Shown here one piece after another: positions 1 through 64,000 of a DNA stretch of 64,000 nt; position 1 is the first letter of the stretch; each line of letters starts with the position of its first letter. The position numbers were made by a program, and so were the translations under genes. Origin of the DNA: an uncultured Rickettsiales bacterium (lineage in GTDB: Bacteria > Pseudomonadota > Alphaproteobacteria > Rickettsiales > CAZNNM01); the NCBI GenBank assembly GCA_964574415.1, contig CAZNNM010000005.1:130132-194131 (forward strand). The letters run 5' to 3'. Below the pieces are notes generated by a model. The model saw nothing but the letters and a program-made list of their open reading frames with translations, searched no databases and had not been told where the DNA came from.

Positions 1-770
1 AACTCGCCCAAAATTTCGCACGTGATGTGGTATTGCTGAAACAAATCGGCATTAACCCTATCGTTGTGCATGGCGGCGGCCCACAAATCGGGAAAATGCT
101 GGAGCGTTTAAAAATCCAAAGCTCCTTCATCGATGGCTTGCGTGTAACCGATCAGGCAACGGTTGAAATTGTAGAGATGGTACTCTCCGGCTCTATTAAC
201 AAACAAATCGTAAGCTCTATTCATGCCGCTGGTGGCATGGCGATGGGCCTGTCTGGAAAAGACGGTAACCTCATCGAAGCCCGCAAAATCCGCCGCACGA
301 AGAGCGATCCTGATTCCAACATTGAAAAAATCCTCGATTTAGGCTTCGTGGGTGAGCCTTCTATGGTGAATCCTGATATCCTAGTTGCCCTTGAAGAATC
401 CGACATCATCCCTGTCATTGCCCCCATTGGTGTGGGCGAAAACGGTGAAACCTTCAACATCAATGCCGACACCGCTGCCGGCGCGATTGCTTCTGCACTT
501 GCTGCCAGCAAATTGCTGATGTTGACCGATGTACCAGGCGTACTCGATAAAGACAAAAACCTCATCAGCGAACTCACTATGAGCGAAGCACGCCGCTTGA
601 TTAAAGACGGTACGATCAGCGGTGGCATGATTCCGAAAGTGGAAACCTGTATGCATGCGGTTGAGCATCACACCGATGCTGCCCACATCCTCGACGGCCG
701 CATTCCGCATGTCCTGTTGCTAGAAGTCTTTACAGAACACGGCACAGGGACTATGATTCATGAAGGGTAG
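1..770 (+). CDS. argB: acetylglutamate kinase, 5' end cut by the window edge
   Basis: The frame is open from nt 3. Motifs [23 protein letters not shown] and [10 protein letters not shown] are typical of amino-acid-kinase family ArgB. Confidence 0.9.
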
Positions 771-805
771 TAGCCAATCATAGGTTGTGTTATTACAGAG
801 TTTGT

Positions 806-904
806 TGTCATTGCGAGGCCACAACGTGGCCGTGGCAATCCAGGAGCGTATCTCTCTGTCCTTTAAATAGGCCCTGGATCGCCGCGCTTACGCTCGCGAT
901 GACG
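806..904. repeat. MITE-like nested-hairpin intergenic repeat (GTCATYGCGAG...GGCRATCCAGG arms)
   Basis: Left arm is tgtcattgcgaggccacaacgtggccgtggcaatccagg. Right arm is ccctggatcgccgcgcttacgctcgcgatgac. The arms are inverted relative to each other and each is itself a hairpin. Same architecture and a similar central tctctgtc..ttt..aaa segment as 52380-52477. Confidence 0.85.
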
Positions 905-922
905 ATAGATATGTGGGGAAAT

Positions 923-2269
923 ATGGCCTATCATTATGATCTTATCGTTATAGGTGCCGGATCTGGAGGCGTTGCAGCCAGCCGTCGTGCGGCGTCCTAT
1001 GGCGCCAAAGTCGCTATTATAGAAGCCGATCGCGTTGGCGGCACCTGCGTGATTCGAGGCTGCGTTCCCAAGAAATTACTGGTTTATGCATCAGAATATG
1101 CTGAAATCCTGGAAGAATCAAAAGCCTATGGCTGGCAATTCCAAACAGAGCCGCATTTTGACTGGCCTAGCCTGATTGCCAGCAAAGACCGTGAAATTGA
1201 CCGTCTCAACGGCATTTATCTCTCCATGCTCGAAAAAGCCGGCGTCACTCTTATCAAAGGCCATGCCACCATCAAAGATGGCCATACTGTCCAAGTCGGC
1301 CAAAAAGTGCTAACCGCCGAACGCATCCTGCTTGCCCCTGGCAGTATACCCGATATGCCGAGTATCCCTGGCATTGAACATGCCATTTCTTCGAATGAAG
1401 TCTTCTACTTACCAACATTCCCTAAGCATATTGTGATTGTAGGTGGCGGTTATATCGCTGTTGAATTTGCCGGCATATTTAACGGCATGGGCGCAAAAGT
1501 AACCTTGCTTAACCGTGGCGATGCACTGCTGAAGAATTTCGATAAAGAACTCGGCACAAAACTCACCGCCGCCATGCAAGCCAAAGGCGTTGATATCCGT
1601 ATGCGCACCATCCCGACTGCCATTATCAAACATGATGGCGGCCTGGCTGTGACACTCACAGATGATAGCACTTTACATGCCGATCAAGTACTGTACGCCA
1701 TCGGCCGCAAACCCAATACGGACTGGCTCACCGCCCCAATCGAGCGCAGCAAGCGTGGGGCGGTTATAGTAGACGAATGGTCACAAACCTCGATTCCGTC
1801 TATCTATGCTGTAGGCGACGTCACTGAACGCTTGGCGCTCACCCCTGCGGCCATTTATGAGGCACGCGCTTTTGCCGACACCGTCTATGGCAACACCCCA
1901 CGCCCCGTAAACTATACGCTCATCCCCACCGCCGTCTTCAGCCAGCCAGAAGTGGCGACCGTAGGCCTAGGCGAAGAAGAGGCGCGCAAGCGTTATGCTA
2001 AGATAGATGTCTACGCCACGGATTTCCGCCCGATGAAACACGCCATGGGCAATCGCAATGAGCGGTGCTTTATGAAACTGGTCGTGGATGCGGAAAGTGA
2101 TCGCGTTTTAGGCGCGCATATGATAGGAGAACATGCGGGTGAAATGATACAGACCCTAGCAATCGCCCTCACCTGCGGTGTCACCAAAGCACAATGTGAT
2201 GCCACCCTCGCCATCCACCCTACTCTGGCAGAAGAATGGGTTTTAATGCGTGATAAGCGCCAAGTTTAA
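923..2269 (+). CDS. gor: glutathione-disulfide reductase
   Basis: YDLIVIGAGSGGVAASRRAA FAD fold, redox-active GGTCVIRGCVPKK, C-terminal AIHPTLAEE. Start moved to the ATG at 923 because the 785-922 extension runs through the repeat element and is Cys/Trp-rich nonsense. Confidence 0.85.
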   Translation: MAYHYDLIVIGAGSGGVAASRRAASYGAKVAIIEADRVGGTCVIRGCVPKKLLVYASEYAEILEESKAYGWQFQTEPHFDWPSLIASKDREIDRLNGIYLSMLEKAGVTLIKGHATIKDGHTVQVGQKVLTAERILLAPGSIPDMPSIPGIEHAISSNEVFYLPTFPKHIVIVGGGYIAVEFAGIFNGMGAKVTLLNRGDALLKNFDKELGTKLTAAMQAKGVDIRMRTIPTAIIKHDGGLAVTLTDDSTLHADQVLYAIGRKPNTDWLTAPIERSKRGAVIVDEWSQTSIPSIYAVGDVTERLALTPAAIYEARAFADTVYGNTPRPVNYTLIPTAVFSQPEVATVGLGEEEARKRYAKIDVYATDFRPMKHAMGNRNERCFMKLVVDAESDRVLGAHMIGEHAGEMIQTLAIALTCGVTKAQCDATLAIHPTLAEEWVLMRDKRQV

Positions 2270-2312
2270 CACGCTCCATTCTTTATGAACCATTTCCAAA
2301 GATACTACAATC

Positions 2313-2858
2313 ATGGGATGGATGGAATATGCCATGGAAAACAAGGATTTCTTTAACCATCTCGTAGACGATCTTCAAAAGGAAATAGCACAAATGCTAG
2401 ACGCAGCACAAGCGCAGCATTTCTATACGAGCGTTAGCAAATACCTGAATGACTTACAGACGAACGATCCTCGTATTGTCGTTTTACACACCAATCAGCA
2501 ACCGCTTACCGCAAAGCTACAAATCTTAGATGTAGATAGCAGCGTCACAACATTGCCCGATCTTAGAGCCTATAAAGACCTCTGGGCCATACGGATCCGC
2601 AGCCATACCCTCACCGCATTTCCTGATCTTCCAAAGAATGTGCGCCTTCTCGATATCACAGCTCTCAAGACCCTATCTATAGACCATCACAACGTGCCTT
2701 TTGATACAGAATCCGCTATAGGACAAGAGATCATCAAGAAACTCGCGGCTATGCAAACCTCTGGCCGTGGCTTTCTTTTAAAAGCAGACCCTGCCATAAA
2801 AAATGCTGTTGATGCTCAAGCACAACGCAATGTCCAAAGTTTAGGATACGATATCTAA
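2313..2858 (+). CDS. hypothetical protein with 2-3 leucine-rich-repeat-like units
   Basis: ORF of 181 aa. It shows about 22-residue periodicity: LQILDVDSSVTTLPDLRAYKD / LWAIRIRSHTLTAFPDLPKNVR / LLDITALKTLSI. I recognise no other family. Confidence 0.5.
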   Translation: MGWMEYAMENKDFFNHLVDDLQKEIAQMLDAAQAQHFYTSVSKYLNDLQTNDPRIVVLHTNQQPLTAKLQILDVDSSVTTLPDLRAYKDLWAIRIRSHTLTAFPDLPKNVRLLDITALKTLSIDHHNVPFDTESAIGQEIIKKLAAMQTSGRGFLLKADPAIKNAVDAQAQRNVQSLGYDI

Positions 2859-3659
2859 GCACGCCTCAAAGGACTCACAGCTACGGTTAAACAATATCAC
2901 CGCGCTGCCAAACTCCGCCTTAGCTTCTGCCTTAATGGGCAGAAGCTTGGCATCGTCACTGAAATAGACATGCACCATCGGCTCTTCTTTGAGTTGTTTT
3001 AATTCCTTTTGCGAAGCACCCGCTTCGTAGCGGCGGTTGAAGCTGATATGGATGACCTTATAGGTGGTTTTGCCGATAGAAAGATCCTGCCGGCCATGAA
3101 TCGTGACAGGAATCGTATAACGCCGTCTACCATCATAGACCGGTAAATCCACTTTACCTGGGTTACCCGTTGCGACATAAGACTTCAGCACCTCCCGCAC
3201 TGAAAACGCTGCCGCCAGCGCATCCATACTGCCATTCTTCAACGCTTGTGGCACAGGCGGACGTTTGCCAGGACGTTCAGCTGGAGTCATGGTTTGTTCT
3301 ATGAGTTTTCCTTGCGTATTATAACGCAAACTTACCGTACGCTGCTTGGATTGCACCTGCCCCCAACCCGAAAAACGCTCAGGATGCACTTTACCTTTAG
3401 CATCTACCCGAAAACGGCTACTATTCTCACTGCGGTATTTGGTCAGCCAATAGAGCATGCCTTTTGAAAAAATGTGGATTTTAAAATCATAGAGGCTGTT
3501 CTTTTCCTGAATATCGGCTACCATATAGCCCACATTCATCCCGCCCCAGAAGAGATCATAACGGTTGGTAAGCACCGGCTTATCCCACTGACGTGCAACG
3601 CTTTGTTGCGGGATGATCAGTGCTATAAATGATAGTAATACAATTATCTTTTTCAGCAT
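2841..3659 (-). CDS. secreted hypothetical protein, possibly DUF3108-like
   Basis: N-terminal signal peptide MLKKIIVLLSFIALIIPQQSVA. The beta-rich composition and size fit DUF3108-type periplasmic proteins. The family assignment is from memory only. Confidence 0.55.
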   Translation of the reverse strand: MLKKIIVLLSFIALIIPQQSVARQWDKPVLTNRYDLFWGGMNVGYMVADIQEKNSLYDFKIHIFSKGMLYWLTKYRSENSSRFRVDAKGKVHPERFSGWGQVQSKQRTVSLRYNTQGKLIEQTMTPAERPGKRPPVPQALKNGSMDALAAAFSVREVLKSYVATGNPGKVDLPVYDGRRRYTIPVTIHGRQDLSIGKTTYKVIHISFNRRYEAGASQKELKQLKEEPMVHVYFSDDAKLLPIKAEAKAEFGSAVILFNRSCESFEACLDIVS

Positions 3660-3729
3660 CTTGCATCCTTAAAGGACTATACCCATATTACTCTATAGGT
3701 GAGTATATCATGAAAAAGGGGAAAAAACG

Positions 3730-6336
3730 ATGAAGTTTGATATTTTTACAGAACGTTCTCGCGAATTGATCCAAGCCGCCCAAAGCCTGGCCGTGGCCAG
3801 AGGGCATCAGCGCTTTACCACCGAACATGTGCTACGTGCGCTTTTGGATGATGAAGAAGGGCTGACAGCCAATCTAATCAACGGTTGCGGGGCCAATCCT
3901 GGTGATATTAGCGACCAGTTAGACATGGCCCTCAAAAAACTCCCCGTCGTACAAGGCGCTGGCGCGGGGCAAATCTACCTGCTACCCGAAACCGCCCGTG
4001 CATTGGAAGAAGCGCAAAACATCGCCAAAAAAGAGCATGATAGTTTCGTCACCGTTGAACGCATTCTGCAAGGTCTTGCTATTCTTGATAAACAACACCC
4101 AACCCCAACGGCTACCATCCTCAATCAAGCAGGCGTAACCCCACAAAAACTCAATGAAGTGATTTCCGCCTTACGCAAGGGCCGCACAGCGCATTCGGCC
4201 ACAGCCGAAAGCCAGATGCAGGCGCTGAAGCGTTACGCTAAGGATATCACCGCCGCTGCGCGTGAAGGCAAGCTTGATCCGGTGATCGGCCGTGATGAAG
4301 AAATCCGCCGTGCGATGCAAGTGCTTTCGCGCCGGACTAAAAATAATCCTGTGCTTATCGGTGAACCAGGTGTCGGCAAAACAGCCATTGTCGAAGGCTT
4401 AGCGCTACGTATGGTGGCAGGCGATGTACCAGAAAATCTCAAAGACAAAAAACTCATGTCCCTTGACCTCGGCGCACTGATTGCTGGCGCCAAATTCCGT
4501 GGGGAATTTGAGGAACGGTTGAAATCCGTGCTATCCGAAGTCAATGCCTCCAATGGCGAGATTATTCTGTTCATCGATGAATTACACACATTAGTAGGCG
4601 CAGGTGCGGCGGAAGGGGCAATGGATGCCTCCAACCTCCTCAAACCCGCTCTAGCACGTGGTGAACTGCATTGCGTGGGCGCAACAACACTTGATGAATA
4701 CCGCAAACATATTGAAAAAGATGCCGCCCTGGCGCGTCGTTTCCAATCGGTGTTTGTGTCTGAGCCAACGGTGGAGGAAACCGTTTCTATTCTCCGTGGC
4801 CTGAAAGAGAAATACGAAGTGCATCATGGTATCCGCATTACCGATAGCGCCCTCGTCTCTGCCGCCACATTATCGCATCGTTATATCACCGACCGCTTCC
4901 TACCGGACAAAGCCATCGATTTGATTGATGAGGCAGCCAGCCGTTTGCGGATGGAAGTGGATAGCAAGCCGGAAGAAGTCGATGAACTCGACCGTAAAAT
5001 CATCCAGCTTAAAATTGAGGCAGAAGCTCTCAAGAAAGAGACGGATAAACCCTCACAAGACCGCCTCGAAAAGCTTACCAAAGAACTATCAGTCCTCGAA
5101 GAAAAATCTGCTGATTTGACCAGCAAATGGCAGGCAGAAAAAGCACGTCTACAAAACGCCCAAAAACTCAAAGAGCAATTAGACAAAGCCCGCAACGAAC
5201 TTGAAATTGCACAGCGCGGTGGAAATCTCGCACGTGCTGGGGAATTAACCTATGGTGTGATCCCAGACTTAGAGAAGAAACTCCAAGACGCCGAAGCCGC
5301 CTCAGGCAGTCGTATGTTGCAAGAAGCCGTGACGGAAGAAGATATCGCCAGCATCGTCTCCCGCTGGACAGGTATCCCTGTCGATAAAATGCTTGCTGGT
5401 GAACGCGAGAAATTGTTGAAGATGGAAGAGCATTTGCGCAGCACCGTCATCGGCCAAGACGATGCACTCCGCGCCATCAGCGATGCTGTCCGCCGCGCCC
5501 GCGCTGGCCTGCAAGATACCGACCGCCCACTCGGCTCCTTCCTGTTCTTAGGCCCGACAGGGGTTGGTAAAACCGAGCTGACCAAGGCATTGGCACAATT
5601 CATGTTTGATGACAAACAAGCCTTGCTGCGGATTGATATGTCAGAATACATGGAAAAGCACGCCGTAGCACGCCTCATCGGCGCGCCTCCAGGCTATGTG
5701 GGCTATGAAGAAGGTGGGACACTGACCGAAGCAGTACGCCGTCGCCCCTATCAGGTGATTCTGTTTGATGAAGTGGAAAAAGCCCATCCGGATGTGTTCA
5801 ACATCCTACTGCAAGTGCTCGATGAAGGTCGTCTCACCGATAGCCAAGGCCGCACGGTAGACTTCCGCAACACCGTTATCATCCTCACCTCCAACCTAGG
5901 TTCGGAAGTGCTTTCTGAGCAGAAAGAAGGCGAGGATAGCAGCCTGGTGCGTGAACAAGTGATGGAAGTCGTCCGCCGTGCTTTCCGCCCTGAGTTCCTC
6001 AACCGCTTGGATGAGATCATCCTCTTCCACCGTTTGGGCCGCAAGCATATGGATGCGATCGTCGATATCCAAATCGCCCGCCTGGCCAAAACCCTGGCAC
6101 CACGCCACATCACCCTACATCTAGACGACAAAGCCCGCACCTGGCTCGCCGAAGCCGGCTTCGACCCCATCTACGGCGCCCGCCCTCTCAAACGCGTTAT
6201 CCAGCGCGAATTGCAGAATAAACTGGCACAGAAGATTCTGGAGGGGAGTGTGAATGATGGGGATGTGGTGGAGGTGAGTGCGAATGAGACGGAGTTGGTG
6301 ATTTCGGTGGGAAGAACCAAAAAAAACGCAGCCTAG
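3730..6336 (+). CDS. clpB: ATP-dependent chaperone/disaggregase ClpB
   Basis: 868 aa with two AAA+ modules ([15 protein letters not shown] and [15 protein letters not shown]), a long coiled-coil middle domain and the Clp N domain. Confidence 0.97.
6184..6336 (+). repeat. direct repeat copy 1 (functional clpB 3' end), partner at 8899-9051
   Basis: Manual codon-by-codon alignment with 8899-9051. The two copies have the same length, and the 68-nt core 6217-6284 is identical to 8932-8999. Confidence 0.9.
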
Positions 6337-6400
6337 CTATTGATTTATATTAATTATCTCTGTACTTAAGAAAATAGTTGTATTTTATATTCATTAAGGT

Positions 6401-6445
6401 ATCATACGCCCATAAAGTTTAATTATTAACTTATGGGCGTATGAT
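6401..6445 (+). promoter_or_regulatory. perfect 15-bp inverted repeat abutting the start codon of the island operon
   Basis: atcatacgcccataa (6401-6415) pairs with ttatgggcgtatgat (6431-6445) across a 15-nt AT loop. The ATG of the next gene is at 6446. Confidence 0.6.
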
Positions 6446-7612
6446 ATGAGCACACAAAAGCACTTTCCCTCTGAATTAACAGAACGTTATACCGAAATAT
6501 TTACCTCACAAACTCAAGATACTCTGGTTTTTTGTGATCCTGGCATTGATGATGCATTAATGCTGGCACAGGTTCTCTCTTCTAAGAAATTGAATGTTCT
6601 TGGTATTGTACCTGGCGCTGGAAATGTTTCTCTTGATAAAACAATCGCTAACACATTGCGTATTGTAGAACTAACAGAACGTACAGATGTTAAAGTATAC
6701 CCAGGATGTAAAGCACCTATCGGCCAAAGCACTGAAAATATGCTTAATGGCGAACAAGTATACGGTGAAGATGGGCTTGGCGGCATTCCATTCAAAGCAC
6801 TTACCACACAAGCACAAACACAAGATGGTGTTGAATTTGCTGCAAATGCTATTCTTACAGCTAAAAAACCTATTACTCTTATTTCCACAGGCGGTTTGAC
6901 CGACGTATATCTCACTCTAGCAAAAATCAAAGAAATCAACCCAGCAGCATTAAAAAATATTGCTGGAATTTCTATTATGGGCGGTGTGTTTGATTATAAA
7001 GCAAATGCCAATGCACCATTACATGTAAATCCAGCAGACCGCGTTGCAGAATTTAATATGATCTTTGATCCTATTGCAACTAAAGGCGTATTCGATATTG
7101 CAGCAGAAGCACATATTACCATCTTGCTTGCTCCATTAGACCTAACCCACACTACCCTCTACCGCAAAGAAAAAGAAACCAAAGCACTTGGCGAAGTTGG
7201 CAACCCTGTTGCTACCGTCATGGCAGATTTGATGATGCAAGTGCCAGTATGGTATGAGGCACGTTTTGGTTTAGCAGATGGCGGTATGCAGCCTGCACAT
7301 GATGTGAATGCAAGCATGGCAATTCTGCACCCCGAGCTTTATACTGGCAGATGGGCCAATGTACGCTCTGTTCTGGATGGGACAGAAGTAGGCAAAACAT
7401 TTGAAGTTGATGGCGGCCCACAAAATGTGTGCATTCTGAATATTCCAGCAGAACGCAACGCAGGCTTCTTTACAGCATTTAATACTGATATGAAAGCATT
7501 TGATGCGCTCAAAGAAAAATCACATCTGCCTTCAGACCATAAGCCCAAAACTGCTCAAGACATTCTTACTCTTGGCAAAGGCAATACTTCTAGCTTTGCT
7601 CAAACACTGTAA
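6446..7612 (+). CDS. inosine-uridine-preferring nucleoside hydrolase (IUNH) family protein, variant motif, C-terminal extension
   Basis: LVFCDPGIDDALML corresponds to DxDxxxDD with the first Asp replaced by Phe. Also GEDGLGG, AEFNMIFDP and QPAHDVN, which align with RihA-type catalytic segments. Confidence 0.8.
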   Translation: MSTQKHFPSELTERYTEIFTSQTQDTLVFCDPGIDDALMLAQVLSSKKLNVLGIVPGAGNVSLDKTIANTLRIVELTERTDVKVYPGCKAPIGQSTENMLNGEQVYGEDGLGGIPFKALTTQAQTQDGVEFAANAILTAKKPITLISTGGLTDVYLTLAKIKEINPAALKNIAGISIMGGVFDYKANANAPLHVNPADRVAEFNMIFDPIATKGVFDIAAEAHITILLAPLDLTHTTLYRKEKETKALGEVGNPVATVMADLMMQVPVWYEARFGLADGGMQPAHDVNASMAILHPELYTGRWANVRSVLDGTEVGKTFEVDGGPQNVCILNIPAERNAGFFTAFNTDMKAFDALKEKSHLPSDHKPKTAQDILTLGKGNTSSFAQTL

Positions 7613-7633
7613 TATTTTTAAAAGGATACTATT

Positions 7634-8767
7634 ATGTCAAGACAACATTATGATTTAGTCATCAGCCTCATTGAAGAAGCAAAACAAGCGTTTATTTCTG
7701 GTGAAGGCACAACACCTGTTGTAGGTGATGTTGAACTTTTTACAAAAGAGGTGGATGGCAAGATCTATAAATTCTTTGGTATTGCGAAAGATAAGCAAGC
7801 CACAACTGATTACACAGCAGTGCGTAGCCATATTCTTCAAGAAATGGGATTAGCACAAGAAACTAGGACATTGCAAATCATTGGCGACTCTGCGCAATAC
7901 AACCCTGAACAATCCAAATTCATGCAGAAGTATTTCAACGAGAAAATGCAAAAATCATCACATGATGATGAATTAGTGATCTATGGTTATACAAGCCGTT
8001 ATAAAGACAACTCATCTGAGAAAACAAAAGGCAGAACAGAAGTAAATGGCTTGGTGAACTACTGGGTTGACCAAAACCCAGAACAAGCTAAACGTGTGCT
8101 AGCAAACGTGGTTTGCTTCCATACACGCCAAGCACTGACAGAAAGTGGCAAAGTTATGTCTGGCTCTACCACCGATAAAGGCTGGGGCTGTGATACATCT
8201 GAACATGTGACCAACTTTTTCCTGGTATATGATACAAAAGGAAAAGGAGCTACATTTGGTGATGACACCATTTCTTCAGATGAATTGACCGATAAATGCT
8301 ATACCTACGAAGGTGGCATCCAATCTTTCCGTCAAGGTGGCTATATGGCAAAACGCGGTAAGGAGCTTAAAGGTGTTTCTGGCCTGCGTGGCGAAAAAAA
8401 TGTTGGCTGTTTTGTTCCGCAAGAAGATGCCTATAGAATATTCTTCTCAGCACCTGAATTCTTTGCTCTTCTGCAAGCGCGTACAGCTGCAAAAGGCTCT
8501 GAGTTAACCCCTGACGAGGTAACCACCATTCGTGATGAATATGTTGCAACAAACTACCAAGATGCACTTGCAGATAAATCACGCCGCGTATTAACAAACC
8601 CACATCGCGATGATGCTGCAACCAAAGATGGCTTATTCAAAGAAGGCTGGGCTGATTTGATGAAAGAGGAGGGCTATAAAGCTGTACAACAACACTTTAA
8701 AGGTAAAACCTTTGAAGAGTTAGTAGCTAAGACGGCGGCTAAAACATCAGCCACACAAAGCCTCTAA
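7634..8767 (+). CDS. hypothetical protein (orphan), co-transcribed with the nucleoside hydrolase
   Basis: 377-aa ORF starting 22 nt after the upstream stop, with an AAGGA Shine-Dalgarno and followed by an intrinsic terminator. No family recognised. There is a weak Rossmann/SLOG-like pattern (ELVIYGYTS ... KCYTYEGGIQSFRQGG). Confidence 0.7.
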   Translation: MSRQHYDLVISLIEEAKQAFISGEGTTPVVGDVELFTKEVDGKIYKFFGIAKDKQATTDYTAVRSHILQEMGLAQETRTLQIIGDSAQYNPEQSKFMQKYFNEKMQKSSHDDELVIYGYTSRYKDNSSEKTKGRTEVNGLVNYWVDQNPEQAKRVLANVVCFHTRQALTESGKVMSGSTTDKGWGCDTSEHVTNFFLVYDTKGKGATFGDDTISSDELTDKCYTYEGGIQSFRQGGYMAKRGKELKGVSGLRGEKNVGCFVPQEDAYRIFFSAPEFFALLQARTAAKGSELTPDEVTTIRDEYVATNYQDALADKSRRVLTNPHRDDAATKDGLFKEGWADLMKEEGYKAVQQHFKGKTFEELVAKTAAKTSATQSL

Positions 8768-8792
8768 TACTCTTTTCTCATTGATGTTAAGG

Positions 8793-8825
8793 AAGCGCTC
8801 AGAAATTTTTCTGAGCGCTTTTTTT
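8793..8825 (+). terminator. rho-independent terminator of the island operon
   Basis: aagcgctcag / ctgagcgctt 10-bp stem, 8-nt loop, followed by a T-run. Confidence 0.8.
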
Positions 8826-8840
8826 ACAGTATACATTCCT

Positions 8841-8870
8841 TCTTATCTTATCTTATCTTATCTTATCTTT
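8841..8870. repeat. pentanucleotide microsatellite (TCTTA)x5 plus degenerate units
   Basis: tctta repeated five times at 8841-8865, then tcttt, tctcc and tcttg. Confidence 0.9.
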
Positions 8871-8898
8871 TCTCCTCTTGCTCAACATACAAAAAATA

Positions 8899-9051
8899 CC
8901 CCTCAAACGCGTTATCCAACGTGAGCTGCAAAATAAACTGGCACAGAAGATTCTGGAGGGGAGTGTGAATGATGGGGATGTGGTGGAGGTGAGTGCGAAG
9001 GAGGCGGGATTGGTGATTGCGGTGAGGAGAACGACGGCGAAGGTGGCGTAA
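8899..9051 (+). pseudogene. orphaned clpB 3' end fragment (last 50 codons plus stop)
   Basis: Translates to [50 protein letters not shown], colinear with the ClpB C-terminus. There is no upstream ORF in frame. Confidence 0.85.
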
Positions 9052-9101
9052 ATTGTCATACACCGACTTGCAGGGGGTAGCATCTCACTCGCACTGAGAT
9101 G

Positions 9102-9494
9102 CTAGGCCTTGGCGCCTACTTTCCGTAACCAGTCACCCAATTGCTCTTCTGTCACTTCACCGGCTGCAAGCCTATAGAAGACAGCGTATTTTTCCTCTTG
9201 TGAAGCCTGTACAGTATAACCGTTTAGTCGTAAAAACAAACAGCACACCACAAATACAGTCCGTTTATTACCATCCATAAAAGGATGATTGCGTGCTATG
9301 CCATAGGCATAGGCAGCCGCGAGCGCCATTATATCAATACCCGCGCCGCCATAATAATAAGTATTCTTGGGCTTATTAAGTGCGGAATCTAATAAGCCTG
9401 CATCGCGCACACCATCTAAGCCACCATGTTCAGCAAGCTGTCTGCGGTGAATAGCAAGCACAACCTCATCAAGCACCCATATCGGTTCCTGCAT
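9102..9494 (-). CDS. doc: Doc (death-on-curing) family Fic-fold toxin
   Basis: The HPFMDGNKRT motif matches the Doc-type Fic motif HxFxDGNKR. The gene is 130 aa and lies 3 nt downstream of a small antitoxin gene. Confidence 0.85.
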   Translation of the reverse strand: MQEPIWVLDEVVLAIHRRQLAEHGGLDGVRDAGLLDSALNKPKNTYYYGGAGIDIMALAAAYAYGIARNHPFMDGNKRTVFVVCCLFLRLNGYTVQASQEEKYAVFYRLAAGEVTEEQLGDWLRKVGAKA

Positions 9495-9497
9495 GGT

Positions 9498-9722
9498 CTA
9501 TTCTGCCAACTTCTTCAATACATCACGATTATCATGCATAATCTGCTCTGCCATATCCATTTGTGATGCGAATTCAGGATTATAGGCTGTGAACTCTATA
9601 CCATTTGGAGTTTCCACAGCATATAACGCATCCCCCTTTTCAACACGCAATTTTGCAAGCACTTCTCTGGGTAAAATCACCCCTAAAGAATTACCAATCG
9701 CCGTCACTTTAATTAATGCCAT
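9498..9722 (-). CDS. AbrB/MazE/SpoVT-family antitoxin
   Basis: 74 aa. N-terminal IKVTAIGNSLGVILPREVLAKLRVEKGD is a looped-hinge-helix (SpoVT-AbrB) signature. Operon partner of doc. Confidence 0.8.
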   Translation of the reverse strand: MALIKVTAIGNSLGVILPREVLAKLRVEKGDALYAVETPNGIEFTAYNPEFASQMDMAEQIMHDNRDVLKKLAE

Positions 9723-9745
9723 AGCTTACCTCCACTTTATTTAAG

Positions 9746-9761
9746 TATAACATATGTTATA
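9746..9761. promoter_or_regulatory. perfect 16-bp palindrome, candidate TA operator
   Basis: tataacatatgttata lies 24 nt upstream of the antitoxin start codon. Confidence 0.5.
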
Positions 9762-9787
9762 ACAAAAGTAAAGCACTATATAACAAC

Positions 9788-9812
9788 AAAAAAGCGGCCA
9801 AAAAGCCGCTTT
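9788..9812 (-). terminator. rho-independent terminator downstream of mreC
   Basis: gcggc/gccgc stem with flanking A-run and T-run. On the minus strand the hairpin is followed by TTTTTT. Confidence 0.6.
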
Positions 9813-9838
9813 TCCACCCTTTTCCTGCATACAGGATC

Positions 9839-10654
9839 CTATTTCACAATACTCACAAACTCCAACCGGTTCCATTCCACAAACGGTTTCACGGTAATTT
9901 TATCCTTTTCAATCGTCTGAATCGTACCAATTGGCAGACCTGGAGGGAAGTAGCCACCGTCACCGGAGGTAATGACCACCTCGCCTAGCACCGTGGAGTT
10001 ATCGGTTGGGATATAGTGTAACTCTGGTGCATCAGTATTGCTACCGCCTAAGATACCACGATAACGTGATGTGCTGGTCATAATAGGGATCCGGGAGTTC
10101 AAGTCTGTCACCAGCAGGATACGGGCGCTATGTTCGCCCACTTCAATAATACGGCCCACTAAACCCACCGCATTCACCACCGCCTGGCCTTTTTTCACAC
10201 CATCGGTAGAACCTGCATCAATGCTCACCGAATGCAAATACGGGCTGCGGCTATCAGCCACAACACGAGCTGTAATATAGGATGTCTCTTGCGCACCTAC
10301 GAAATTGAGCAATTCGCGCAGATGGATATTCTCCAAATTAGCCTGCTGAGCAGCCAGCAATTGTTTGCGCAATTGGGTATTTTCAGAGCGTAACGCTGCA
10401 TTTTCATGACGGATATAGAAGATTTCATTGGTGGATTTGCCCATTTGGATCACCGAATGGATCGGGCGCGCCACCACATCCACCACGGGCATCACCGCAT
10501 CGACGATATTGTTGCGGATCGTATCAGTCACCATCGGATTCATACGTCCCGCCACAAGCAGCATCACCGATGCAATCAGCAACGCCACCGCCGAAAGGCG
10601 CTGCATTGTCAGCTTGAAAGGTATAGCAAGATGGAGGGCGCGATGTCTAGCCAT
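9839..10654 (-). CDS. mreC: rod shape-determining protein MreC
   Basis: N-terminal TM segment, coiled-coil LRSENTQLRKQLLAAQQ, then beta-rich domains (GLVGRIIEVGEHSARILLVTD). Lies downstream of mreB. Confidence 0.85.
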   Translation of the reverse strand: MARHRALHLAIPFKLTMQRLSAVALLIASVMLLVAGRMNPMVTDTIRNNIVDAVMPVVDVVARPIHSVIQMGKSTNEIFYIRHENAALRSENTQLRKQLLAAQQANLENIHLRELLNFVGAQETSYITARVVADSRSPYLHSVSIDAGSTDGVKKGQAVVNAVGLVGRIIEVGEHSARILLVTDLNSRIPIMTSTSRYRGILGGSNTDAPELHYIPTDNSTVLGEVVITSGDGGYFPPGLPIGTIQTIEKDKITVKPFVEWNRLEFVSIVK

Positions 10655-10737
10655 GTAGAAAGTCCATTAACAGGTGTTGCACTATCTTTTCTAGGATAGT
10701 ACACACCTGTTAATATAGTATTAATAATTAAGAAGAA

Positions 10738-11799
<1,062 letters not shown>

Positions 11800-12020
11800 T
11801 CAGAAGTTAAACAATGTGCGTAAAAATAGCACTCTATATAATGTTTATACTATGTTTCCGTATAAGTAAATCTCTCTCTTATAAGAGGATTCAGCTTTTG
11901 TGTTGGATTGTCACAGATAACACATTTTCAGTTGTGAGCAACGCGAACACCTTGTCGATTCAGGCTCCATTGTGATAGCAACGAAATATATAAGAATAAC
12001 GCTGGAAGCACCAGTCACGA

Positions 12021-12108
12021 TGGATTCCGGATCACATCCGGAATGACAAAGCGTTCGCTAATCGCTCACAATCATTGTGCTGGATTCTAGCCCTCCGCCG
12101 GAATGACA
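12021..12108. repeat. nested-hairpin intergenic repeat units
   Basis: tggattccggatcacatccggaatgaca (12021-12048), then a unit at 12051-12108 that aligns with 23477-23532. Confidence 0.8.
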
Positions 12109-12195
12109 TAAAGTCACCAAACTACATCTTGTGTTTATATCGAGAGAATAGTAAAATATACAGTAACGAGCGGTTGATAATTGAGGTGGATTGCT

Positions 12196-12735
12196 ATGAG
12201 TGACGACAATTCTTTAGAGGATAATAAACCCGGCGGTGAATTAGAAGATGATTCCCTCTCCTCCGCGAAACCTAAGGGTAAGCGAGCATTACTGCTGATT
12301 GTTGTTGCGCTGTTGATCTTGATTGCCATACCTGTCGGCCTGTATCTCAGCGGCGGCCTTCCCGGCATGAGCAAGAAAGCCGAAGAGCATAAAGAAGAAG
12401 CCGCTCCGAAAGAAGAAACCAAAGCAGCCCCACCTGCTTTCTTAGAATTACAAGAATTCCTGGTCAACCTAGATAGCGGCACCCGCCAGCCAAGCTTCCT
12501 TAAAATGACTGTCACCCTGGAACTGGCAAACGAAGAAGATAAAATAGCGATCGAGCCTTACGTACCGCGTATTCGCGATGCATTCCAAGTCTACTTACGC
12601 GAATTGCGTGCGGAAGATTTACGCGGCTCGGCTGCTATCTATCGCTTACGGGAAGAATTATTGTTACGCGTGACACAGAGTGTATATCCCCTGCAAGTGA
12701 AGGATATCCTCTTTAAAGAGATATTGGTACAGTAG
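12196..12735 (+). CDS. fliL: flagellar basal-body-associated protein FliL
   Basis: Single TM segment LLLIVVALLILIAIPVGLYL, then FLELQEFLVNL...FLKMTVTLEL. GAGGTGG Shine-Dalgarno before the ATG at 12196. Lies upstream of fliM. Confidence 0.8.
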   Translation: MSDDNSLEDNKPGGELEDDSLSSAKPKGKRALLLIVVALLILIAIPVGLYLSGGLPGMSKKAEEHKEEAAPKEETKAAPPAFLELQEFLVNLDSGTRQPSFLKMTVTLELANEEDKIAIEPYVPRIRDAFQVYLRELRAEDLRGSAAIYRLREELLLRVTQSVYPLQVKDILFKEILVQ

Positions 12736-12736
12736 T

Positions 12737-13801
12737 ATGAGCAAAGAGGTCGATTCGACACAAGATGATGACGCCGCAGCGGCAGCCGCCTGGGAGCAAT
12801 CCCTACAACAAGGTGGCGGCGATGGTACTACAGCTGAGCCGTTAAGCCAGGATGAGATTGATAACCTGCTTGGCTTTAGCGAAGACGCCAAAAAGAATCC
12901 GGCTCAAACAGGCATCCATGCCCTGCTCGATAACTCCCTGTTAAGCTATGACCGCCTGCCCATGCTCGAAGTGGTATTCGACCGTTTCGTGCGCATGGCG
13001 TCCACCAGCTTGCGGAACTTCACTTCAGATAACGTGGATGTAGATATTAAATCCATCAGCTCTTTACGTTTTGGTGATTACATCAACTCCATCCCTATGC
13101 CTGCATTGCTCTCCATCTTTAAAGCCGTAGAATGGGATAATTTTGGCATTCTGACCACCGATAGCTCGTTGATTTATTCGGTTGTTGATGTACTCTTCGG
13201 TGGCCGTAAATCCACCCGTCCGATCCGTGTTGACGGCCGGCCTTATACCACTATCGAACAAACCGTCGTCCGCCATTTTAGCGAAATTATCCTCAACGAT
13301 ATGGCCGCTGCGTTTGATCCTTTAAGCCCAACCACCTTCGAGATGGAACGCCTGGAAACCAACCCACGCTTCGCCACCATCTCCCATCCAGCCGATGGGG
13401 CAATTTTGCTGCAATTGCGTGTAGATATGGAAGACCGTGGCGGTAATATTGAGATTCTGATCCCGTATAGCACACTCGAACCCATCCGCGAACTGCTTAC
13501 CCAAGTATTCATGGGTGAAAAATTCGGTAAAGACGTCGCCTGGGAAAATCATATGGGCAAAGAGCTGCAAAATACCTTTGTGGAAGTTGAAGCCGTGCTG
13601 GGGAAAAAAGCCACCTATATGTCCGATATTATGAAATTAAAAGTCGGCAGCACTATTATGCTTGATAATGAACCCGATGATGAAGTAATACTACGTTGCA
13701 GGGGAATCCCGGTATTATCGGGCAATATGGGACGTAGTGAAGACAATATCGCGGTGCAAGTCACCAATGTCATCACTAAGAAAATGCGGGAATTACTGTA
13801 A
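12737..13801 (+). CDS. fliM: flagellar motor switch protein FliM
   Basis: N-terminal CheY-P binding motif LSQDEIDNLLG, a central FliM domain and a C-terminal SpoA-like segment LKVGSTIMLD. Confidence 0.9.
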   Translation: MSKEVDSTQDDDAAAAAAWEQSLQQGGGDGTTAEPLSQDEIDNLLGFSEDAKKNPAQTGIHALLDNSLLSYDRLPMLEVVFDRFVRMASTSLRNFTSDNVDVDIKSISSLRFGDYINSIPMPALLSIFKAVEWDNFGILTTDSSLIYSVVDVLFGGRKSTRPIRVDGRPYTTIEQTVVRHFSEIILNDMAAAFDPLSPTTFEMERLETNPRFATISHPADGAILLQLRVDMEDRGGNIEILIPYSTLEPIRELLTQVFMGEKFGKDVAWENHMGKELQNTFVEVEAVLGKKATYMSDIMKLKVGSTIMLDNEPDDEVILRCRGIPVLSGNMGRSEDNIAVQVTNVITKKMRELL

Positions 13802-14430
13802 TGGTCTTTTTAGACTACCTCATCGCGGGTTTGTTAGTAGTGACGATCATTTACTGCTGGCAATTAAACCGGAAAATCATAGCACTCCAGCATAGCAAAA
13901 AAGAAATGCTGGCAACCATTCGTCAATTCGATAATTCTATTTTGCGCGCGGAAGATACGCTCCGCCAATTCCGCCATAACAGCGCATCACTGGGCGCTGA
14001 TTTGCAAGAAAAAACCAAGAAAGCTGCCTTCTTAGCCGATGATCTCAACTTCCTCATACAACGCAGCGCATCAATTGCCGATAAAATGGAAGCTGGCATT
14101 GCTGCATCGCGCGCGCCTGCACAGCCTATGATACACAAACCTGCCGTACCACCACGCCCTGCTCATTCCTCTGCTCCACGCGCTAGCTTGCGTACGGATA
14201 CACCCGCATCTTCTACTCCCGAAAAGCGCTCAACCATTGATATGCTTTTGGAAAAACTCTCCGGCATCGGCAGCGCTCCTGAGCCTAAAGCGCCTAAACC
14301 TATGGCGCGTGAACGGCAGATTGCTTATCATTCACCTGAATCTCTCGGCGTAATGCCCGATCTCTCACGCGGCGAGAACCGTGGCGAAGATGAGTTATTA
14401 CGCATGTTAGAAGATGCACGTAGGCACTAG
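13801..14430 (+). CDS. hypothetical membrane-anchored coiled-coil protein of the flagellar cluster
   Basis: The ATG overlaps the fliM stop (taATGg). One N-terminal TM segment, then a helical and Pro/Ala-rich tail. No family recognised with confidence. Confidence 0.55.
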   Translation: MVFLDYLIAGLLVVTIIYCWQLNRKIIALQHSKKEMLATIRQFDNSILRAEDTLRQFRHNSASLGADLQEKTKKAAFLADDLNFLIQRSASIADKMEAGIAASRAPAQPMIHKPAVPPRPAHSSAPRASLRTDTPASSTPEKRSTIDMLLEKLSGIGSAPEPKAPKPMARERQIAYHSPESLGVMPDLSRGENRGEDELLRMLEDARRH

Positions 14431-14438
14431 GAGGATCG

Positions 14439-15182
14439 GTGATGAGATTGCGGTTACTGCCTTTCCTTTTCCTCGCTCTTATCGCCATTGGCGCGCAAAA
14501 AATCGGCGAGCTGATTTATAATGATCATTCTGGCCTGCATCATTTCTCCCTCATCAGCGAATTAAGCGCGCAACAGCCTGAAAATGACGGCACGGCAGAA
14601 CCCACTGCCTCTACCGAAGAAACACCTCCAGCAGAAGCTGTACCCGATGGCGAAAAAGTGGAACCTGCAGCCGATGCTGCCGCGCCCGCAACCGATGCCG
14701 CCGCAACCAGACCGCCTGCTATTCCTGATAATATCTCAAAAAGCCAGTTTTCTGATGCAGAATTAAATGTATTACAAAGCCTTTCGCGCCGCCGCGAAGC
14801 GCTGGATATGCGCGAGAAGGAAATTGGCCTGCGTGAAGAAGTACTCAAAGCCGCTGAAAAGCAGGTGCAAGAACGCATCGACACACTCAAAGGTCTACAA
14901 AAACAAGTGGATGAATTGCTGGTGCAATATAACGAAAAACAAAACGACAAAATACGCAGCCTGGTCAAAATCTACGAAAATATGAAACCTAAAGCCGCTG
15001 CGCAGATTTTTGAGAAAATGGATATGCCGGTATTGCTGGATGTCGTATCACATATGAAAGAAGCCAAAACATCGCCCATCCTAGCCAGCATGGATCCCCT
15101 CAAAGCCAAGGATCTCACCACAGCACTGGCCAAACGCAAAACCTTGCCACCAGTGGATAGCCTGACACCTGCGGAGCAATAA
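14439..15182 (+). CDS. MotE/FlbB-like flagellar accessory protein
   Basis: Signal/TM segment, acidic Pro/Ala linker, coiled coil. C-terminal IRSLVKIYENMKPKAAAQIFEKMDMPVLLDVVSHM resembles the MgtE-N-like region of MotE proteins. Confidence 0.5.
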   Translation: MMRLRLLPFLFLALIAIGAQKIGELIYNDHSGLHHFSLISELSAQQPENDGTAEPTASTEETPPAEAVPDGEKVEPAADAAAPATDAAATRPPAIPDNISKSQFSDAELNVLQSLSRRREALDMREKEIGLREEVLKAAEKQVQERIDTLKGLQKQVDELLVQYNEKQNDKIRSLVKIYENMKPKAAAQIFEKMDMPVLLDVVSHMKEAKTSPILASMDPLKAKDLTTALAKRKTLPPVDSLTPAEQ

Positions 15183-15236
15183 AATAGTATCTTTGCTTGA
15201 GGTTGCGGCTGACGCTCGCGATGATGAAGGATGCTG

Positions 15237-15324
15237 TGTCATACGCCGACTTGATCGGCGTATCCATCCTTAAACTATAGCTTTATATTTTAGATGGATT
15301 CACCGATCAAGTCGGTGAATGACA
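15237..15324. repeat. MITE-like nested-hairpin repeat
   Basis: tgtcatacgccgacttgatcggcgtatccatcc ... agatggattcaccgatcaagtcggtgaatgaca. The termini are inverted and each is a hairpin. Confidence 0.85.
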
Positions 15325-15358
15325 GCATCATAATATGAGTAGATGACAAAGAAAAAGC

Positions 15359-16066
15359 CTACCCCACATTCACACACCGGATAAACACCGGTTCCCGCCC
15401 TTCAGCGCGGGTTTTTTCTTCATAACGGGTAGTTGTCCACCCCTCTGGTGGCGTGCGCCAATCGTTTTGGGAGCTGGCATTCCAGGTAAAATACGGACTA
15501 TCCAGCACATGCGCCAACATCCATTCGGAATAGTCAATATGATCCGTTGCCAACACCAATTCCCCGCCAGGCACCAGTTTTGTTGAGAGCAATTGCAGCA
15601 TCTCATGCGATACAATCCTTCGCTTCTGATGGCGGATTTTTGGCCAGGGATCAGGGAAGAGAATGAATACACGATGCAGGCTGTGATCTTTAATCGCCTT
15701 CAGCACCATCCGCGCATCATCACGCCACACGGCAACATTCTGAAGCTCCTGCGCTTCAACCGCCGCCAATAATTTGACCACACCATTAATATATGGCTCA
15801 CAACCGATAATCCCAATATCAGGATGCAACGCCGCTTGCTTGGCCAGGAACTCCCCACCGCCAAACCCAATCTCCATCCAAACTTCTTTAGGCTTCGTTG
15901 GAAAGAACGTTTCAGGCGCAATGTTCTCGCCCTGTAACGTCACCTCCACCTGTGGCATGACATTGGCTAGCAATGCCTTCTGCAATGGCCGCAAGGTTCT
16001 GCCTTGGCGACGGCCAAAGGAGAGGAGAAAATCAGGGATGATATGATTTGTAGTGCGAGAGGTCAT
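15359..16066 (-). CDS. trmB: tRNA (guanine46-N7)-methyltransferase
   Basis: EIGFGGGEFLA SAM motif and FPDPWPKIRHQKRR. Confidence 0.9.
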   Translation of the reverse strand: MTSRTTNHIIPDFLLSFGRRQGRTLRPLQKALLANVMPQVEVTLQGENIAPETFFPTKPKEVWMEIGFGGGEFLAKQAALHPDIGIIGCEPYINGVVKLLAAVEAQELQNVAVWRDDARMVLKAIKDHSLHRVFILFPDPWPKIRHQKRRIVSHEMLQLLSTKLVPGGELVLATDHIDYSEWMLAHVLDSPYFTWNASSQNDWRTPPEGWTTTRYEEKTRAEGREPVFIRCVNVG

Positions 16067-16084
16067 GATGTTTAGTGTATGCCT

Positions 16085-17296
16085 CTACACCCTCGCCTTA
16101 ATCGCATCTACCAAATCCACCTTCTCCCACGAGAAGCCGCCATCGGCCTCTGGCTCGCGGCCGAAATGGCCGAAAGTGGCGGTTTTGCGGTAGATAGGGC
16201 GGTTAAGCTGTAAATGCTCACGAATGCCACGCGGTGACAAATCCATCAATTCCTGCAACACCAGCGCCAGCTGTTCTTCCTTCTCCGGCCGTTGACCATG
16301 TGTGCTCACATAGAGCGCTAAGGGGCGCGATACGCCAATCGCATAAGCGATCTGAATCGTACATTGGCTCGATACACCCGCAGCCACCACATTCTTGGCC
16401 AAATAACGTGCTGCATAGGCCGCCGAGCGATCCACTTTCGTCGGGTCTTTCCCTGAGAACGCACCACCACCATGCGGTGCTGCACCGCCATAGCTATCCA
16501 CAATAATCTTACGCCCTGTCAAACCACAGTCACTATCTGGCCCACCAATCACGAATTTTCCGGTTGGATTCACCAGAAAATGCGCCTCATCACACATCCA
16601 GCCTTCCGGCAATGCGGCCACCACATAAGGGCGGATCAATTCACGCACATCCTGTTGCGATAGGCCATCCTTATGCTGGCTGGACACCAACACCGATGCC
16701 GCACGCACCGGCACACCGTTTTCATACAGCAATGTCACCTGGCTCTTGGCATCCGGCCCCAATTGCGCAAGCTTGCCGGATGTGCGGCCCTCATAGATAT
16801 TCTTTAAAATCTTATGCGCATAGACAATCGGCGCAGGCATATAGACATCGGTTTCATCACAAGCATAACCAAACATAATCCCTTGGTCACCTGCACCTTC
16901 TTCTTTCTTATCGGTCGCATCCACCCCTTGGGCAATATCAGGTGATTGTTGGTGCAGAAGCACCTCAACATCCGCATGTTTCCAGTGGAAGCCGCTTTGC
17001 TCATAACCAATATCCCGCACCACATTGCGCGCAATCTCTTCCACACGCCCTAAAATCGATTCCGGCCCGCGCACTTCACCTGCGATAATGATTTTATTGG
17101 TAGTCACCACCGTCTCAGCCGCCACCCGTGCATAAGGGTCTTCGCGCAAATACGCATCCACAATCGCATCGGAAATTTGATCGCAGATTTTATCGGGATG
17201 CCCATCGGATACCGATTCGCTGGTAAAGAGATAACTGGCGCGATTACGCAAAGAAGAGAGATTCACGGTCTTCAACCCTATATTAAAATTTTCCAC
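16085..17296 (-). CDS. metK: S-adenosylmethionine synthetase
   Basis: [34 protein letters not shown] and [19 protein letters not shown]. Confidence 0.95.
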
Positions 17297-17335
17297 ACCA
17301 TAGCATGGTGTCTGGATTTATCCAGATTTTTTTCG

Positions 17336-18205
17336 CTATAGTAGCCAGTCTTTTATAGCTCTAATTTGTGTAGTTTCCATTAACGCCGGCGCATGACCAA
17401 TACCCGGAAACTCTACGAAATCAATATTCGACCCCTTACTTTGCACCATTTTATCAGCCGTTTCGCGGGTTAAAATATCCGATGTTTCCCCGCGCACCAG
17501 CAATAATGGCACTTTCACTTGCTCCCAAATCGGCCATAAATCCACATCATCCACCGTCCCATCGTCCTTAGGAGCAGCAAAAGCTTTCACAATATCAGCA
17601 TCATAAGCCAATCTGAGGGTGCCATCATCTTGAATCATCGCGCTATGTTCTACAATATGATGCCAATGCGTATCATCATTAATCCCAAACGGCGCCAGCA
17701 CAGTACGCAAATGGTTCTCCACCTCTTTAAGCGTTGAGAACCTTGGTTGGATACTGACATATTTCTGAATACGCTGCAGCGCCTTGCCTGAAAGATATGG
17801 CCCCACATCATTCATCACCATACGCTGAATAAACCCAGGCGCAGAGGCTGAAAGCACCATCCCAATCAGCCCACCCATCGATGTACCAAGCCAATCGGCT
17901 TGCTTGATCTCCAGAGACTGCATCAATGACTGTATATCTGCGATATAGGTTGCATAATTATAGCGCGTTTTATCATTCAACCAATCGCTCCGCCCACGGC
18001 CAGGCATGTCGATGGCAATCACGCGGTAATCCGATTGCAGGGATTCTGCAATATAATCAAAATCACGGCTATTACGCGTTAAGCCATGCACGCAGACCAG
18101 TATATCAGGATTTCCACTATCGCCCCATTCTGTATACGCTAACCGGCGGGAACCGCCTGTTGCCTCACGGTCAGAAATCACATGGTCGCGTAGGCGTAGT
18201 GTCAT
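17336..18205 (-). CDS. alpha/beta-fold hydrolase
   Basis: ILVCVHGLTRNSRDF and nucleophile elbow GTSMGG. Confidence 0.8.
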   Translation of the reverse strand: MTLRLRDHVISDREATGGSRRLAYTEWGDSGNPDILVCVHGLTRNSRDFDYIAESLQSDYRVIAIDMPGRGRSDWLNDKTRYNYATYIADIQSLMQSLEIKQADWLGTSMGGLIGMVLSASAPGFIQRMVMNDVGPYLSGKALQRIQKYVSIQPRFSTLKEVENHLRTVLAPFGINDDTHWHHIVEHSAMIQDDGTLRLAYDADIVKAFAAPKDDGTVDDVDLWPIWEQVKVPLLLVRGETSDILTRETADKMVQSKGSNIDFVEFPGIGHAPALMETTQIRAIKDWLL

Positions 18206-18246
18206 AATATCCCTCTTCTCTTTTTTATTCCAGTACCCATTGCTCT

Positions 18247-18276
18247 TGTCATCCTTGGATCAAGCCCAAGGAGACA
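18247..18276. repeat. single hairpin unit of the intergenic repeat family
   Basis: tgtcatccttggatcaagcccaaggagaca. Confidence 0.75.
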
Positions 18277-18288
18277 CTATCGTGAATT

Positions 18289-19545
18289 CTAATAAAAACG
18301 GTCTATGGTTAACCCCGTCAAATCAATGCCTGGTGTTTTGCCTTCGATAATATCGGCTACAATATACGCACTCCCCGCCGCCAGCGTCCAGCCGAGTGAG
18401 CCATGGCCCGTGTTGAGTACTAAATTCCGGTATGGCGTATTGCCCAAAATCGGCATACCATCCGGCACATAAGGCCGCAAACACGCCCAGCGTGTCACTT
18501 CCTGCATATTGCCACAGCCTGGGAAGAATATTTGCGTTGCACGCAGGAGCGGCTCTACCCGGTCTTCCCGCACATCGTAATTATACCCGTTTAATTCCGC
18601 CGTACCTGCTACACGCAAGCGGTTACCCAAACGGCTGTACACAATCTTGAGCGCCTGATCCGTTACCCCTACGCGCGGTGCCGCCGTATCATCTTCAATC
18701 GGAATAGAAATACTATAGCCTTTCACCGGATAAATCGATGTCGGCATATCGAGCTTCTTAAGCCATAATGGGCTATCCGCACCCAGCGCCATCACATAAT
18801 GATCGGCTGTAAACGTGCCATGATTGGTCACCACACCGCTGATTTTATCACCGTCAGTGTGAATGACTTCAATAGAGGTATTATAGGAGAACGTCACATT
18901 CTCCATCGCCTGGCATTCCGCTGCCAAGCCCTGCGTAAAGGCAAAAATATCACCTGTACCATCATAAGGAAAAAACACACCACCGGCGAGCAATTCTGCT
19001 GATTGCTTAAAGGCCGGTTCTTTCGCTACCACCTGCTCACGGTTTAAAAGCTCAAACGGGCATCCTAATTCGGACTGGAATTTCGCATGAGCAAGCGCTG
19101 CATAGAGGCTTTTTTCATCACGGTAAATATGCAAGATACCTTGATCCAAATAATCAAACAGCGATTCGGTTTGCTGCTCCAACTCACGGAATGATTCCCG
19201 CGCATAAAGCGCCAAACGCAACATTGCACGTGTGCCGGCTTCATTGCGTGTATGGGTGCAATGGCGTAAGAACTGCCATCCCCATTTCCACATATCCGGA
19301 TCATAGCGCATACGGAATACCAGCGGTGCATCAGCACGGCCAATCCATTTCAGCAAATTGGGAATCACATGCGGGCTTGCCCACGGTTCGGCATGGCTAT
19401 AGCTCAACTGCCCACCATTGGCAAAACTACACTCACGGCCACTTTCCGGCTGACGATCCAACACCGTCACCTCATAACCGCGACGCGCTAAAACATATGC
19501 AAGCGTGGTGCCAATAACACCAGAACCAAGAATCAGAATCTTCAT
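18289..19545 (-). CDS. dadA: FAD-dependent D-amino-acid dehydrogenase-like oxidoreductase
   Basis: MKILILGSGVIGTTLAYVLARRGYEVTVLDR dinucleotide fold with DAO-family length and motifs. Start moved to the ATG at 19545, since the longer ORF crosses a repeat. Confidence 0.8.
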   Translation of the reverse strand: MKILILGSGVIGTTLAYVLARRGYEVTVLDRQPESGRECSFANGGQLSYSHAEPWASPHVIPNLLKWIGRADAPLVFRMRYDPDMWKWGWQFLRHCTHTRNEAGTRAMLRLALYARESFRELEQQTESLFDYLDQGILHIYRDEKSLYAALAHAKFQSELGCPFELLNREQVVAKEPAFKQSAELLAGGVFFPYDGTGDIFAFTQGLAAECQAMENVTFSYNTSIEVIHTDGDKISGVVTNHGTFTADHYVMALGADSPLWLKKLDMPTSIYPVKGYSISIPIEDDTAAPRVGVTDQALKIVYSRLGNRLRVAGTAELNGYNYDVREDRVEPLLRATQIFFPGCGNMQEVTRWACLRPYVPDGMPILGNTPYRNLVLNTGHGSLGWTLAAGSAYIVADIIEGKTPGIDLTGLTIDRFY

Positions 19546-19614
19546 ATTGTATCGTTTGTGAGAGTTATTAAGGGTAGTATAGCGAGGATTGGAGAGAATG
19601 TCACTGGAAAGGAT

Positions 19615-19674
19615 GCAGGATTCAGCATTCAGGATCCAGAGTTTCTTCTCTGAATCCCGGATCCTGAATCCTGC
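19615..19674. repeat. inverted repeat of GGATCC/GAATCCT-type units
   Basis: gcaggattcagcattcaggatcc ... ggatcctgaatcctgc. Related to 46284-46323. Confidence 0.75.
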
Positions 19675-19758
19675 CCTCTGCACTATAAAAACACTTGCGA
19701 ACTGCCCCCAACACAGGCAGTATACACAATGGTACACTTATAAGTAATCGAGCCCATT

Positions 19759-20280
19759 ATGAGTCTATGGCAGCAAGGTGACGTCTATATACGTTTGCTG
19801 ACACCTAAAATCGTTGCTGTTCTGCTGATCATACTCAGTGTTATTCCACTGCGTATTCCTGGGCTTGCGGAATTTATGCCGTTGTTTAACGTCATGATTA
19901 TTTATTACTGGTCAATCTATCGGCCAGAACTTTTTCCGAATTGGTTTGTCTTTGCCTTAGGTATTTTCCAAGATGCCCTTTATGGCACACCGCTCGGCAG
20001 CACCTCACTCATCAACCTCATCTCCCGCATGGCGATTATTTCGCAGCGTAAAATTTTCGTCCGCGAATCCTTCTTAGTCGTATGGAGCGGGTTTATTTTA
20101 TTCTGCCTGGTGATTAGCCTACTTAACTGGGCCATCTTCTCGTTATTCCGCGAACATTTCATGTCAATTCCGATGGTATTGATGCAATGGGTGTTATCGG
20201 TGGTGCTGTATAGCTGCGTACATGGCGTATTCAGTGGTATATTGATGATTCTTCCGGATAGGCAATCCCATGGCGCGTAA
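19759..20280 (+). CDS. mreD: rod shape-determining protein MreD
   Basis: 173 aa, polytopic. YYWSIYRPELFP...GIFQDALYGTPLG pattern. Lies immediately upstream of and overlapping mrdA. Confidence 0.75.
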   Translation: MSLWQQGDVYIRLLTPKIVAVLLIILSVIPLRIPGLAEFMPLFNVMIIYYWSIYRPELFPNWFVFALGIFQDALYGTPLGSTSLINLISRMAIISQRKIFVRESFLVVWSGFILFCLVISLLNWAIFSLFREHFMSIPMVLMQWVLSVVLYSCVHGVFSGILMILPDRQSHGA

Positions 20281-22168
20281 GGAACTTAAACGGGGCCGTA
20301 TCTTTGCCCGCCGCTCTTTTGTATTAGCAGGCCTCAAAGCCGCCATGATGACTGCCCTGGCAGGGCGTTTGTTTTATCTGCAAGTATCGCTCTCTGACCA
20401 ATATAAAACCATGTCAGATAGTAACCGCATCAAACTCTTCCTCATCCCGCCTGTACGCGGCATGATCGTAGACCGGTTCGGCCAGCCGCTGGCCACCAAT
20501 AAAATCCATTACCGGATTTTGCTTGATCCTACCGAAGCTAAAAATGCAGAAGCAACCTTCTTAAAGCTTTCCGATATTCTCAATATCCAAGCCGCCAAAA
20601 AAGAATTCCTCCTCGCCCGCATCCGCAAACACCAAGGCCGCCGCCCTATTTTGCTGCATGAACATCTCACCTGGGATGAAGTAGCGCTTGCAGAAGTCAA
20701 TACGCCTGACCTACCAGGCGTCTATGTTGAAGCCGGACAAATGCGCTATTACCCCAAAGCCGAAATCTGCTCCCATGCCATTGGCTATGTATCTGCCGTC
20801 TCCGAGCAAGAAGCCATCAAAGATGACCCACTACTCAACCATCCCGATTTCAAAATCGGCAAGAGCGGTGTAGAGAAAGCGTTTGAAGATGTGCTACGCG
20901 GCGAAGCCGGTGTGCGCCGGATGGAAGTAAACGCCCATGGTCTCACTGTACAAGAACTCTCCCGCATCAACAGCACACCCGGCAAAACCTTGCCGATTAC
21001 ACTTGATCTGCGCCTGCAAGAATTCGTCACCCAACGTCTTATCGATCATCGCAGCGCGACATCGGTTGTGCTTGATGCTTACACAGGCGGTGTCTTGGCC
21101 TATGGTTCCGTGCCTGCGTTTAATCCTAATAATTTTGTGGAAGGTATTTCATCTGCCTATTGGAGTACGCTTACCAAAAACCCAGATCTGCCCTTGGTTA
21201 ATAAACCCATTGCACAAATGTACCCACCTGGCTCAACCTTCAAACCGGTTGTAGCATTGGCGGCGCTAATGCAAGGCATTAACCCTGAAGACAGTGTATA
21301 CTGCCCAGGCTATTTCGATTTAGGCCGCCGCCGGGTGCGTTGCTGGCGTGAAGGCGGGCATGGTGTGGTGAATATGCGTGGTGCAATTATGCATTCATGC
21401 AATGTCTATTTCTTCCATATGGGACGCCGCATCGGCATTGACCCTATTTCTACTATGTCCAACCGCTTTGGCTTAGGCGTGCTTTCTGGCGTGGAGATTC
21501 CTGGCGAAAAAGCTGGCCTTATCCCTACCCCAAGCTGGAAAAAAACCCGTCATGGTATTGACTGGCAATTAGGGGACACGATTAACACCGCCATCGGCCA
21601 GGGTTTCGTGCTTTCCACAGCCATGCAGCTTGCCGTAATGGCTGCACGTATTGCCAGCCGTGGCAAAGTCATTATCCCGCATTTTGAACTCAGCCCAGAG
21701 AAAGAATTGTCACCGAGCTGGGAACAAATGGATATCCCACAGCGCTATTTCGATGTGGTCATTGACGGTATGCGCAATGTGATGAATACACCAGGAGGCA
21801 CAGCCTATGGCAGCCGCATCCTCAACCCACGCTGGGCCATGGCTGGGAAAACAGGGACAGCGCAAGTTATCTCCAAAAAACGCCTGGCAGGCGATTATGC
21901 CAGTGCAAAACTCTGGGAGAACCAGAACCATGGCCTCTTTATCGGCTTTGCACCGCTGGATAATCCACGTTATGCAATTTCCGTCATCGTTGACCATGGC
22001 GGTAGCGGCTCTGGTGCGGCCGCACCTATTGCACGTGATATCATGACCAAAGCGCAGGAACTGGAATCCGCACGTTATATCATGCCATCGCAACACCCAG
22101 CTTCGACCGATATACCTGGCATCAGTGTGGAAACCATTACCAAGAAAGAAGCGGAGCAAGCAGAATGA
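20270..22168 (+). CDS. mrdA: penicillin-binding protein 2 (elongasome transpeptidase)
   Basis: STFKP (SxxK), HSCNVYF (SxN) and KTGTAQ motifs, with an N-terminal TM anchor. Confidence 0.92.
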   Translation: MARKELKRGRIFARRSFVLAGLKAAMMTALAGRLFYLQVSLSDQYKTMSDSNRIKLFLIPPVRGMIVDRFGQPLATNKIHYRILLDPTEAKNAEATFLKLSDILNIQAAKKEFLLARIRKHQGRRPILLHEHLTWDEVALAEVNTPDLPGVYVEAGQMRYYPKAEICSHAIGYVSAVSEQEAIKDDPLLNHPDFKIGKSGVEKAFEDVLRGEAGVRRMEVNAHGLTVQELSRINSTPGKTLPITLDLRLQEFVTQRLIDHRSATSVVLDAYTGGVLAYGSVPAFNPNNFVEGISSAYWSTLTKNPDLPLVNKPIAQMYPPGSTFKPVVALAALMQGINPEDSVYCPGYFDLGRRRVRCWREGGHGVVNMRGAIMHSCNVYFFHMGRRIGIDPISTMSNRFGLGVLSGVEIPGEKAGLIPTPSWKKTRHGIDWQLGDTINTAIGQGFVLSTAMQLAVMAARIASRGKVIIPHFELSPEKELSPSWEQMDIPQRYFDVVIDGMRNVMNTPGGTAYGSRILNPRWAMAGKTGTAQVISKKRLAGDYASAKLWENQNHGLFIGFAPLDNPRYAISVIVDHGGSGSGAAAPIARDIMTKAQELESARYIMPSQHPASTDIPGISVETITKKEAEQAE

Positions 22169-23292
22169 GCTATAGAGACCGTTTTTCCCTGCGTAAAATT
22201 GGCGACCTGCATTGGGGGCTGATATTCCTGATCACTTGTGTATCCTGCATGGGCTTTGCCATTCTCTATTCCGCCGCACAAGGCAATTGGGAACCCTGGG
22301 CGCTGGCGCAGATCAAACGCTTTTTAGTCTTCTTCCCCATTATGATTGTGATTGCGCTGGTGGATATACGTTTCTGGCTGCGTTATTCCTATGTGTTCTA
22401 TGTCATTGCCCTACTCATGCTCATCGCCGTTGAAATCTCCGGCCATAGGGCGATGGGTGCTACACGCTGGATGCGTATCGGCCCGATCAATATCCAGCCT
22501 TCCGAAGTGATGAAAATCGCCCTTATCTTAGCGCTAGCCCGTTATTTCCACTTCCGTAGCGCAGAAGATGCACGGCGGATTATCTACCTTATCCCACCAC
22601 TCTGCATGATTTTCTTGCCGATATTGCTGATCTTAAAACAGCCAAACTTAGGAACTGCCATGATCTGCCTGCTTATCAGCGGTGCGATTTTCTTTGTGGC
22701 GGGGATCAGGCTATGGAAATTCGGTGTCGTCATTGGTGGCGCCCTTGCCTCAATTCCTATTGCCTGGCAATTTATGCATGAATACCAAAAGAAACGCGTT
22801 CTCACCTTCCTAGACCCAGAGCGCGATCCGCTGGGCGATGGCTATAACATCATCCAATCCAAAATCGCCATCGGCTCCGGCGGCATTACCGGCAAAGGCT
22901 TCCTACATGGCAGCCAAAGCCAGCTTAGCTTTCTGCCGGAACATCAAACCGACTTTATTTTCACCATGTTCGCCGAGGAATTCGGCCTGACGGGTGGCTT
23001 GACGCTCCTAGCGATCTTCACCCTCATGATCACCCTTGGCTATATCATCGCCCTGCGCTGCCATAACCATTACGGCCGCATCGTCGCCACTGGCATCACC
23101 ACTATGTTCTTCGTCCATATTTTCATTAATATTGGTATGAATATGGGGCTATTACCAGTAGTAGGAACACCATTACCCCTACTCTCTTATGGTGGCTCCA
23201 TCATGATGACCATGCTTATTGGCTTCGGCTTCCTCCTCAACTCCCATGTCCATCACCGGATGTATATGAATCGGGGGATTGAGGATGATTAG
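22165..23292 (+). CDS. rodA: SEDS-family peptidoglycan polymerase RodA
   Basis: FtsW/RodA/SpoVE signature: QPSEVMKIALILALA, FLPEHQTDFIF, LPVVGTPLPLLSYGGS. Confidence 0.92.
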   Translation: MSYRDRFSLRKIGDLHWGLIFLITCVSCMGFAILYSAAQGNWEPWALAQIKRFLVFFPIMIVIALVDIRFWLRYSYVFYVIALLMLIAVEISGHRAMGATRWMRIGPINIQPSEVMKIALILALARYFHFRSAEDARRIIYLIPPLCMIFLPILLILKQPNLGTAMICLLISGAIFFVAGIRLWKFGVVIGGALASIPIAWQFMHEYQKKRVLTFLDPERDPLGDGYNIIQSKIAIGSGGITGKGFLHGSQSQLSFLPEHQTDFIFTMFAEEFGLTGGLTLLAIFTLMITLGYIIALRCHNHYGRIVATGITTMFFVHIFINIGMNMGLLPVVGTPLPLLSYGGSIMMTMLIGFGFLLNSHVHHRMYMNRGIEDD

Positions 23293-23350
23293 AGTAGCTG
23301 GATCTGATGTGATCTACGTTACCAGTTAAACCTCTATTACAATATGATGC

Positions 23351-23578
23351 CCGCCATTGCGAGGAACTCGCCTTGTCATTCTTAGACGTGATCAGGATTG
23401 TTGCAAGATTCTAAAATACCCTGTCATCCCAGCGAAAGCTGGGATCCAGTCCTTTTAAACATTAAAGCAAAATATAGCGTTCACTAACGTTCACAAGCAT
23501 TACGCTGGATTCCAGCCTTCGCTGGAATGACGAAAAAGATAGTCAGACAACAACACCGACTTGATCCAAGGATGACCG
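23351..23578. repeat. pile-up of several nested-hairpin repeat units
   Basis: Units at 23351-23411, 23422-23532 (tgtcatcccagcgaaagctgggatccag ... ctggattccagccttcgctggaatgacg) and 23554-23578. Confidence 0.85.
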
Positions 23579-23625
23579 TATAAGTAAATGCGACTATGTC
23601 TAGATAATTGCCTCATCCCCATCAC

Positions 23626-23659
23626 AAAAAAAGCCGCAGACATACTCTGCGGCTTTTTT
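23626..23659. terminator. bidirectional rho-independent terminator (A-run, gccgcag/ctgcggc stem, T-run)
   Basis: Located 22 nt downstream of the dsbA-like stop on the minus strand. It also faces rodA on the plus strand. Confidence 0.75.
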
Positions 23660-23680
23660 ATAATATCGTTGGAAACGAGA

Positions 23681-24334
23681 CTAATCTTTCTTCTTCTCTT
23701 CCTTCTTCGCCGCTGGCTTATCCGCTAACAACTTATCAATCGCTGCCGAAAATGCCTCTACATCATGAGCACTCTCATATTTCTGGCCATTAATGTAGAA
23801 AGTCGGCGTCGCATTCACATCCAGCTCTTTAACGGCGGCTTGTTTCATGCCGAGGATTTTATCGCCCAGTTTTTTATCTTCCATACATTTATCAAATGTA
23901 TCACCACTGATACCGCCTAATTTACCGATATTAGACAGGCGCTCTAAGAAATTCTTATGGAAAGCCCAGTTTTCTTGGGTTTCGAACAATACTTTGGTGA
24001 AGTTGAAATAACGCTTCTGGTCTTTCTCACCTGCGCAATGTGCTAACAGGCTTGCTCTATATGCCGGCTCATTGAGCGGAAAATCGCGGTGAACGAGCTT
24101 TACTTTGCCTTCATCAATATATTTCTTGGTTAACTCTGGCAGTGTGTTCTTGCTGAAATCCGCGCAATGTGGGCACGATAAAGACGAATACTCAATAATG
24201 GTTACCGGTGCCTTAGCATCCCCCAGCACCATATCGCCCTCTTGTTGCTTTAACAGATCACTCGCTGCATGGGCTTGCAGGCTTAATCCTGATAAAAATG
24301 TAACAATGAATAAAACTCGCAACAGTCTGGACAT
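23681..24334 (-). CDS. DsbA-family periplasmic thiol:disulfide oxidoreductase
   Basis: Signal peptide MSRLLRVLFIVTFLSGLSLQAHA, active site SCPHCADF, Lys-rich tail. Confidence 0.8.
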   Translation of the reverse strand: MSRLLRVLFIVTFLSGLSLQAHAASDLLKQQEGDMVLGDAKAPVTIIEYSSLSCPHCADFSKNTLPELTKKYIDEGKVKLVHRDFPLNEPAYRASLLAHCAGEKDQKRYFNFTKVLFETQENWAFHKNFLERLSNIGKLGGISGDTFDKCMEDKKLGDKILGMKQAAVKELDVNATPTFYINGQKYESAHDVEAFSAAIDKLLADKPAAKKEEKKKD

Positions 24335-24525
24335 AATAACCCCTTCTCTAGCCGTTATAGGTGATATTTTTATAGCATAAAACGGCAAAACACTATAGGT
24401 TTTTTAACATAAACTTAAGATTATAAAGTTACTGTGTATAGCATGGTCATGTTTTATCGCATGCATCCTTCTCCAGAGGGGACAAGGATCACTCTAGTGA
24501 AACGCAAAGAAATGAAGGAATTGTC

Positions 24526-25857
24526 ATGACACAACCACAAAAACTCACTCCAGCCGCTGGTAATCAATCTGTACGCGTTGTTCTGGAAGATGGCAAAGAG
24601 GTGCAGCTTCCTGTGCTTCCTGGCACAGAAGGGCCTGCTGTTATTGATGTGACCAAACTCTATAAAGAGACCGATCATTTCACCTATGACCCAGGTTTTA
24701 TGTCTACCGCAGCCTGCGAATCAAAAATCACCTATATTGATGGCGAAGAAGGTATCTTACGCTACCGTGGCTATGATATTGCTGAACTTGCTGATAAGAG
24801 CAACTTCCTGGAAGTATCCTACCTGCTATTAAACGGCGAATTGCCTGATCATCAACAATTCGATGCCTTCAGTAAGCGCATCAATAAGCACACCATCGTG
24901 CATGAGCAATTGCAATTCCTCTATCGCGGTTTCCCACGCCGTTCGCATCCGATGGCGATTATGGTGGGCGCGGTAGCATCACTTTCGGCCTTCTATCATG
25001 AATGCCTCGATGTAAATAACAAAGAAGAGCGCGAAATGGCGGCCTTCCGTATGATCGCCAAAGTGCCAACCCTGGCTGCAATGGCGCATAAATACTCCAT
25101 CGGCCATCCATTTGTGTATCCCCGCAATGATTTGAGCTATTCGGGTAACTTTTTACGCATGTTATTCTCAAACCCTGCTGAGGATTTTGAATTGAACCCA
25201 GTGCTTGAGAAAGCCATGGATAAAATCCTTATCCTCCATGCCGATCATGAGCAAAATGCGTCCACCTCTACCGTACGCCTGGCCGGCTCATCGGGTGCTA
25301 ACCCATTTGCCTGTATTGGCGCAGGCATAGCTTCGCTCTGGGGCCCTGCCCATGGTGGTGCGAATGAGGCGGTGATTAATATGCTGGCAGAAATCAAAAC
25401 ACCAAACCGCATTCCAGAATTCATCCGCCGTGCGAAAGATAAAGATGATCCATTCCGCTTAATGGGCTTCGGTCACCGCGTATACCGCAATTACGACCCA
25501 CGTGCGACTGTGCTGCGTAAAACCTGCCATGAAGTACTCAAAGAATTGGGTATTACAGATGATCCGCTGCTCGATATCGCACAAGAATTAGAGCATATTG
25601 CGCTTAATGATGACTATTTCATCGAACGCAAGCTTTATCCAAATGTGGATTTTTATTCAGGGATTATCTACAAAGCTATGGGCATTCCAACCCAATTATT
25701 TACCGTGTTGTTCGCTGTGGCTCGTACCGCAGGTTGGGTAGCACAATGGAAAGAAATGCTTGAAGATCCAGCGCAAAAAATTGGCCGTCCACGCCAATTA
25801 TATACCGGCCCACAAAAACGGGAATTTGTGCCGATTCATAAGCGCCAGGATTCCTAA
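24526..25857 (+). CDS. gltA: citrate synthase (type II)
   Basis: [28 protein letters not shown] and [14 protein letters not shown]. Confidence 0.95.
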
Positions 25858-25964
25858 TCTTTCTTGTGCCATACCCGCCTTGTGTGGGTATGGCATTTTC
25901 TTCTAGTATAACCACCTCATCTATGATAAACGGTTTTTTAAGTTCCCGCTTGTATGATAACCGT

Positions 25965-26603
25965 ATGAAACGCTTTTACGCCATCGTTATACTGATATTA
26001 TGTACCCTAGGCCTTACGCCTTCTGCCTGGGCTGCTTCTGCACTGAATTGCCCTACCACCCCACAAATCGCCACCTCCTTCCCTCCGAAGGAAGCGCTCG
26101 GCACCACCAGCAACCTCGCCCGCCGTACGGGCTCTGCCGTGTTTGCCAAGGGCCAGCTGATCTATATTGAAGGCAAGATCACTGATAGTGGCTGCGTACC
26201 CGTGCAAAACGCTGTGGTCTCTATCTGGCAGGCCAATAGTATGGGCGATATGGTCTATGGTAAAGATATTGCCACCAGCAGCGATAAGGATTTCCTTTAT
26301 ACCGGCCGTGCAACAACCAATAATGCCGGCGAATTCACCTTCCTCACCGTCATGCCAGGCAGCCGGACAGGCGAAACTCCCTTTATCAGCCTCCGCGTTA
26401 ACCACAGCAAGCTTGAGGGCCTAGAGACCAAGATATTCTTCCCAGACAATAATAACCGCAGTGATGCTGATTTCCTGGAACTCATGGATCAAGACCGCCC
26501 ACTCGTCACCGCCATTGCCGCACCAAACAACCAGCCTGGCCAGCCTGTGATTTACTATATGCCACTGGCTTTAAAAGGCAGCGCGCCGTATAGACGATTC
26601 TAA
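25965..26603 (+). CDS. secreted intradiol-dioxygenase-fold protein lacking the His-x-His iron ligands
   Basis: Signal peptide MKRFYAIVILILCTLGLTPSAWA. GKITDSGCVPVQNAVVSIWQANSMG...GRATTNNAGEFTFLTVMPG matches the protocatechuate 3,4-dioxygenase beta-like fold. The RPAHIHF position reads TPFISLR. Confidence 0.65.
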   Translation: MKRFYAIVILILCTLGLTPSAWAASALNCPTTPQIATSFPPKEALGTTSNLARRTGSAVFAKGQLIYIEGKITDSGCVPVQNAVVSIWQANSMGDMVYGKDIATSSDKDFLYTGRATTNNAGEFTFLTVMPGSRTGETPFISLRVNHSKLEGLETKIFFPDNNNRSDADFLELMDQDRPLVTAIAAPNNQPGQPVIYYMPLALKGSAPYRRF

Positions 26604-26858
26604 TTATTCCGATTTATCAGATTCTTGCTTTGAATCGAACCCTAAAAGCGCCTCGATTAGGTCCTCATGCGAATCCGCATGGGAGGCCGCCAGGTTTTGC
26701 TCCAGAATCACATCATAGATTTCTTTACGCAAAACAGTGGAGGTGCGAGGGAAGGTAAAACCAAGCTTGACGGTTTTGCCTTTGATTTCCACAATGGTCA
26801 CTTCAATATTGTTATTAATAACAACAGTTTCACCGAGTTTCCGGGCTAAGTATAACAT
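26604..26858 (-). CDS. csrA: carbon storage regulator CsrA with a long acidic C-terminal tail
   Basis: MLYLARKLGETVVINNNIEVTIVEIKGKTVKLGFTFPRTSTVLRKEIY aligns with CsrA/RsmA. Confidence 0.85.
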   Translation of the reverse strand: MLYLARKLGETVVINNNIEVTIVEIKGKTVKLGFTFPRTSTVLRKEIYDVILEQNLAASHADSHEDLIEALLGFDSKQESDKSE

Positions 26859-27085
26859 GGAAAATTTCCCCTTCTATTCCGATACTAACGCCGCCACCCC
26901 TGCTTGTGCAAGCAGATAATCATTTACCCTGATTTTTTAATGCTATCCTTATATTATGCCGTATAGTCCTTTAACATATATGGCCTTATGGATGACCTCA
27001 TAAAAATAGCCAATCCACAAGGCAATACACGTTAAATAACTGTATAATATCACTGCCTAATTTTTTTATTTGTTCCTATCACAAG

Positions 27086-27114
27086 TTGACTATTGATTTA
27101 GTAAAAAATATAAT
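27086..27114 (+). promoter_or_regulatory. near-consensus sigma-70-type promoter (TTGACT-17 nt-TATAAT)
   Basis: ttgact at 27086-27091, a 17-nt spacer, tataat at 27109-27114. About 150 nt upstream of the ORF at 27265. Confidence 0.45.
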
Positions 27115-27264
27115 ATATAGCTGTACATAAGAATGCATTTTCCCATTTTATTTCGCTTTTTATGCCCAAGTCGCAAAAAAGAGTTGAATTAAGCAGAAAA
27201 TGTTATATATCAGAAGTTGATTCTGGATTTTAGTGTTGACAAAATAAAATAGAGTGTAGTAAAA

Positions 27265-27648
27265 ATGCAGCCTATGAATAATGCCTTAAAGAATTTACCG
27301 ATAAAAGTAAGCGAAGCTGACGAACAAGATGTGATGTCAGACATTCGTTACATTCGCAAATCCTGCTCATTGATCACTGATGCGCTGCAAAAGGGTTGTG
27401 ACGTATTACAAATGCCTAATGGCAATGTAGTGATCACTGAAATCCGCACTGTATCATTCCAATATGAGTGGAACGACTCTAAAGGTCGTTTTGAGAAAGC
27501 CAAATCTGGCAGCCGTCTCAAAAAATTGAGACGCCAACAATCAGAAACAGCGGTTACTGCTGCTCCTGTGCGTGAAGCTGTAGCTGTGAAAAAAGCAAAA
27601 GAGCCTGTAAAAGAAAAAACAGTTGCTCGTGTAAAAGAACCCGCATAA
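27265..27648 (+). CDS. hypothetical small protein with a basic Lys/Ala/Val-rich tail
   Basis: 127-aa ORF followed by a strong terminator. No family recognised. Confidence 0.5.
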   Translation: MQPMNNALKNLPIKVSEADEQDVMSDIRYIRKSCSLITDALQKGCDVLQMPNGNVVITEIRTVSFQYEWNDSKGRFEKAKSGSRLKKLRRQQSETAVTAAPVREAVAVKKAKEPVKEKTVARVKEPA

Positions 27649-27670
27649 CGGTTCTCTTCTTTGTAAATAC

Positions 27671-27704
27671 AAAAAAGCACCGTGCCATTTGCCGGTGCTT
27701 TTTT
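27671..27704 (+). terminator. rho-independent terminator
   Basis: A-run, gcaccg/cggtgc stem extended by A-T pairs, then TTTTTT. Confidence 0.7.
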
Positions 27705-27845
27705 GCTATAAAACTGTGTGATACGATACCATGTTGGAGGGGAGCCGCATGGTAGAGTAGTCACCCCTATATCACATACCCGTAATTATTATTCCCACCC
27801 TGTTACTTTTAAAGCTTTCTTAACCCAAATCCCGTTAAAGTTAAG

Positions 27846-27962
27846 CTAGGTTGTGTCGACATGCATCTTCTATGCGAGCGAGAGGGGTGGATTTTCGAGC
27901 ATCGAAGCACAGAAAATTCGCCTTTTGCAGCCGCATAGAAGATGCATGTCGACACAACCTAG
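27846..27962. repeat. perfect 31-bp inverted repeat separated by 55 nt
   Basis: ctaggttgtgtcgacatgcatcttctatgcg (27846-27876) and its exact reverse complement (27932-27962). No other copy seen in the window. Confidence 0.9.
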
Positions 27963-28012
27963 ATCGGGGCTTATATATTTTTTTATCACAACCCGTCAAT
28001 TAGGACAGCGCT

Positions 28013-28660
28013 ATGACCACAGAACTACAATTGGCTGAACTTTTAAATGCACGCTTTTGCCATGATCTGGCAGGCCCGATTGGTGCTGTGAATAACGGCA
28101 TTGAGTTTCTGGCTGAAGATAATTTCGACATGAAAGAACAAGCCATGGCCCTGGCTGAGGCAAGCGCCAGAGAAGCTGTAGCCCGCCTGCAATTTTTCCG
28201 TCAAGCCTATGGCGCCGTGCCAGAGCAAGGCGAGGCGAATATTGAACATATCAAAGAACTGACCAACAACCTCATGCGTTTTGGCAAAGTAACCCTGGAT
28301 TGGCCTGATCAACATACCAATGCTGCTGGCATCTCCATCGGCCACCGTATGGGCAAGTTGATTATGAATATGGTGATCCTCTGCTCCTCCATGCTAATCC
28401 ATGGCGGCACGGTCTCTATACGCTTAGAAAAACTGCCCGAAGGCCAGAATGTCACCATCACAGGCATGGGCAAAGATATCAAATGCGAGCCCGATTATCT
28501 GGTGATCTTACGCGGAAGCAATGATGCACCGGCTATGGATAAGCGTAATGTGCAGGTATTCTTCACCGCGCGTTTAATCCAACAGCTTGGCGTAAACCTA
28601 TCTGTTAAACAAAATGATAATTCCGTCAGCTTTATGCTAGAGCGCATAAAAGCACTATGA
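28013..28660 (+). CDS. ChpT-like histidine phosphotransferase family protein
   Basis: N-terminal LAELLNARFCHDLAGPIGAVNNGIEFLAED matches the ChpT H-box (CHDLxxPxGAxxNGxELL), and the size is about 215 aa. Lies 24 nt upstream of cheA. Confidence 0.7.
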   Translation: MTTELQLAELLNARFCHDLAGPIGAVNNGIEFLAEDNFDMKEQAMALAEASAREAVARLQFFRQAYGAVPEQGEANIEHIKELTNNLMRFGKVTLDWPDQHTNAAGISIGHRMGKLIMNMVILCSSMLIHGGTVSIRLEKLPEGQNVTITGMGKDIKCEPDYLVILRGSNDAPAMDKRNVQVFFTARLIQQLGVNLSVKQNDNSVSFMLERIKAL

Positions 28661-28684
28661 TGGAGCCACGAAAATGAGGGGATC

Positions 28685-31426
28685 ATGGATGAGTTATTAA
28701 CCGATTTTCTAACTGAAACCGTTGAGGGACTCACCGTACTCGATTCCGAGCTTGTTCGCCTAGAGCAAGAACCAAACGACCCTACCATTCTTGGTAATAT
28801 CTTCCGTGTGATGCACACAATTAAAGGAACCTGTGGTTTCTTAGGCCTGCCACGCTTAGAGGCAGTAGCCCATGCTGGTGAGAATGTGCTGGGTAAAATC
28901 CGCGACGGCAAACTTAATGTCAGCCCCCATACTATTACCCTGATTCTTGAAGCCATCGACTGTATCAAAACCATTCTCAGCTACCTCGAAAACGAGGGCA
29001 AAGAGCCAGCGGGTGATGATGGCGAGCTGATTCAGCGCCTCAATGCCTGCGCAGAAGGCGAAGAGCCTGCACCTGTCGAAGCAGAGCCTATCATGGCAGC
29101 CCCAGCACCAGAGGCTATGGAAGGCGAATTACCCGCCGAACAATCCGCCGAAGAAGTAGCAGAAAGCCTGGCCATTTTTGATGAAATCCTGCATCAGAAT
29201 GATGATGTTACTCCAGAGCCTGCACCTGTTGAGGCCATCGCACCGGAGCCAGAGCCTCTCCCAGAGTCAGAACATCACGAATCCGCTCCGGCTCCTATGC
29301 CTGCGCCTATTGCCCATGCAACACCCTCCAGCGCAATTGTTGACCCCATCATGGAAGGCCTCAAAGCCAAAGCAGCTGAGCCTGGCAATAAAACCAGTCC
29401 GGTGAGCAACCAGACCATTCGTGTGAACCTGGAAGTACTCGAAAACCTGATGCAGATGGTGAGCGAATTAGTACTTACCCGTAACCAGCTCTTCCAAGTG
29501 CTGCGCACTAATCACAATGTAGATTTTGCCGCTCCATTACAACGCCTGAACCACATCACCTCTGAACTGCAAGAACGTGTGATGAAAACACGGATGCAGC
29601 CGATCAGCAATGCCTGGACACCTTTCCCGCGTTTGATCCGCGACCTTGCTCTCGAACTTAATAAAAAAATCGAACTCCGCCAAATCGGTGGTGACACAGA
29701 ACTTGACCGCCAACTCCTCGAAATGATCAAAGACCCGCTCACCCACATGGTGCGCAACTCTGCCGATCACGGCTTAGAAGGCCCTGAAGAGCGACGGAAT
29801 ACGGGCAAATCTGAAACGGGTACGGTTACGCTCAAAGCATATCACGAAGGCGGCTATATCATCGTTGAAATTTCTGATGACGGCCGTGGCTTGAACCCGC
29901 AAAGAATCATGCAAAAAGCCATCACCAATGGCTTAGCTACCGAACAAGAACTTGCCCAAATGAGCGAGCAGCAAATCTTGCAATTCATCTTCCGTGCAGG
30001 TTTCTCAACAGCGGAGAAAGTCACATCTGTATCCGGCCGCGGTGTTGGTATGGATGTGGTGAAAAACAATATTGAGAAAATCAGCGGCACGATTGAGCTG
30101 ATTTCCAAAGTCGGCAAAGGCTCCACCTTCCGCATCAAAATCCCTCTCACGCTGGCGATTATGCAGGTGCTGATTGTGGAAGCTGGTCAAAAACGTTTTG
30201 CTATTCCGCAAATCAACATCACCGAATTAGTCCGCTGTGGCAAAAACGGTGCGCATCAAATTGAATATATCAATGACCGCCCAATCCTGCGCTTACGTGG
30301 CAAATTATTACCACTGATCGCCCTGGTCGATGTGATGAAAATCAACCCCGACACGCCAAGCGACCCGAAATTTATCGCCGTATGTGAAGTAGGCGGATTC
30401 CAATATGGCGTCCTGGTTGACCGTGTATTTGATACCGAAGAGATTGTGGTCAAACCAACCTCCCCTGTCCTCAAACACCTGGATATTTATTCCGGCAGCA
30501 CCATCTTGGGTGATGGTAGCGTGATTATGATCCTCGATCCAAACGGCATGGCGCGTTGCACGGGTGAGGTCAATATGACCAATGATGCCAACAAAACCGC
30601 AACGCAGCATATTTCTGCTGATGATATCCCTATCCGCTTCCTGATTTTCAACGCAGGCGGCACAACACCAAAAGCCTTACCACTTGATCTGGTCTCCCGC
30701 TTAGAAGAGATTGATGTCAGCAAAATCGAATTCTCCGGCGATCAACGCGTCATCCAATACCGCAATAACCTCATGTACCTCACCGCCGTTGACCCAGATT
30801 ACATCTGGCCGGAAAGCGGTATGCAGCATGTTGTCGTATTCGTTGATAACAACAAGGTGATGGGTCTAGCAGTCAAAGAGATTGTCGATATCGTCGAACA
30901 CTCCATGAGCATCTCCAGCAAGCTTGAAAAGCCAGGTTTCTTAGGTAGCGTAGTGATTGAAAACCGCACCTGCGATTTGGTGGATATTGGCTATTTCTTC
31001 AAACAAACCTTCACCAGCACCGCTCTCGCCGATGACAGCATCAACAACGCACCGCGCGTATTATTTGTTGATGATAGCCCGTTCTTCCGCAAATTCATTC
31101 CACCCACATTGCAAGAAGCCGGCTATCGCGTCACCACCTTTGATAACGCCCGCGATGCACTCACTTATATGGAAAACGATAACCGCTTCAACGCCATCAT
31201 CACCGATATGAACATGCCTGGCATGGATGGTATGGAACTGGCACGGCAATGCCAGGATAATCAGCGTCTATCGCATATTCCTATTGTCGTATTATCGTCC
31301 CAAAACGCCGAAGAAATACAGCAATTCAGACGGGATGTAAGCGCAATCCAATCGCTTAAAGCCTATGTCTCAAAAACCAACCATACCCAATTGCTTGATA
31401 CTATCGCTGGGCTTATGGCGGAATAA
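28685..31426 (+). CDS. cheA: hybrid chemotaxis histidine kinase CheA (Hpt, dimerisation, HATPase, 2 CheW-like domains, C-terminal receiver)
   Basis: Hpt MHTIKGTCGFLG. HATPase DDGRGL and GRGVGMDVV. Two CheW-like segments (FAIPQINITELV..., IRFLIFNAGG...). REC RVLFVDDSPFF...ITDMNMPGMDG. Confidence 0.92.
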   Translation: MDELLTDFLTETVEGLTVLDSELVRLEQEPNDPTILGNIFRVMHTIKGTCGFLGLPRLEAVAHAGENVLGKIRDGKLNVSPHTITLILEAIDCIKTILSYLENEGKEPAGDDGELIQRLNACAEGEEPAPVEAEPIMAAPAPEAMEGELPAEQSAEEVAESLAIFDEILHQNDDVTPEPAPVEAIAPEPEPLPESEHHESAPAPMPAPIAHATPSSAIVDPIMEGLKAKAAEPGNKTSPVSNQTIRVNLEVLENLMQMVSELVLTRNQLFQVLRTNHNVDFAAPLQRLNHITSELQERVMKTRMQPISNAWTPFPRLIRDLALELNKKIELRQIGGDTELDRQLLEMIKDPLTHMVRNSADHGLEGPEERRNTGKSETGTVTLKAYHEGGYIIVEISDDGRGLNPQRIMQKAITNGLATEQELAQMSEQQILQFIFRAGFSTAEKVTSVSGRGVGMDVVKNNIEKISGTIELISKVGKGSTFRIKIPLTLAIMQVLIVEAGQKRFAIPQINITELVRCGKNGAHQIEYINDRPILRLRGKLLPLIALVDVMKINPDTPSDPKFIAVCEVGGFQYGVLVDRVFDTEEIVVKPTSPVLKHLDIYSGSTILGDGSVIMILDPNGMARCTGEVNMTNDANKTATQHISADDIPIRFLIFNAGGTTPKALPLDLVSRLEEIDVSKIEFSGDQRVIQYRNNLMYLTAVDPDYIWPESGMQHVVVFVDNNKVMGLAVKEIVDIVEHSMSISSKLEKPGFLGSVVIENRTCDLVDIGYFFKQTFTSTALADDSINNAPRVLFVDDSPFFRKFIPPTLQEAGYRVTTFDNARDALTYMENDNRFNAIITDMNMPGMDGMELARQCQDNQRLSHIPIVVLSSQNAEEIQQFRRDVSAIQSLKAYVSKTNHTQLLDTIAGLMAE

Positions 31427-31437
31427 CGGAGTTTTCT

Positions 31438-31932
31438 ATGTCGCATGATCTTGTACCCCATCAAGCCACCCATCTCTCAGACCCTCAAAACGCTGGGAAG
31501 ATGACGGAATTTATTACCATGTCGATCGATGGCCAATTATTTGGTATCTCAGTCTATCCGGTACAAGACGTGCTAGCAGCACAGAATGTTTCCTCCATTC
31601 CACTGGCTCCTCCTGAAGTGGCAGGCTCACTGAATTTACGTGGCCGGATTGTAACCGCTATTGATGTGCGCGTCCGCCTAGGGTTACCTCCACTGGATGA
31701 CCGCACCAACCGCAAAAGCATCGTTGTAGAGCATAAAGAAGAACTTTACAGCCTGTTAGTAGACAGCGTCGGTGATGTGCTAAACCTGCCGGTTAATAAG
31801 CTCAACCACACACCTGAGAACGTTTCCAACGCCTGGCAGGAAGTGGCTCTGGGTGTCTACCCACTTGATTCTAAATTACTGATTATACTTGATGTTGGAA
31901 AGTTGCTGCGCTTTGGTCCGAAGCTCGCATAG
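31438..31932 (+). CDS. cheW: chemotaxis coupling protein CheW
   Basis: 164 aa. FITMSIDGQLFGISVYPVQDVL ... NLRGRIVTAIDVR. Confidence 0.9.
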   Translation: MSHDLVPHQATHLSDPQNAGKMTEFITMSIDGQLFGISVYPVQDVLAAQNVSSIPLAPPEVAGSLNLRGRIVTAIDVRVRLGLPPLDDRTNRKSIVVEHKEELYSLLVDSVGDVLNLPVNKLNHTPENVSNAWQEVALGVYPLDSKLLIILDVGKLLRFGPKLA

Positions 31933-31944
31933 ATAGAGGCACCT

Positions 31945-32319
31945 ATGACACAAACCTGCCTAATCGTCGATGACTCCAAAGTAGTGCGCAAATTTGCACG
32001 CCGCATCATGGAAGAATTGAAATTTGATATCCGCGAAGCCGAGAATGGGGTAGAGGCGCTTAATGCCTGTAAAGAATTCTTCCCCGATGTGATTTTGCTG
32101 GATTGGAATATGCCCGTGATGGATGGACTCACCTGTTTAAAAGAACTCCGCGCTTTGCCTGGCTCTGAAAAAGTGCAGGTGATTTTCTGCACGACAGAGA
32201 ATGATATCAGCCGCATCCAAGATGCCGTCATCGCTGGCGCAAACGAATATATTATGAAACCCTTTGATACCGAAATCGTCAAAAGCAAACTGATCCAAAC
32301 AGGTTTGCTGCATGAGTAA
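31945..32319 (+). CDS. cheY: chemotaxis response regulator CheY
   Basis: Stand-alone REC domain: CLIVDDS, LLDWNMPVMDG, YIMKPF. Confidence 0.9.
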   Translation: MTQTCLIVDDSKVVRKFARRIMEELKFDIREAENGVEALNACKEFFPDVILLDWNMPVMDGLTCLKELRALPGSEKVQVIFCTTENDISRIQDAVIAGANEYIMKPFDTEIVKSKLIQTGLLHE

Positions 32320-32938
32320 CCCCACCCCTCCTCTCACATTGCGCGCGCTGCCAATGCTTTTTATGCCCAAAGTATTGGCTATAGGCTGCTCTACAGGCGG
32401 CCCACAAGCCGTTGTGTCGTTTTTAAAGGAAATCGACAAACGCCTTATGCATATCCCTATTTTCATCACCCAGCATATGCCACCCACACTCACCACACTG
32501 TTTGCCGATAATCTCCGCAAAGTCAGCAACCGCCCATGTGCTGAAGCCATAGATGGCGAAATCGCTAAACCTGGCCATATTTACCTGGCCCCAGGTGATT
32601 TCCACATGATTTGTGAAAAGAACGACAAAGACATCATCGTCCATTTAAGCAAAGCCCCACCGGAAAATTTTTGCCGCCCAGCGGTAGACCCGATGCTGCG
32701 CAGCCTTGCGCCTATTTACGGCAAACAGCTCCTCACCCTTATCCTCACCGGTATGGGCAAAGACGGGTTAGAGGGCGCCAAGGAGGTGTGCAACCATGGC
32801 GGAGTCGTTATCGCACAAGATGAAGCCAGTAGCGTCGTATGGGGTATGCCAGGTGCTGTAGCAACCGAAGGCATATGCAGCGCCGTATTGCCACTGAGTG
32901 AAATTGCAACCTATGTCAGCAGGATGTTCGGCGAATGA
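32312..32938 (+). CDS. cheB: chemotaxis methylesterase CheB, catalytic domain only (no receiver)
   Basis: AIGCSTGGPQAV, LTGMGKDG and VIAQDEASSVVWGMP. 208 aa, so no N-terminal REC domain. Confidence 0.85.
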   Translation: MSNPTPPLTLRALPMLFMPKVLAIGCSTGGPQAVVSFLKEIDKRLMHIPIFITQHMPPTLTTLFADNLRKVSNRPCAEAIDGEIAKPGHIYLAPGDFHMICEKNDKDIIVHLSKAPPENFCRPAVDPMLRSLAPIYGKQLLTLILTGMGKDGLEGAKEVCNHGGVVIAQDEASSVVWGMPGAVATEGICSAVLPLSEIATYVSRMFGE

Positions 32939-33744
32939 CTCTTTCTCCACAAGACATAGGTTTTCTCATCAATCTCGTCAAAACCCGTTCGGGGATTAGC
33001 TTGACGGAAGATAAACTCTATTTATTTGAATCACGCTTACTGCCCGTGGCCAAACAACACGGCATGAACGATATGCCCTCGCTCATTCAAAAACTGCGCG
33101 CTATGCCACCTGAAAAAATGCTCGTGGATGTCACCGAAGCGATGACCACCAATGAGTCTTTCTTCTTCCGTGATAATAAGCCATTTGATTACTTGCGCCA
33201 AACCGTCCTGCCTACTATCGCAAAACGCTCCCCTGGCGGCTCCTGCCGCATCTGGAGCGCCGCCTGCTCTACCGGACAAGAACCCTATTCCATTGCCATG
33301 TCCATCCTGGAAGAAACCGTTAAAGCCCCAGTCAATGCCTCTATCCTGGCCACTGACCTTGCCAATCATGTGCTTGAAAAGGCCAAAAGCGGTATCTACT
33401 CCCAATTTGAAGTACAACGCGGCGTGCCAATTACTTTACTGCTCAAATACTTCACCCAACAAGACACCCAATGGAAAATCAAAGATAATATCCGCCAGAT
33501 GGTCTCCTTTGATACCTGCAACCTGATGAATGACTTCAGCCATTTAGGCAAATTCGACATCATCTTCTGCCGCAACGTGCTGATCTATTTCGACGCCGAA
33601 ACCAAATCCAAAGTGTTGCAAAAAATGCAAAACTTACTCCATCCTGAGGGCATACTCTTCCTCGGCGGCTCCGAGAGCGTGTTTAACTTGAATACGAAGT
33701 TTAAAGCGATTGAGAACTGGCCAGGAACGTATCGGTTGGAATAA
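32935..33744 (+). CDS. cheR: chemotaxis methyltransferase CheR
   Basis: MTTNESFFFRD, RIWSAACSTGQEPYSIAM, IFCRNVLIYF. Confidence 0.9.
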   Translation: MTLSPQDIGFLINLVKTRSGISLTEDKLYLFESRLLPVAKQHGMNDMPSLIQKLRAMPPEKMLVDVTEAMTTNESFFFRDNKPFDYLRQTVLPTIAKRSPGGSCRIWSAACSTGQEPYSIAMSILEETVKAPVNASILATDLANHVLEKAKSGIYSQFEVQRGVPITLLLKYFTQQDTQWKIKDNIRQMVSFDTCNLMNDFSHLGKFDIIFCRNVLIYFDAETKSKVLQKMQNLLHPEGILFLGGSESVFNLNTKFKAIENWPGTYRLE

Positions 33745-33779
33745 AAAGGGCCACGAGAACCCTCGTGACCCTTCTTTTA
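33744..33779. terminator. hairpin between convergent cheR and groEL, probable bidirectional terminator
   Basis: aagggccacgag / ctcgtgaccctt stem with one mismatch, an A-run before and ttctttt after. Confidence 0.55.
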
Positions 33780-33805
33780 GCCTTATAAAGCGTATGAGAC
33801 TAGAC

Positions 33806-35485
<1,680 letters not shown>

Positions 35486-35512
35486 TTACATATAACATGA
35501 GTAGGGTGCAAA

Positions 35513-35818
35513 TTACGCAACCTTACCTTCTACGATTCCAATAATGTCAGATTCTTTCATAATTAACAGCTCTTTACCGTCAACTTTGATCTCTGTGCCA
35601 GCCCATTTGGTGAAGATAATAGTATCACCGGCTTTTACATCCAGAGGACGCACATTGCCCGCCTCATCACGCACACCGCTACCTACAGCAACGACTTTAC
35701 CTTGCACAGGCTTTTCTTTCGCTGTATCGGGGATGATGATACCACCAGCAGTTTTTTCTTCTTGTTCTGTGCGTTCAACTAACACACGGTCATGCAATGG
35801 TCTAATAGCCATGGACAT
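35513..35818 (-). CDS. groS: co-chaperonin GroES
   Basis: [42 protein letters not shown]. Confidence 0.97.
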
Positions 35819-35877
35819 TCTCCCTAATTTTCAATAGATTAATAAATTTCCTTCGGCGGATTCATCGCCTTACGCTA

Positions 35878-35909
35878 CCATATATAAGCCCTAGTTGTAG
35901 GGGTTTCAA
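35878..35909 (-). promoter_or_regulatory. RpoH (sigma-32)-type heat-shock promoter of groESL
   Basis: The minus strand reads CTTG-18 nt-CTTATATATG. This fits the alphaproteobacterial heat-shock consensus CTTG-N17/18-CYTATNTNNG, recalled from memory. Lies about 60 nt upstream of groES. Confidence 0.55.
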
Positions 35910-35951
35910 GGGGAAGCTGTGATTTTTTATATAATAATGGGAATGACCTCG

Positions 35952-36710
35952 TTATAACTTGCTACGCAGGCCGGCAATGGTTTTCTGGACTTTCTTCTGC
36001 CAGTCTTGACGATCATCAGCATCTGCTAGAGGATCATTATACTCCTGCACCCAGTCCTCCACCAAAGCGCTCCCTAACCACTTACGATTATAACCTATTG
36101 TCAAAGCCCTCTTTTGTAGCCGATGATCTTCCTCTTTCTCTAAAGCTTTACCAATAATCCTATCGTTATAATTAATATATGTATCCTTAATATCTCTCTC
36201 GATATCGAATATATCCGTTTTTATTTCCTTGGCTTTAAAAGGATTTAATTCTGCATAGTTAGTGAAGCAATGACTTACTACATTGAGCAACATGTTAACA
36301 TCCGTGTCTTTCGTATTGCACAATATTGCGATCAGTGCATCCTCAAGTTTCCTAGCTTCTTTTGATGGATCCTTACGTAATAAATCCAGCACACGATTCG
36401 CTTTATCCAGCGTTGCATTTACCTCTGCATCGATGGCGTGGTATTCAGAGAGTGCGTACAGACTTTGGGGTTCAGTGATGCGCACTTCATACTTCTCTAC
36501 TGTGGCGATGATTCCAAAAGATGACAAATATTCAGTTATATCTTTGGCTATCGCTGGAGACGTCGCTGAAAGCAAAACGAATGGTTTTTCTTCAAAAAAC
36601 GCTTCAATTTCCATATCCTTTGCCAAAGAAGGGGCATATGTCCCGAACAGCGAGGCTACGCCTTTACATGCTAATTCAAGGGATTGACTATTTGTAGAGG
36701 TATTTGGCAT
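35952..36710 (-). CDS. hypothetical protein (orphan, AT-rich gene)
   Basis: 252-aa ORF with Lys/Asp/Glu-rich helical composition. No motif recognised. Confidence 0.55.
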   Translation of the reverse strand: MPNTSTNSQSLELACKGVASLFGTYAPSLAKDMEIEAFFEEKPFVLLSATSPAIAKDITEYLSSFGIIATVEKYEVRITEPQSLYALSEYHAIDAEVNATLDKANRVLDLLRKDPSKEARKLEDALIAILCNTKDTDVNMLLNVVSHCFTNYAELNPFKAKEIKTDIFDIERDIKDTYINYNDRIIGKALEKEEDHRLQKRALTIGYNRKWLGSALVEDWVQEYNDPLADADDRQDWQKKVQKTIAGLRSKL

Positions 36711-36803
36711 GATACAATCCTATATAAATGAAGTTACAATAGACATAGTTTCATAAATTAGATACCCCATAGTCATTAAAATGTAAATACAACAGGAGAC
36801 CGT

Positions 36804-37469
36804 ATGCCCAAAATCGCTGTAATATTATCCGGCTGTGGCCACCAAGATGGCGCTGAAATCCGTGAATCCGTCATTGCCCTACTGGCATTAGACCGCGCAG
36901 GCGCTGAGGTGCAGATATTTGCACCCAATAGCAACCAACGCGATGTGATTAACCATATTACAGGCGAACCCATGCCAGAAACCCGCAATGTGCTGGTAGA
37001 AGCCGCCCGTATCGCCCGCGGCAAGATCAAAGACCTCAAAGAGGCCAAAGCCAGTGATTTTGATGGTTTAGTGCTGCCAGGGGGTTATGGCGCGGCCAAA
37101 AACCTCTCTGATGTCGCCATTAAAGGCAAAGATGCGATAGTACTCCCTGAATTAAGAGCGCTTATCCTGGATTTTGTAGCACAAAAGAAGCCCATCGGCG
37201 CCATCTGCATCGCCCCAGCCATCCTCACTGCCGCACTCAAAGGCACCATTCAAGCCAATGTCACCATCGGCGAAGACAATGATCTGATTATAGGATTAGG
37301 CGGCAAACATACCGTATGCGCCACCGAAAACGACGTCATCGACGATACCCACAACATCATCACCTGCTCCGCCTATATGCGCGATGATACATTATCGAAT
37401 GTAGCATCCGGTATTGAGAAAGTCGTGGCAGAGGTGGTAAAACGGGCGAAGGTGCGAAAGGCGGCGTAG
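36804..37469 (+). CDS. elbB: ElbB-like DJ-1/PfpI-family (class I glutamine amidotransferase-like) protein
   Basis: KIAVILSGCGHQDGAEIRESV ... FDGLVLPGGYGAAKNL ... GAICIAP. Confidence 0.8.
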   Translation: MPKIAVILSGCGHQDGAEIRESVIALLALDRAGAEVQIFAPNSNQRDVINHITGEPMPETRNVLVEAARIARGKIKDLKEAKASDFDGLVLPGGYGAAKNLSDVAIKGKDAIVLPELRALILDFVAQKKPIGAICIAPAILTAALKGTIQANVTIGEDNDLIIGLGGKHTVCATENDVIDDTHNIITCSAYMRDDTLSNVASGIEKVVAEVVKRAKVRKAA

Positions 37470-37478
37470 GTTGCCTTC

Positions 37479-38315
37479 TCATAAATGCTCAACTGGTGCT
37501 AAGAACGTTACGCGCTCCCGTAGTGCCTGAGCAATTTTACTACGGTGGCAATGGCATACATCCGCCTCAAAACACGTAATCGCAATACGTTGTTTGGTAG
37601 TCAGCATTGCTTCTAATAGATCAAGCTTTGCTTGTTGGTTTGGTAGTACAGTATGTGTATAATCTTTAAATAAAATCTCATAATCACTATCACTCTGTAA
37701 ATTTTGCCGTTTATCCGAAGCGATCCCTAGTTCGGGTATATGGTAATATTCAATGCCTACTTCTGGTAATAAACTCGCCAATTCGGATTTGGAGAATCCA
37801 AATTTTTTGCTGATGGGATTTTTGCGTACATCACACAGCGCTTTGACATCGTATTCTATGAGTGTATTGATATATTGCTCTTGGCTTAGCCCCTCATAAC
37901 CTATGGTGTAAAACACGGTATCATTACGTGTGAGTGAGGTATGCTTAGTATAGTAGGGGTAATGTGCTGTAATGCGCGATAGCAACTCATGTTGCGATGC
38001 TCCAGAGAGCTGACTCTTGATCTTCTGAATAGCCATTTTCTCGAAGAAATCCAGATCAACCGCATAACGTTTTCCATGTTCCACGGTTATCCAATCATTA
38101 CCCTCAGTACATAAATTCTTATGCGTCAAATAGCGCTTGTCCTCTTCCGCCTGCAAGGAACGTGGGCCAGAGTGGGTAGGAATAAAATGGTAGTAGTGGT
38201 TATGTTCTGAAAATTCGTAACAGAATAAGAACAGGTATAAGGGAAGTTTCTCGGCTTCCACCGCCCCACCCAACTCCTGTATTAATGCCAATAGTATCTT
38301 CATCCGGTAAATCAT
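37479..38315 (-). CDS. DUF488 domain protein with an unrecognised N-terminal domain of about 130 aa
   Basis: The C-terminal half, FYTIGYEGLSQEQYINTLIEYDVKALCDVRKNPISKKFGFSK...GIEYYHIPELG, fits DUF488. Confidence 0.65.
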   Translation of the reverse strand: MIYRMKILLALIQELGGAVEAEKLPLYLFLFCYEFSEHNHYYHFIPTHSGPRSLQAEEDKRYLTHKNLCTEGNDWITVEHGKRYAVDLDFFEKMAIQKIKSQLSGASQHELLSRITAHYPYYTKHTSLTRNDTVFYTIGYEGLSQEQYINTLIEYDVKALCDVRKNPISKKFGFSKSELASLLPEVGIEYYHIPELGIASDKRQNLQSDSDYEILFKDYTHTVLPNQQAKLDLLEAMLTTKQRIAITCFEADVCHCHRSKIAQALRERVTFLAPVEHL

Positions 38316-38375
38316 ATATACCCCCTATGTGACATCATATAGTGCGATTATAGTAGCCGGAAGTCAGAAAATAGA

Positions 38376-38876
38376 TTACTCCTTCGCGCCCAACACCGCC
38401 CTCCCCAAAGATTCCAAGGCAGTGCGTAGTGCTTCATCTTCTGTAGACGCAAGCAAATCAGCCAGCTTCGATTCTTGGGCTGTGGAGAGTTTGGCAGTGG
38501 GCTTCTCGCTGGATTCTTCTTCGGTGTAGGGATAGGGCTTCTGCATCAATTTAAAATACGCCACGGCAGGATAGCCGAAATAAGTGGCGATGCGTTCTTT
38601 CATGACGGGACCGAGATAGGAAATTTCGGTGGCAAATGCGCTGTCATAGACATCGATATAGAGAGTCCCATTATTCCGGCTTTCGCGTGGGAAGCTGAGT
38701 TTTTGGGGAGTACTGTATTGCGCGATCAGCTTGCCTACGATCTGCGGCCAATCGGTGATGATACGTTGCTCGGCAAAACCACGTTGTTTAAACGCAGGCT
38801 GTGTTACCTGCCAGAGCGAGGAACCTACTGCACGTGGGCCATAATAAGAATTTACGCCGCCTGTTTTTGTGTCCAT
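38376..38876 (-). CDS. DUF721 / DciA-like protein
   Basis: ITDWPQIVGKLIAQYSTPQKLSF...GTLYIDVYDSAFATEISYLGPVMKERI fits the DUF721 pattern. The start is uncertain (38876 or 38894). The 5' end overlaps the upstream glycosyltransferase stop. Confidence 0.55.
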   Translation of the reverse strand: MDTKTGGVNSYYGPRAVGSSLWQVTQPAFKQRGFAEQRIITDWPQIVGKLIAQYSTPQKLSFPRESRNNGTLYIDVYDSAFATEISYLGPVMKERIATYFGYPAVAYFKLMQKPYPYTEEESSEKPTAKLSTAQESKLADLLASTEDEALRTALESLGRAVLGAKE

Positions 38877-40966
38877 GCAGTGGTGTCCTTCCACGGTTGC
38901 TGCAAACGTGGCTCACCCATGATCACATAGCGCAGCAGCGCAACACCGAGATTCGGATTATAGAATGGATCATTAGCCAATGTTTCACCCCAATGGGTAA
39001 GCATATAATTGGCTTCCTGTTGGAGGCGCGCCTCTTTTTCTGGCGTTTTATCTTGGCCACGGCTGCGTGACTCATAATGATAAAGCACAGCATGTGGTGT
39101 GAAGATATTCCAATAGCCTTTTTCACGTAATTTGAGACAGAGATCGACATCATTATAGGCAATCGATAAATTCACCTCATCAAACCCACCCACTTCCTTA
39201 AACACCTCACGGCGCATCACAGCGCAAGCAGCTGTCACCGCCGTTACACAATGTGTCAACAATGCACGAGAGTAATAGCCTTCTGCATCACGTGGAATAC
39301 AGTGGAATGCATGTGACGCCACTCGATGCGGGCCTACGCCTACAACAACGCCGGCATGTTGTACGGTGTTATCATCATAAAGCAGTTTCGCTCCCACAGC
39401 GCCGACATCCGGGCGGAGTGCATGACTGACCATTTCATCCAGCCAATCAGGAGTGACCACTTCGATATCGTTATTCATGAATACCAGAATATCACCATCG
39501 GTTTGGCTCACCGCGTAGTTATTGATAGCCGAATAGTTAAACGGCTTATCGTAATTAATGACCTGTGCAATGCTTTGCTTTTTGAGTGTCTCGAAGTATT
39601 TGAGCGTCTCAGGATCAGTGCTTTGGTTATTAACGATAGTGATATCGTAATTGCCATAAGTGGTCTTCTCGCGGATGCTATCGATGCATTGCTTGAGCAA
39701 CGCACAATGATCACGCGTAGGAATAATAATACTGGCTTTTGGCTCAGGATAAACCGTTGGCCAGAGAATGTGGTTATAGCCGAAACGCTTATTGGCACCT
39801 GGCGCATCCACGACTAACGCATCGGGATAATGCGCATCAAAATAATCCCGCATTGCACGGCGTGCGGCATCAAGCGCATAGCTTTTGGAATCGATATTAA
39901 GTGCCGTTGAACCTTCGATAGCACGCCAGTGATACAGAACCCGTGGAATATGACGGACTTTATCTGGCGTGGTTTGTCCCAACGCACGCAGGCAGAGATC
40001 ATAATCCTGGCTGCCCTCATAACCCAGGCGGAAACCGCCAATAGCTGTTAGGATACTGCGACGGTAAACACCCAAATGGCTAAACATATTTTGCGCATAG
40101 AATAAATCCGGATTCCAATCGCTTTTGAAATACGGCCCATAGCGACGGCCCGTTGCATTGATTTTATCCTCATCGCTATACATCAAATCCACATCAGCAT
40201 GCTGGTTGATTTCGTTGGCAACGTAATAGAGCGCGTGTTCTGGCAAGGTATCATCATGATCCAGCAAGGCTACAAACTCGCCCGTGGCAATTTCTAGCGC
40301 ACTGTTAGATGCAGCTGAAATATGCCCATTCTTTTCACGGAACACCACTTTAATGCGGCTATCCTTTTGCTGATACTCTTCGAGTACAGCACGAATATGC
40401 GGCGCAGGCGAGCAATCATCCGCGATGCAGAATTCCCAATAAGGATAAAGCTGATTACGCACCGATTCAATCGCCTCACGCAACCAGGTTTCGCCGATAT
40501 TATAAACAGGCATGACCACGGAAATGACAGGCTTATGCGGGAACGTTTCGATATGCGCACGGATGGCGGTGCGGTCAGCATCACCGAGCGTATCGTAATC
40601 TTCTACCCATTGCTCATAGGAGATTTCACCCGCTGCCTGGCTAGGAATAAAACGAATAGCATTAAGCAAACCATGGTCACGCTGAATAGCGATGACTTTT
40701 TGTACAAAACCCTGCCATCCTACCTCATTCACACGGCGCTGGATGACTTTGACGATTTTGCAATAGAGGGAAGGTTGCGCTAAGAAACGTGCAATACGAT
40801 ACCATGCTTTGAGCTTGCGCAGCGGTGCCGTAATCCGCCAAGAGGGCGATTTTGCAACGGCTTCTAGCGATTTCTCTAAACGCTTATTCTCTTCTTGTAC
40901 AATCGAAAGTTCATAGCGCAAGCGGCGGAGTTCTTGGCGTAGCGCTGTGTTCTGATTCTGTTGCAT
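38852..40966 (-). CDS. glycosyltransferase with two tandem GT2 (GT-A) domains and an N-terminal coiled coil
   Basis: ISVVMPVYN...LLDHDD and ASIIIPTRD...VFMNNDIE, i.e. two DxD-containing GT2 modules. Confidence 0.85.
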   Translation of the reverse strand: MQQNQNTALRQELRRLRYELSIVQEENKRLEKSLEAVAKSPSWRITAPLRKLKAWYRIARFLAQPSLYCKIVKVIQRRVNEVGWQGFVQKVIAIQRDHGLLNAIRFIPSQAAGEISYEQWVEDYDTLGDADRTAIRAHIETFPHKPVISVVMPVYNIGETWLREAIESVRNQLYPYWEFCIADDCSPAPHIRAVLEEYQQKDSRIKVVFREKNGHISAASNSALEIATGEFVALLDHDDTLPEHALYYVANEINQHADVDLMYSDEDKINATGRRYGPYFKSDWNPDLFYAQNMFSHLGVYRRSILTAIGGFRLGYEGSQDYDLCLRALGQTTPDKVRHIPRVLYHWRAIEGSTALNIDSKSYALDAARRAMRDYFDAHYPDALVVDAPGANKRFGYNHILWPTVYPEPKASIIIPTRDHCALLKQCIDSIREKTTYGNYDITIVNNQSTDPETLKYFETLKKQSIAQVINYDKPFNYSAINNYAVSQTDGDILVFMNNDIEVVTPDWLDEMVSHALRPDVGAVGAKLLYDDNTVQHAGVVVGVGPHRVASHAFHCIPRDAEGYYSRALLTHCVTAVTAACAVMRREVFKEVGGFDEVNLSIAYNDVDLCLKLREKGYWNIFTPHAVLYHYESRSRGQDKTPEKEARLQQEANYMLTHWGETLANDPFYNPNLGVALLRYVIMGEPRLQQPWKDTTAWTQKQAA

Positions 40967-40972
40967 GATTCA

Positions 40973-41461
40973 CTAGCGACGAATAAGCGGCATGAACTCT
41001 TCAATAATCGTAGCATAGAGCTTACGTTTGAAGGGAACAATGATTTCAGGCAATGTACGCATATCCACCCAGCGCCAGGACATAAATTCTGCATGCTCAG
41101 TATTGATATTAATATCCGCATCCGTGCCTTTAAAACGCAGCAAGAACCATTTTTGCTTTTGGCCACGGTATTGACCGTCCCATAATTTAGGAACGAGATG
41201 ATCAGGCAAATCATAATAGAACCAATCGCGGCTTTCAGCAACGATCACGGCATTATCAATGCCCGTTTCTTCCATCAGCTCGCGCATGACGGCATCTTTC
41301 GCCTCCTCATCACCATCAATCCCTCCTTGTGGCATTTGCCAGGCTTCACTGCGCGTATCGATACGTCTGCCGACGAATACCTCATTACGGGCATTAAGCA
41401 GCATAATACCTACGCCAGGACGGTAAGGGAGATGATGAAAAGTGGAATTATACGAGCGCAC
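40973..41461 (-). CDS. rppH: RNA pyrophosphohydrolase (Nudix)
   Basis: YRPGVGIMLLN ... WQMPQGGIDGDEEAKDAVMRELMEETGI Nudix box. Confidence 0.88.
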   Translation of the reverse strand: MRSYNSTFHHLPYRPGVGIMLLNARNEVFVGRRIDTRSEAWQMPQGGIDGDEEAKDAVMRELMEETGIDNAVIVAESRDWFYYDLPDHLVPKLWDGQYRGQKQKWFLLRFKGTDADININTEHAEFMSWRWVDMRTLPEIIVPFKRKLYATIIEEFMPLIRR

Positions 41462-41504
41462 AACAACTAACTATCTGTCTAAAAATTATCAAAACTAAAA
41501 AGGC

Positions 41505-42665
41505 TTACGGCATCAGGCGTGTGACAGGCACGAGCATAAAACCGCGGCTTTCAAGACCGGATGCCCAGTCCTGCACGATTTTAAGGGTAATAGGATAAGG
41601 GCTTCCCAAACCAAGCGCATAGCCATTTTTCTTGGCAGTTACTTCAAGCGATTGTAGCTTCGCTTGAATAGCATTGGCAGAAATCTTGTCGTCTATTACC
41701 GTATCGATAGCAATCACAGGAATATCCTCGCCCTTTGCATTTTGCAGCAAAGACTGGTTCGTATATCCTGCACCATAGGCGAATAATAGATGATGGGCCT
41801 TGATACTGTCAAGAATTGGCTTCACTGCACGCTTGGCCGTGGTGAATTTTTCACGCGGATCACTATAGATACCGATATAACCATCCCCCCGGCTTAATAT
41901 CCAATCAAACCGTGCAATATTCTCTTTTTCATCAAGATCGGTGAGCAATGCATAAGGGCCAGCATCATCAGCGGGATAATCCATGGTTTGCATAGGCGCA
42001 TGCATAAGCGTCTGGAATCCTTGCTTAACCGCTTTATCCATCCAGCCTTTTACATCATGTGCATAGGGAGAGAAACCCAATGTAATCGTGATCGGAAGCT
42101 CAAGCGCACGCTCTGTGGTGGCACCATTAAGGCCTAATCCGCCAACGATAATAGCAATACGCGCCTTAGGCGCAGGCGGCGCTTCCGGTTCGGTGGTGGC
42201 TGGAATAGGTTCTTCTTTCGGCTTTTTATCGCCCACAGCTTTTTCAGCCAGGGTCAGAGGGTTTTCAGCCGCAGGTGTTTCTTCTGCTTTGTGCTCTGCG
42301 GCAGACTCTTTTGGAGCATCCTCTTCCTTAGCAACCTCTTCAGGCTTCGCATTCACCGCCGAAGCCGCCTCAACAGCAGAAGGTTGCTTATCTGTTTCTT
42401 CAGGCGTTACAGCAGTAGATTCATCCAGTGTTTCTACGGATGGCTCTTCTGCCTTTTTCTCTGGCACAGGCGGCAACACACCATCAGTAATCTCGCCACT
42501 TTCCAGCGAAACCACTACGCTACGTCCTGCTTTTTCCGCTTCTTTTAAGCCGTGTTTGGATAAAACAGCGGATTGGTAAAACACCAGCCCAACACATAAA
42601 GCCACTATGAGGGCAGATAGACTGCCCCATAGGATGATTCGCTTATGTGATATAAGATTAGGCAC
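41505..42665 (-). CDS. divergent polysaccharide deacetylase (YibQ-like) with TM anchor and acidic low-complexity linker
   Basis: RIAIIVGGLGLNGATTERALELPITITLGFSPYA...MHAPMQ. Confidence 0.75.
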   Translation of the reverse strand: MPNLISHKRIILWGSLSALIVALCVGLVFYQSAVLSKHGLKEAEKAGRSVVVSLESGEITDGVLPPVPEKKAEEPSVETLDESTAVTPEETDKQPSAVEAASAVNAKPEEVAKEEDAPKESAAEHKAEETPAAENPLTLAEKAVGDKKPKEEPIPATTEPEAPPAPKARIAIIVGGLGLNGATTERALELPITITLGFSPYAHDVKGWMDKAVKQGFQTLMHAPMQTMDYPADDAGPYALLTDLDEKENIARFDWILSRGDGYIGIYSDPREKFTTAKRAVKPILDSIKAHHLLFAYGAGYTNQSLLQNAKGEDIPVIAIDTVIDDKISANAIQAKLQSLEVTAKKNGYALGLGSPYPITLKIVQDWASGLESRGFMLVPVTRLMP

Positions 42666-42688
42666 GTCTACCCCTCATTCGCCTAAAC

Positions 42689-44068
42689 TTACTGCTTCGC
42701 AGCAGGTGCAGCCGGTTGTTGTTTGGTAGACTCAAACACCGCCAGCGCATGGAGCAAATCAATTGCGCGAGCCAGTTGGTAATCACGCTGAGCTACCGGC
42801 AACTCGTCACCTTTTTTGCTATCACTAGGCGCGATTGGGAAATTCGGTGTCTTTTCCTTCTCTTTTGCTTCCTTATCTTTACCCTCACCATCACCATTGA
42901 CTAAATGCCCTGGCAAATTGGCTTCTTTATAAAGATCATTGCTCTTAATCGGCTCTACTTTAGCCTGTTCCACCACGATATCCGGCTCAATACCTTCAGC
43001 CTGGATCGAACGGCCAGATGGGGTATAGTAGCGCGAAGTAGTCAAGCGCATCGCACGGTCACCCGGCAATGGAATCACGGTTTGCACAGAACCTTTACCG
43101 AAAGAACGCGTACCCATCACAATTGCACGGTGATGATCTTGCAGCGCACCCGCCACAATCTCAGAAGCAGACGCCGAACCACCATTGATCAGCACCACAA
43201 TCGGCAAGCCTTCCGAAATATCACCCTCACGTGCATTCACACGCTTAGCATTATTCGGATCACGACCACGGGTAGATACAATCTCACCTTGGGTTAAGAA
43301 CGCATCGCTCACTTCAATCGCCTGATCCAGCAAACCGCCTGGGTTGTTACGCAAGTCAAGCACGATACCTTTTAAGTTCTTACCCATCGATTTTTGCAGA
43401 TCAAGGAATTCTTTCTTCAAACCACCGAAGGTTTGCTCAGAGAAGGAGGTAATACGCAAATACGCAATATCGCCTTCAGCCTTAGAGCGCACGGATTTAA
43501 TCTTAATGATATCGCGCACAATCACGTAATCTTTAGGCTCAGTTGCCCCTTCACGAAGCACCGTTACGGTAATCTTCGAACCCGCAGGGCCACGCATTTT
43601 CTCTACCGCTTGGGCCAGGGTCAAACCGCTGACACTTTCGGTATCAATATGGCTGATATAATCACCTGCTTGGATACCAGCACGGTATGCCGGTGTATCA
43701 TCAATCGGAGAAACCACTTTAATCAGGTTGTTTTCCATGGTTACTTCAATACCAAGCCCGCCAAACTCCCCACGGGTTTGGACTTTCATCTCATCAAAAG
43801 CTTTTTTATTGAGATAGCCAGAATGCGGATCAAGCGCTGTGAGCATGCCATTAATCGCAGATTCAATCAAATCTTGATACGACACATCATCCACATAATC
43901 CTGACGCACCTTCTCCAGCACATCGCCGAATAACTCTAGCATTTCAAGATTTTGTTTGGTTTTTGCTTCAGCCGCGTAAATGCTCACAGAAATCAAAGGA
44001 ACAACGGAAACAGTGGCAATAATAACAAGCTTCTTCAGGCGTCTTAGGAGTGTGGGAGATATGGACAT
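42689..44068 (-). CDS. ctpA: carboxy-terminal processing protease (S41)
   Basis: PDZ region GIEVTMENNLIKVVSPIDDTPAYRAGIQAGD. Catalytic GGSASASEIVAGALQD and TRSFGKGSVQ. Start set at the ATG at 44068. Confidence 0.9.
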   Translation of the reverse strand: MSISPTLLRRLKKLVIIATVSVVPLISVSIYAAEAKTKQNLEMLELFGDVLEKVRQDYVDDVSYQDLIESAINGMLTALDPHSGYLNKKAFDEMKVQTRGEFGGLGIEVTMENNLIKVVSPIDDTPAYRAGIQAGDYISHIDTESVSGLTLAQAVEKMRGPAGSKITVTVLREGATEPKDYVIVRDIIKIKSVRSKAEGDIAYLRITSFSEQTFGGLKKEFLDLQKSMGKNLKGIVLDLRNNPGGLLDQAIEVSDAFLTQGEIVSTRGRDPNNAKRVNAREGDISEGLPIVVLINGGSASASEIVAGALQDHHRAIVMGTRSFGKGSVQTVIPLPGDRAMRLTTSRYYTPSGRSIQAEGIEPDIVVEQAKVEPIKSNDLYKEANLPGHLVNGDGEGKDKEAKEKEKTPNFPIAPSDSKKGDELPVAQRDYQLARAIDLLHALAVFESTKQQPAAPAAKQ

Positions 44069-44129
44069 TCTAATAGGCTCACCTAGGTTAAAAATATTGT
44101 AGCATTTATATATAAGCACGTCTCATGCA

Positions 44130-44789
44130 TTACCGCAACCGGTGATACAGATGTACCATAAAAACAACTGCAAGTACGGGCACACAAAGGTTAATTAGTG
44201 GCACGGCTGCAACCATCAACAATAACACACCACCCCATAAGATAACAGTGCGGTGTTTCTTGTAGAGAGCATTACGTTCGGCCGGTGTGTGATAATGACT
44301 CGCCACCATGCCAAAAAATTCGCGGCCAAGCAAATAGCCATTCACAGCGGAATAGACGAAGAAATTGACCAGCGGGATAAAATAAATAGGAAGCAAAATA
44401 ATATTGATTCCCAATATCTTGAGTAAGAAATACCCTTCATGCCCTAATTCCTTAACCACCCCAGTATGCGGGCGCGGGAGGTCTGCCGCTTCAGGATAAT
44501 AGCGGTTCTCCATATGTTTGACGATCTTATTATCAAAGAAACTGGCCACAACAGGGAAGGTAAGCGGAAATAAGAACCATGCAATCACCATGGCCAGGCC
44601 AACGCTAAATGTATCCACCAAGGTCTCCAACCAGGAGATGTGTTGCCATACGGTCAGATCCATCACTTGCCAAATCGCAACGACAAATACGATCCAGACA
44701 ATAATGTTCAATAAGGCAGTTATCAGGATAATCCGCCATAAAGCGACGTCAAATAATGCGCCGATCGTTTTGAAAACAGAATGTAACAT
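44130..44789 (-). CDS. EI24/CysZ-like polytopic membrane protein
   Basis: Six hydrophobic segments. PLVNFFVYSAVNGYLLGREFF resembles the EI24 family. Assignment from memory. Confidence 0.5.
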   Translation of the reverse strand: MLHSVFKTIGALFDVALWRIILITALLNIIVWIVFVVAIWQVMDLTVWQHISWLETLVDTFSVGLAMVIAWFLFPLTFPVVASFFDNKIVKHMENRYYPEAADLPRPHTGVVKELGHEGYFLLKILGINIILLPIYFIPLVNFFVYSAVNGYLLGREFFGMVASHYHTPAERNALYKKHRTVILWGGVLLLMVAAVPLINLCVPVLAVVFMVHLYHRLR

Positions 44790-44873
44790 GGTTTATCTCT
44801 TGCTAGGCATTATTTCTATATAGTATATATACGGGGAATTTTCTATCACTATGTTTTTGGAGTAACGTATTTC

Positions 44874-45854
44874 GTGGCTGTATATACTGAGATTTCCCCC
44901 TCTGATGTGAATACGTTACTGGCATCCTACGCGATAGGCAAGCTCGAATCGCTGCAAGGTATCGCTGAAGGTGTCGAAAATTCCAATTATTTGCTGACGA
45001 CCTCTAAAGCGAAGTTTATTTTAACACTCTATGAAAAACGCGTGAACCCTGATGATTTGCCGTTTTTCTTGGAGTTGATGGAGCATTTAGCCGCCAATGG
45101 TGTATCTTGCCCATTACCTGTGAAAGATAAAAACGGCAATATGTTGCAGACACTGTGCGGCCGCCCAGCGGCAATGGTGAGTTTCTTACAAGGCAAAGCG
45201 ACAAAACTGCCAAAGAACTACCATTTACAAGGCCTGGGCGAAGCCATGGCGCGGATGCATATAGCAGGCCAAAGTTTTGCGCGCAAGCGGGTGAATAATT
45301 TTTCCCTGCCAACGTGGAAATCTATGGCAGACCATCTGCTGCCACGCGCCGATGAAGTAAAATTTGGATTGGCCACTGAGATTAAAGAGCAATTGGCCTT
45401 CTTAGAAGCCGAATGGCCAAGCGATTTACCATCCGGTGTCATCCATGCGGATTTATTCCCCGATAATGTGTTTTTTGAAGGCGAGAAGCTCTCTGGCATT
45501 ATTGATTTCTATTTTGCCTGTACCGATTTCTTAGCTTATGACGTAGCCATTTGCTTAAATGCCTGGTGTTTTGAGGCTAATGGTGAGTTTAATATCACCA
45601 AGGCAAAAGTATTTTTATCTGCCTATCATGCCGTGCGCCCGCTCACCGATAAAGAAATCACGACACTGCCCATTCTGGCCTCCGGTGCTGCCATGCGTTT
45701 CCTGCTCACACGGCTGCATGATTGGTTACATCGGGTGGAAGGCGCATTAGTGCGTCCGAAGAACCCTCTCGAATACGCCCAAAAACTCCGTTTCCACCAA
45801 GGCATTTCGCATCCGAAAAGCTATGGCCTGTATGAGGAAATATTGCGTGACTAA
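44874..45854 (+). CDS. thrB: homoserine kinase (ThrB type II, APH-fold)
   Basis: GTG start. [23 protein letters not shown]...[11 protein letters not shown]...[13 protein letters not shown]. Confidence 0.85.
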
Positions 45855-46275
45855 AGTAGTGATTTACACCGATGGCGCCTGTTCCGGCAATCCTGGCCCT
45901 GGAGGGTGGGGAGCCGTGTTACGCTATGGCGAACACCTGAAAGAAATTTCCGGTGGCGAGCCAGAGACAACCAATAACCGCATGGAACTTATGGCAGCCA
46001 TTGCAGCGTTAGAGTTGCTGACACGGCCTTGTACGATTGATCTCTACACCGATAGCAATTATGTGCGCGATGGCATCATGAAATGGATCCATAACTGGAA
46101 ACGCAGCGGCTGGAAAACTGCCGATAAAAAACCCGTCAAAAACCAAGAACTCTGGCAACGCCTAGACGAAGCGCTAGCACGCCATACGGTAGAGTGGCAT
46201 TGGGTCAAAGGGCATAATGGCGATCCAGGCAATGAGCGGGCCGATACGCTAGCGCGTGAAGCAGTGAGGAAATAG
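45823..46275 (+). CDS. rnhA: ribonuclease HI
   Basis: [20 protein letters not shown]...[15 protein letters not shown]...DSNYV...[12 protein letters not shown]. Confidence 0.92.
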
Positions 46276-46283
46276 GAAACAGC

Positions 46284-46323
46284 ATTCGGGATCCAGTCCA
46301 GGATTCACCTCTGGATCCCGAAT
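46284..46323. repeat. 13-bp perfect hairpin of the GGATCC-type repeat between convergent rnhA and hemF
   Basis: attcgggatccag / ctggatcccgaat, followed by gaatcctgaatgccgaatcct units. Confidence 0.75.
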
Positions 46324-46342
46324 CCTGAATGCCGAATCCTCA

Positions 46343-47188
46343 TTAAGGCCACTTCACCTCCGGCGGCATAGACATCAGAATCGCTTCTGTATTTCCACCT
46401 GTCATCAGCCCAAACTTGGTGCCTCTGTCATAGAGCAAGTTAAATTCTACATAGCGCCCGCGTTTGACCAGTTGATGTTCGCGTTGCTCTGCCGTCCAGG
46501 CTTCATCTTTATGGCGGCGGACAATGTCAGGATAGATATCACGGAATGTTTTGCCAACATCTTGGGTGAAGGCAAAATCTTTCTCCCAGCTGCCACTATC
46601 CAAATAATCATAAAATATCCCGCCAATCCCGCGTGGTTCGTTGCGGTGTTTGAGGAAGAAATACTCATCGCACCACTCTTTATAGAGCGGGTAATAATCA
46701 GGATTATGCGCATCACAAGTGGTTTTGAATGCCTGATGGAAATCAGCACTATCCTTATCATTCGGATACATCGGCGTCAAATCCGCCCCGCCGCCAAACC
46801 AGTGTTTGCAGGTGGCAATAAAACGGGTGTTCATATGCACGGCAGGCACCAGTGGTGAACACATATGCGCCACCAGTGAAACACCGGTTGCGAAGAAAGA
46901 TGGATCTTCCTCCGTGCCTGGAATCTGACCACGGAACTCTTCGGAGAATGTGCCAAAAACAGTGGAAATATTGACCCCCACTTTTTCAAACACACGCCCG
47001 CGCATGATCGACATTTCACCCCCACCGCCTTGCGGTCGCTCCCACACTTTACGCTCAAATGTACCTGCTGGGCGGTTGGCAGCATTATAACCACCTTCCG
47101 CTTCAATTGCTTCAAAAGCCGAACAAATTTGATCGCGCAACTGGCGGAACCAGCCTGCGGCGTGTTGTTTTTGTGTATCTATAGACAT
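46343..47188 (-). CDS. hemF: oxygen-dependent coproporphyrinogen III oxidase
   Basis: [19 protein letters not shown] and [19 protein letters not shown]. Confidence 0.92.
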
Positions 47189-47278
47189 GATGGGAACTCC
47201 TTGATAAGGAATTTATAGAGGATTTTGGGGGGAGTGGCAAGTAAGGTAAAGAATTGGGGCTGACTCATTTTGAATTTT

Positions 47279-47493
47279 TGTCATCCCGGACTTGGCAGCT
47301 CGATGAAATCAAGAGCGGGATCCACTGTTATGGTGGCGTGATTGCTAACAATCTCGTTGGAAGCACCAGTCTTGGTGGATTCCGGATCAAGTCCGGAATG
47401 ACAATGAAAATACTGTCATTCGCCAACTTGATCAGCATCGCTGTAGACTATTCGTCATTGCGAAGCCACATAGTGGCCATGGCAATCCAGGGG
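47279..47493. repeat. three adjacent nested-hairpin repeat units
   Basis: 47279-47403 is a full unit that aligns with 58730-58836 but has an 18-nt insertion in the left hairpin. 47414-47440 is degenerate. 47453-47493 is a GTCATTGCGAAGCC...GGCAATCCAGG arm. Confidence 0.85.
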
Positions 47494-47523
47494 CGAGACT
47501 CTCCACCTCACGACCGCTCGCAA

Positions 47524-48810
47524 TTAAGCCGTCAGCTTCTTCACCACTGCATCCAGTGACAATTCTTCTTTCTCACCGGTCTTGCGATTCTTCAACTCCA
47601 CAATCCCATTCGCCGCCCCACGCGGACCGATGGCTGCGTGCCATGGCGTGCCAATCAAATCTTGTGTCGCAAACTTGCTACCTGCACTCTCGCGAGTATC
47701 ATCGTAAAGCACTTCCACACCCGCTTTTTGCAGTTTGGTATAAAGCTCTTCACACAGTTTCTCGCATTCTTCTGCGCCACTCTTCAAATTCAGCACGGCC
47801 ACTTTAAATGGCGCGACGGATTCCGGCCAAATAATCCCATCCTCATCATGATGCGCTTCGATAATCGCACCCACTAGGCGGGATACACCGATACCATAAG
47901 CACCCATCTCCACCGTCACTTGCTTGCCTTCGCTATCCAGCACGGTCGCGCCTAATGCTTCGGAATATTTCGTGCCGAAATAGAAAACATGCCCAACCTC
48001 AATACCGCGCTTCTTACGCAAACGTTCCGCAGGCACTGGACAGTTAGCAGGATCATGCAATTCATCCGCCGCCGCATAGAGTGAATGCAGCTTGTCGATA
48101 TCGACATGCGGTGCATCCATCAGCTCTTCAAAGGCTGCATCGTAATACACATCGCTCTCGCCCGTCTCAGCAATAATCTGGAATTCATGGCTCAAATTCC
48201 CACCAATCGGGCCGGTTTCAGCACGTACTGGAATTGCTGTTAAGCCCATACGTTTGAAGGTATTGAGGTATGCCTCATACATAATATCGTAGGATTTCTT
48301 AGCACCCTCATAATCCAAGTCAAAACTATACGCATCCTTCATCAAAAACTCGCGACCACGCATCACACCGAAACGCGGACGGATTTCGTCGCGGAACTTC
48401 CATTGGATATGGTAAAGATTCATTGGCAGATTCTTGTAGCTTTTGACGTTCTTGCGGAACAGATCGGTGATCACTTCCTCATTGGTCGGGCCAAAGAGCA
48501 ACTCATGTTCATGGCGGTCTTCGATGCGGAGCATCTCTTTGCCATAAGCATCATAACGGCCAGATTCTTTCCATAATTCAGCCGGCTGAATGCATGGCAT
48601 CAACAGCTCAATCGCGCCGGCTTTGTTCATCTCTTCACGCACAATCTGCTCAATATTGCGCAGCACTTTTAAGCCCAATGGCAGCCAGTTATACAGGCCA
48701 GAGCTTAACTGGCGCACCAAGCCTGCACGGAGCATTAAACGATGTGAAGCAATCGTAGCTTCAGAAGGAGTTTCTTTTAAGATCGGCAAAAAATAACGCG
48801 ATAGACGCAT
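47524..48810 (-). CDS. proS: prolyl-tRNA synthetase (short form lacking the insertion editing domain)
   Basis: [18 protein letters not shown]..., class II motifs [17 protein letters not shown] and [10 protein letters not shown]. 428 aa. Confidence 0.93.
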
Positions 48811-48870
48811 GATAGTCCTTTTTATAATACAGCTCGTGTCTGGCGTTGTATTATTTGCTTATTTATTTTT

Positions 48871-48946
48871 AGATGGATCCTTGGGTCAAGCCCAAGGATG
48901 ACAACACATACTCTGTCATTCTCGGACTTGATCCGAGAATCCATCC
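48871..48946. repeat. two back-to-back hairpin units of the intergenic repeat family
   Basis: agatggatccttgggtcaagcccaaggatgaca and tgtcattctcggacttgatccgagaatccatcc. Confidence 0.85.
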
Positions 48947-48994
48947 TAAACATCAAGCAAAAATACAGCCTTTATGCCATGACAATTCTAAAAC

Positions 48995-50311
48995 CTACGG
49001 CAACAACGGCGACCAAGCAGGATCGGATGCCTCCAGTGGGGTCACCACTTCGCGCTCGTTATATCCTGTTAAGTCCACCGAGAAAATCTTATACGCACCT
49101 TGTGTACCGCGGCCACCTTGGAATTGGCGTGTGAACATGATCACGCGGCCGTTTGGCGACCAGGTTGGCGCTTCATCCATATAGCTGGTGGTCAAAATCC
49201 GCTCACCGCTACCATCCGGGCGCATCACACCAATATGGAACTGGCCTTTCAGCATTTTGGTAAACGCAATCAAATCCCCACGTGGCGACCATACCGGCGT
49301 ACCATAACGCCCTTCGCCAAAACTGATACGCGCTTGGTTGCTACCATCGGCATTCATCGTATAAAGCTGCTGCGCACCTGCACGGTCAGAGTTGAAGACG
49401 ATGCGTTGACCATCAGGCGAGAAAGATGGCGATGTATCAATCGCTGGGTTATTGGTCAATTGGCGTTGTGAGCGGCTGCGCAGATCCATAGTATAGATTT
49501 CCGTATTACCATTACTGGCCACCGACATCGCCACTTTGCTACCATCATGCGAGAAGCGCGGCGCGAAGCTCATGCCTTGGAAATTACCAATCACACGGTC
49601 AGCACCAGTTTCGATATTACGCAAATGGACGCTTGGTACTTTATCGCGGAAGGAGAGGTAAATAATATCTTGGCTGGTTGGAGAGAAACGTGGGCTTAAC
49701 ACCAACGCCGAACCATCCGTGAGGAATTTATGATTAGCACCATCCTGATCCATAATCGCTAAACGGCGCACACGGTTTTTACCCACACCACTTTCTGCCA
49801 CATAGACAACACGCGTATCAAAATACCCGCTCTCACCGGTCAAACGGGTATAAATCGCATCCGCAATTTTATGCGCAATACGGCGCCAACCGCTGGTACT
49901 GCTGTTAAAGATCGAACCCGCCACTTGCTGCTCCAAATACACATCCCACAGGCGGAACGTCACTTTCAGCTGATTGCCTTGCTGCTCAATCATCCCAGTC
50001 ACCAAACCAGACGCATTAATCTGCCGCCAGCTGGCAAATTGTGGAGTAGCATTGCCTGACGTAATATTCTCAATAAACGCACTCTTATTGATCGGGCGGA
50101 ACAGACCTGAACGCTCCAAATCTCCCTCAATCACACGGGTGATATTCTGCGCAATTTGTGGATCGCCACCTTGGCTACTAAAATCCACAATCGCAATCGG
50201 CATAGGGTTGGCGTTACCTTGGGTAACGTCGATTTTTAATACCGCAAATGCTGGCTGGGAAAAAGCCACCACACCAAGCATACACACCATTAAACGTAGT
50301 AATTTCATCAT
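48995..50311 (-). CDS. tolB: Tol-Pal system beta-propeller protein TolB
   Basis: Signal peptide, then an N-terminal domain and repeated SPxFSPDG / PxWSP propeller blades. Confidence 0.92.
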   Translation of the reverse strand: MMKLLRLMVCMLGVVAFSQPAFAVLKIDVTQGNANPMPIAIVDFSSQGGDPQIAQNITRVIEGDLERSGLFRPINKSAFIENITSGNATPQFASWRQINASGLVTGMIEQQGNQLKVTFRLWDVYLEQQVAGSIFNSSTSGWRRIAHKIADAIYTRLTGESGYFDTRVVYVAESGVGKNRVRRLAIMDQDGANHKFLTDGSALVLSPRFSPTSQDIIYLSFRDKVPSVHLRNIETGADRVIGNFQGMSFAPRFSHDGSKVAMSVASNGNTEIYTMDLRSRSQRQLTNNPAIDTSPSFSPDGQRIVFNSDRAGAQQLYTMNADGSNQARISFGEGRYGTPVWSPRGDLIAFTKMLKGQFHIGVMRPDGSGERILTTSYMDEAPTWSPNGRVIMFTRQFQGGRGTQGAYKIFSVDLTGYNEREVVTPLEASDPAWSPLLP

Positions 50312-50383
50312 ATCTTCCTTTAATATTTTCGTTTATCCACCGTATAATTTCATCATACGGGAATAAAAAATATAAAAACTATA

Positions 50384-50794
50384 CTAATTTAATTCTTTTA
50401 CCATAAACGTAATCTCCATTTCCTGCCAACTACTGTATTTTTCTACTGGCGGCCTACGCTTTAGAGGACTACATATTTTAAAAACCCGCAACACACTATC
50501 AGCAAATGCCTTATAGCATGAGCTATTTTGATAGTGCAGGTTGTCATGCAGTTTGGCGCTAATAACATGACCCGTTTTTTCAAGTTGTATCGTTACTGTT
50601 GCTGAAAGCCCTTCCAAAATTGCACATTTATTTCTAGGCGGCGTCCAACAAATAAAGAACTCTTGTCGGACAGCTTCCGCTTCACTAACTGTCAATGGTA
50701 CAACCGATTTTTGAGCTGCCCCTACCTCTGCAAACGCCACTTGCGAAAGCATTACCCCAAACACATACATTACTACTTGTAATAGCTTAACCAT
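50384..50794 (-). CDS. secreted stand-alone paralog of the TolA C-terminal domain
   Basis: Signal peptide MVKLLQVVMYVFGVMLSQVAFA with an AAGGAAAAG Shine-Dalgarno. ...FFICWTPP...VTIQLEKTGHVISAKL...YKAFADSVLRVFKICSPLKRRPPVEKYSSWQEMEITF aligns with the TolA C-terminus encoded at 50984-51270. Confidence 0.65.
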   Translation of the reverse strand: MVKLLQVVMYVFGVMLSQVAFAEVGAAQKSVVPLTVSEAEAVRQEFFICWTPPRNKCAILEGLSATVTIQLEKTGHVISAKLHDNLHYQNSSCYKAFADSVLRVFKICSPLKRRPPVEKYSSWQEMEITFMVKELN

Positions 50795-50983
50795 CTTTTC
50801 CTTTTTTGTGCATACTATTCCCGCAGAAACAGCAGCCCCAAATATCTTAGTGAACCCAAGGAGCGCCATATTTTTGCTTATTTACGCCCCCACCTCTGCT
50901 GGGATAACAATCTTTATTTGGCACTGTTAACTTATATATCACTATTCTACACATTATCTCAATGAATAAAAAAGCTTATAAAA

Positions 50984-51919
50984 CTATAGCTCCGGCCTAA
51001 AATCTATCTGAATTTCATGCCAGCCATTTGCACCTTCATATTTTTCTGGAGGCGGCAAATATTTAAGTGGGCTACAGACTTTCACTGCACGTAATGCGCT
51101 AGCAACAAATGCCGCATAGAATGGATCATTCCCAAAACTCGCCACAGGAGCCGCCCTAACATTAATGACATCACCCTGTTTTGTCAGCTGCACCGTAATA
51201 GGGACATACATCTGGCTCACATCACGCCCACCCGCATTATACGACCAACAACTCTTAAATTGACCTGCAATCGCATCTTTCTCCGTTGTACTCAGCGGAA
51301 TACCCGCATCATAATTTTGATCCGATTTATTGCTTTGAACAGCTTGATTCTTGTCCTCTAGCTTTTCTTCTTTAGCCTGCTGTTCTGCTTTTTCACTAAG
51401 ATCGCGCTCTAACGCTTCCCAGGCATCCTCAGCAGAGGCATCCTTTTTTGGCTCAGGCTTCTTAGGCTCTACCTTTTTAGGCTCTGGTTTTGGAGGTTGA
51501 GGCTTAGGCGGTTCAGGCTTCTTAGGTTCCGGCTTAGGCTCCTCTTTTTTCGGCTCTGGCTTTTTCTCTTCTACTTTCTCTACCACATCTTCTTTTGGCT
51601 TCGGAGGAGGCGGAGGCGGAGTTTCGTCTTTTATTTCGGGTTTTTTAGGCTCCGGTTTTGGAGGTTGAGGTTTAGGAGGCTCTGGTTTCTTTGGTTCAGG
51701 CTTTTTAGGTTCTGGTTTCTGAGGTGCAGGCTTAGGTGTAGGCTTCTGGGTCACAGTCGCAGGCTTAACATTTGTAACCGATGATACCGGCAACAACTCC
51801 ACCGTCACAATATTCTCCGGCGGTAATTCCTCAAAGAAGGATGGTATGCCGAAATAGCTTATGATAAGCACGGCTAAATGCAGGAGCACTGAATAAATAA
51901 TGCCGCGCTTTAAGGTCAC
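50984..51919 (-). CDS. tolA: Tol-Pal system protein TolA
   Basis: N-terminal TM segment, long Pro/Lys/Glu-rich domain II (KPEPKKPEPPKPQPPKPEPKK occurs twice), C-terminal TolA domain III. Lies downstream of tolQR. Confidence 0.8.
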   Translation of the reverse strand: MTLKRGIIYSVLLHLAVLIISYFGIPSFFEELPPENIVTVELLPVSSVTNVKPATVTQKPTPKPAPQKPEPKKPEPKKPEPPKPQPPKPEPKKPEIKDETPPPPPPKPKEDVVEKVEEKKPEPKKEEPKPEPKKPEPPKPQPPKPEPKKVEPKKPEPKKDASAEDAWEALERDLSEKAEQQAKEEKLEDKNQAVQSNKSDQNYDAGIPLSTTEKDAIAGQFKSCWSYNAGGRDVSQMYVPITVQLTKQGDVINVRAAPVASFGNDPFYAAFVASALRAVKVCSPLKYLPPPEKYEGANGWHEIQIDFRPEL

Positions 51920-52362
51920 TTGCGTGGACCTCCGGTGCCGTCAGTAATAAGAGCTACTTTAGTAAAGCCAGCAGCATTAATCGCAGCCACCACATTCATC
52001 ACGGCACCATAATCTACATTCTTATCGCCACGAATCAGAATACGTGTATCCGGCTTTTCGCCAATAATCGCCTGTAACTTAGCAGGCAAGTCTACCACGC
52101 GGATTTGGGTGGTTTGCAGATACACACTTCCATCGGATTTCACACTCACCGAAAGCGGCTCTTCCTGATTCGGCACAGGGTTGGCCGAAGTTTCCGGCAA
52201 ATCCACATTCACTCCCGTCACCATCATTGGAGATGCCACCATGAAGATGATCAGCAATACAAGCATCACGTCCACCATTGGCGTAACGTTAATCTCGCTA
52301 TTCAGCGCATGGCGCTTCTGACGGCCGCCATTGCGTGAGGATGGAGCTAGTTTTGCACCCAT
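51916..52362 (-). CDS. tolR: Tol-Pal system protein TolR (ExbD family)
   Basis: SEINVTPMVDVMLVLLIIFMV ... ILIRGDKNVDYGAVMNVVAAINAAGF. Confidence 0.88.
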   Translation of the reverse strand: MGAKLAPSSRNGGRQKRHALNSEINVTPMVDVMLVLLIIFMVASPMMVTGVNVDLPETSANPVPNQEEPLSVSVKSDGSVYLQTTQIRVVDLPAKLQAIIGEKPDTRILIRGDKNVDYGAVMNVVAAINAAGFTKVALITDGTGGPRK

Positions 52363-52379
52363 ACTTATATCCTTTACTC

Positions 52380-52477
52380 CGTCATCGCGAGCGTAGCGTG
52401 GCGATCCAGGGGTAACAGTCTCTGTCTTTCAAAGCTGCCCTGGATTGCCACGGCCATTTTATGGCCTCGCAATGACA
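52380..52477. repeat. MITE-like nested-hairpin repeat inside the tolQ-tolR intercistronic spacer
   Basis: cgtcatcgcgagcgtagcgtggcgatccagg ... ccctggattgccacggccattttatggcctcgcaatgac. It occupies 98 of the 127 nt between tolQ and tolR. Confidence 0.9.
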
Positions 52478-52489
52478 TAGGTTTAAACA

Positions 52490-53287
52490 TTAGAACACCT
52501 TACGTTGCTGTTGACGTTGTGGCTGCGCTTGTTGCACACTTGAACCATCGAGTTCGCGGGAAATCAGCGCATCAAGCTCGGTAGAGAAATCATCCACACG
52601 AGTAGTAAAGCGGTTCACATCGGAAGAGAACATGTTATAGAAAATCATCGCAGGAATCGCTGCAAACAGACCGATCGCGGTTGCAAATAGCGCTTCGGCA
52701 ATACCAGGAGCTACAACAGCCAATGTGGTGTTTTTGGATAAAGCGATCGACTGGAAGCTGTTCATAATTCCCCACACCGTACCAAACAGCCCAACGAAAG
52801 GCGCAGATGAACCCACCGTCGCCAAGAAGGAGAGATTCTTCTCCATCCCATCCACCGCACGGTTACGCGCTACTTGCATGGTTTGGAAGATACGGTCACG
52901 GATACCAGCACGCAAATGGCTATCCGCCGGCACGAACTCATCCGCACCACGGCGTGTCCATTCTTTCATCGCAGCCACAAACACCATCGCCATCGGATGA
53001 TCCGCACGGTTGCGGATGCGCTCATAGAGTTCTTCAAGCAGACGGCCAGACCAGAAGGTTTTCTCAAACCGGTCGCTGCGGTAACGGATACTACGGAAAA
53101 GGCGGATTTTATCAAAAATAATTGCCCAGGAAATCACCGAGGCCAGCAATAATAAGAGCATCACGACCTTGACCACAATATCAGCTTGCGCAAACAGGCC
53201 GAACATGGATAAATCATGGCTGGCGACACTACCGGCAAGAGCTGTCGCATCAACGGCGGTGGTAGGGGCACTGGTAGCAGCAGTCAT
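52490..53287 (-). CDS. tolQ: Tol-Pal system protein TolQ (MotA/ExbB family)
   Basis: ADIVVKVVMLLLLLASVISWAIIFDK ... GSSAPFVGLFGTVWGIMNSF ... VAPGIAEALFATAIGL. Confidence 0.9.
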   Translation of the reverse strand: MTAATSAPTTAVDATALAGSVASHDLSMFGLFAQADIVVKVVMLLLLLASVISWAIIFDKIRLFRSIRYRSDRFEKTFWSGRLLEELYERIRNRADHPMAMVFVAAMKEWTRRGADEFVPADSHLRAGIRDRIFQTMQVARNRAVDGMEKNLSFLATVGSSAPFVGLFGTVWGIMNSFQSIALSKNTTLAVVAPGIAEALFATAIGLFAAIPAMIFYNMFSSDVNRFTTRVDDFSTELDALISRELDGSSVQQAQPQRQQQRKVF

Positions 53288-53373
53288 ACGAACATACCTT
53301 TATAATGTGTATTGAATAATAGCCGTGATTATTCTAGCATTAAGGAAAAAGTCAACAGGTTACATACATATCT

Positions 53374-54087
53374 ATGAAAAAAGTTGTTATCGGCATCACC
53401 CTCGATTTTGAAACCAAGCCAGGTTATTCGGTTTACCCATGGTATGCCTTACGGGAAAATTACAGTAAAGCCATCAGCCATCAAAATGCTATACCCTTGT
53501 TATTGCCGCATGAAGAAGCTTGCGCGGAGGATTATGCCGATATGATCGACGGGCTGGTGCTGACCGGTGGCGATTTTGATATCGACCCCAGCCTCTATGG
53601 CGCCGCCTTCAAACATGAAAAAGTAACGACAAAACATACACGTACCCAGTTTGAGATAGCCCTTACCAAGGCGATGTTAAAGCGCAATAAGCCGATTCTA
53701 GGCATTTGCGCGGGTGAGCAATTGCTCAATGTATTACTCGGCGGCACACTGATTCAGCATATCCCCGATTCCTACCCTAACTGCCTGGAACACGAACAGA
53801 AAAACCCACGCCATGAGCCGGGGCATAGCATCACAGTAGAGCAAAACACCTTGCTGCACCGTATCGTCGGCACGCAAAACATGGATGTAAACAGCTCCCA
53901 CCACCAAGCAGTGGCAACCGTTGGGCCGGATGTGGTGATCAATGCCGTAGCACCTGATGGCGTGATTGAGGGAATTGAGTATACTAAACACCCATTCTGC
54001 CTGGGCGTAGAATGGCACCCTGAATATGAAAGCAGCGAGCAAGACCGGGCCATTTTCCGCGCACTCGTAGAAGCAGCGAGGGCATAA
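53374..54087 (+). CDS. class I glutamine amidotransferase, peptidase C26 (PuuD-like gamma-glutamyl hydrolase) family
   Basis: PILGICAGEQLLNVLLGG, NSSHHQAV and GVEWHPE. Confidence 0.8.
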   Translation: MKKVVIGITLDFETKPGYSVYPWYALRENYSKAISHQNAIPLLLPHEEACAEDYADMIDGLVLTGGDFDIDPSLYGAAFKHEKVTTKHTRTQFEIALTKAMLKRNKPILGICAGEQLLNVLLGGTLIQHIPDSYPNCLEHEQKNPRHEPGHSITVEQNTLLHRIVGTQNMDVNSSHHQAVATVGPDVVINAVAPDGVIEGIEYTKHPFCLGVEWHPEYESSEQDRAIFRALVEAARA

Positions 54088-54809
54088 TGGAAGAACGTAT
54101 TGCCAAACGCATGGCCCGCGCGGGCGTGTGTTCCCGTCGGGAAGCTGAACGGATGATCGAACAACGCCGCGTTGTCGTAAACGGTGAAGTGCTGACTACG
54201 CCTGCCTTTACCGTCAAACCCGATGATATTATCAAAGTCGATGGTGAAGTTTTACCGGTGATTGAAGACACTCGCCTCTGGCTGTTCCATAAGCCCGCTG
54301 GCGTAATCACCAGCCATAATGATCCGCAAGGCCGTAAATCGGTGTTTGAGATTCTACCTAAACACCTGCCACGGGTAATTTCGGTGGGGCGGCTGGATAT
54401 GAATACCGAAGGGCTGTTATTGCTCACCAATGATGGCGCGCTAGCCCGTTACCTGGAACTGCCCTCCACCGGCTGGATCCGCCGTTACCGCGTGCGCGTC
54501 TATGGCAGGGTAGAGAAGAAAAAACTGGCAGAACTGGCCGAAGGCGTGGTGGTTGACCGCGTGGCTTATGGGTCTATCGAAGTAACGCTCGATAGCCAAC
54601 AAGGCAGCAATAGCTGGCTCACCGTCAGCATCCGCGAGGGCAAGAACCGGGAGATTCGTAAGGTGATGGAACATATCGGCCTGCAAGTAAACCGGCTGAT
54701 GCGGGTATCTTATGGCCCGTTCCAGCTTGGCGCGATTGCGTCTGGCGAGGTGAAAGAAGTGCCAGGAAAAGTATTACGTGAACAAATTGGAAATTGGGAG
54801 AAAAGCTAG
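54087..54809 (+). CDS. rluB: RsuA/RluB-family rRNA pseudouridine synthase with S4 domain
   Basis: RIAKRMARAGVCSRREAERMIEQRRVVVNG (S4 domain) and catalytic GRLDMNTEGLLLLTNDG. Confidence 0.8.
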   Translation: MEERIAKRMARAGVCSRREAERMIEQRRVVVNGEVLTTPAFTVKPDDIIKVDGEVLPVIEDTRLWLFHKPAGVITSHNDPQGRKSVFEILPKHLPRVISVGRLDMNTEGLLLLTNDGALARYLELPSTGWIRRYRVRVYGRVEKKKLAELAEGVVVDRVAYGSIEVTLDSQQGSNSWLTVSIREGKNREIRKVMEHIGLQVNRLMRVSYGPFQLGAIASGEVKEVPGKVLREQIGNWEKS

Positions 54810-55376
54810 GTGTTACGCATTATCACAGGAAAACATCGTGGACGTAAATTAGAAGTCATCGAAAGCAAAACCATGCGCCCTACCGCCGATCGCACGCGCG
54901 AAGCGGTGTTTAATATTCTGACCCATTCTTACACCAAAGAATCCGGCGAAAGCATCTTAGAAGGCGCTGTCGTGCTAGACCTCTTCTGCGGCAGCGGCGC
55001 ACTGGCCTTTGAAGCACTCTCACGCGGGGCTGAAAAAGCGGTGCTTATCGATATTGAAGCAGCCCATCTAGCGGTTGCCCGTTCCAATGCAGAGCATCTG
55101 GGCGAAGCGGCAAACGTCACCTGCTTACGCGCCGATTCCTCTAACCCGCCCCCGGCTAAATTCCCTTGCTCACTGGTCTTCTTAGACCCACCTTACCGCA
55201 GCGGCCTAGCCCTCAATGCCCTCAAACACCTTAAAACCGGAGGCTGGTTACAAGATGACTCCCTCATCATCGTCGAAGTAGACCGCCGCGAAGACCTCTT
55301 CGAACCCGCTGACTATGAGCGGTTAGATGAGCGGATTTATGGGAATACGAAGATTATTGTGCTGGGTGTGAAATAG
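54810..55376 (+). CDS. rsmD: 16S rRNA (guanine966-N2)-methyltransferase
   Basis: GTG start. LRIITGKHRGRKL...RPTADRTREAVFNIL...VLDLFCGSGALAFEALSRGA...FLDPPY. Confidence 0.85.
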   Translation: MLRIITGKHRGRKLEVIESKTMRPTADRTREAVFNILTHSYTKESGESILEGAVVLDLFCGSGALAFEALSRGAEKAVLIDIEAAHLAVARSNAEHLGEAANVTCLRADSSNPPPAKFPCSLVFLDPPYRSGLALNALKHLKTGGWLQDDSLIIVEVDRREDLFEPADYERLDERIYGNTKIIVLGVK

Positions 55377-55432
55377 TCTTTGCTATTTCTTATTGTGACA
55401 TAACCCGTTATTCATCAAAAATGACGCTCTCA

Positions 55433-55537
55433 TATCATTCTTGGACGTGATCGGCATTATTGTTTCGTCATTCCAGCGGAGGCTGGAATGACGTTTTTTA
55501 GAGCCATGAACAACACCGACGTGATCGGTGAATGACA
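55433..55537. repeat. several hairpin units of the intergenic repeat family
   Basis: atcattcttggacgtgatcggcatt, cgtcattccagcggaggctggaatgacg (55466-55493) and caccgacgtgatcggtgaatgaca. Confidence 0.8.
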
Positions 55538-55563
55538 GAGCAAGCGTCACGCCCCACTCTCCC

Positions 55564-57411
55564 TTATTGCCCCCGCACAAACTCATAAATCCCCTGCGCT
55601 GTCGCACGGCTGATGCCTTCCACTTGCATCAACTCCTCCACTGTTGCCTGCTCAATCGCTTTAATCGATCCAAAATGCGTTAAGAGGGCCTTTTTGCGCT
55701 TATCTCCGATGCCAGGTATATCATTCAGCACCGAACGCGTCAGCGCGTTCTGGCGGCGGGTGCGGTGGCTTCCTATGGCAAAGCGGTGGGCTTCATCGCG
55801 TAGGCGTTGGAGGTAATAGAGAACGGGATCCTCTTTAGGCAGGCTAAACGGCTCACGCCCTGGCATGAAAAAGCGCTCGCGGCCGGCATTGCGGTCTTCA
55901 CCTTTGGCAATGCCAACATAAGTTACGCCAATCACACCCAACTCCTGGAATACTTTCTCCACCGCACTCAACTGCCCCGCCCCACCATCAATCAGCACAA
56001 GATCAGGCCAGCTATCGGTCTGGCGGGTAGGATCTTCACGCAACAGGCGCTCAAAGCGACGGGTAAAGACTTCACGCATCATCGCATAATCATCCCCCTG
56101 CCCCATCGCCTCACGTGCGATATTAAAGCGGCGATAGGCTTGCTTGCGGAACCCCTCCGGCCCTGCCACCACCATCACACCCACCTCATGCGTACCCATA
56201 ATATGGCTGTTATCGTAAATCTCGATACGATTCGGCGGCGTAGCCATGCCAAATAACTCCGCCACACCGTCTAACAACCGCGCTTGGCTTGCCTCTTCCG
56301 CGCGTTTACGCTGGAGGGCTTCTTTCGCGTTTTGGAGCACCATCTGCATTAACTCCGCCTTCTCACCACGCTTAGGCGCAGAGAAGGTGACTTTCGTCTT
56401 ATGCAGCACATACAGCGCCTCTTCGATTGCTTTGGTATCACCAAGATCATGGCTCAGTATAATCTGCTCAGGCGCTGGCGAGCGCTGGTAGAATTGGCCG
56501 AGGAAGGATTCCAGAATTTCTTCAGGCGTGCTATCATCGGTATGCAATGGAAAATATGCCCGATTGCCAAAATTCTGCCCGCCACGGAAGAAGAACACCT
56601 GCACACAGCATAAGCCATTTTCCACATAGACCCCAATCATATCCGCATCTGCCACCGCAGAAAGATGCACACGTTGCCGCGCCTGGATTTGCGTCAGCGC
56701 ACGAATACGATCCCGCAACATAGCCGCCTTCTCATATTCCATCGCTATACTTGCCTGCTCCATCTCTTTAGCGAGCTTCTCTTGCACTTTACGGCTCTTG
56801 CCCTGCAAGAATTCCCTAGCCTCGCTCACAAGCTCTGCATATTTCTCCGGCGAAATCTTTTCCACACAGGGCGCTGAACAACGCTTAATCTGATATTCCA
56901 AACACGGCCGTGTGCGCGCTGCGAAATAACTATCATTACACGGGCGCAGCAAAAAGATTTTCTGCAAATAGGCAATCGTCTCATTCACATCCCCTGCCGA
57001 CGCAAACGGGCCAAAATATTCGCCTTTCTCTTTGCGCTCTCCCCGATGTTTCGCTATTCGTGGATAGACCTGCCCAGACGAGAGAAAAATATAGGGAAAT
57101 GACTTATCATCTTTTAAAAGAATATTATAACGCGGCGAGTATTTCTTAATCAAACTGGCTTCGAGCAATAAAGCCTCTGCCTCATTCGTCGTCACTACAA
57201 AATCCATCGTTGCCGTGTGCGATACCATTTGCTGAATACGATAGATCATCCGCTCCGGCTGCGTATAGCTCATCACCCGCTTCGGCAGGTTCTTTGCCTT
57301 GCCCACATACAGCGTATTCCCCTTTGCATCCACCATGCGATAGACACCTGGCACAGGGGGTAATGTCTGGAGATAATGCTTGATAATATCTATGCCGTCG
57401 GCAAGCGTCAC
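55564..57411 (-). CDS. uvrC: excinuclease ABC subunit C
   Basis: GIY-YIG (PGVYRMVDAKGNTLYVGKAKNLPKRV), UVR domain, Endo V-like domain and C-terminal (HhH)2 IPGIGDKRKKALLTHFGS. Confidence 0.95.
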   Translation of the reverse strand: MTLADGIDIIKHYLQTLPPVPGVYRMVDAKGNTLYVGKAKNLPKRVMSYTQPERMIYRIQQMVSHTATMDFVVTTNEAEALLLEASLIKKYSPRYNILLKDDKSFPYIFLSSGQVYPRIAKHRGERKEKGEYFGPFASAGDVNETIAYLQKIFLLRPCNDSYFAARTRPCLEYQIKRCSAPCVEKISPEKYAELVSEAREFLQGKSRKVQEKLAKEMEQASIAMEYEKAAMLRDRIRALTQIQARQRVHLSAVADADMIGVYVENGLCCVQVFFFRGGQNFGNRAYFPLHTDDSTPEEILESFLGQFYQRSPAPEQIILSHDLGDTKAIEEALYVLHKTKVTFSAPKRGEKAELMQMVLQNAKEALQRKRAEEASQARLLDGVAELFGMATPPNRIEIYDNSHIMGTHEVGVMVVAGPEGFRKQAYRRFNIAREAMGQGDDYAMMREVFTRRFERLLREDPTRQTDSWPDLVLIDGGAGQLSAVEKVFQELGVIGVTYVGIAKGEDRNAGRERFFMPGREPFSLPKEDPVLYYLQRLRDEAHRFAIGSHRTRRQNALTRSVLNDIPGIGDKRKKALLTHFGSIKAIEQATVEELMQVEGISRATAQGIYEFVRGQ

Positions 57412-57508
57412 GTCAGGGTTCCTTTTCTTGTCTTTTATGGCGGATAATTCTACTCCCCTTACGCTCTTGCAGCAAGGTATAAACCATCATTTACAGTGCC
57501 TAACCAAT

Positions 57509-57543
57509 CTATCCACCGAAAATGTGGATAACTATGTGCATAA
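57509..57543. promoter_or_regulatory. cluster of DnaA-box-like 9-mers
   Basis: CTATCCACC (57509-57517, 2 mismatches), TGTGGATAA (57523-57531, perfect reverse complement of TTATCCACA), TGTGCATAA (57535-57543, 1 mismatch). A further TGTGTATAA lies at 57722-57730. Confidence 0.35.
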
Positions 57544-57863
57544 GGATGGGAATATGACATCGGCCAGTTGGAATTTAGAGATAATTACCGTTTTGCCTAA
57601 AAAATAGGCACATATATAATGCACTGATATATAGCAATAATTTTTGTTCTATCCCAGGTAGAATAAAAAAATCGTGGTATTTTGAGAGGTTATAAATAGC
57701 CGTAAAAATGACTTTGAACGCTGTGTATAAAATCTCATGAAATTGCAGTGATTTGAGATTTTCTTCTTACATATCCGGTAAAACTATACTACAGTTTACT
57801 GTATAGTATTATAGATGACTTATCGATTTTTTATATGAGTATCCCAGAAGGAGTATCCGGCCC

Positions 57864-58649
57864 ATGGCGTTCACATCCGTAGGTTGCATCTCAGATAACT
57901 CAAAGCGCGCCCGCATGGCGAGCGAGCGGCTGTTTGACCTCTATCCATTCCTCATCAATTTGGATGCCAATCCCGATATGCAAGTCGATGTGATCATCGC
58001 CCTGGGAGGGGATGGTTTCATGCTCCATACGCTGCATGATTATATGGCTCGCAATGTGCCGATCTATGGCATGAATTGCGGTACAGTCGGCTTCCTGATG
58101 AACCATTTCAGCGATCACCGCCTGATGGAGCGCTTAAACGATGCCAAAGTGGAAGTACTCCACCCATTACGTATGATTGCGACCGATACGATGGGCAAAG
58201 AACATAACGCACTTGCCATCAACGAAGTATCGCTACTCCGCGAAACCAACCAAGCCGCAGCCTTACGCGTGGCGATTAATGGGCGTACACAAATCAAGAA
58301 GCTGGTATGCGATGGTGTATTAGTAGCGACACCTGCGGGCAGCACCGCGTATAATCTCTCCGCCAATGGCCCGATTATCCCGCTCGGCTCGAATATTCTA
58401 GCCCTCACCCCCATCAGCCCCTTCCGCCCACGTCGCTGGCGTGGCGCGTTATTGCCGCATACGGCCGAAGTACAGTTTGAAATCAGCCACGCCACCAAAC
58501 GCCCTGTCAGCGCCGTGGCCGACTTCCACGAAGTGCGCGATGTCGCCCTCGTGACAATCCGCGAAGAACGCGATATCAGCTTGCAGCTTCTCTTTGACCC
58601 TGGCCATAGCCTGGAAGACCGCATTCTGCATGAACAGTTTGTGCCATAG
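57864..58649 (+). CDS. nadK: NAD kinase
   Basis: [14 protein letters not shown] and [18 protein letters not shown]. Confidence 0.9.
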
Positions 58650-58729
58650 GAGATTATGGCCTCAGCCAATACGTTATTTGTCATAGGCCAACGTAATCAG
58701 GGTTGTTGCAAGGCTCTATAACTGATTGC

Positions 58730-58836
58730 TGTCATCACGGACTTGATCCGGGATCCACTGTTATGGTAGCGCCACTTATAAGAATTAAGCCTTTAGCGCC
58801 AGTCTAGGTGGATTCCGGATCAAGTCCGGAATGACA
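58730..58836. repeat. complete MITE-like unit (107 bp) with palindromic terminal inverted repeats of about 29 bp
   Basis: tgtcatcacggacttgatccgggatccac ... gtggattccggatcaagtccggaatgaca. Aligns with 47279-47403 and with the right end at 12003-12048. Confidence 0.9.
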
Positions 58837-58883
58837 AGGAGTATACCCCCAATCACATCAGCGAAGATAAGTAAAACAGCGGA

Positions 58884-60152
58884 TTACTTCACCACCGTCA
58901 CCCCGCCCATATACGGACGCAGCACTTCCGGCACAACCACCGAACCATCCACCTGCTGGTAATTCTCCAGAATCGCCACCATTGTCCGGCCAATCGCTAA
59001 GGCTGAACCGTTGAGCGTATGCACAAAGCGTGTATTCTTTTCTCCCTCAGGGCGATAGCGCGCCTTCATGCGGCGGGCTTGGAAATCCCCACAATTCGAG
59101 CAACTCGAAATCTCGCGATACATGTTCTGACCCGGTAACCATACTTCCAAGTCATAGGTCTTCTGCGATGAGAAGCCCATATCACCGCTGCATAGCAACA
59201 TTACACGATAGGGCAAACCAAGCTTCTGCAACACCTTCTCCGCGCACGCCGTCATCCGCTCATGCTCAGCTTGCGATTCTTCCGGCGTGGTGATAGTTAC
59301 CAGCTCAACTTTGGTAAATTGGTGCTGACGGATCATCCCACGCGTATCCCGCCCTGCAGAGCCAGCCTCTGAGCGGAAACACGGTGTATACGCGGTATAG
59401 CGGAATGGTAGCGCCACATCTTCCACAATCGCATCTGCCACCATATTAGTAAGCGGCACTTCAGCCGTTGGAATCAAACGGTATTCATTGGTAGTCTGGA
59501 ACGAATCCTCCGCAAATTTCGGCAATTGCCCCACACCATACATCGCATTATCACGCACCAGGAAGGGCGGCACGATTTCGGTATAGCCGTGTTCAGCCGT
59601 ATGCATATCCAGCATAAACTGCGCCAGCGCACGCTCCATGCGCGCCAGCGGCCCTTTGAGCATCACGAAACGTGAGCCAGAAATCTTAGCAGCCTGCTCA
59701 AAATCCATATAACCCAGCGCTTCACCAAGGTCAAAATGCTGTTTTGGCGCAAAACTGAACGATGGAATCTCGCCCCATTTGCGCACTTCCTTATTGCCTG
59801 TTTCATCCAAACCAAGCGGCACATCATCCGCCGGAATATTCGGGATCGCCGCCAGCACTTTCGATAATTCATCATTATCATCACTGATGCTTTCCAATTC
59901 CGCCAATTGCTGCTTAATCACCTGCGCATCTTGCTTAGCGCGCTCAAACTCGGCACTGGCTTTATCTTTAATCGCGCCCATGGCTTTAGCGGTATCATTA
60001 CGCTTTTGCTGTAATTCCTGTATCTGCGTAATCCGGCTGCGGCGGCCCTCATCCAACTCCAAAATCTGGCGAGATAGCGGCTCTAGCCCACGTTTCTTTA
60101 AACCTGCATCAAAAGCTTCAGGATGTTCACGGATCCATTTTATATCATGCAT
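58884..60152 (-). CDS. serS: seryl-tRNA synthetase
   Basis: [14 protein letters not shown]..., coiled-coil arm, class II motifs [21 protein letters not shown] and [18 protein letters not shown]. The ATG at 60152 is preferred. Confidence 0.95.
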
Positions 60153-60930
60153 GGTTTTCTCGCTGTTGTTTGGTTTTCTCAATACGTTTGCACGCTAATA
60201 CCGATATTTCGTAAAGCAGAAGCATAGGGAAGGCAAGCCCTAACTGGCTGACCACATCCGGCGGAGTTAGAATCGCCGCGATAATAAAAATCCCCACAAT
60301 CGCATAGCGCCGTTTTTTGGCCAGACCCTGCGCAGATACAAGCCCAACACGCGTCAGCAATGTCAGCAATACGGGCAGCTGGAATGCAATACCAAATCCC
60401 ATAATAAGCTGCATCACCAGCGATAAATACTCACTCACCCGCGCCTCAAGCTGAATCGGCACGCCAGTATCTGCGCCCATACTCTCAAATCCTAGGAAGA
60501 ATCGCCACGCCAGTGGGAAAATAAAGTAATAGGCCAGCGCTGCCCCCATCAAAAATAATACTGGTGTTGCTACTAAGAACGGTAACAAGAAATGCTTCTC
60601 ACGCTTATAAAGCCCAGGCGCCATAAAAGAATAAATCTGCCAGGCCAGAAACGGGAAGGACACAAACGCAGCCGCAAAGAAGGAGACTTTCAAATAGGTA
60701 AAAAATGCTTCCGCCAGGCCGGTGTAAATCAAACGGCGGTTGGTTTCACCATGGTAAATATCGGCAAGTGGCTGCACAAGAAAAGCATAGATATGCTCAG
60801 CCCCCAGATAACATATCCCAAACACCAGCAAAAACACCGCGCAAGACCACATCAACCGGCGGCGTAGCTCGACTAGATGTTCTTGCAGCGTAAGATGCTT
60901 ATCATTGAGGGTTTCGGCTGTATTATTCAT
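60145..60930 (-). CDS. tatC: twin-arginine translocase subunit TatC
   Basis: [17 protein letters not shown]..., six TM segments, PPDVVSQ. Confidence 0.92.
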
Positions 60931-61234
60931 GAGGCGGCTTCTTCATCATATCCGAAATATCGTAGGTCTCTTGTAACTGGCCCTCTTGATCAACGATATA
61001 GCGCATTTTATCATTAATGGCCTTGGCTTCTTTTTCAAGCTCTGCTTTGGTATCGGATAATTCGGTTTCATCAAGCAATGCCGTAATTTGCCCGCCTACT
61101 TCTTGCTTGAACGCACGCAGTTTCTTCATACCTTGTTTACCCGCACGGATAAGCGGCGGCAAATCTTGTGGGCCGATAACCAATAATGCGACGATGATAA
61201 TAACGGCTAATTCCGCCCAGGATAAACCGAACAT
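60923..61234 (-). CDS. tatB: twin-arginine translocase TatA/TatB-family protein (TatB-like)
   Basis: MFGLSWAELAVIIIVALLVIGPQDLPPLIR followed by an amphipathic helix. 103 aa. Overlaps the tatC start. Confidence 0.75.
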   Translation of the reverse strand: MFGLSWAELAVIIIVALLVIGPQDLPPLIRAGKQGMKKLRAFKQEVGGQITALLDETELSDTKAELEKEAKAINDKMRYIVDQEGQLQETYDISDMMKKPPHE

Positions 61235-61327
61235 GATTCCAACATCCTTTCGATGGGTATCGTAGCAGCTTCTTAGCAGGATGCAATGGGGTTGTGCTCA
61301 AGAGGCGGACGCAATGTGCAATACTCT

Positions 61328-61434
61328 TGCCATTCTTGGACTTGATCCAAGAATCCATCTAAAACATAACACCCTTCTACGCATATGTTTGCTGTATTAT
61401 TGCCATGGATCCTTGGACCAAGCCCAAGGAGACA
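61328..61434. repeat. MITE-like nested-hairpin repeat (107 bp)
   Basis: tgccattcttggacttgatccaagaatccatc ... atggatccttggaccaagcccaaggagaca. Confidence 0.85.
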
Positions 61435-61507
61435 ATCAATAAGAACAACAGAATGAGCAGAGCATGCACAAGAGGCGTAAATGACCGAAACAGCAGCAAT
61501 AGCGAAA

Positions 61508-62020
61508 TTAACGCGCGCGGCTCATGCGCAATTCACGCGCACGGGTGAGGATTTTATCCTCCAAGTCATTCGCTACAGCAGGGTTAGCAGGCGTATCTTT
61601 CCATGCACCTGCACGGTCTTTCACTTGCTTGAATAACGACACACGCACACCATCAGCACGCAGACGCGTATCAAGGATCACCACATTTACCTTAAAACGC
61701 TCATTAGGCGCTTGTGGATCTTCGTACCAATCGGTAATAATAACGCCACCGAATGGATCCGCAGATGCTAGAGGGATGAAAGAGAGTGTATCCAGCGTTG
61801 CACGCCACAGATAGCTGTTAATACCGATTTCTGCGCCCGCGCCGGAGCTTTCATCGTTGCCACCAAACAAGGTCAACCCTTCACCGGTTAGCTTGCCGCG
61901 TTTCACACGACGCGCATCTTCAGGATCAATAGGATAAGATTGCTCGCCCTTCATGCCAGAACACGCAGTAATCAACGCAATAAGCGCAAAGCAGATAAAA
62001 TGACGCAGAGATATTTTCAT
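61508..62020 (-). CDS. lipoprotein, DUF3576-like
   Basis: Lipobox LITAC. YLWRATLDTLSFIPLASADPFGGVIITDWY resembles the alphaproteobacterial DUF3576 family. Assignment from memory. Confidence 0.55.
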   Translation of the reverse strand: MKISLRHFICFALIALITACSGMKGEQSYPIDPEDARRVKRGKLTGEGLTLFGGNDESSGAGAEIGINSYLWRATLDTLSFIPLASADPFGGVIITDWYEDPQAPNERFKVNVVILDTRLRADGVRVSLFKQVKDRAGAWKDTPANPAVANDLEDKILTRARELRMSRAR

Positions 62021-62174
62021 AATGTGCGCAACTTAATACAAATTGATCCAATTTGCAATCGGAAAAATAACAAGGGTGATCCGGGAGCGGCGAACAGCGA
62101 TCAGAGAATAGGAAATAGGGCGCAATATATGAGAACAACGCCTACACGCTTTTGCACCACTCCCTCGCTCTCTT

Positions 62175-62205
62175 AAAAAAGAAAAGGCGGTCAAACGACC
62201 GCCTT
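62175..62205 (-). terminator. rho-independent terminator of the porin gene
   Basis: The minus strand reads aaggcggtc-gttt-gaccgcctt followed by TTCTTTTTT. Confidence 0.8.
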
Positions 62206-62231
62206 TCCCACAAGCTCATTCCTAAACGGAA

Positions 62232-63305
62232 TTAGAAAGAAAGCTCTGTACCGATGAGCACAACGTTACCGTCGTTATCAGCCAGTGTACCAGCTGCATC
62301 AGCATCGAAGAAGCTAACTTCTACGTATGGAACCAGACCAGGAGCCAATTGGTAATCAGCACCCAGAACGATGTTTTGGAAGTCAACAGCAGGAGACTCG
62401 CTGTCGAGGTATGTTAAGCTTACGCCAACAGGACCTTGTTCGTAACCAGCACCAACTGTCCAGTAGTCTGAATCACCAGCACCAGGAGTAACTTGTACGC
62501 TTTCATTCCAGTCGCCATAAGAACCACCGAAGCTAAAGCCAGCGAAAGATACTGTAGCACCAGCAGCCCACGCACGCAGATCTTCGTTAGAAGACAATTC
62601 GTTATCAGCGATTTCACCGGTCAAAGACGCAGCAACACCAACTTGATCGTATTGAGCTGTATAGTTAATACCAGCGTTGATTACGTTTTCGTAGTCACCG
62701 TTAGCATCACCTGTGAAGCCAGCAGCTGTACCACCGTTACCTTGATCAGGTGTGTAGCTCACGCCAACTTGTACACCAGAGAAACGTGGAGAGTAGTAAG
62801 TGATTTTTGTAGCATCTTCTTGAACACCAGCGAACCACTCTGTAGGCAGAGCAGGAGTGTAAAGAGTACCAGCTGGCAGATTGATGAAATCGTAGAAGTC
62901 ACCATCGATACCACCTGTAGCACGAGCGAAGCTAGAAGCATCAACACGCAGAGCTGCAGCAGCGTCTGTGTTGTTACCAGCTTCAACGCGACCGAAACCA
63001 CCTTCAACGAAGAGGTATGTCTTGTCAGCGTTCAGACCTTCGTTGTCTGCATCAGCAGAAACGTCAGCTTCCAGTTCGATCACAGCACCATAGCCTAAGC
63101 CATTGTCGCTTTTGCCGTTCACTTTAACATGAACTTCAGTGTCGTTTTGGAACAGAACGTCACGTTGACCAGCGTCGTTGTCTTGATCAACAACACCAGC
63201 TTGGAAATCCAGGAAACCACCTAAAGAAACGGTTGGTGTTTCCGCCATTGCAGAACCAGCGAACAATGTCACCAGCGCTGTTGTACCGAGTAATACTTTT
63301 TTCAT
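62232..63305 (-). CDS. outer-membrane porin (alphaproteobacterial porin family)
   Basis: Signal peptide MKKVLLGTTALVTLFAGSAMA, alternating beta-strand pattern, Gly/Asp-rich loops, C-terminal GTELSF. Confidence 0.8.
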   Translation of the reverse strand: MKKVLLGTTALVTLFAGSAMAETPTVSLGGFLDFQAGVVDQDNDAGQRDVLFQNDTEVHVKVNGKSDNGLGYGAVIELEADVSADADNEGLNADKTYLFVEGGFGRVEAGNNTDAAAALRVDASSFARATGGIDGDFYDFINLPAGTLYTPALPTEWFAGVQEDATKITYYSPRFSGVQVGVSYTPDQGNGGTAAGFTGDANGDYENVINAGINYTAQYDQVGVAASLTGEIADNELSSNEDLRAWAAGATVSFAGFSFGGSYGDWNESVQVTPGAGDSDYWTVGAGYEQGPVGVSLTYLDSESPAVDFQNIVLGADYQLAPGLVPYVEVSFFDADAAGTLADNDGNVVLIGTELSF

Positions 63306-63430
63306 AATACTAATACCTATAAACTAGTTTTTAGTTATTTTAATTAAATAGTCGTTAGAATACAGACGTAGGCTTGCCCGCATTACTACCTGCGATAAAA
63401 ACCCATATCGCCCCCTGGCGCAACAGATTT

Positions 63431-63463
63431 ACCCTAATTGATAGCAAGAGTTAGGGTTTTTTT
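63431..63463 (+). terminator. orphan plus-strand intrinsic-terminator-like hairpin
   Basis: accctaa / ttagggt stem with a 13-nt loop, followed by a run of T residues. There is no plus-strand ORF upstream. Confidence 0.35.
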
Positions 63464-63484
63464 AAGGAAGTTGTTGCATAAATA

Positions 63485-63997
63485 CTACAAGACTGCCGCA
63501 AGCCCTATACCCGCCACACCCGATAAACCACTATCTTTCAATAACTTGATGTTTCCCCCATCAATCCCGCCCAGCCCATAAATCATGGCATCACATTGTA
63601 TTTCCTGTATATTTTTCCGCAATTGCATTATTCCCAGCGCTGGCTGACCTGGATGCGAAAGCGTAGGAAAAACAGATGAATATAGAATAATATCCACTCC
63701 CTGCCCTTGCGCCGCTAAGAGTGATGGCAGAGAATGGCAGGCATGCGTTATGAGCCATTGCGGGTATTTTTGCCGCCAATGCATTATGCGCTTGGCCTGA
63801 TACTCCGGCAGATGAATCCCATCCGCCCGCAGCCTTGCAGCAAGCTCAGGATCATTGGCAATCACGACATAATGCCCATACCGCCTGGCACTCTTTATAA
63901 TATCCGCACAATATTCACGCCGGTGTGGATGATCGTAATCCCGTATAATAATAATCGTTTTTTTAGGCCATGAAGGGATATGTGGCATAATATCCAA
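63485..63997 (-). CDS. thiamine-phosphate synthase (ThiE/TenI) family protein, short form
   Basis: IIIRDYDHP..., ADGIHLPE, THACHSL, VDIILYSSVFPTLSHPG and IYGLGGID match TMP-TENI fold landmarks. Confidence 0.65.
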   Translation of the reverse strand: MDIMPHIPSWPKKTIIIIRDYDHPHRREYCADIIKSARRYGHYVVIANDPELAARLRADGIHLPEYQAKRIMHWRQKYPQWLITHACHSLPSLLAAQGQGVDIILYSSVFPTLSHPGQPALGIMQLRKNIQEIQCDAMIYGLGGIDGGNIKLLKDSGLSGVAGIGLAAVL

Positions 63998-64000
63998 CCG

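Follow-up and report, generated by a model that had tools for sequence, protein, structure and literature searches.

The closest described relatives of the repeats analysed here are the four families of CGTC-tagged REPs, CGTC-1 to CGTC-4 (Di Nocera et al. 2013, PMC3733652). As characterised in that work, these elements carry a CGTC tag (in many cases TGTC) and a CCA tail, both unpaired, with an 8–9 bp stem starting from a complementary A-T and a loop of 4 nt in family 1 or 5 nt in families 2–4. They occur mainly as head-to-head dimers with spacers of 20–100 nt, are intergenic and mostly downstream of genes, and predominate in alphaproteobacteria; a transposase gene flanked by CGTC units was not found. 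All these properties recur below. Two Rickettsia palindromic elements, also tagged hairpins of an alphaproteobacterial host, are assigned to the class (RPE-4 = CGTC-4, RPE-6 = CGTC-1; PMC3733652), and in Neisseria the dRS3 element (CGTC-1), as ATTCCCGCGCAGGCGGGAATC REPINs, has been linked to a Group 2 RAYT, a link drawn from the decay of REPINs in the presence of a frameshifted RAYT (Bertels & Rainey, bioRxiv 10.1101/2021.07.10.451892). Escherichia coli REP/BIME elements (GTAG-3, RayT/YafM) and Pseudomonas REPINs (GTAG-1, Group 3 RAYTs) are likewise short, tagged, intergenic hairpins in inverted pairs, without target-site duplications, although their tag is GTAG rather than CGTC and their RAYT genes are flanked by cognate REPs. 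Bacterial MITEs, such as Neisseria Correia elements and Coxiella QMITE1/2 (PMC5896051), share short length, lack of coding sequence, intergenic location, high copy number and inverted ends, but have fixed, IS-related terminal repeats and direct target duplications (direct repeats of 7–11 nt in QMITE2), neither of which is seen here.

The window, a 64,000-nt stretch of DNA from an uncultured alphaproteobacterium, holds about 25 copies of such a repeat, roughly 15–20 of them recognisable and the others decayed. That these belong to the CGTC-tagged REP super-family (Di Nocera et al. 2013), and are possibly copied in trans, is probably the best explanation of the whole. The initial annotation described a MITE-like family at 14 intergenic loci, flanked by TGTCAT and ATCC(A), and tagged hairpins were present at 12 of them. 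The TGTCAT tag is absent from 19615-19674 and 46284-46323, which we reject as members and assign to a palindrome family of their own, rich in GGATTC/GGATCC. Hairpins with the proposed flanks do exist, but the ATs of TGTCAT and ATCCA pair as the first two stem pairs, which leaves [C/T]GTC and CCA as the unpaired flanks and makes the unit [C/T]GTC–AT-stem–loop–stem-AT–CCA. Under a strict definition ([CT]GTC followed by a perfectly paired stem that starts with AT and has ≥8 bp, a 3–7 nt loop, and CCA) the window contains nine units, 12021-48(-), 15237-66(+), 15295-324(-), 23422-48(+), 23506-32(-), 47376-403(-), 48874-903(-), 48914-43(+) and 58809-36(-), against none in each of 300 dinucleotide-preserving shuffles. 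A covariance model trained mostly on copies from other genomes and then run on the window found 15 units at E≤0.011, a number that rose to 20 at E<0.25; all of these lie within the 14 loci, and the best matches reach E 6e-17. An additional weak match at 57525-57559 (E 0.095) is chance-like.

Three structural kinds have a common ‘foot’, comprising the unpaired [C/T]GTC tag, A-T and T-A as first pairs, and the unpaired CCA tail. One has a 5-nt CTTGA loop and another a 4-nt GRAR loop; in the third, the two-tier GCGAG kind, an internal loop separates a basal stem of 5 bp from an apical hairpin. A GCGAG subfamily had been proposed at 806-904, 47453-47493 and 52380-52477, where we found five units (806-842(+), 875-904(-), 47453-47490(+), 52380-52409(+) and 52441-52477(-)); this kind lies outside the stem and loop numbers given in PMC3733652. 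The 4-nt-loop and GCGAG kinds were found together with the CTTGA kind in loci of other genomes, which supports placing all three in one super-family. In its architecture the 4-nt-loop kind, CGTC-ATTCCAGC-GAAG-GCTGGAAT-CCA, matches Neisseria dRS3, and the inverted pairs are <130 bp apart, as there; the stem is CCAGC here versus CCCGC there, and no RAYT is known for the host organism here, whereas a Group 2 RAYT is linked to dRS3.

Most units are paired head to head, tags outward and 28–70 nt apart, forming dimers of 88–125 bp that can be folded into one long hairpin, REPIN fashion. By the dimer definitions of PMC3733652, seven head-to-head dimers were counted versus one tail-to-tail dimer. The seven (806-904, 15237-15324, 23422-23532, 47279-47403, 52380-52477, 58730-58836 and 61328-61434) bear out the inverted hairpin pairs of the initial annotation, and their folding into long hairpins gave z from -4.7 to -11.6. 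Dimers are ~70–75% identical outside the hairpins, and flanks common to copies reach past them. Spacer sequence and length both vary; two dimers have the same spacer orientation with end units swapped. No target-site duplication was seen at any of eight dimers inspected, no T-run lies 3′ of the hairpins in the window, and Rfam yielded zero family matches.

CTTGA-kind dimers include 15237-15324(+), between convergent genes, whose units have 9-bp stems (ATACGCCGA / ATTCACCGA) and stand 28 nt apart (z -11.6), and 58730-58836(+), where 58730-57(+) has one stem mismatch and 58809-36(-) is perfect (z -8.1). In another CTTGA dimer, 47279-47403(+), the left unit (47279-47325) has an 18-nt insertion within its loop and the right unit (47376-47403(-)) is perfect; at 61328-61434(+), also of CTTGA kind, the tags are slightly decayed (61328-57, TGCC; 61406-34(-), TGTCTC). 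The tail-to-tail dimer 48874-48943(+) has its tags inside, 10 nt apart, with stems ATCCTTGGG (48874-903(-)) and ATTCTCGGA (48914-43(+)). At 9053-9075(+) a CTTGA-kind unit is reduced to its tag and left arm, TTGTCATACACCGACTTGCAGGG, and the lone hairpin 18247-18276(+), TGTCAT-CCTTGG-ATCAAGC-CCAAGG-AGACA, is tagged at both ends and is read as a head-to-head dimer minus its centre. At 11957-12048(+), a head-to-head dimer like those at 47279 and 58730 has decayed, and its sole intact unit is the right one, 12021-12048(-), TGTC-ATTCCGGA-TGTGA-TCCGGAAT-CCA. In tandem with this unit lies 12049-12108(-), a 4-nt-loop-kind unit with a conserved 30-nt inner flank (model E 9e-4), whose hairpin (12081-12108) is decayed; a ~57-bp unit had been proposed as common to this locus and the next, and 12049-12112 and 23470-23536 are indeed identical at 52/63 aligned positions (about 83%).

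That next 4-nt-loop locus is a cluster at 23351-23578(+), between convergent rodA and a dsbA-like gene, and contains a decayed GCGAG unit (23351-72), a decayed unit with a TTGTTG tail (23373-23405), a head-to-head dimer of 4-nt-loop units (23422-48(+), GAAA; 23506-32(-), GAAG) and a further decayed unit (23546-78(-)). Another cluster, at the 3′ end of uvrC (55432-55537(+)), comprises a decayed unit (55432-62), a doubly tagged 4-nt-loop hairpin, CGTC-ATTCCAGC-GGAG-GCTGGAAT-GACG (55466-93), and a variant with a TTGTTC tail (55505-37(-)). A decayed unit with a TTGTTG tail was also found at 58678-58710(+), slightly beyond the range first annotated. Among GCGAG-kind dimers, 806-904 combines a long-apex left half, TGTC-ATTGC-GAG-GGCCAC..GTGGCC-GTG-GCAAT-CCAGG (806-842(+); model R1, E 2e-4), with a short-apex right half, CGTC-ATCGCGAGCGTAAGCGCGGCGAT-CCAGG (875-904(-)), and 52380-52477(+), in the tolR/tolQ intergenic region, combines a short apex (52380-409(+)) with a long one (52441-77(-)); at 47427-47490(+) a decayed CTTGA unit (47427-52) precedes the single GCGAG-kind unit 47453-47490.

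With 90% of the window taken up by maximal ORFs, the units are all confined to the non-coding ~10% and none overlaps a real gene, as the initial annotation had it; many Rickettsia RPEs, by contrast, lie in frame inside genes. The false N-terminal extensions proposed for gor and dadA were also confirmed: glutathione-reductase models begin at residue 47–50 of ORF 785-2269, unit 875-904 being upstream of the true gor start, and the DAO domain begins at residue 66 of ORF 18289-19737. Neighbouring genes are unidirectional or convergent, with the exception of one cluster in the divergent promoter region between mreB and fliL.

The family reaches well past the window. A dozen or more phyla are named in the record titles of genomes that contain the CTTGA-loop hairpin, many of these records being metagenome bins, as against five phyla reported in PMC3733652; one match lies in a Rickettsia endosymbiont. 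No protein family was recurrent beside the hairpin in 116 foreign loci. Free stem bases were perfectly complementary in 122/133 pattern matches in genome contigs, and in a set of 23 distinct 30-nt units drawn from many genomes, pairing held in 99% of cells while all five stem positions unconstrained by the search pattern varied on both sides. Pairing is kept through changes on both arms, which bears out the preserved pairing between differing stems first noted in the window. The structure is constrained; the stem sequence is not.

Comparison with a sister species (~82% identical) showed empty sites at two positions, 18206-18288 and 11900-12115: the hairpin 18247-18276 is within a 71-bp stretch missing there, and the 216-nt stretch that holds the 11957-12048 dimer is represented by 23 nt. 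Other REP kinds occupy the trmB, rodA, hemF and uvrC sites of that species, and it has kept the left unit of 58730-58836, with a perfect stem. Empty sites and differing REP kinds together indicate that the repeats turn over. Logan assembly contigs end inside units in both the same organism and the sister species (contig L001, from the same organism, ends at 47289, inside the dimer 47279-47403), which points to a high copy number.

Unrelated chance palindromes or low-complexity sequence are already refuted as an account of these data: only two of the 14 loci are outside the family, while the excess of strict units over shuffles, the best covariance-model matches and the common flanks extending past the hairpins mark one related, structured family. 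Nor are the ‘complete units’ classical MITEs, because target-site duplications are absent; they are REP dimers, REPIN-like. Derivation by deletion from a DDE-transposase IS, with terminal inverted repeats that happen to be palindromic, is highly improbable despite the inverted ends and intergenic location, since each ‘end’ is an autonomous hairpin, found also alone, in tandem and tail to tail, spacers differ and end units are swapped about a spacer of fixed orientation, and the 28–30 nt hairpin recurs in unrelated surroundings in genomes of many labelled phyla. The MITE-like label is thus replaced by one that the features fit, that of the CGTC-tagged REPs (PMC3733652). It is very unlikely that the main role of the units is as landing sites for site-specific elements (IS110/IS1111-family IS, filamentous prophages). 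REPs of Pseudomonas, Neisseria and Sinorhizobium are reported to play such a role, and dRS3 is a prophage integration site. REPs are IS targets (PMC3733652), a GTAG REP of Coxiella being that of IS1111 (PMC5896051), but no IS or prophage lies inside any unit of the window, a target role accounts for neither copy number nor the conserved foot, and target use would be a consequence of the repeats existing rather than their origin.

A more serious, though still unlikely, alternative is that the hairpins are kept mainly as host RNA elements at transcript 3′ ends, where they would stabilise mRNA, provide RNase processing sites or terminate transcription weakly, as has been proposed for E. coli REPs; compensatory changes would then reflect host-level selection on RNA structure. 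Most copies are 3′ of genes, between convergent or unidirectional ORFs, an argument also made by Di Nocera et al. (PMC3733652); pairing is strongly preserved, and unit 58730 is kept at the orthologous site of the sister species. Units nevertheless occur in both orientations, mostly in symmetric dimers, many are decayed, the sister species has an empty site or another REP kind at the same intergenic positions, and one cluster lies in the mreB/fliL promoter region. There is no T-run after the hairpins and no Rfam match, and a tag and tail invariant across phyla, while stems are free, suggest a protein reading the foot rather than a generic stabilising hairpin. An RNA role is compatible with mobility, and competes only as the main reason for the hairpins.

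How CGTC-tagged REPs might be copied is a more tentative matter, and to a model in which an HUH/Y1 enzyme recognises the hairpins and copies them in trans we give slightly less than an even chance. The units would be non-autonomous and copied as single-stranded DNA hairpins by a putative enzyme of HUH/Y1 type whose single-copy gene would lie at another place in the genome, following the single-strand HUH mechanism proposed for E. coli and Pseudomonas REPs. Such an enzyme would read the invariant foot and require of the stem only pairing, which would explain why stems differ freely yet stay complementary. The lack of target-site duplications would be as in IS200/IS605-type transposition. Copies would later decay via point mutation, loop insertions and loss of the dimer centre, the last giving rise to doubly tagged hairpins. 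A cognate RAYT had been suggested, but there is no transposase among about 55 annotated ORFs of the window, where tblastn for RayT-like sequence gave no match. The flanking of RAYT genes by REPs was reproduced for GTAG but not for CGTC hairpins in 234 kb of metagenomic sequence holding 80 RAYT loci of E. coli type: CGTC hairpins flanked the RAYT gene at none, GTAG/CTAC-tagged hairpins lay beside it at at least 14, and one CGTC unit was found in total, at a locus whose RAYT has GTAG hairpins as its immediate flanks.

Copies are fairly diverged (~70–75% identity between dimers outside the hairpins), and those in the window could be relics rather than currently active elements. The class of repeat is already described and very widespread, its host here being an uncultured alphaproteobacterium. 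Selection on structure, as first proposed, holds for which copies look intact rather than as host maintenance of an RNA structure; the many decayed copies and the turnover of sites fit better with selection on the element's copying.

The repeats of the window share one hairpin design. Units, each a single tagged hairpin (a REP), were found by reading the 14 loci listed in the initial annotation and by scanning the window for a tag followed by a stem, and about 25 were counted in the 64 kb. Four unpaired nucleotides (TGTC or CGTC) precede a stem, a short loop, the complementary arm and an unpaired CCA. The tag is TGTC or CGTC in all intact units and TGCC or TATC in decayed ones, and CCA directly follows the stem in 9/9 units recovered under a strict definition as well as in 5/5 units of the GCGAG kind. 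The flanks first described, TGTCAT and ATCCA, are present, but their AT parts are two pairs of the stem, leaving TGTC as the tag and CCA as the tail; tag, first A-T/T-A pairs and tail are here called the foot.

Three kinds of unit could be distinguished. Units of the CTTGA kind, with a 5-nt loop and stems of 8-9 bp, lie at 15237, 15295, 47376, 48874, 48914, 58730, 58809 and 61328, and the unit at 12021, whose loop is TGTGA, was grouped with them. Units of the 4-nt-loop kind, at 23422, 23506 and 55466, have the 8-bp stem ATYCCAGC closed by GAAA, GAAG or GGAG. Stems of both kinds are 8 or 9 bp long and always start AT...AT. The GCGAG kind (806, 875, 47453, 52380 and 52441) is two-tier, consisting of an ATYGC base, then an internal loop, and above it an apical hairpin that varies in length: the AT start is kept, but the basal stem is only 5 bp long before the internal loop intervenes. 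At 47279-47325 the loop contains an 18-nt insertion and is outside the 4-5 nt rule. Decayed copies were read at 9053, 12081, 23351, 23373, 23546, 47427, 55432, 55505 and 58678.

The 14 loci had been treated as one family, from which two must be removed: 19615-19674 and 46284-46323 are without the tag, and are other palindromes with motifs rich in GGATTC/GGATCC. This second palindrome family folds with z-scores of -4.9 and -6.1. Its two sites are the divergent promoter region of dadA/mreD and a spacer between convergent genes; at both, a sister species has hairpins with similar motifs and different sequence.

Nine units met the strict definition in the window, compared with none in 300 dinucleotide-preserving shuffles. 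A covariance model of the hairpin (R1), built from 23 distinct 30-nt units of which 20 came from other genomes, recovered 15 units at E<=0.011, all at loci of the initial annotation; a weak match at 57525-57559 was dismissed on reading.

The window has a G+C content of 48% and carries housekeeping genes (argB, gor, clpB, mreBCD, fliLM, metK, a dadA-like gene, PBP2/rodA, a chemotaxis operon, groESL, hemF, hisS, tolQRAB, uvrC, serS and tatC). Although maximal ORFs cover 90% of it, all units are non-coding, as had been noted from the outset, and the repeats account for roughly one fifth of the intergenic DNA. Flanking ORFs are mainly unidirectional or convergent, the divergent mreB/fliL spacer being the sole exception. 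The repeats also spoil annotation. ORF 47254-47559 is spurious: its whole length falls on a repeat cluster, and it has no family match. The N-terminal extensions of gor and dadA, rightly suspected of being false, are artefacts of ORFs crossing repeats or palindromes. Repetition of another sort occurs within ORF 50984-51919, located between tolR and an ORF upstream of tolB and without a Pfam match: two blocks of 15-nt tandem repeats, seven copies, at 51444-51733 on the minus strand, are presumably the repetitive linker of TolA.

Pairs of units form seven head-to-head dimers (806-904, 15237-15324, 23422-23532, 47279-47403, 52380-52477, 58730-58836 and 61328-61434), one tail-to-tail dimer (48874-48943) and one tandem pair (12021-12108), where head-to-head means tags outside and tail-to-tail tags inside, as defined in PMC3733652. 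For each of the seven head-to-head dimers, 88-125 bp long, two folds are available, a pair of hairpins or a single long one (z-scores -4.7 to -11.6). In this they resemble REPINs, pairs of inverted REPs that lie within some 130 bp of each other and can fold together into a long hairpin. Dimers of the same kind are alike in sequence just inside the hairpins and divergent in the centre; outside the hairpins, dimers in the window are approximately 70-75% alike. In the two GCGAG dimers the orientation of the spacer is constant, while the long-apex and short-apex units exchange sides. Only two 28-mers in the window are identical (47376 and 58809), 64 kb being too small to judge a master-sequence population. 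Two single hairpins, 18247-76 and 55466-93, are tagged at both ends, and may be head-to-head dimers that have lost everything between equivalent points of both units; the available text of PMC3733652 notes similar deletions in Wolbachia dimers.

These features identify the repeats. As described in the available text of Di Nocera, De Gregorio and Rocco (2013, PMC3733652), CGTC REPs have a terminal CGTC, often TGTC (variants TGTC and CCTC), stems of 8-9 bp whose first two pairs are A-T and T-A, a loop of 4 nt in family 1 and of 5 nt in families 2-4, and an unpaired tail that fits CCA. According to the same text, head-to-head dimers predominate, tail-to-tail dimers are rare and spacers measure 20-100 nt; the elements are intergenic, mainly between unidirectional and convergent ORFs, occur predominantly in alphaproteobacteria, and have no transposase gene associated with them. 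It further regards dRS3 as the CGTC-1 of Neisseria, and RPE-6 and RPE-4 as the CGTC-1 and CGTC-4, respectively, of R. conorii. Tag, stem, loop, tail, dimer and location features are all shared by the units of the window, with the exception of the GCGAG kind, which shares the foot but whose stem and loop numbers are outside the definitions in the paper's available text. The host fits too: the best named relatives of its GroEL, approximately 80-83% identical, are labelled 'Alphaproteobacteria bacterium' and 'Rickettsiales bacterium'. The repeats are therefore CGTC-tagged REPs, a family already known, of which the window provides a well-characterised example rather than a discovery.

Other classes of element fit less well. 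The initial reading of the repeats as a structured, probably mobile family stands, but 'MITE-like' places them in the wrong class: a MITE of a DDE-type insertion sequence is expected to have a target-site duplication, and none was found at eight dimers of the window, where matches of 0-1 nt are those of chance, nor at the two doubly tagged hairpins, where matches of 2-3 nt are likewise at chance level. The window contains no insertion sequence whose ends could be compared with those of the dimers. Rho-independent terminators are rejected by the lack of T-runs, with 0-5 T in the 12 nt past each unit on either strand. A resemblance to tRNA is suggested by GGATCAAGTCC, which is T-arm-like on the reverse strand, and by the CCA tail, which recalls a tRNA 3' end, but the two are on opposite strands; the irregular spacing of the units speaks against a CRISPR array. 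Over the whole window, Rfam 15 gave no match at the gathering score and a tRNA/tmRNA scan found none, and a search of literature text for strings of the hairpin sequence matched primers alone.

Comparison with related DNA indicates that the repeats turn over. A Logan contig of the same organism (SRR9674365) is 100% identical to the window over 12.6 kb and stops at 47289, within a unit. Five contigs of the sister species (SRR21902430-32) have approximately 82% nucleotide identity to the window, and six of their ends fall inside units (four found by R1, two of the GCGAG kind read by eye), as would be expected of high-copy repeats, inside which short-read assemblies break. Together with the count of about 25 units in 64 kb, these breaks are indirect evidence of many copies across the genome. 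Two sites are empty in the sister species: 12 nt there correspond to 83 nt in the window that include the hairpin at 18247, and 23 nt to 216 nt that include 11957-12108. REPs are found in both species downstream of trmB, rodA and uvrC and upstream of hemF, with differing kinds or stems, while upstream of hisS the flanks are conserved and the stem differs between the two at four paired positions. The unit at 58730 is conserved, with a perfect stem in the sister species and one mismatch in the window. The many decayed copies, together with this turnover, speak against host selection acting on every copy as the chief force.

Gene order differs as well. At a break in synteny (window 37470-37480 and 55377-55563; fetched contig L123, 9834-10052) uvrC and nadK come after a DUF488 gene in the sister species, and a REP cluster lies at this junction. 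The DUF488 gene of the window adjoins a DJ-1 gene, and uvrC is there 17 kb off, beside its own REP cluster. An end of the rearrangement therefore coincides with a REP cluster. Elsewhere, a 2.6-kb segment of low G+C (6318-8898, 40% compared with 48-51% around it) lies between clpB and a doc toxin gene and holds a nucleoside hydrolase gene (6446-7612) and a gene of unknown function (7634-8767). It is bounded, within 6184-9032, by two direct copies of the clpB 3' end, each 134 bp long (6184-6317 and 8899-9032, 121/134 positions identical); in the sister species doc directly follows clpB. Its appearance is that of an island acquired by an insertion in which the end of clpB was duplicated.

The hairpin is widespread. 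Scanning of 185,579 species genomes (596 Gb) for TGTCAT-N(3-6)-GACTTGATC-N(3-6)-ATCCA gave at least 116 loci, the chance expectation for the whole collection being approximately 70 matches (calculated for both strands of the 596 Gb from 19 fixed bases and 16 combinations of gap length). Tag and loop were fixed by this pattern but complementarity was not: among the matches listed, the free bases were perfectly complementary in 122/133. Across the 23 distinct 30-nt units, 99% of cells are paired and each of the five stem positions left free has changed on both sides; none of 500 shuffles and none of the slid controls reached the covariation score of these units. The foreign loci also contain units of the 4-nt-loop kind (for example TGTCATTCCCGCGAAAGCGGGAATCCA) and of the GCGAG kind. 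By record title, the matches listed come from Alpha-, Beta-, Gamma- and Deltaproteobacteria, Nitrospirota, Campylobacterota, Bacteroidota/Ignavibacteria, Planctomycetota (including the complete genome of Ca. Uabimicrobium amorphum), Acidobacteriota, Chloroflexota, Elusimicrobia, Omnitrophota, Zixibacteria, Saccharibacteria and Nomurabacteria, although many of the genomes are metagenome bins and single taxon assignments may be wrong. The foot, [C/T]GTC + AT...AT + CCA, thus recurs with freely covarying stems in genomes labelled as at least a dozen phyla, among them candidate-phyla-radiation bacteria, and in a Mu-like phage contig. Such covariation across phyla argues for a protein that would read the foot of the hairpin.

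Pattern matches in viral contigs amounted to 36 stretches in all. The 18.6-kb contig IMGVR_UViG_3300037044_000272, a predicted virus encoding Mu-like Gp36, Gp37 and major capsid protein E, has nine CTTGA-loop CGTC units between its genes. REPs of this type are therefore present in (pro)phages as well, which may carry them between hosts. Two bacterial loci are of another nature: four CGTC units with an exact 124-nt period in an Azospirillaceae bin (L054, 2588-2987), and five units with the same 12-nt tail and irregular spacing in a Terriglobia bin (L038, 3279-4369), are tandem arrays of unit plus flank and not dispersed copies.

REPs tagged GTAG are, in the accepted model, copied in trans by a RAYT. 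Enzymes of this type are HUH/Y1 transposases and bind both hairpin and tag on single-stranded DNA. The CGTC super-family is, to our knowledge, a large class of REP without an identified mobilising enzyme. Bertels and Rainey treated pairs of ATTCCCGCGCAGGCGGGAATC in Neisseria as REPINs of a Group 2 RAYT, and noted decay of the REPINs in N. gonorrhoeae, whose RAYT carries a frameshift. A cognate transposase, raised as a possibility in the initial annotation, was not found within the window either among annotated ORFs or by tblastn with E. coli RayT. The query is 99% identical to protein P0135 and matches NCBIfam REP_Tyr_transpos at 4.6e-53, with no Pfam match. Against the window and the fetched loci L001-L124 its best E values were 0.41 and 0.96, and no HUH/Y1 motif was seen by eye in ORFs overlapping those matches. 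All-against-all clustering of 4,266 ORFs from the 116 listed foreign loci yielded no family in more than eight loci, and no protein family was recurrent beside the hairpin among them.

The flanks of RAYT genes themselves were sampled, starting from E. coli RayT, by collecting 150 diverse relatives, aligning 46 and fetching 80 metagenomic loci (234 kb). GTAG/CTAC-tagged hairpins, the positive control, stood beside the RAYT gene at at least 14/80 loci, while CGTC hairpins were the immediate flanks at 0/80 of these E. coli-type loci; the 234 kb held one canonical CGTC unit, at a locus where GTAG hairpins flank the RAYT itself. CGTC REPs therefore do not bracket RAYT genes of the E. coli type, a result that applies to that type alone. 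The likeliest mechanism, which we would put slightly below an even chance, is that a hairpin-reading enzyme of HUH/Y1 type copies CGTC units in trans; it is favoured because the unpaired foot is invariant while stems are free yet paired, and because the units have dimer architecture and no target duplications. A further proposal, that CGTC REPs, the GCGAG kind included, would be propagated by a trans-acting enzyme other than an E. coli-type or Pseudomonas-type RAYT, is more doubtful.

Which enzyme copies CGTC REPs is a general question, which the window advances by the negative RAYT-flank result alone; that result sharpens it to which protein reads the foot. Were an enzyme other than these two types of RAYT responsible, the recurrent foot would mark broadly conserved or horizontally mobile machinery, and a host dense in all three kinds of unit, together with a sister species offering empty and filled sites, would lend itself well to finding it.

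Follow-up and report, generated by a model that had tools for sequence, protein, structure and literature searches.

A compositionally foreign two-gene segment between two mosaic 3′ ends of clpB in a Rickettsiales genome

In the genome of an uncultured Rickettsiales bacterium, an intact clpB gene is followed, after a segment of about 2.6 kb, by a second copy of its own 3′ end. This raises the question of how one gene comes to possess two ends and by which process the DNA between them reached this locus. An earlier note, made from the letters alone, had taken the arrangement for the trace of site-specific integration into the end of a gene. This reading was followed up computationally in the window, i.e., the whole 64-kb stretch of DNA that was analysed, as well as in related loci and sequence collections.

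Two copies of the clpB 3′ end

The gene and its displaced end comprise the following features:

3730..6336, + strand: clpB, intact ORF of 868 aa, the last 50 codons of which are the left repeat copy
6184..6216, + strand: left arm of the left copy, continuous with the host clpB and of the same codon style as upstream clpB
6217..6284, + strand: left instance of the identical block, 68 nt, the same in both copies
6285..6336, + strand: tail fused to clpB, 17 residues, 18 differences from the orphan tail
8899..9051, + strand: orphan clpB 3′ fragment (right copy) with arm 8899-8931, block 8932-8999 and tail 9000-9051 (KEAGLVIAVRRTTAKVA and stop)

The encoded ClpB matches NCBI protein P0001 at 100% identity and its counterpart P0121 in the sister species at 94.7% (amino acids) or 84% (nucleotides). 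Both copies, window positions 6184-6336 and 8899-9051, comprise 153 nt and align colinearly without a gap (BLASTN within the window, E 6e-43), as the earlier note had read them, and the coordinates and difference counts given there proved right to the base. The 24 differences are unevenly distributed. Six fall within the first 33 nt (6186, 6204, 6207, 6210, 6211, 6216) and all six are synonymous (P ~1.6e-4); then follow 68 nt of perfect identity (6217-6284 = 8932-8999), and the other 18 lie in the final 52 nt, at the end of which both copies share the position of the stop codon. Outside the block, the copies have diverged by 18-35%. Given 24 differences in 153 nt, an identical run of at least 68 nt has a probability of ~1.5e-5, i.e., the differences are clustered non-randomly. 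The orphan tail (9000-9051) reads ...SAKEAGLVIAVRRTTAKVA up to the stop codon, and the fused tail differs from it in protein sequence.

In the right copy, homology sets in abruptly at the P codon of a conserved 10-residue motif, with an identical run of 17 nt at the edge. Left of 6184 and 8899 no homology was found, nor was a third copy of the repeat detected in the window by BLASTN and alignment. The sole ORF over the orphan copy, which encodes 57 aa, begins with a TTG start 21 nt upstream, itself downstream of a strong terminator and a microsatellite. Since the differences flank an identical block and frame and stop codon are kept in both copies, the two together form, judged from their letters, a mosaic of two clpB alleles that were both functional and subject to purifying selection, and no fresh duplication.

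The inserted segment and its genes

Between the copies, the following features were recognized:

6337..6445, + strand: AT-rich leader of the insert, GC 0.24
6399-6447: leader hairpin over the ATG of cargo gene 1, 17 pairs, a one-base bulge and 3 further pairs, z = -4.6
6446..7612, + strand: cargo gene 1, inosine-uridine-preferring nucleoside hydrolase family, 388 aa (PF01156, E 7e-54)
7634..8767, + strand: cargo gene 2, unannotated protein of 377 aa with a predicted SLOG-type fold as in TRPM
8785..8832, + strand: intrinsic terminator of the cargo operon, GC-rich hairpin followed by T7, dG -25.3 kcal/mol, z = -5.1
8841..8873, no strand: (TCTTA)6.6 microsatellite just inside the right insert end

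The insert is compositionally foreign. Its GC content is 0.40, compared with 0.53 for clpB and 0.48 for the whole window, and the GC3 values of its two genes (0.285 and 0.344) lie far below those of clpB (0.547) and mreC (0.548), which bears out the AT-rich character that the earlier note had ascribed to it. Within the window, no similarity of the insert to neighbouring DNA was found, and a local tandem duplication, which the earlier note had named as the reading opposed to its own, finds no homology to build on. Neither terminal inverted repeats nor short direct repeats were detected at the insert ends, the best end-to-end match being 7 nt and equalled by most shuffles. An origin as transposon, insertion sequence or local tandem duplication, for which the presence of a direct repeat speaks and nothing else, is practically untenable. 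It is contradicted by the missing terminal inverted repeats, target duplication and transposase as well as by the copies themselves, which are diverged alleles under purifying selection, and by an insert that is unlike the adjacent DNA.

As described before, the copies enclose only two co-oriented genes with a terminator of their own. Cargo gene 1 is by its sequence a member of the nucleoside hydrolase family, scoring 183.9 bits against PF01156 (cut-off 34.2) and featuring the N-terminal aspartate-rich motif DPGIDDA. It is RihA/RihC-like, yet scores far under the equivalog cut-offs of RihA, RihC and UriH. Cargo gene 2 gave no domain matches in Pfam, NCBIfam and PADLOC, no sequence match to any PDB chain and no close relative in the protein collection. 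Its AF2 model (pLDDT 84, pTM 0.85) retrieved TRPM2/4/5/8 from the PDB by Foldseek with E-values down to 4.5e-7, at moderate TM-scores (0.42-0.48) and 9-12% identity to the TRPM N-terminal domains. The predicted fold thus resembles the N-terminal domain (MHR1/2) of TRPM channels, which is of the SLOG type. Conserved motifs of this protein are QIIGDS, FGDDxxSSD and EGGxQS, and in other organisms its homologues occur fused to IU_nuc_hydro. The cargo may accordingly be regarded as a self-contained two-gene operon of a nucleoside hydrolase and a predicted SLOG-fold partner, which would probably be transcribed either by read-through from clpB or by way of a weak promoter located in the AT-rich leader. 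The leader hairpin corresponds to no Rfam family.

A Pfam scan of all 63 non-overlapping ORFs of at least 90 aa in the 64 kb revealed no integrase, recombinase, transposase, excisionase or phage gene, which upholds the earlier statement on integrases, excisionases and transposases; the scanned ORFs are housekeeping genes and one Doc/antitoxin pair. The window is likewise free of tRNA genes. Neither a second copy of the element nor an attP-like form nor a close cargo relative was found in viral contigs, JGI metagenomes, plasmids and phages, and none of 80 other alphaproteobacterial clpB loci features a second clpB 3′ end within 10 kb (less where the contig ends).

The linear order itself might be an assembly path through the repeat, the true state being an uninterrupted clpB with the orphan-type tail and a separate 2.7-kb circle in attP form. 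In an independent assembly (Logan unitigs L001 and L093, SRR9107545), the insert and both inner junctions are reproduced base for base, and the microsatellite is identical in L001. At either side, these unitigs (k=31) are interrupted within the 68-nt block, with L001 corresponding to window positions 6255-8961 and L093 ending at 8970, and are therefore compatible with either topology. Nevertheless, both copies are traversed without a break by the NCBI contig (196 kb), ordinary reads of 100-150 nt and the large k of current assemblers suffice to bridge a repeat of 68 nt, and the supposed circle would have no replication gene, all of which makes an assembly artefact very unlikely.

The native end and the arrival of the insert

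Foreign DNA is inserted between two mosaic clpB 3′ ends, and clpB has remained intact and of the same length. The locus is probably, though by no means certainly, an islet flanked by att sites and devoid of an integrase, comparable to e14/icd and the CIMEs, which was horizontally acquired via att-type reciprocal recombination. A circular DNA equipped with the final 50 codons of a clpB of its own would have met the chromosomal clpB 3′ end, and the exchange, which we infer to have been performed by a site-specific recombinase, would have inserted the segment from about 6285 to 8999 (2,715 bp). In this way, clpB would have stayed intact with a substitute end (left copy, attL-like), and its previous end, now an orphan (right copy, attR-like), would have been displaced by 2.7 kb in the downstream direction. 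The present element may be what is left after decay, or a cassette mobilized in trans, similar to CIMEs. Alternatively, the islet may have arrived ready-made via homologous replacement from a related strain. With non-coding parts of the insert of only 109 and 131 nt, a decayed element must have lost everything cleanly. The case for a site-specific mechanism is drawn from the anatomy, since neither a recombinase nor a second copy of the element was found.

Counting against the islet model, a single site-specific exchange does not account for the 68 nt of perfect identity. In one reciprocal exchange, each position comes from the host in one of the copies and from the element in the second, so the identity must either predate the event or reflect later gene conversion; accordingly, gene conversion or an earlier exchange between element and host may have produced it. 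Of the B-O-P′ ... P-O-B′ arrangement proposed previously, the foreign insert between mosaic copies stands, but the 68-nt block is not simply the crossover core "O".

To the right of the orphan, the following features adjoin:

9054..9070, + strand: genome-specific dispersed motif TGTCATACRCCGACTTG, 3 nt past the orphan stop codon
9071..9111, no strand: hairpin separating the orphan clpB end from the convergent doc, z about -2.5
9102..9722, - strand: Doc toxin (130 aa) and AbrB/MazE-type antidote (74 aa); PF02661, PF04014, TIGR01550, TIGR02609
9839..10654, - strand: mreC, 240 of 271 residues identical to MreC of the sister species (L082)

The motif TGTCATACRCCGACTTG occurs four times in the window at up to 2 mismatches and in none of 100 shuffles, and as this genome-specific repeat adjoins the orphan stop codon, the right flank is considered resident DNA. 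The hairpin behind it is probably the original bidirectional terminator. In the sister species (L082/L083), the insert is missing and clpB is followed by 4 nt, a toxin-antitoxin pair and then mreC-mreB-fliL-fliM, four genes whose order is the same in both genomes. Hence, the two cargo genes are not carried by all relatives; had they been, this would have spoken against the integration reading. As an empty site, the sister locus serves only in part: it has no cargo genes, but its Fic/antitoxin pair is not orthologous to the Doc/antitoxin (GC3 0.36-0.41) and its clpB tail is close to neither repeat copy. A conspecific empty site was not found in the collections searched. The Doc/antitoxin is a variable neighbour outside the repeat-bounded insert, and mreC, as the first rightward gene with an ortholog in the sister species, is the true conserved flank. 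By sequence comparison, the entire clpB-mreC interval is thus variable, with the conserved flank beginning only at mreC.

The non-orthologous Doc/antitoxin with its low GC3 would also suit an exchange of the whole clpB-mreC interval and is one of three observations that point to RecA-dependent homologous recombination in place of any site-specific recombinase. Either a foreign circle with a clpB 3′ fragment would have entered by a single crossover inside the 68-nt block, or the whole interval including the islet would have been imported from a related strain by a double crossover in the flanking genes. Consistent with this, no recombinase gene exists in the 64 kb, and the sole stretch long enough for RecA, the 68 nt, sits exactly between the diverged arms. 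Still, this explanation offers no reason why foreign DNA should contain a piece of clpB whose start coincides with a conserved motif and whose end is the stop codon; such a piece resembles an attP-type structure built earlier by an integrating element. Moreover, arms with 18-35% divergence are unfavourable to homologous exchange, the 68-nt identity is still required beforehand, and the genome-specific repeat beside the orphan tail indicates a resident rather than an imported flank. Recombination by RecA is therefore unlikely, albeit worth keeping in view.

On the islet model, the orphan tail would be the native clpB end and the fused tail the one carried in by the element. The earlier note had drawn the same distinction from the orphan being G/C-rich like the rest of clpB, which is correct in that its GC content exceeds that of the fused tail (0.615 vs 0.481), but not with regard to codon style. 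The 68-nt block and the orphan tail contain zero C-ending codons and are extremely G3-rich, whereas 62% of the 50 codons upstream end in C. The support for the orphan as native end is divided, with the genome-specific repeat 3 nt past its stop codon on one side and the protein tail of the sister species on the other.

The latter, TEKELVIKVGKAKIRAA, shares the derived pattern E-L-V-I-x-V-G with the fused tail and matches it in 10 of 17 residues, compared with 6 of 17 for the orphan tail; the 68-nt block is identical to the sister sequence at only 50 of 68 positions. The agreement between the sister and fused tails would be expected if the fused tail were native and foreign DNA from 6337 to at least 9051 had been inserted just after the native stop codon, with a donor clpB 3′ fragment at its far end, the block then being a later gene-conversion tract. 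In addition, in a comparison with all 37-codon windows of 20 host genes sampled from the window, the orphan tail stands out as the stretch most extremely rich in G3. However, at the nucleotide level the fused, orphan and sister tails are almost equidistant from one another (32, 29 and 34 of 52), and two coincidences would be needed, i.e., that the DNA went in precisely at the stop codon and that it brought along a clpB end pointing the same way. Furthermore, the drop in GC begins within the fused tail and not past it, the last 8 codons being A-rich and leading into a spacer of 24% GC, and it is the orphan tail that is followed by the genome-specific repeat and a terminator-like hairpin. An insertion behind a native fused tail is for these reasons rather improbable.

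Comparison with known integrating elements

A close parallel to the islet model is e14, or phage 21, at icd of E. coli. In both cases, the element attaches within a protein-coding gene and brings a replacement for its 3′ end, which keeps the gene intact, and the displaced end lies as an orphan pseudogene on the far side. The icd/icdC repeat of e14 in strain K-12 sets in abruptly with a run of 11 identical nt and reaches as far as the stop codon (PMC13626634). An abrupt start of homology with a short identical run and an extension to the stop codon are also features of the clpB islet. The repeats are of similar size, 165 nt with 12 differences in e14 and 153 nt with 24 differences here, but the differences are spread over the repeat right of the crossover in the former and flank a 68-nt identical block in the latter. 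Besides the different target genes, icd and clpB, e14 comprises 15 kb with intE and xisE, in contrast to 2.7 kb with no recombinase. Direct copies of the gene end and an intact target gene are thus common to both, and an integrase encoded by the element is present in e14 alone.

Elements that retain attL and attR but no integrase have been described as a class, the CIMEs, which have lost integration and transfer genes and kept both sites at the end of a target gene, e.g., decayed members of the ICESt1 family at the fda 3′ end in streptococci (PMC5704250). The clpB islet shows a CIME-like anatomy, with both putative att copies kept and mobility genes absent. CIMEs, however, are recognized through their kinship with a cognate ICE or IME that shares the att site, often in tandem with one, and for the clpB islet no cognate element, tandem partner or third att copy was found in the 80 alphaproteobacterial loci, viral contigs, metagenomes, plasmids and phages. 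Streptococcal att repeats are also short, that of ICESt1 being 27 bp, unlike the 153-nt mosaic gene ends of the clpB islet.

Recombinase-less cassettes bounded by attachment-site copies of a gene 3′ end are further represented by the staphylococcal pseudo-SCC elements at the end of rlmH (orfX). In Prochlorococcus islands, degenerate tycheposon remnants are marked by partial tRNA copies (bioRxiv 10.1101/2020.12.28.424599). Like the clpB islet, both are cargo-only or decayed and bounded by att copies, with the recombinase located elsewhere or the element immobile. They differ in target, with serine Ccr recombinases acting at rlmH and tyrosine recombinases at tRNA genes, and in that their repeats are short identical att motifs instead of diverged coding ends. 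An array of successive insertions is not evident at the clpB islet. IMEX elements and pdif modules are small, have no recombinase gene of their own and use the host XerCD, and in being small integrated modules without a recombinase gene they resemble the clpB islet. Nevertheless, they use dif-like sites of 28 bp, whereas the clpB islet sits within coding sequence and comes with a substitute gene end, and no dif-like palindrome is obvious by eye in the clpB repeat. The scar is thus of a familiar kind, i.e., the usual footprint of an integrating element, at a previously unreported site, the end of clpB.

The duplicated clpB end and its surroundings

The left copy of the clpB 3' end (6184-6336), which forms the last 50 codons and the stop of the intact 868-aa clpB (3730-6336), and the right copy (8899-9051) comprise 153 nt each and align without gaps (BLASTN E = 6e-43 between the copies within the window). 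The stop codon occupies the same position in both, and the orphan tail of the right copy reads KEAGLVIAVRRTTAKVA followed by the stop. The copies differ at 24 positions, six of them at the start (33 nt; all synonymous) and 18 in the last 52 nt, while the 68 nt in between (6217-6284 and 8932-8999) are identical. Re-checking of the sequence and its alignment thus reproduced exactly the coordinates, lengths, core and difference counts of an earlier note on this DNA. Given 24 random differences, a clean run of 68 nt has a probability of ~1.5e-5, and six synonymous changes out of six one of ~1.6e-4. As this pattern is far from chance, the two copies are a mosaic of two clpB alleles, each evolved under purifying selection; a fresh duplication with later decay is ruled out by the clustering of the differences and the exclusively synonymous changes on the left. 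Homology is absent to the left of 6184 and 8899. In the right copy it has a sharp start where the conserved PLKRVIQ motif is encoded; at this edge the copies share an identical run of 17 nt, which may be the true crossover region. Neither a third copy of the clpB end in the window nor a degenerate remnant beside the toxin-antitoxin modules of the window or of the sister-species loci L082 and L083 was found. Besides, both clpB ends feature a 30-nt internal periodicity (6239-6300 and 8954-9015; 2.1 copies, 78-81% matches); the sister species shows it far less clearly (about 60%), and it may be chance in G-rich coding sequence.

Features of the insert and its borders
6285-6336, fused tail, now ending clpB
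6337-6445, AT-rich leader of 109 nt (24% GC)
6399-6447, leader hairpin of 17 pairs, a one-base bulge and 3 more pairs, with an 8-nt loop and no T-run
6446-7612 (+), cargo gene 1, nucleoside hydrolase
7634-8767 (+), cargo gene 2, unannotated 377-aa protein
8785-8832, strong intrinsic terminator
8841-8873, (TCTTA)6.6 microsatellite, 25 nt before the orphan clpB fragment
9000-9051, orphan tail

The composition check proposed earlier showed the insert to be richer in AT than its flanks, with a GC content of 0.40 for the interval against 0.53 for clpB and GC3 values of 0.285 and 0.344 for its two co-oriented genes against 0.547 for clpB and 0.548 for mreC. No similarity of the insert to nearby DNA was detected, and the local tandem duplication which the earlier note had named as a refuting case finds no matching adjacent sequence. 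Likewise, no inverted or direct repeats common to the insert ends, as expected of transposon ends, were present. The start codon (ATG) of cargo gene 1 is sequestered by the leader hairpin, which could act as a stop for clpB transcripts or as a control on cargo translation; no Rfam family matched it, and scanning of 6100-9900 returned chance miRNA-like hairpin matches only. That the microsatellite lies near the putative att site could point to arm-type sites of a recombinase, or it could be no more than slippage.

The orphan copy is followed on its right by a hairpin, an opposite-strand Doc toxin with its antidote, and then mreC, mreB, fliL and fliM. A Pfam scan of every non-overlapping ORF of 90 aa or more in the window (63 in total) revealed the gene content of an ordinary alphaproteobacterial chromosome, including argB, clpB, mreBCD, a penicillin-binding transpeptidase (PBP2 type), a RodA/FtsW-family gene, the che operon, groESL, tol genes, uvrC, serS and tatABC. 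No integrase, resolvase, transposase or phage gene was found among these 63 ORFs, in agreement with the previous statement that the 64 kb hold no integrase, excisionase or transposase, and the window contains no tRNA gene. In addition, several 15- and 30-nt tandem repeat arrays occur at 51442-51745 inside an ORF without Pfam match (50984-51919, minus strand, 311 aa), whose neighbours are an ExbD/TolR-family gene and another Pfam-less ORF, the one preceding tolB, i.e., where a repetitive TolA-like linker protein would be expected.

Related loci and the identity of the native tail

The ClpB of the window is present in NCBI, on a 196-kb contig, and shares its 90% cluster with a single further protein, P0121, found in two Logan assemblies. 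Identities of 94.7% in protein and 84% in DNA indicate that P0121 is from a sister species. Both of its loci, L082 and L083, show the order DUF3108 gene, clpB, a 4-nt gap, Fic toxin and antitoxin, and mreC-mreB-fliL-fliM, and both lack the two insert genes and the second clpB end. They are the closest thing to an empty site in the collections, yet not a clean one: the earlier note had proposed searching relatives for clpB ending directly in the orphan-type tail, and the insert is indeed absent from the sister, but a duplication-free allele with this tail was not found. MreC is conserved between window and sister (240 of 271 residues identical), whereas the Fic/Doc toxins are only about 40% identical (52 residues over ~125-130 aa) and their antitoxins show no relationship; thus, conservation on the right side resumes at the mreC terminator, and all of the clpB-mreC interval varies between the sister species. 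Irrespective of the islet, this interval is a hot spot of replacement: both species have a Fic/Doc module there, in matching position and orientation, but the modules differ (9102-9722 in the window, 3277-3878 in L082).

Farther relatives, with ClpB identities of 80% and 78%, carry yet other genes 3' of clpB. The collections contain no other strain of the same species; Logan unitigs from SRR9107545 derive from the same strain, are identical to the window and break within the 68-nt block owing to the k=31 graph. In a ClpB genome scan, the best match was 72% identical among the matches listed, and none of the 80 other alphaproteobacterial clpB loci among them showed a duplicated clpB end. A profile search with three alternative 50-aa ClpB ends yielded a single, uninformative contig-edge fragment (P0128/L092).

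The evidence on the native tail, as far as it can be read from sequence, is mixed. On the protein level the sister tail, TEKELVIKVGKAKIRAA, sides with the fused tail, sharing 10 of 17 residues with it and 6 of 17 with the orphan tail; the pattern E-L-V-I-x-V-G is common to sister and fused tails, while most ClpBs and the orphan tail feature G-L-V-I. Compared as DNA, the tails of the three clpB ends are almost equally distant from one another (32, 29 and 34 of 52), and so are their left arms (27-28 of 33). Codon style was not decisive either: the preceding 50 clpB codons are 62% C-ending and both copies abruptly turn extremely G3-rich from the block onward, with no C-ending codon in the 22 block codons or the 17 orphan-tail codons, but the sister clpB also reaches its G3 maximum at the 3' end in a milder form of this bias (about 3150-3272 of L082). 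In favor of the orphan tail, the motif TGTCATACACCGACTTG begins 3 nt after its stop codon and belongs to a repeat family dispersed in the genome (four copies in the window vs. none in 100 shuffles), and a terminator-like hairpin lies between the orphan end and the convergent doc gene. Moreover, the clpB homology of the right copy runs from the inner edge of the AT-rich insert outward to resident DNA, the topology which a reciprocal exchange predicts. The orphan tail is probably the native end, as suggested before, with the sister protein tail as the point on the other side. As a further observation, the dispersed motif TGTCATACRCCGACTTG occurs with at most 2 mismatches at 9054-9070, 15237-15253, 15308-15324 (minus strand) and 47414-47430, with looser variants at about 47275-47400. 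It is often arranged in inverted pairs, including an 88-nt palindromic unit at 15237-15324, and looks like a REP- or MITE-like repeat specific to this genome.

The cargo genes

The product of cargo gene 1 belongs to the IU_nuc_hydro family of nucleoside hydrolases (PF01156, 7e-54); for cargo gene 2, comparison with Pfam, NCBIfam, PADLOC and PDB sequences gave no match. The cargo was rejected as a recognised defence system, the PADLOC result being empty. The predicted model of cargo gene 2 is confident (pLDDT 84, pTM 0.85) and finds its best structural matches in the N-terminal MHR1/2 domains of TRPM2, TRPM4, TRPM5 and TRPM8 (E down to 4.5e-7, TM 0.42-0.48). This N-terminal region of TRPM channels is classed as a SLOG domain and binds ADP-ribose in TRPM2. 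A TRPM MHR1/2 (SLOG)-like fold is accordingly predicted for cargo gene 2. Its family is small, amounting at 50% identity to 279 clusters out of 1.84 billion representatives (proteins P0124-P0127 and P0129-P0274; loci L084, L088 and L089) and includes fusions to IU_nuc_hydro in both orders (P0137 and P0166; P0164 and P0168) as well as to AAA_28 domains (P0130, P0132), which are of the NadR kinase type. The family of this SLOG partner extends to an amoeba-associated chlamydia and a giant virus: on a Parachlamydia contig, a homologue adjoins a different nucleoside hydrolase, ~20% identical to the one here, and a protein of Terrestrivirus is clearly homologous by structure (E 1e-17). The fusions and the Parachlamydia neighbourhood suggest that the two cargo genes form a functionally coupled module, which, judged from domains and predicted fold, probably acts on nucleosides or an NAD/ADP-ribose-related compound. 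The family may belong to a pathway not yet described, one of nucleosides or nucleotides and possibly related to NAD, and the pairing of a nucleoside hydrolase with a ~280-cluster unannotated family of predicted TRPM2 ADP-ribose-domain fold offers a lead to it.

Proposed integration into clpB and comparison with known elements

The anatomy of the islet is what would be expected if an element entered a protein gene at its 3' end and supplied a replacement for that end; how the recombination took place, which tail is native and where the identical block came from are what we infer beyond it. The 68-nt core had been regarded as a simple crossover core, which did not hold: an exchange leaves host sequence in one copy and element sequence in the other at every position, so one reciprocal crossover cannot make the block, and its identity either predates the event or stems from later gene conversion between the repeats. 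Earlier cycles of exchange with shifting crossover points could have yielded such prior identity. It is unlikely, though worth setting out, that the islet is a live, minimal, cargo-only cassette moved by a recombinase encoded elsewhere in this sparsely sampled alphaproteobacterial lineage, which recognises the conserved ClpB-motif DNA. Such integrase-less cassettes would enter and leave the clpB 3' end, each with its own gene end, and deliver the nucleoside-hydrolase/SLOG module. Repeated integration and excision with shifting crossovers would account for the 68-nt block between diverged arms, and the same traffic for the difference of the clpB-mreC interval between the sister species.

Searches for further copies of the core covered viral, metagenome, plasmid and phage collections and gave none. 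Neither the 68-nt core nor the cargo family was found in viral contigs, nor the core or a protein-level degenerate pattern in JGI metagenomes, nor the insert DNA or cargo protein in plasmids and phages, and searching the protein collection via cargo gene 2 gave no other occurrence of the element. Phage records and IMG/VR showed no sign of attP-like fragments of the ClpB C-terminus; phage-record matches were mostly unannotated, the annotated ones lying within full-length Clp genes, and IMG/VR contigs carried clpB at the contig end, then a conserved ~220-aa gene.

The replacement of a gene end at an attachment site is textbook biology, and no concept is changed by this case. The use of clpB as attachment site was not described in the literature searched, and we know of no such case. 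The clpB homology has its starting point in the codons of a motif that ranks among the protein's most conserved, which would make this target as portable between species as a tRNA gene. With two genes, a terminator and no mobility gene, the islet is near the smallest possible att-flanked unit and offers a clean test case for cargo persisting or moving without its own recombinase.

The previous reading as an integration scar proved largely right. The textbook case for comparison is the prophage e14 at icd/icdC (PMC13626634). In E. coli K-12, icd and icdC, as aligned here, share 165 nt with 12 differences, and their homology opens abruptly with 11 identical nt and none to the left, just as it starts here with an identical run of 17 nt. 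In contrast to e14, the islet lacks an integrase, and its differences flank a perfectly identical 68-nt block. The missing integrase fits a decayed element which keeps both attachment sites, i.e., a CIME (PMC5704250), and likewise a cassette moved in trans or a ready-made locus imported by flanking homologous recombination. By its anatomy, the islet would thus be of the att-flanked, integrase-less e14/icd-CIME type, a kind already known, with clpB as an attachment gene that is, as far as we found, apparently unreported.

Follow-up and report, generated by a model that had tools for sequence, protein, structure and literature searches.

Two protein folds handle immune signals derived from NAD and ADP-ribose: the SLOG domain, in ThsA and TRPM2, and the IUNH fold, in XopQ. 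XopQ, an enzyme of the PF01156 fold, cleaves 2'cADPR to ADPR (bioRxiv 10.64898/2026.06.15.732069), and cyclic ADPR isomers are ligands of the SLOG domain in ThsA, the Thoeris effector (PMC9503650). The MHR1/2 region of TRPM channels belongs to the LSDAT family of SLOG domains and, in TRPM2, forms an ADP-ribose binding site (PMC13143021). Here we describe a bacterial locus where the two folds are encoded side by side. It lies within a 64,000-nucleotide stretch of DNA from an uncultured Rickettsiales bacterium, analysed as a whole and referred to below as the window, on a foreign insert of 2.7 kb sited behind clpB. The cargo of the insert is a gene for a predicted ribosyl hydrolase (gene 1) and a partner gene (gene 2). 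The two proteins are very likely coupled, whether physically or in function. Our working reading, in which a two-module protein seen repeatedly elsewhere is here split over two genes and acts on a ribosyl nucleotide, we place just short of an even chance.

A foreign insert behind clpB

The insert boundaries and the elements of the operon lie in the window as follows.

6184..6336, + strand: left copy of the clpB 3' end, the left insert boundary (direct repeat D1 and alignments)
6400..6446, + strand: leader hairpin, a perfect 16-bp stem with a 15-nt loop (inverted repeat I2, 100% complementary)
6446..7612, + strand: gene 1, a 388-aa IUNH-fold hydrolase (Pfam PF01156, RihA alignment, alignment with the fusion protein P0029, motif comparison)
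7622..7626, + strand: AAGGA Shine-Dalgarno of gene 2 (read from the sequence)
7634..8767, + strand: gene 2, a 377-aa SLOG-superfamily protein with a TRPM MHR1/2-like fold (AF2, Foldseek, conservation map)
8785..8828, + strand: intrinsic terminator of the two-gene operon (inverted repeat I1 and RNA fold)
8841..8879, no strand: (TCTTA)n pentanucleotide run at the right insert junction (direct repeat family D2 and sequence)
8899..9051, + strand: right copy of the clpB 3' end, a probable displaced remnant and the right insert boundary (repeat and alignments)

GC content drops from about 0.51 to 0.41 across the insert, which is bordered by a duplication of the 3' end of clpB (direct repeat D1, whose copies are 90% identical over 134 nt, with an identical core of about 68 nt in the alignment). 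The left copy is the terminal part of functional clpB (3730-6336), and the probable remnant on the right falls in a 57-aa ORF (8878-9051) matching ClpB_D2-small. Set against the related genome, neither copy stands out clearly as the native one. A related genome lacks the cassette, and there clpB is directly followed by the Doc pair; this empty site identifies the cassette as a true insert and shows that Doc is not part of its cargo. The GC fall, the duplicated clpB end and the absence from the related genome all support the claim of the initial annotation that the cassette was horizontally acquired. The same annotation had included a Doc toxin-antitoxin pair in the acquired island. The Doc pair does stand beside the insert, but it lies outside the repeat-bounded region and is syntenic in the relative; as co-acquired cargo it is ruled out, since it occupies the same position in that genome without the cassette. 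No integrase or transposase was found among the ORFs of 6337-8898. Of the hallmarks of an integrative island, flanking direct repeats and an empty site in a relative are present, and a mobility gene is absent. The genes that flank the insert are housekeeping genes, and the host genome looks like that of an ordinary flagellated, chemotactic alphaproteobacterium and not of an obvious intracellular parasite. The named proteins that best match its ClpB are 73-74% identical to it.

The arms of the leader hairpin (6400-6415 and 6431-6446) sit in a region whose RNA fold has a z-score of -4.65, and the 3' arm spans the likely ribosome-binding region and extends to the first base, an A, of the start codon of gene 1. 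Across the whole window Rfam gave no match at gathering score and hence no riboswitch in the leader; the hairpin itself drew generic miRNA-like hairpin matches only, and no known riboswitch. The Shine-Dalgarno of gene 2 stands 7 nt before its ATG, inside a 21-nt intergenic spacer. Downstream, the terminator arms (8785-8805 and 8808-8828) pair in a 16-bp core stem with three outer pairs, followed by a U-run, and fold at -25.3 kcal/mol (z = -6.44), a value that none of 200 shuffles equalled. A simple consensus scan missed this terminator. The short spacer with its Shine-Dalgarno and the single terminator agree with the tight two-gene operon proposed initially, as does its delimitation by a start-codon hairpin and a strong terminator, both of which were found by inverted repeats and RNA folding.

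Two proteins of the IUNH and SLOG folds

Gene 1 matches Pfam IU_nuc_hydro (PF01156) over residues 28-328 with 183.9 bits (gathering cut-off 34.2, E 7.1e-54), and its best sequence matches are the structures of E. coli RihA/YbeK (1yoe, 3g5i; E 1.6e-31). The Pfam match and the RihA alignment confirm it as an IUNH variant with nucleoside hydrolase landmarks, and both substitutions noted at the outset are seen in that alignment: the first motif, LLDCDPGHDDA in RihA, reads LVFCDPGIDDA, with Phe for the first Asp, and HGESGLDG reads YGEDGLGG, with Tyr at the position of RihA His82. Three of the four Asp residues of the DxDxxxDD cluster are kept (FCDPGIDD), AEFN is identical to RihA, and PAHD aligns with RihA PLHD, with the His-Asp pair present; relative to RihA, the Asp residues predicted to act as general base and to bind metal and ribose are intact, as are the Asn and the His-Asp pair. 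The first Asp of the IUNH cluster is not known to be a direct Ca2+ ligand, and the activity of gene 1 is likely retained despite its replacement by Phe. Judged by these residues, the gene 1 product is a predicted Ca2+-type ribosyl hydrolase, group-I-like (His-type).

The substitutions, listed initially as deviations, are not peculiar to gene 1. Both are shared by the IUNH domain of P0029, a 720-aa IUNH-SLOG fusion protein, which has the same Phe in its Asp cluster and is 40% identical to gene 1 in this domain (E 2e-67); Asp to Phe and His to Tyr therefore mark a SLOG-linked IUNH subgroup, which we call type A. Comparison with P0029 also corrects the length of the C-terminal tail, which is real but extends for only about 38 aa (351-388), not about 60 aa, past the region conserved with the fusion protein. 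At the other end, gene 1 has an N-terminal extension of 20-25 aa. It scores below the NCBIfam equivalog cut-offs for RihA (137 of 433 bits), RihC (124 of 382) and RihB-type enzymes (101 of 459), and reaches 14.7 bits with the XopQ model NF041355 (cut-off 500). PADLOC gave nothing for gene 1, and PHROGs only an unannotated IUNH-like family. Since gene 1 keeps the His-Asp pair typical of N-glycosidic cleavage and is nearer to RihA than to XopQ by these scores, an ordinary nucleoside substrate is possible.

Gene 2 could not be placed in any family initially, and this stands: it has no match in Pfam, NCBIfam, PADLOC, PHROGs or the PDB sequences, and no housekeeping family claims it. No Pfam family matches it at E<=1, none of the SLOG-type Pfam models (LSDAT_prok, LSDAT_euk, Lysine_decarbox and others) matches any of 60 members of its family at E<=0.01, and the 60-member family profile has no match at E<=10 among PDB sequences. 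Structure prediction was more informative. The AlphaFold (AF2) model of gene 2 has a pLDDT of 94.6 and a pTM of 0.92, and in a Foldseek search of the PDB the best 50 matches listed are all TRPM MHR1/2 regions (TRPM2, 3, 4, 5, 7 and 8), with probability 1.00 and E-values of 6e-7 to 5e-5. The alignments run over 340-400 columns, nearly the whole 377 aa, with moderate TM-scores (0.36-0.48) and an identity of only about 11%. The result was replicated with the AF2 model of a second family member, P0029. The motifs quoted in the initial annotation are all found in the sequence, and its faint hint of a SLOG/LOG-type domain proved right in Foldseek searches with two AlphaFold models made independently; as modelled, gene 2 is a member of the SLOG superfamily in a family of its own, still unnamed.

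At strand ends the conserved residues are G84-D85-S86, G118/T120, N158, F208-G-D-D211, S215-D216, G227-G228-x-Q230-S231-x-x-Q234 and R252. Most of the conserved residues lie at the C-termini of strands, the pattern expected of a Rossmann-like ligand site; K331, in a C-terminal helix, is conserved as well. The SLOG loops can be followed along the chain: strand 78-84 leads into G84-D-S, strand 113-118 into G118-x-T120-(G), and strand 221-225 into E-G227-G228-x-Q-S-x-x-Q234, which resembles PGGxGTxxE. The Glu of PGGxGTxxE is catalytic in LOG enzymes. With motifs equated by their order alone, its position is occupied by Gln in 98% of 60 aligned members, the window protein included (Q234). We consider it likely that gene 2 binds a nucleotide-type ligand, and probable, with less assurance, that it is non-catalytic in the LOG sense.

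Fusions, neighbours and candidate functions

Clustered at 50% identity, the gene 2 family comprises about 166 clusters. Of the 152 representatives analysed, 12 carry a fused IUNH domain and nine a fused NadR-type (AAA_28) kinase, with both domain orders represented; the AAA_28 domain has a weak full-length match to the nicotinamide-riboside kinase domain of NadR (E 1.5e-3). Partners of this kind also occur as separate adjoining genes: an IUNH in Parachlamydia (L005, order reversed) and on a metagenome contig (L016, 14-nt overlap), and an AAA_28 kinase at L034. Co-occurrence of gene 2 homologs with IUNH genes, which the initial annotation had proposed as a check, is thus found, fusions included. 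The window IUNH and that of L005 are about 20% identical over a local 134-residue match, and the linkage of two such different IUNH clades to SLOG argues for repeated independent linkage. The fusion P0029 is collinear with the window pair (30% identity in the SLOG half, E 4e-42), which makes the pair a split form of the fusion protein. The AF2 model of P0029 as a whole has a pTM of 0.59, with the IUNH half poorly modelled because the alignment is shallow, and lends no support to a fixed domain interface. Stand-alone proteins account for 126 of the 152 representatives, with highly varied neighbours, so the SLOG protein must also be able to act without an IUNH.

These recurrent fusions and adjacencies across distant lineages strongly disfavour the view that gene 1, whose best named match is RihA, simply salvages pyrimidine nucleosides and has no functional connection to gene 2, its neighbour being unrelated or in decay. 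Both ORFs are intact with all family-invariant residues kept, and the pair is missing from the close relative, which also contradicts the conserved core-genome salvage operon that the initial annotation had considered; the chance of plain salvage is close to negligible.

As the same two parts are fused elsewhere, a joint action on some nucleotide that contains ribose is most likely. Under our working reading, one transcript would yield both proteins, which would most likely form a complex. The SLOG subunit would bind a ligand containing ribose phosphate through its conserved polar strand-end residues and would either gate the hydrolase or present the substrate to it, and the gene 1 hydrolase would cleave the ribosyl (glycosidic) bond. 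The most likely ligand class would be NAD- or ADP-ribose-derived molecules, a proposal that we make tentatively and that draws on XopQ, the SLOG domain of ThsA, the weak match of AAA_28 to NadR and an ADP-ribosyltransferase-like (XopAI-like) gene beside the fusion at L011. Biologically, the pair would turn over or destroy a metabolite or signal of this kind, in a lineage to which the cassette came by horizontal transfer; a role in conflict or counter-immunity seems rather doubtful.

A different division of labour would make gene 2 the enzyme. As a LOG/PpnN-like N-glycosidase it would act on a 5'-phosphorylated (modified) nucleoside and the IUNH on the unphosphorylated form, and where a NadR-like kinase takes the place of the IUNH, the nucleoside would first become a nucleotide, which would then give up its free base. 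The pathway as a whole would serve free-base salvage or activation, as with queuine or cytokinin-type bases. LOG-clade SLOG enzymes cleave nucleotide N-glycosidic bonds (PMC9503650), but the gene 2 family has Gln at the LOG Glu position (E-G-G-I-Q-S-F-R-Q234, by motif order), and the solved structures that come closest are sensor domains of TRPM, which are non-catalytic, and neither LOG nor PpnN. The strongly conserved D85, N158, D211, D216 and Q230 could support catalysis, and the alternative partners, nucleoside hydrolase or nucleoside-type kinase, fit a single substrate family. In Parachlamydia, genes for the queuosine-precursor transporter Vut_1/YhhQ and for TGT are found 1.6 kb away from the pair; this link is one locus, in a different operon with an opposite-strand gene between. 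On balance we regard base release as unlikely.

Parachlamydia, Chlamydiales MAGs and a giant virus, Terrestrivirus (E 3e-19), all have members of the family. Other members lie on contigs with PolX, collagen/BclA and TcdA/B-like genes or on contigs rich in HECT, Ank and F-box genes, a distribution that points to microbes associated with eukaryotic hosts. It is these members, the XopAI-like neighbour at L011, the XopQ precedent of 2'cADPR cleavage and the prediction that viral SLOG domains degrade ADPr-type signals (PMC9503650) that speak for a factor exported for counter-immunity or host manipulation. In a eukaryotic or bacterial host, the pair, or the fusion proteins related to it, would bind and destroy NAD-derived immune signals, like XopQ, and the copy in the window would have been transferred from such a setting. 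The window showed neither a secretion signal nor a secretion system, however, its host looks free-living, and the window IUNH and three linked IUNH proteins (P0058, L005 and L016) are unlike XopQ by sequence, which leaves this reading improbable.

Anti-phage defence, raised in the initial annotation, is left without support. Here the SLOG protein would sense a signalling nucleotide, as in ThsA, and activate the IUNH, which would deplete nucleosides or nucleotides as the effector of an abortive infection. Thoeris is an established pairing of a SLOG sensor with an enzymatic effector, the cassette was gained horizontally, and the closest SLOG homolog, P0006, lies between two giant proteins, one of them rich in WD40 and pentapeptide repeats, in a setting reminiscent of conflict systems. 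Against this, neither protein matches PADLOC; the insert and about 20 homolog neighbourhoods contain no TIR, cyclase or other signal generator; no copies of the cassette genes were found in the plasmid and phage collections or on IMG/VR contigs; the flanking housekeeping genes form no defence island; and nucleoside hydrolysis would be a weak suicide activity. We hold a defence function to be highly improbable.

To a protein family that no model of Pfam, NCBIfam, PADLOC or PHROGs matched, a fold can now be assigned with confidence and, by the Rosetta-stone criterion, a clear functional partner. The recurrent SLOG-IUNH fusion poses a direct question: which ribosyl nucleotide is bound and cleaved? 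Were the ligand a TIR-type signal, giant viruses, chlamydiae and free-living bacteria would share a new module for counter-immunity or signal turnover. The boldest version, distinctly unlikely at present, is that this undescribed family of soluble TRPM-melastatin-like SLOG proteins makes up, with IUNH enzymes or NadR-like kinases, a new module that captures ADP-ribose-type (TIR/NADase-derived) signalling nucleotides and destroys or recycles them. If true, it would extend the XopQ strategy to a two-component form and provide a prokaryotic or viral relative of the TRPM ligand-sensing domain with an identifiable ligand. For the MHR1/2 domain of TRPM channels, which is poorly understood, the family also offers a model that is small and soluble, and it hints at a pre-eukaryotic origin of that domain.

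Comparison with known systems

On the hydrolase side, gene 1 shares with RihA/YbeK and RihB/YeiK three of the four residues of the Asp cluster, AEFN and the His-Asp pair. It differs from them in its Phe and Tyr substitutions, its N- and C-terminal extensions, its SLOG partner and its horizontal acquisition, where theirs are core genes. With the type III effector XopQ/HopQ1 it has the PF01156 fold and, by prediction, the Ca2+/Asp machinery in common; XopQ has no SLOG partner, and its substrate is known by test, whereas that of gene 1 is predicted only. The NadR kinase domain (AAA_28), absent from the window, is the alternative SLOG partner (nine fusions and one adjoining gene) and, like IUNH, acts on ribonucleosides, although the AAA_28 of this family is only weakly similar to true NadR.

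On the SLOG side, LOG and PpnN belong to the same superfamily as gene 2 and show the same motif order (GxS, GxxG and the PGGxGTxxE-like EGGxQSxxQ); they cleave ribosyl N-glycosidic bonds, the bond type of canonical IUNH enzymes. The gene 2 family departs from them in having Gln for the signature Glu, in lacking a match to Pfam Lysine_decarbox and in adding an N-terminal beta-meander and C-terminal helical parts. ThsA, the SIR2-SLOG protein of type I Thoeris, likewise couples a SLOG module to a nucleotide-acting enzyme, but the window pair has no SIR2 domain, TIR partner or PADLOC match, its effector is an IUNH-fold hydrolase, and gene 2 is structurally nearer to the TRPM type among the matches listed. 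With TRPM MHR1/2, for example that of TRPM2, gene 2 shares the Rossmann-like core and the ligand-binding loops at strand ends. Unlike MHR1/2, gene 2 has no Pfam LSDAT match and is soluble and stand-alone, without a channel. Its family is one of bacteria and giant viruses and is teamed with an IUNH or a NadR-like kinase, where the partners of MHR1/2 are an ion channel or NUDT9-H.

A two-gene operon of an IUNH-fold hydrolase and a SLOG-type protein

The initial annotation described gene 1 and gene 2 as a tight two-gene operon, and all of the expected elements are present: a 21-nt spacer, an AAGGA ahead of gene 2, a start-codon hairpin and a strong terminator.

6400-6415 / 6431-6446, + strand: arms of the leader hairpin, perfect 16 bp (fold z = -4.65)
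6446-7612, + strand: gene 1, ORF of 388 aa, co-directional with gene 2
7 nt 5' of the gene 2 ATG, + strand: AAGGA, read from the sequence, in the 21-nt spacer
7634-8767, + strand: gene 2, ORF of 377 aa
8785-8828, + strand: intrinsic terminator 3' of gene 2, 16-bp core stem with three outer pairs and a U-run

The 3' arm of the leader hairpin reaches the A of the gene 1 start codon, and the terminator folds at -25.3 kcal/mol (z = -6.4). Rfam returned only generic hairpin matches for the leader, and nothing at gathering score in the whole 64-kb window (tRNA, rRNA, riboswitches and sRNA all absent). Both proteins end in similar tails (...NTSSFAQTL, 7586-7609; ...KTSATQSL, 8741-8764) that are not seen in the homologs inspected; the resemblance may be chance, or the tails may serve both proteins as a signal for targeting, secretion or degradation.

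Gene 1 matches the IUNH-fold model PF01156 of Pfam (E 7e-54), has E. coli RihA as its nearest match (PDB 1yoe, 3g5i; E 1.6e-31) and falls far under all NCBIfam equivalog cut-offs. Alignment with RihA bears out the substitutions noticed earlier: DCDPGHDD becomes FCDPGIDD, with the first Asp replaced by Phe, and HGESG becomes YGEDG, with His replaced by Tyr. The other three Asp, AEFN and the His-Asp pair are kept. Exactly the same substitutions are found in the IUNH domain of P0029, a 720-aa IUNH-SLOG fusion (VFCDPGVDDA, VYGD, SEFN, PLHD). Judged by its sequence, gene 1 is probably an active ribosyl hydrolase.

Gene 2, which initially could not be placed in any family, likewise found no named family in HMM searches, with zero matches to Pfam, NCBIfam, PADLOC and PHROGs models and to PDB sequences. 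Only five gene 2 clusters emerged when 5.8 billion proteins were searched by word index; exhaustive phmmer against 1.84 billion cluster representatives gave 166 matches at E<=1e-3, of which 27 reached E<=1e-30. An AlphaFold2 model built from a 60-member alignment (pLDDT 94.6, pTM 0.92) was searched against the PDB with Foldseek, and the top 50 matches were all N-terminal MHR1/2 regions of TRPM proteins (TRPM2, 3, 4, 5, 7 and 8; E 6e-7 to 5e-5, probability 1.00, 340-400 columns, TMq 0.36-0.48). In a second, independent model, that of P0029, the C-terminal half matched TRPM MHR1/2 and the N-terminal half RihA/YeiK. MHR1/2 belongs to the LSDAT family of SLOG domains and holds an ADP-ribose (ADPR) binding site in TRPM2 (PMC13143021).

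Invariant or near-invariant in the gene 2 family are G84-D85-S86, G118/T120, N138, N158, F208-G-D-D211, S215-D216, G227-G228-x-Q230-S231-x-x-Q234, R252 and K331; most of these residues fall where a predicted strand ends on its C-terminal side, which is the canonical ligand site of a Rossmann-like fold. The SLOG/LOG motif suspected earlier also holds up, since EGGIQSFRQ corresponds by motif order to the signature PGGxGTxxE and the predicted MHR1/2 fold is of SLOG type. The models firmly place gene 2 in the SLOG superfamily, as a TRPM-MHR1/2-like protein with a conserved predicted ligand site. The Glu that ends the signature is catalytic in LOG enzymes, and the corresponding position is Gln in 98% of family members. 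The Gln speaks against a LOG-like base-release pathway, which we consider rather unlikely.

Linkage of the SLOG family to IUNH and AAA_28

A Pfam scan of 60 family members found four fused to IU_nuc_hydro and four to AAA_28, a P-loop domain of the NadR ribosylnicotinamide-kinase type. Purpose-built HMMs raised the counts to 12 IUNH and 9 AAA_28 fusions among 152 representatives, in both domain orders. Separate partner genes occur as well: in a Parachlamydia MAG (L005) an IUNH gene lies directly 3' of the SLOG gene, in contig L016 one lies 5' of it with an overlap of 14 nt, and in contig L034 an AAA_28 kinase gene stops 3 nt before the SLOG gene. Gene 2 homologs thus do co-occur with IUNH outside the window, as the suggested pairing implies.

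The SLOG-linked IUNH domains form two very different clades, type A (FCDPG...HD) and type B (TDxGSVDPDD...GYNW...CD), and over a local match of 134 residues the window and Parachlamydia proteins are only ~20% identical. That two such distant clades are linked to SLOG implies that the association arose more than once. Gene 1 residues 18-350 align with P0029 46-367 (40% identity, E 2e-67) and gene 2 residues 7-352 with P0029 373-694 (30%, E 4e-42); the window pair is therefore collinear with P0029, and its operon amounts to the fusion in split form, with the gene 1 C-terminal tail corresponding to the linker. We hold it very probable that the two gene products are physically or functionally coupled. 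Family members mostly stand alone among varied neighbours. Set beside the fusions and adjacent pairs, a chance pairing of the two genes is highly improbable.

In some fusions (P0070, P0134) the SLOG half is conserved and the IUNH half has lost both its cluster of Asp residues and the (H/C)D motif. From these degenerate halves, it looks as if the SLOG module is the functional core that stays constant.

The insertion behind clpB and the wider family

GC content drops from ~0.51 to 0.41 over roughly 6300-8900. The terminal ~150 nt of clpB (6184-6336) are repeated at 8899-9051 (134 nt, 90% identity, ~68-nt identical core); the right copy is a 57-aa remnant ORF matching ClpB_D2-small, and a (TCTTA)n run marks the right insert junction (8841-8879). 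In L014 and L015, contigs of a related organism whose ClpB shares a 90%-identity cluster with that of the window and whose DNA is 82-90% identical to it, the cassette is absent and clpB is followed directly by a Fic/Doc gene, antitoxin, mreC, mreB, fliL and fliM. The repeats and these cassette-free contigs define an insert of ~2.7 kb containing gene 1 and gene 2 only; no integrase or transposase was found within it. The duplication fits single-crossover (Campbell-type) integration of a small circle bearing a clpB 3' fragment, and comparison with the relative favoured neither copy as the native 3' end. A Logan contig (L008) matches window 6255-8961 at 100% and ends inside the clpB repeat. Beyond the insert, directly downstream of clpB, lie two genes:

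9102-9494, - strand: Doc/Fic toxin, syntenic with the relative's Doc
9498-9722, - strand: MazE/AbrB-type antitoxin, partner of Doc

An acquired insert beside a Doc pair had been proposed. The insertion itself stands (repeats, GC drop, empty site); Doc is not part of it, since its synteny with the cassette-free relative makes it older than the insert. A classical abortive-infection defence, one form of the defence, conflict or signalling role first suggested, we regard as improbable. L014 and L015 share the Doc/antitoxin arrangement behind clpB, yet the toxins are only 42% identical to that of the window: the slot is conserved and its occupant is fast-evolving or replaced. Elsewhere the window carries ordinary chromosomal genes (PBP2, RodA, citrate synthase, CheA, GroEL, ProRS, UvrC, SerRS). 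The host is an uncultured alphaproteobacterium whose ClpB is 73-74% identical to its best named matches.

Named sources of the gene 2 family comprise MAGs of Parachlamydia and Chlamydiales and a giant virus of amoebae, Terrestrivirus (Foldseek BFVD, E 3e-19, 26% identity); no copies were found in plasmid, phage and IMG/VR collections. Contexts include HECT, ankyrin and papain-like genes, an F-box fusion, PolX, TraD, collagen/BclA and a TcdA/B-like glycosyltransferase, with SKI-like, adenylate and APH-like kinases and a Metallophos phosphoesterase as recurring nucleotide-related neighbours.

Several loci deserve separate mention. In L011 (CAYWZU010000001.1, 5662-9413) a SLOG-AAA_28 fusion is divergent from an ADP-ribosyltransferase (ADPrib_exo_Tox; XopAI-like), with a HAD_SAK_2 gene nearby. 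The SLOG-IUNH pair of L005 (JAJFUZ010000191.1, 90-5325) lies 1.6 kb from Vut_1/YhhQ (queuosine-precursor transporter) and tRNA-guanine transglycosylase, separated from them by an opposite-strand ATPase_2 gene, a possible queuine-salvage connection. In L032 (1683-14798), P0006, the closest gene 2 homolog (35% identity), is flanked by a protein of 2091 aa with WD40/pentapeptide repeats and one of 1824 aa; the three genes run in the same direction, ~50 nt apart, and seem to make up a larger system of their own. Three unrelated loci (L031, L017, L001) have a GerE/LuxR-type regulator within a few kb of the SLOG gene; only that of L031 is adjacent, and it is transcribed divergently.

Candidate ligands and comparison with known systems

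The mechanism we favour, tentatively, is one in which the SLOG subunit (gene 2) would bind a ribose-phosphate-containing ligand and gate or feed the hydrolase (gene 1), with NAD/ADPR-derived molecules as the likeliest ligand class. This class is suggested by the ADPR site of TRPM2 MHR1/2 (PMC13143021), by the ThsA SLOG domain, which binds cyclic ADPR isomers (PMC9503650), and by XopQ, a PF01156-fold protein long taken for a nucleoside hydrolase, which cleaves 2'cADPR to ADPR and in this way blocks both signalling by TIR and type VI Thoeris (June 2026 preprint, bioRxiv 10.64898/2026.06.15.732069). The alternative partner AAA_28, which resembles the NadR NAD-salvage kinase, and the ADP-ribosyltransferase beside the L011 fusion point the same way. 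Against the favoured mechanism count the sequence of gene 1, which appears RihA-like and not XopQ-like (14.7 bits against the XopQ model), and the fact that most family members have neither an IUNH nor an AAA_28 partner. An exported counter-immunity factor would be a special case of gating or feeding by the SLOG subunit; the XopQ precedent speaks for it, the same dissimilarity to XopQ against it, and we think it unlikely.

The searchable literature yielded no account of the gene 2 family or of a SLOG-IUNH or SLOG-NadR-kinase association. What makes them of interest is clean Rosetta-stone evidence, a structure close to that of the TRPM melastatin domain and a timely tie to ADPR-type immune signalling. 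The family falls within an established superfamily, and joining a nucleotide-binding SLOG domain to a nucleotide-processing enzyme is a known logic, so that it constitutes no new category.

Follow-up and report, generated by a model that had tools for sequence, protein, structure and literature searches.

We found that the 215-aa protein encoded directly upstream of cheA in the 64-kb window (the whole stretch of DNA analysed) is, on sequence evidence, an orthologue of canonical ChpT, belonging to one orthologous lineage and not to a che-specific paralogue, and that its gene probably heads an F5-class che operon within an ancestral CtrA/motility gene cluster. Since chpT occupies this place in many relatives, most often with ctrA beyond the opposite end of the operon, the layout appears old and conserved and gives no sign of a new relay inside chemotaxis.

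Identity and orthology of the ChpT-family protein

The open reading frame at 28013–28660 (+ strand) encodes a protein beginning MTTELQ-LAELLNARFCHDLAGPIGAVNNGIEFLAED, which the earlier note had called a ChpT-like histidine phosphotransferase. Profile, alignment and fold all bore this out. The protein scores 72.5 bits with PF10090 (HPTransfase, Pfam; cut-off 22.9) over profile positions 2–122 of 123, gives end-to-end alignments to the NCBIfam ChpT models NF046018 and NF046025 (139.3 and 128.7 bits), and matches the solved ChpT structures of Brucella (4qpj, E 1e-26) and Caulobacter (4fmt, E 3e-14). Its AlphaFold model (pLDDT 95.2) shows the ChpT fold, in which a DHp-like helical hairpin is joined to a CA-like alpha/beta domain, and superposes on 4qpj, 4qpk, 4fmt and 4fpp with TM 0.84–0.90 (0.87/0.90 to 4qpj_B, 0.85/0.88 to 4fmt_A); the next-best structural group, true histidine kinases, reached TM 0.6 at most.

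The phosphorylatable residue is His17 in helix 1, within the CHDLAGPIGA motif, and the C-H-D motif in ARFCHDLAGPIGA lines up with its counterpart in the ChpT of Brucella and of Caulobacter. In an alignment of 40 sequences H17 is at least 90% conserved, the single noted exception being a sequence truncated at the N-terminus, and the CHD histidine is kept in all homologues whose N-terminus is present. Pfam gave no HATPase_c match in the protein at E ≤0.01, direct reading of the sequence found neither a DxGxG nor a GxGxG box, and the predicted ATP-binding domain is degenerate. Full-length homology, the CHD histidine and the same fold, a DHp-like hairpin with a degenerate CA-like domain, are common to this protein, Caulobacter CC_3470 (PDB 4fmt/4fpp) and Brucella ChpT (PDB 4qpj/4qpk), but its identity to them is only 23–31%. 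Caulobacter chpT is not known to lie beside che genes, whereas the present chpT heads a che operon.

Both NCBIfam scores fall under the equivalog cut-offs, 139.3 versus 240 for the Brucella/Rhizobium-type and 128.7 versus 225 for the Caulobacter-type model; because these models are lineage-specific, the shortfall speaks against membership of those two lineages and not against ChpT status. The missed cut-offs do count against the reading we prefer, and they would also suit a rival reading that takes up the earlier note's proposal of a dedicated relay: a ChpT-like paralogue recruited to chemotaxis, independent of CckA and CtrA, and supplying the HPt stage in a four-step relay that ends in CheY or another che response regulator. 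A neighbour-joining tree of ChpT argues against such recruitment: che-linked, ctrA-adjacent and unlinked ChpTs interleave, Brucella ChpT is nested among them, and no separate che-linked clade was found.

Operon organization and promoter region

Between the chpT stop codon (TGA, 28658–28660) and the cheA start codon (ATG, 28685) lie exactly 24 nt, the distance given in the earlier note, which contain a GAGGGG ribosome-binding site and no terminator. cheA (28685–31426, + strand, 913 aa) is followed on the same strand by cheW (31438–31932; 164 aa; PF01584, 95 bits), cheY (31945–32319; 124 aa; PF00072, 100.7 bits, with CheY models as the top NCBIfam matches), cheB (32312–32938; 208 aa; 8-nt overlap with cheY) and cheR (32935–33744; 269 aa; CheR_N and CheR in Pfam; 4-nt overlap with cheB). 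The order cheA-cheW-cheY-cheB-cheR is that of the Che1/F5 operon of Azospirillum, unlike which the present cheB encodes a methylesterase domain only, without a receiver. The CheB proteins of the relatives looked up are receiver-CheBs of 375–387 aa.

The chpT-che unit is bounded on its 5′ side by a terminator-like hairpin with a T-run at 27682–27705 (+ strand; GTGCCATTTGCCGGTGC then TTTTTTGC), which follows the upstream DUF2671 gene, and on its 3′ side by terminator-like hairpins on both strands at 33746–33767, between cheR and the convergent groEL. A CtrA-box-like site, TTAAAGCTTTCTTAAC (TTAA-N7-TTAAC), is located at 27809–27824 (+ strand), 204 nt upstream of chpT; the motif has three matches in the 64-kb window versus 1.4 expected by chance. 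A perfect 31-bp inverted repeat (27846–27962; arms 27846–27876 and 27932–27962), probably an inserted palindromic element, lies between this site and chpT. Comparison with the closest relative, L003, revealed an identical CtrA-box-like 16-mer at −67, 137 nt nearer the start codon, and no inverted repeat, whereas the remaining intergenic DNA could not be aligned. TTAA-N7-TTAA occurs within 400 nt upstream of chpT in 7/85 loci versus about 1.9 expected, a modest enrichment whose modesty counts against our preferred reading.

In the window, chpT and the che genes are probably transcribed together from the promoter region carrying the CtrA-box-like site, and this promoter may be controlled by CtrA. 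Co-transcription would not be general, because the chpT-cheA gap in relatives has a median of 110 nt (range 20 to 482 nt), with gaps of 40 nt or less in four other GTDB loci; the long median gap is a further point against the reading we prefer.

The chpT locus in related genomes

The best 80 ChpT-based loci were taken from the 80 closest species genomes, none of the genomes appearing twice. An F5-type cheA lies directly downstream of chpT in 55 of them, and chpT is upstream in all three loci sampled from the cheA side, so that the pairing of a PF10090-type gene with a cheA-REC gene, which the earlier note had suggested profiling, proved to be real; recurring in most related genomes, it is not a chance juxtaposition. 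The gene order is kept across proteins that are only 35–50% identical. ctrA is present at the chpT locus in 42/80 genomes (directly adjacent to chpT in 7) and stands convergent just after cheR in 26 of the 37 assessable loci, and the products of these convergent genes share 75–86% identity with the protein annotated as CtrA in Azospirillum sp. B510. Seven of the 80 genomes have no che genes at the locus, with chpT and ctrA directly convergent and 114–231 nt apart; in seven loci chpT is followed by a CheA-like remnant without kinase or receiver, then by cheW and a convergent ctrA; and nine are arranged otherwise. The earlier note had held that a chpT unlinked to che operons elsewhere would argue against its proposal, and this was found in part, namely in the seven loci without che genes and the seven with the CheA remnant, against linkage in 55/80.

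Plasmid pAB510d of Azospirillum sp. B510 carries, in order, a histidine phosphotransferase gene, cheA (933 aa), cheW, cheY, cheB, cheR, a convergent ctrA and fliI, and the same order recurs in a 4.36-Mb genome. As in the window, the ChpT-family gene is directly upstream of the che operon there, but ctrA-fliI follows downstream, whereas ctrA is not adjacent here, and the chpT-cheA gap is about 410 nt with a small opposite-strand ORF inside, compared with 24 nt here. Azospirillum sp. B510 has both ChpT and CtrA on pAB510d; in A. brasilense Sp7, too, the ChpT match is plasmid-borne. The supplement of Tomasch et al. 2021 (PMC8116508) has no ChpT or CtrA on Azospirillum chromosomes; it places the R. 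centenum ChpT orthologue RC1_1759 7 kb from ctrA RC1_1752 (by coordinates only) and the R. rubrum orthologue Rru_A0520 5.7 kb from ctrA Rru_A0525.

No ctrA, cckA or second PF10090 gene was found within the 64-kb window, which counts against the reading we prefer; the CckA-ChpT-CtrA context is therefore drawn here from relatives, in which the gene adjoins ctrA as would befit the ChpT of the CckA-ChpT-CtrA/CpdR relay, although its partners CckA and CtrA were not seen in the present window. Together with the co-orientation and tight spacing of chpT and cheA, the absence of ctrA from the window would fit a component recruited for chemotaxis. ctrA at the same locus in relatives (beyond cheR in the 26/37 loci and in Azospirillum sp. 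B510), the persistence of chpT beside ctrA in seven che-less genomes and beside the kinase- and receiver-less remnant in seven, and the 80 best loci with no genome appearing twice all oppose it, as does the lack of any second ChpT reported on Azospirillum chromosomes in that supplement. Nor would the operon need such a component for its output, CheY being reportedly served directly by CheA P1 in the F5 systems studied. The dedicated relay of the earlier note is, in our judgment, extremely improbable.

We favour instead a canonical ChpT in an inherited CtrA/motility cluster. The ancestral layout in Rhodospirillales-like alphaproteobacteria would have been chpT, the che operon and a convergent ctrA, then fliI, and this lineage would since have lost the ctrA neighbour. 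ChpT would pass phosphoryl groups from the receiver of CckA on to CtrA and, where it is present, to CpdR, every phosphotransfer step of this account being a predicted one, and the CtrA phosphodonor and the CtrA-activated chemotaxis machinery may be expressed together through the promoter region with the CtrA-box-like site. CtrA is the motility master regulator and an established target of ChpT.

The adjacency could also be a neutral leftover of ancestral gene order with neither regulatory nor biochemical meaning here, which would be consistent with the departure of ctrA from the locus in this lineage, with the nine loci arranged otherwise and with the spread of gap lengths. We regard this as very unlikely, given that the order is maintained across such divergent proteins, that the short gap in the window has no terminator, and that the CtrA-box-like 16-mer is shared with L003 amid otherwise unalignable intergenic DNA.

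The hybrid CheA and its receiver domain

The earlier note had called the CheA unusual for a Pro/Glu/Ala-rich linker in place of P2, two tandem CheW-like domains and a C-terminal receiver. The linker and the receiver are present and a second CheW-like domain is probable, but the architecture is a known one, that of the F5 class or CheA.V, the class being assigned from architecture and homology to Azospirillum/Magnetospirillum CheA. The protein consists of P1/Hpt (residues 3–92, His44), the linker (113–236), P3 (242–302), P4 (350–489), a first CheW-like domain (494–623), a putative, divergent second one (about 650–781) and a receiver (792–887). Its four core domains, Hpt (3–92), H-kinase_dim (242–302), HATPase_c (350–489) and CheW (494–623), all exceed the Pfam cut-offs, and Response_reg matches residues 792–887. 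Pro, Glu and Ala make up 54% of residues 113–236, compared with 22% of the entire protein, and a Pfam search with the limit raised to E 10 gave no hit at all in residues 106–238; the CheY-binding P2 domain is lacking.

Of these assignments, that of the second CheW-like domain is the least secure. Residues 652–767 match Pfam CheW with 17.9 bits (E 0.0024; profile 2–129 of 138), under the cut-off of 23.5, and a profile-profile comparison with hhalign gave a probability of 2.7%; in the AlphaFold model a further beta domain of 11 strands leads into a helix, repeating the strand pattern of the first CheW-like domain, and a strongly divergent ‘Class 5’ second CheW-like domain has been described for the architecture with two CheW domains and a receiver. 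CheA proteins without P2, with two CheW-like domains and a C-terminal receiver, are found in the Che1/F5 operon of Azospirillum, in R. centenum (CheA1) and in A. caulinodans. A. brasilense CheA1 has an extra N-terminal membrane domain, of which the present CheA has none.

The receiver (64.9 bits against PF00072, Pfam) has an intact set of active-site residues, made up of the acidic pair, the acceptor Asp of DMNMPGMDG, the Ser/Thr and the Lys. In 41 homologues this set is conserved, with the acceptor Asp and the Lys at least 95% conserved and the first acidic position Asp or Glu. Among the NCBIfam matches listed for this domain, receiver models of hybrid kinases, CckA and CpdR outscore every CheY model, an observation that counts against our preferred reading. 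Its best structural match is a CheY, and its alpha-1 sequence DDSPFFRKF, read directly, is closer to that of the operon's CheY (DDSKVVRKF) than to that of CtrA.

CheY-like C-terminal receivers with all catalytic residues kept also occur in Helicobacter CheAY2, Myxococcus FrzE and the W2-Rec module of A. caulinodans CheA, where the receiver serves as phosphate sink or internal regulator; we know of no ChpT-type gene described in the operons of these three. By analogy with other CheA-receiver hybrids, the present receiver would most likely accept phosphoryl groups from P1, working as an internal sink or modulator, and CheY would be the motor output.

Alternatively, canonical ChpT may in addition exchange phosphoryl groups with the receiver of the F5 CheA, along a path from CheA His to receiver Asp to ChpT His to CtrA Asp, or CckA/ChpT may modulate CheA through that receiver. 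A kinase-receiver hybrid adjoining a stand-alone HPt gene, the classic layout for a His-Asp-His-Asp phosphorelay, is indeed present, as in LuxQ-LuxU-LuxO, Sln1-Ypd1-Ssk1 and CckA-ChpT-CtrA. Such an exchange would also agree with the conserved catalytic residues, with the receiver's preference for models of HPt-donating hybrid kinases, CpdR and CckA, and with the short gaps in the window and the four other GTDB loci. The 24-nt coupling and the adjacency in 55/80 genomes, joined by the three cheA-sampled loci, are predicted equally by a functional partnership of CheA receiver and ChpT, which counts against the reading we prefer. F5 or CheA.V proteins have been studied in Azospirillum brasilense, Rhodospirillum centenum and Azorhizobium caulinodans, and the literature describes their receiver as functionally important, with its role unresolved.

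However, co-variation of the HPt gene with the hybrid kinase fails. In the classical relays the HPt protein tracks its hybrid kinase, whereas here the gene tracks ctrA and outlives both kinase and receiver; because chpT keeps its position in the seven che-less and seven receiver-less loci, the CheA receiver is not what holds it in place. Unlike the kinases of those relays, CheA here is equipped with an HPt domain of its own (P1) and has a cognate CheY. The CheY-like alpha-1 and structural match of the receiver also weigh against the exchange, and the literature searched contained no paper linking ChpT with Che1 or CheA. An additional role of this kind for ChpT thus seems to us rather unlikely.

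In its full form, the idea takes the conserved pairing of chpT with the F5 cheA as the mark of genuine phosphoryl transfer between CheA receiver and ChpT, by which chemoreceptor-array activity would tune CtrA~P and so the expression of flagellar and chemotaxis genes (or CckA/ChpT would tune CheA); this is quite unlikely in our estimate. If true, it would provide a function for the unexplained W2-receiver module of F5 CheAs and would tie behavioural signalling to the master regulator of the alphaproteobacterial cell cycle and motility.

A ChpT-family phosphotransferase heading a che operon

The 215-aa protein encoded at 28013-28660 (+ strand) had been taken in the earlier note for a ChpT-family histidine phosphotransferase, and profile, structure and fold comparisons bear this out. 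It scored 72.5 bits against PF10090 (cut-off 22.9), and its alignments to the two NCBIfam ChpT equivalog models, which score 139 and 129 bits, span the full length and fall below the lineage-specific cut-offs of 240 and 225. The solved ChpT structures of Brucella (4qpj, E 1e-26) and Caulobacter (4fmt, E 3e-14) were both matched with the CHD histidine in alignment, and the AlphaFold model built from 40 homologues (pLDDT 95) gave TM values of 0.84-0.90 against solved ChpT structures versus 0.6 or less for genuine histidine kinases. His17 and the segment GPIGAxNNGxEF are conserved among ChpT homologues, and neither Pfam nor reading of the sequence revealed a HATPase_c match, a G1 box or a G2 box in the protein. 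When an HMM made from 40 homologues was run against all six-frame ORFs of the window, only one ORF was retrieved and hence no second ChpT; ctrA and cckA were likewise absent from the ORFs checked within the 64 kb.

chpT forms a compact set of one orientation (+ strand) with cheA (28685-31426, 913 aa), cheW (31438-31932, 164 aa), cheY (31945-32319, 124 aa), cheB (32312-32938, 208 aa, methylesterase domain only) and cheR (32935-33744, 269 aa), and a sequence check of the window found all the features quoted earlier in place. The 24-nt spacer TGGAGCCACGAAAATGAGGGGATC between the chpT TGA and the cheA ATG contains a GAGGGG ribosome-binding site and no terminator-like hairpin. Such hairpins bracket the unit on its 5′ side at 27682-27705, 3′ of the upstream DUF2671 gene, and on its 3′ side at 33746-33767, between cheR and the convergent groEL. 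The window cheB lacks the N-terminal receiver and overlaps cheY by 8 nt; the CheB homologues looked up in relatives are receiver-CheB proteins of 375-387 aa, and the receiver is seemingly missing also in a few relatives (e.g. loci L021 and L031).

Immediately 5′ of the operon lies the gene of the DUF2671 protein (27265-27648, + strand), a family mostly of Rickettsiales, which hints at the affiliation of the organism, and before it a CsrA homologue on the - strand (26604-26858; 69.7 bits, just under the TIGR00202 cut-off of 70.1). A PBP2/RodA pair is found at 20270-23292, 4.7 kb upstream of chpT, with a DsbA-like gene, a citrate synthase gene, an unknown ORF, csrA and the DUF2671 gene in between; the PBP2 and RodA genes of two related loci, L072 and L077 (about 6960-9890), end ~115 nt 5′ of chpT.

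Architecture of the window CheA

The earlier note had described the CheA as unusual for its Pro/Glu/Ala-rich linker in place of P2, its two CheW-like domains and its receiver; the linker and the receiver were recovered and the second CheW-like domain is probable, but the combination is the known F5/CheA.V type. Pfam assigned Hpt, dimerisation, HATPase_c, one CheW-like and receiver domains and returned no match for P2, and residues 113-236 consist to 54% of Pro, Glu and Ala. A CheW profile matched between CheW-like domain 1 and the receiver over its full length, at a sub-threshold 17.9 bits (E 0.0024). In the AlphaFold model of CheA this stretch forms another beta-rich domain, whose strand pattern matches that of CheW-like domain 1, and a whole-model fold search did not distinguish domains 1 and 2; profile-profile alignment of the putative second domain gave a weak, out-of-register match (probability 2.7%). 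A second CheW-like domain is probably present between the first and the receiver, and that of CheA.V proteins has been described as a separate, strongly divergent class (bioRxiv 10.1101/2022.05.07.491035).

The acceptor Asp and the Lys of the receiver are conserved in at least 95% of 41 sequences, and its closest solved structure is a Vibrio CheY. Comparison by eye of the alpha-1 residues of the receiver, CheY and CtrA likewise gave a CheY-like pattern, which is too weak for choosing a partner. At least 3,053 database proteins matched the region spanning both CheW-like domains and the receiver (E ≤1e-10), Magnetospirillum gryphiswaldense CheA among them, and the window CheA is of the known CheA.V architecture. 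Experimental work exists on Azorhizobium caulinodans CheA, Azospirillum brasilense CheA1 and Rhodospirillum centenum CheA1, and in these the receiver matters for function (10.1101/2022.05.07.491035). A survey of CheA architectures placed the same three proteins in class F5 and found a receiver in about 35% of CheA homologues and P2 absent from more than half (PMC10542144).

Linkage of chpT, che genes and ctrA in relatives

With each species represented by one genome, the scan yielded 360 relatives, and we analysed the best 80 with their flanks, all from different assemblies and with ChpT proteins 35-50% identical to that of the window (best match 50%); the closest matches were MAGs labelled Rickettsiales, Alphaproteobacteria or Azospirillum. 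An F5-type cheA lies directly 3′ of chpT at 55 of the 80 loci (52 full, three cut by a contig end), so the linkage of chpT to a receiver-bearing cheA, for which neighbourhood profiling had been suggested, is recurrent. The chpT-cheA gap among relatives ranges from 20 to 482 nt (median 110 nt). A convergent ctrA follows cheR in 26 of the 37 F5 loci with enough sequence there, and the products of these ctrA genes share 75-86% identity with CtrA as annotated in Azospirillum sp. B510. On plasmid pAB510d of that strain, a divergent DUF3553 gene, a 'histidine phosphotransferase family protein' and a 933-aa CheA are followed by cheW, cheY, cheB, cheR, three small genes, convergent CtrA and fliI, a layout shared by a 4.36-Mb genome and a 455-kb contig. 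Sampling from cheA instead, we found a ChpT homologue upstream in 3 of 3 long contigs, frameshifted in two long-read assemblies; a 'Xanthobacteraceae' contig has the che-ctrA-fliI order and is cut upstream of cheA. The linkage is thus real and old, but three-way with ctrA.

In two long-read metagenome assemblies, chpT and cheA are split over two frames (L091, 5367-5944 and 6387-9121; L092, 4580-5169 and 6202-8431), which could reflect assembly indels or genuine pseudogenes. Locus L019 (653-2629) has a rearranged form of the chpT-che-ctrA cassette, in which cheR and cheB come next after chpT on the other strand, so that chpT and the che operon are convergent.

Seven further loci (L007, inspected at 5127-6749, and L008, L011, L032, L041, L046 and L052) carry 3′ of chpT a gene for a ~540-aa CheA-like protein with P1 and CheW-like regions, without ATPase domain or receiver, and then cheW and a convergent ctrA; cheY, cheB and cheR are absent. 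This protein recalls Rhodobacter sphaeroides CheA3 and represents a CheA module that is either degenerate or split. At another seven (L012, L013, L023, L043, L045, L068 and L069) ctrA adjoins chpT directly, convergent, 114-231 nt off and without che genes, so that the che operon appears to be an insertable and removable block between the two. Nine loci showed other arrangements and two were too short to judge. These variants speak against a phosphorelay dedicated to the che operon with ChpT as its HPt step, the scheme proposed in the earlier note, since chpT follows ctrA and not the receiver, persisting both where the che operon is lost and where its neighbour has lost kinase and receiver. An unlikely alternative is cross-talk, with ChpT acting as a hub that would also exchange phosphoryl groups with the CheA receiver. 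It fits the strong retention of the chpT-cheA pairing, the 24-nt coupling in the window and the better scores of the receiver with models of hybrid-kinase, CckA and CpdR receivers.

Among 88 ChpT sequences placed in a neighbour-joining tree, che-linked, ctrA-adjacent, short-CheA and unlinked classes were thoroughly interleaved, and on this ground we rejected a che-specific ChpT paralogue. Brucella ChpT, which is complexed with CtrA in 4qpj, fell between two che-linked sequences. The window ChpT shares 26-30% identity with che-linked Azospirillum ChpT and 30% with unlinked Sinorhizobium ChpT, and is thus no closer to the former. The CtrA pathway of Magnetospirillum AMB-1 has reportedly been studied by Greene et al. 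2012. Published ortholog tables, in which AMB-1 amb0327 is the reference for the order, report neither ChpT nor CtrA on Azospirillum chromosomes (Tomasch et al. 2021, PMC8116508, supplement); as both are on pAB510d in strain B510, that strain seems to have no ChpT other than the che-linked one. The same supplement places the ChpT orthologue RC1_1759 of R. centenum 7 kb from ctrA RC1_1752 and Rru_A0520 of R. rubrum 5.7 kb from ctrA Rru_A0525, coordinates consistent with chpT and ctrA converging on an F5 che operon.

Upstream region and proposed role of chpT

Upstream of chpT, a CtrA-box-like site (TTAAAGCTTTCTTAAC, 27809-27824) matches TTAA-N7-TTAA perfectly; the pattern occurs 3 times in the 64 kb, where 1.4 occurrences would be expected. 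In L003, the closest relative (56% protein identity), the 16-mer recurs unchanged at -67, and the remaining intergenic DNA of the two does not align. Between the site and the chpT start lies a perfect 31-bp inverted repeat (CTAGGTTGTGTCGACATGCATCTTCTATGCG, 27846-27962, arms 55 nt apart), which, being single-copy in the window and absent from L003, resembles a small palindromic element inserted into the promoter region; it accounts for the larger box-to-chpT distance in the window and for the poor alignment of the upstream regions. Perfect matches occur within 400 nt upstream at 7 of 85 loci, where about 1.9 would be expected (Poisson p about 0.003). Judged by these motif counts, the enrichment is real but mainly confined to the sub-clade of the window; with only those seven loci, a CtrA box is supported for that sub-clade and not as a general feature of chpT loci.

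Taken together, these data make it likely that the window gene is a canonical ChpT, which would serve the CckA to ChpT to CtrA pathway and belong to an ancestral motility cluster of chpT, the F5 che operon, ctrA and fliI. It would share a transcript with the che genes, with CtrA as the probable regulator, and the CheA receiver, like its counterparts in other CheA-receiver hybrids, would be an internal sink or modulator.

ChpT and CheA are both of known families and nothing here amounts to a new system; as it stands, the window, from an uncultured alphaproteobacterium, holds an F5-class che operon, a counterpart of the Azospirillum Che1 operon, together with a divergent orthologue of ChpT, a matter of routine annotation. 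The cassette of chpT, F5 che operon and convergent ctrA is conserved over dozens of species-level genomes and in Azospirillum sp. B510, and it may be under-reported, as the literature searched contained no paper joining ChpT with Che1 or CheA or treating chpT-che-ctrA synteny. If true, phosphotransfer between the CheA1 receiver and ChpT could account for the functional importance of F5 CheA receivers. The cassette also provides a recognisable genomic address for chpT where published ortholog scans called the gene hard to identify or missing, and it fits the idea that motility control is the ancestral role of the CtrA pathway.
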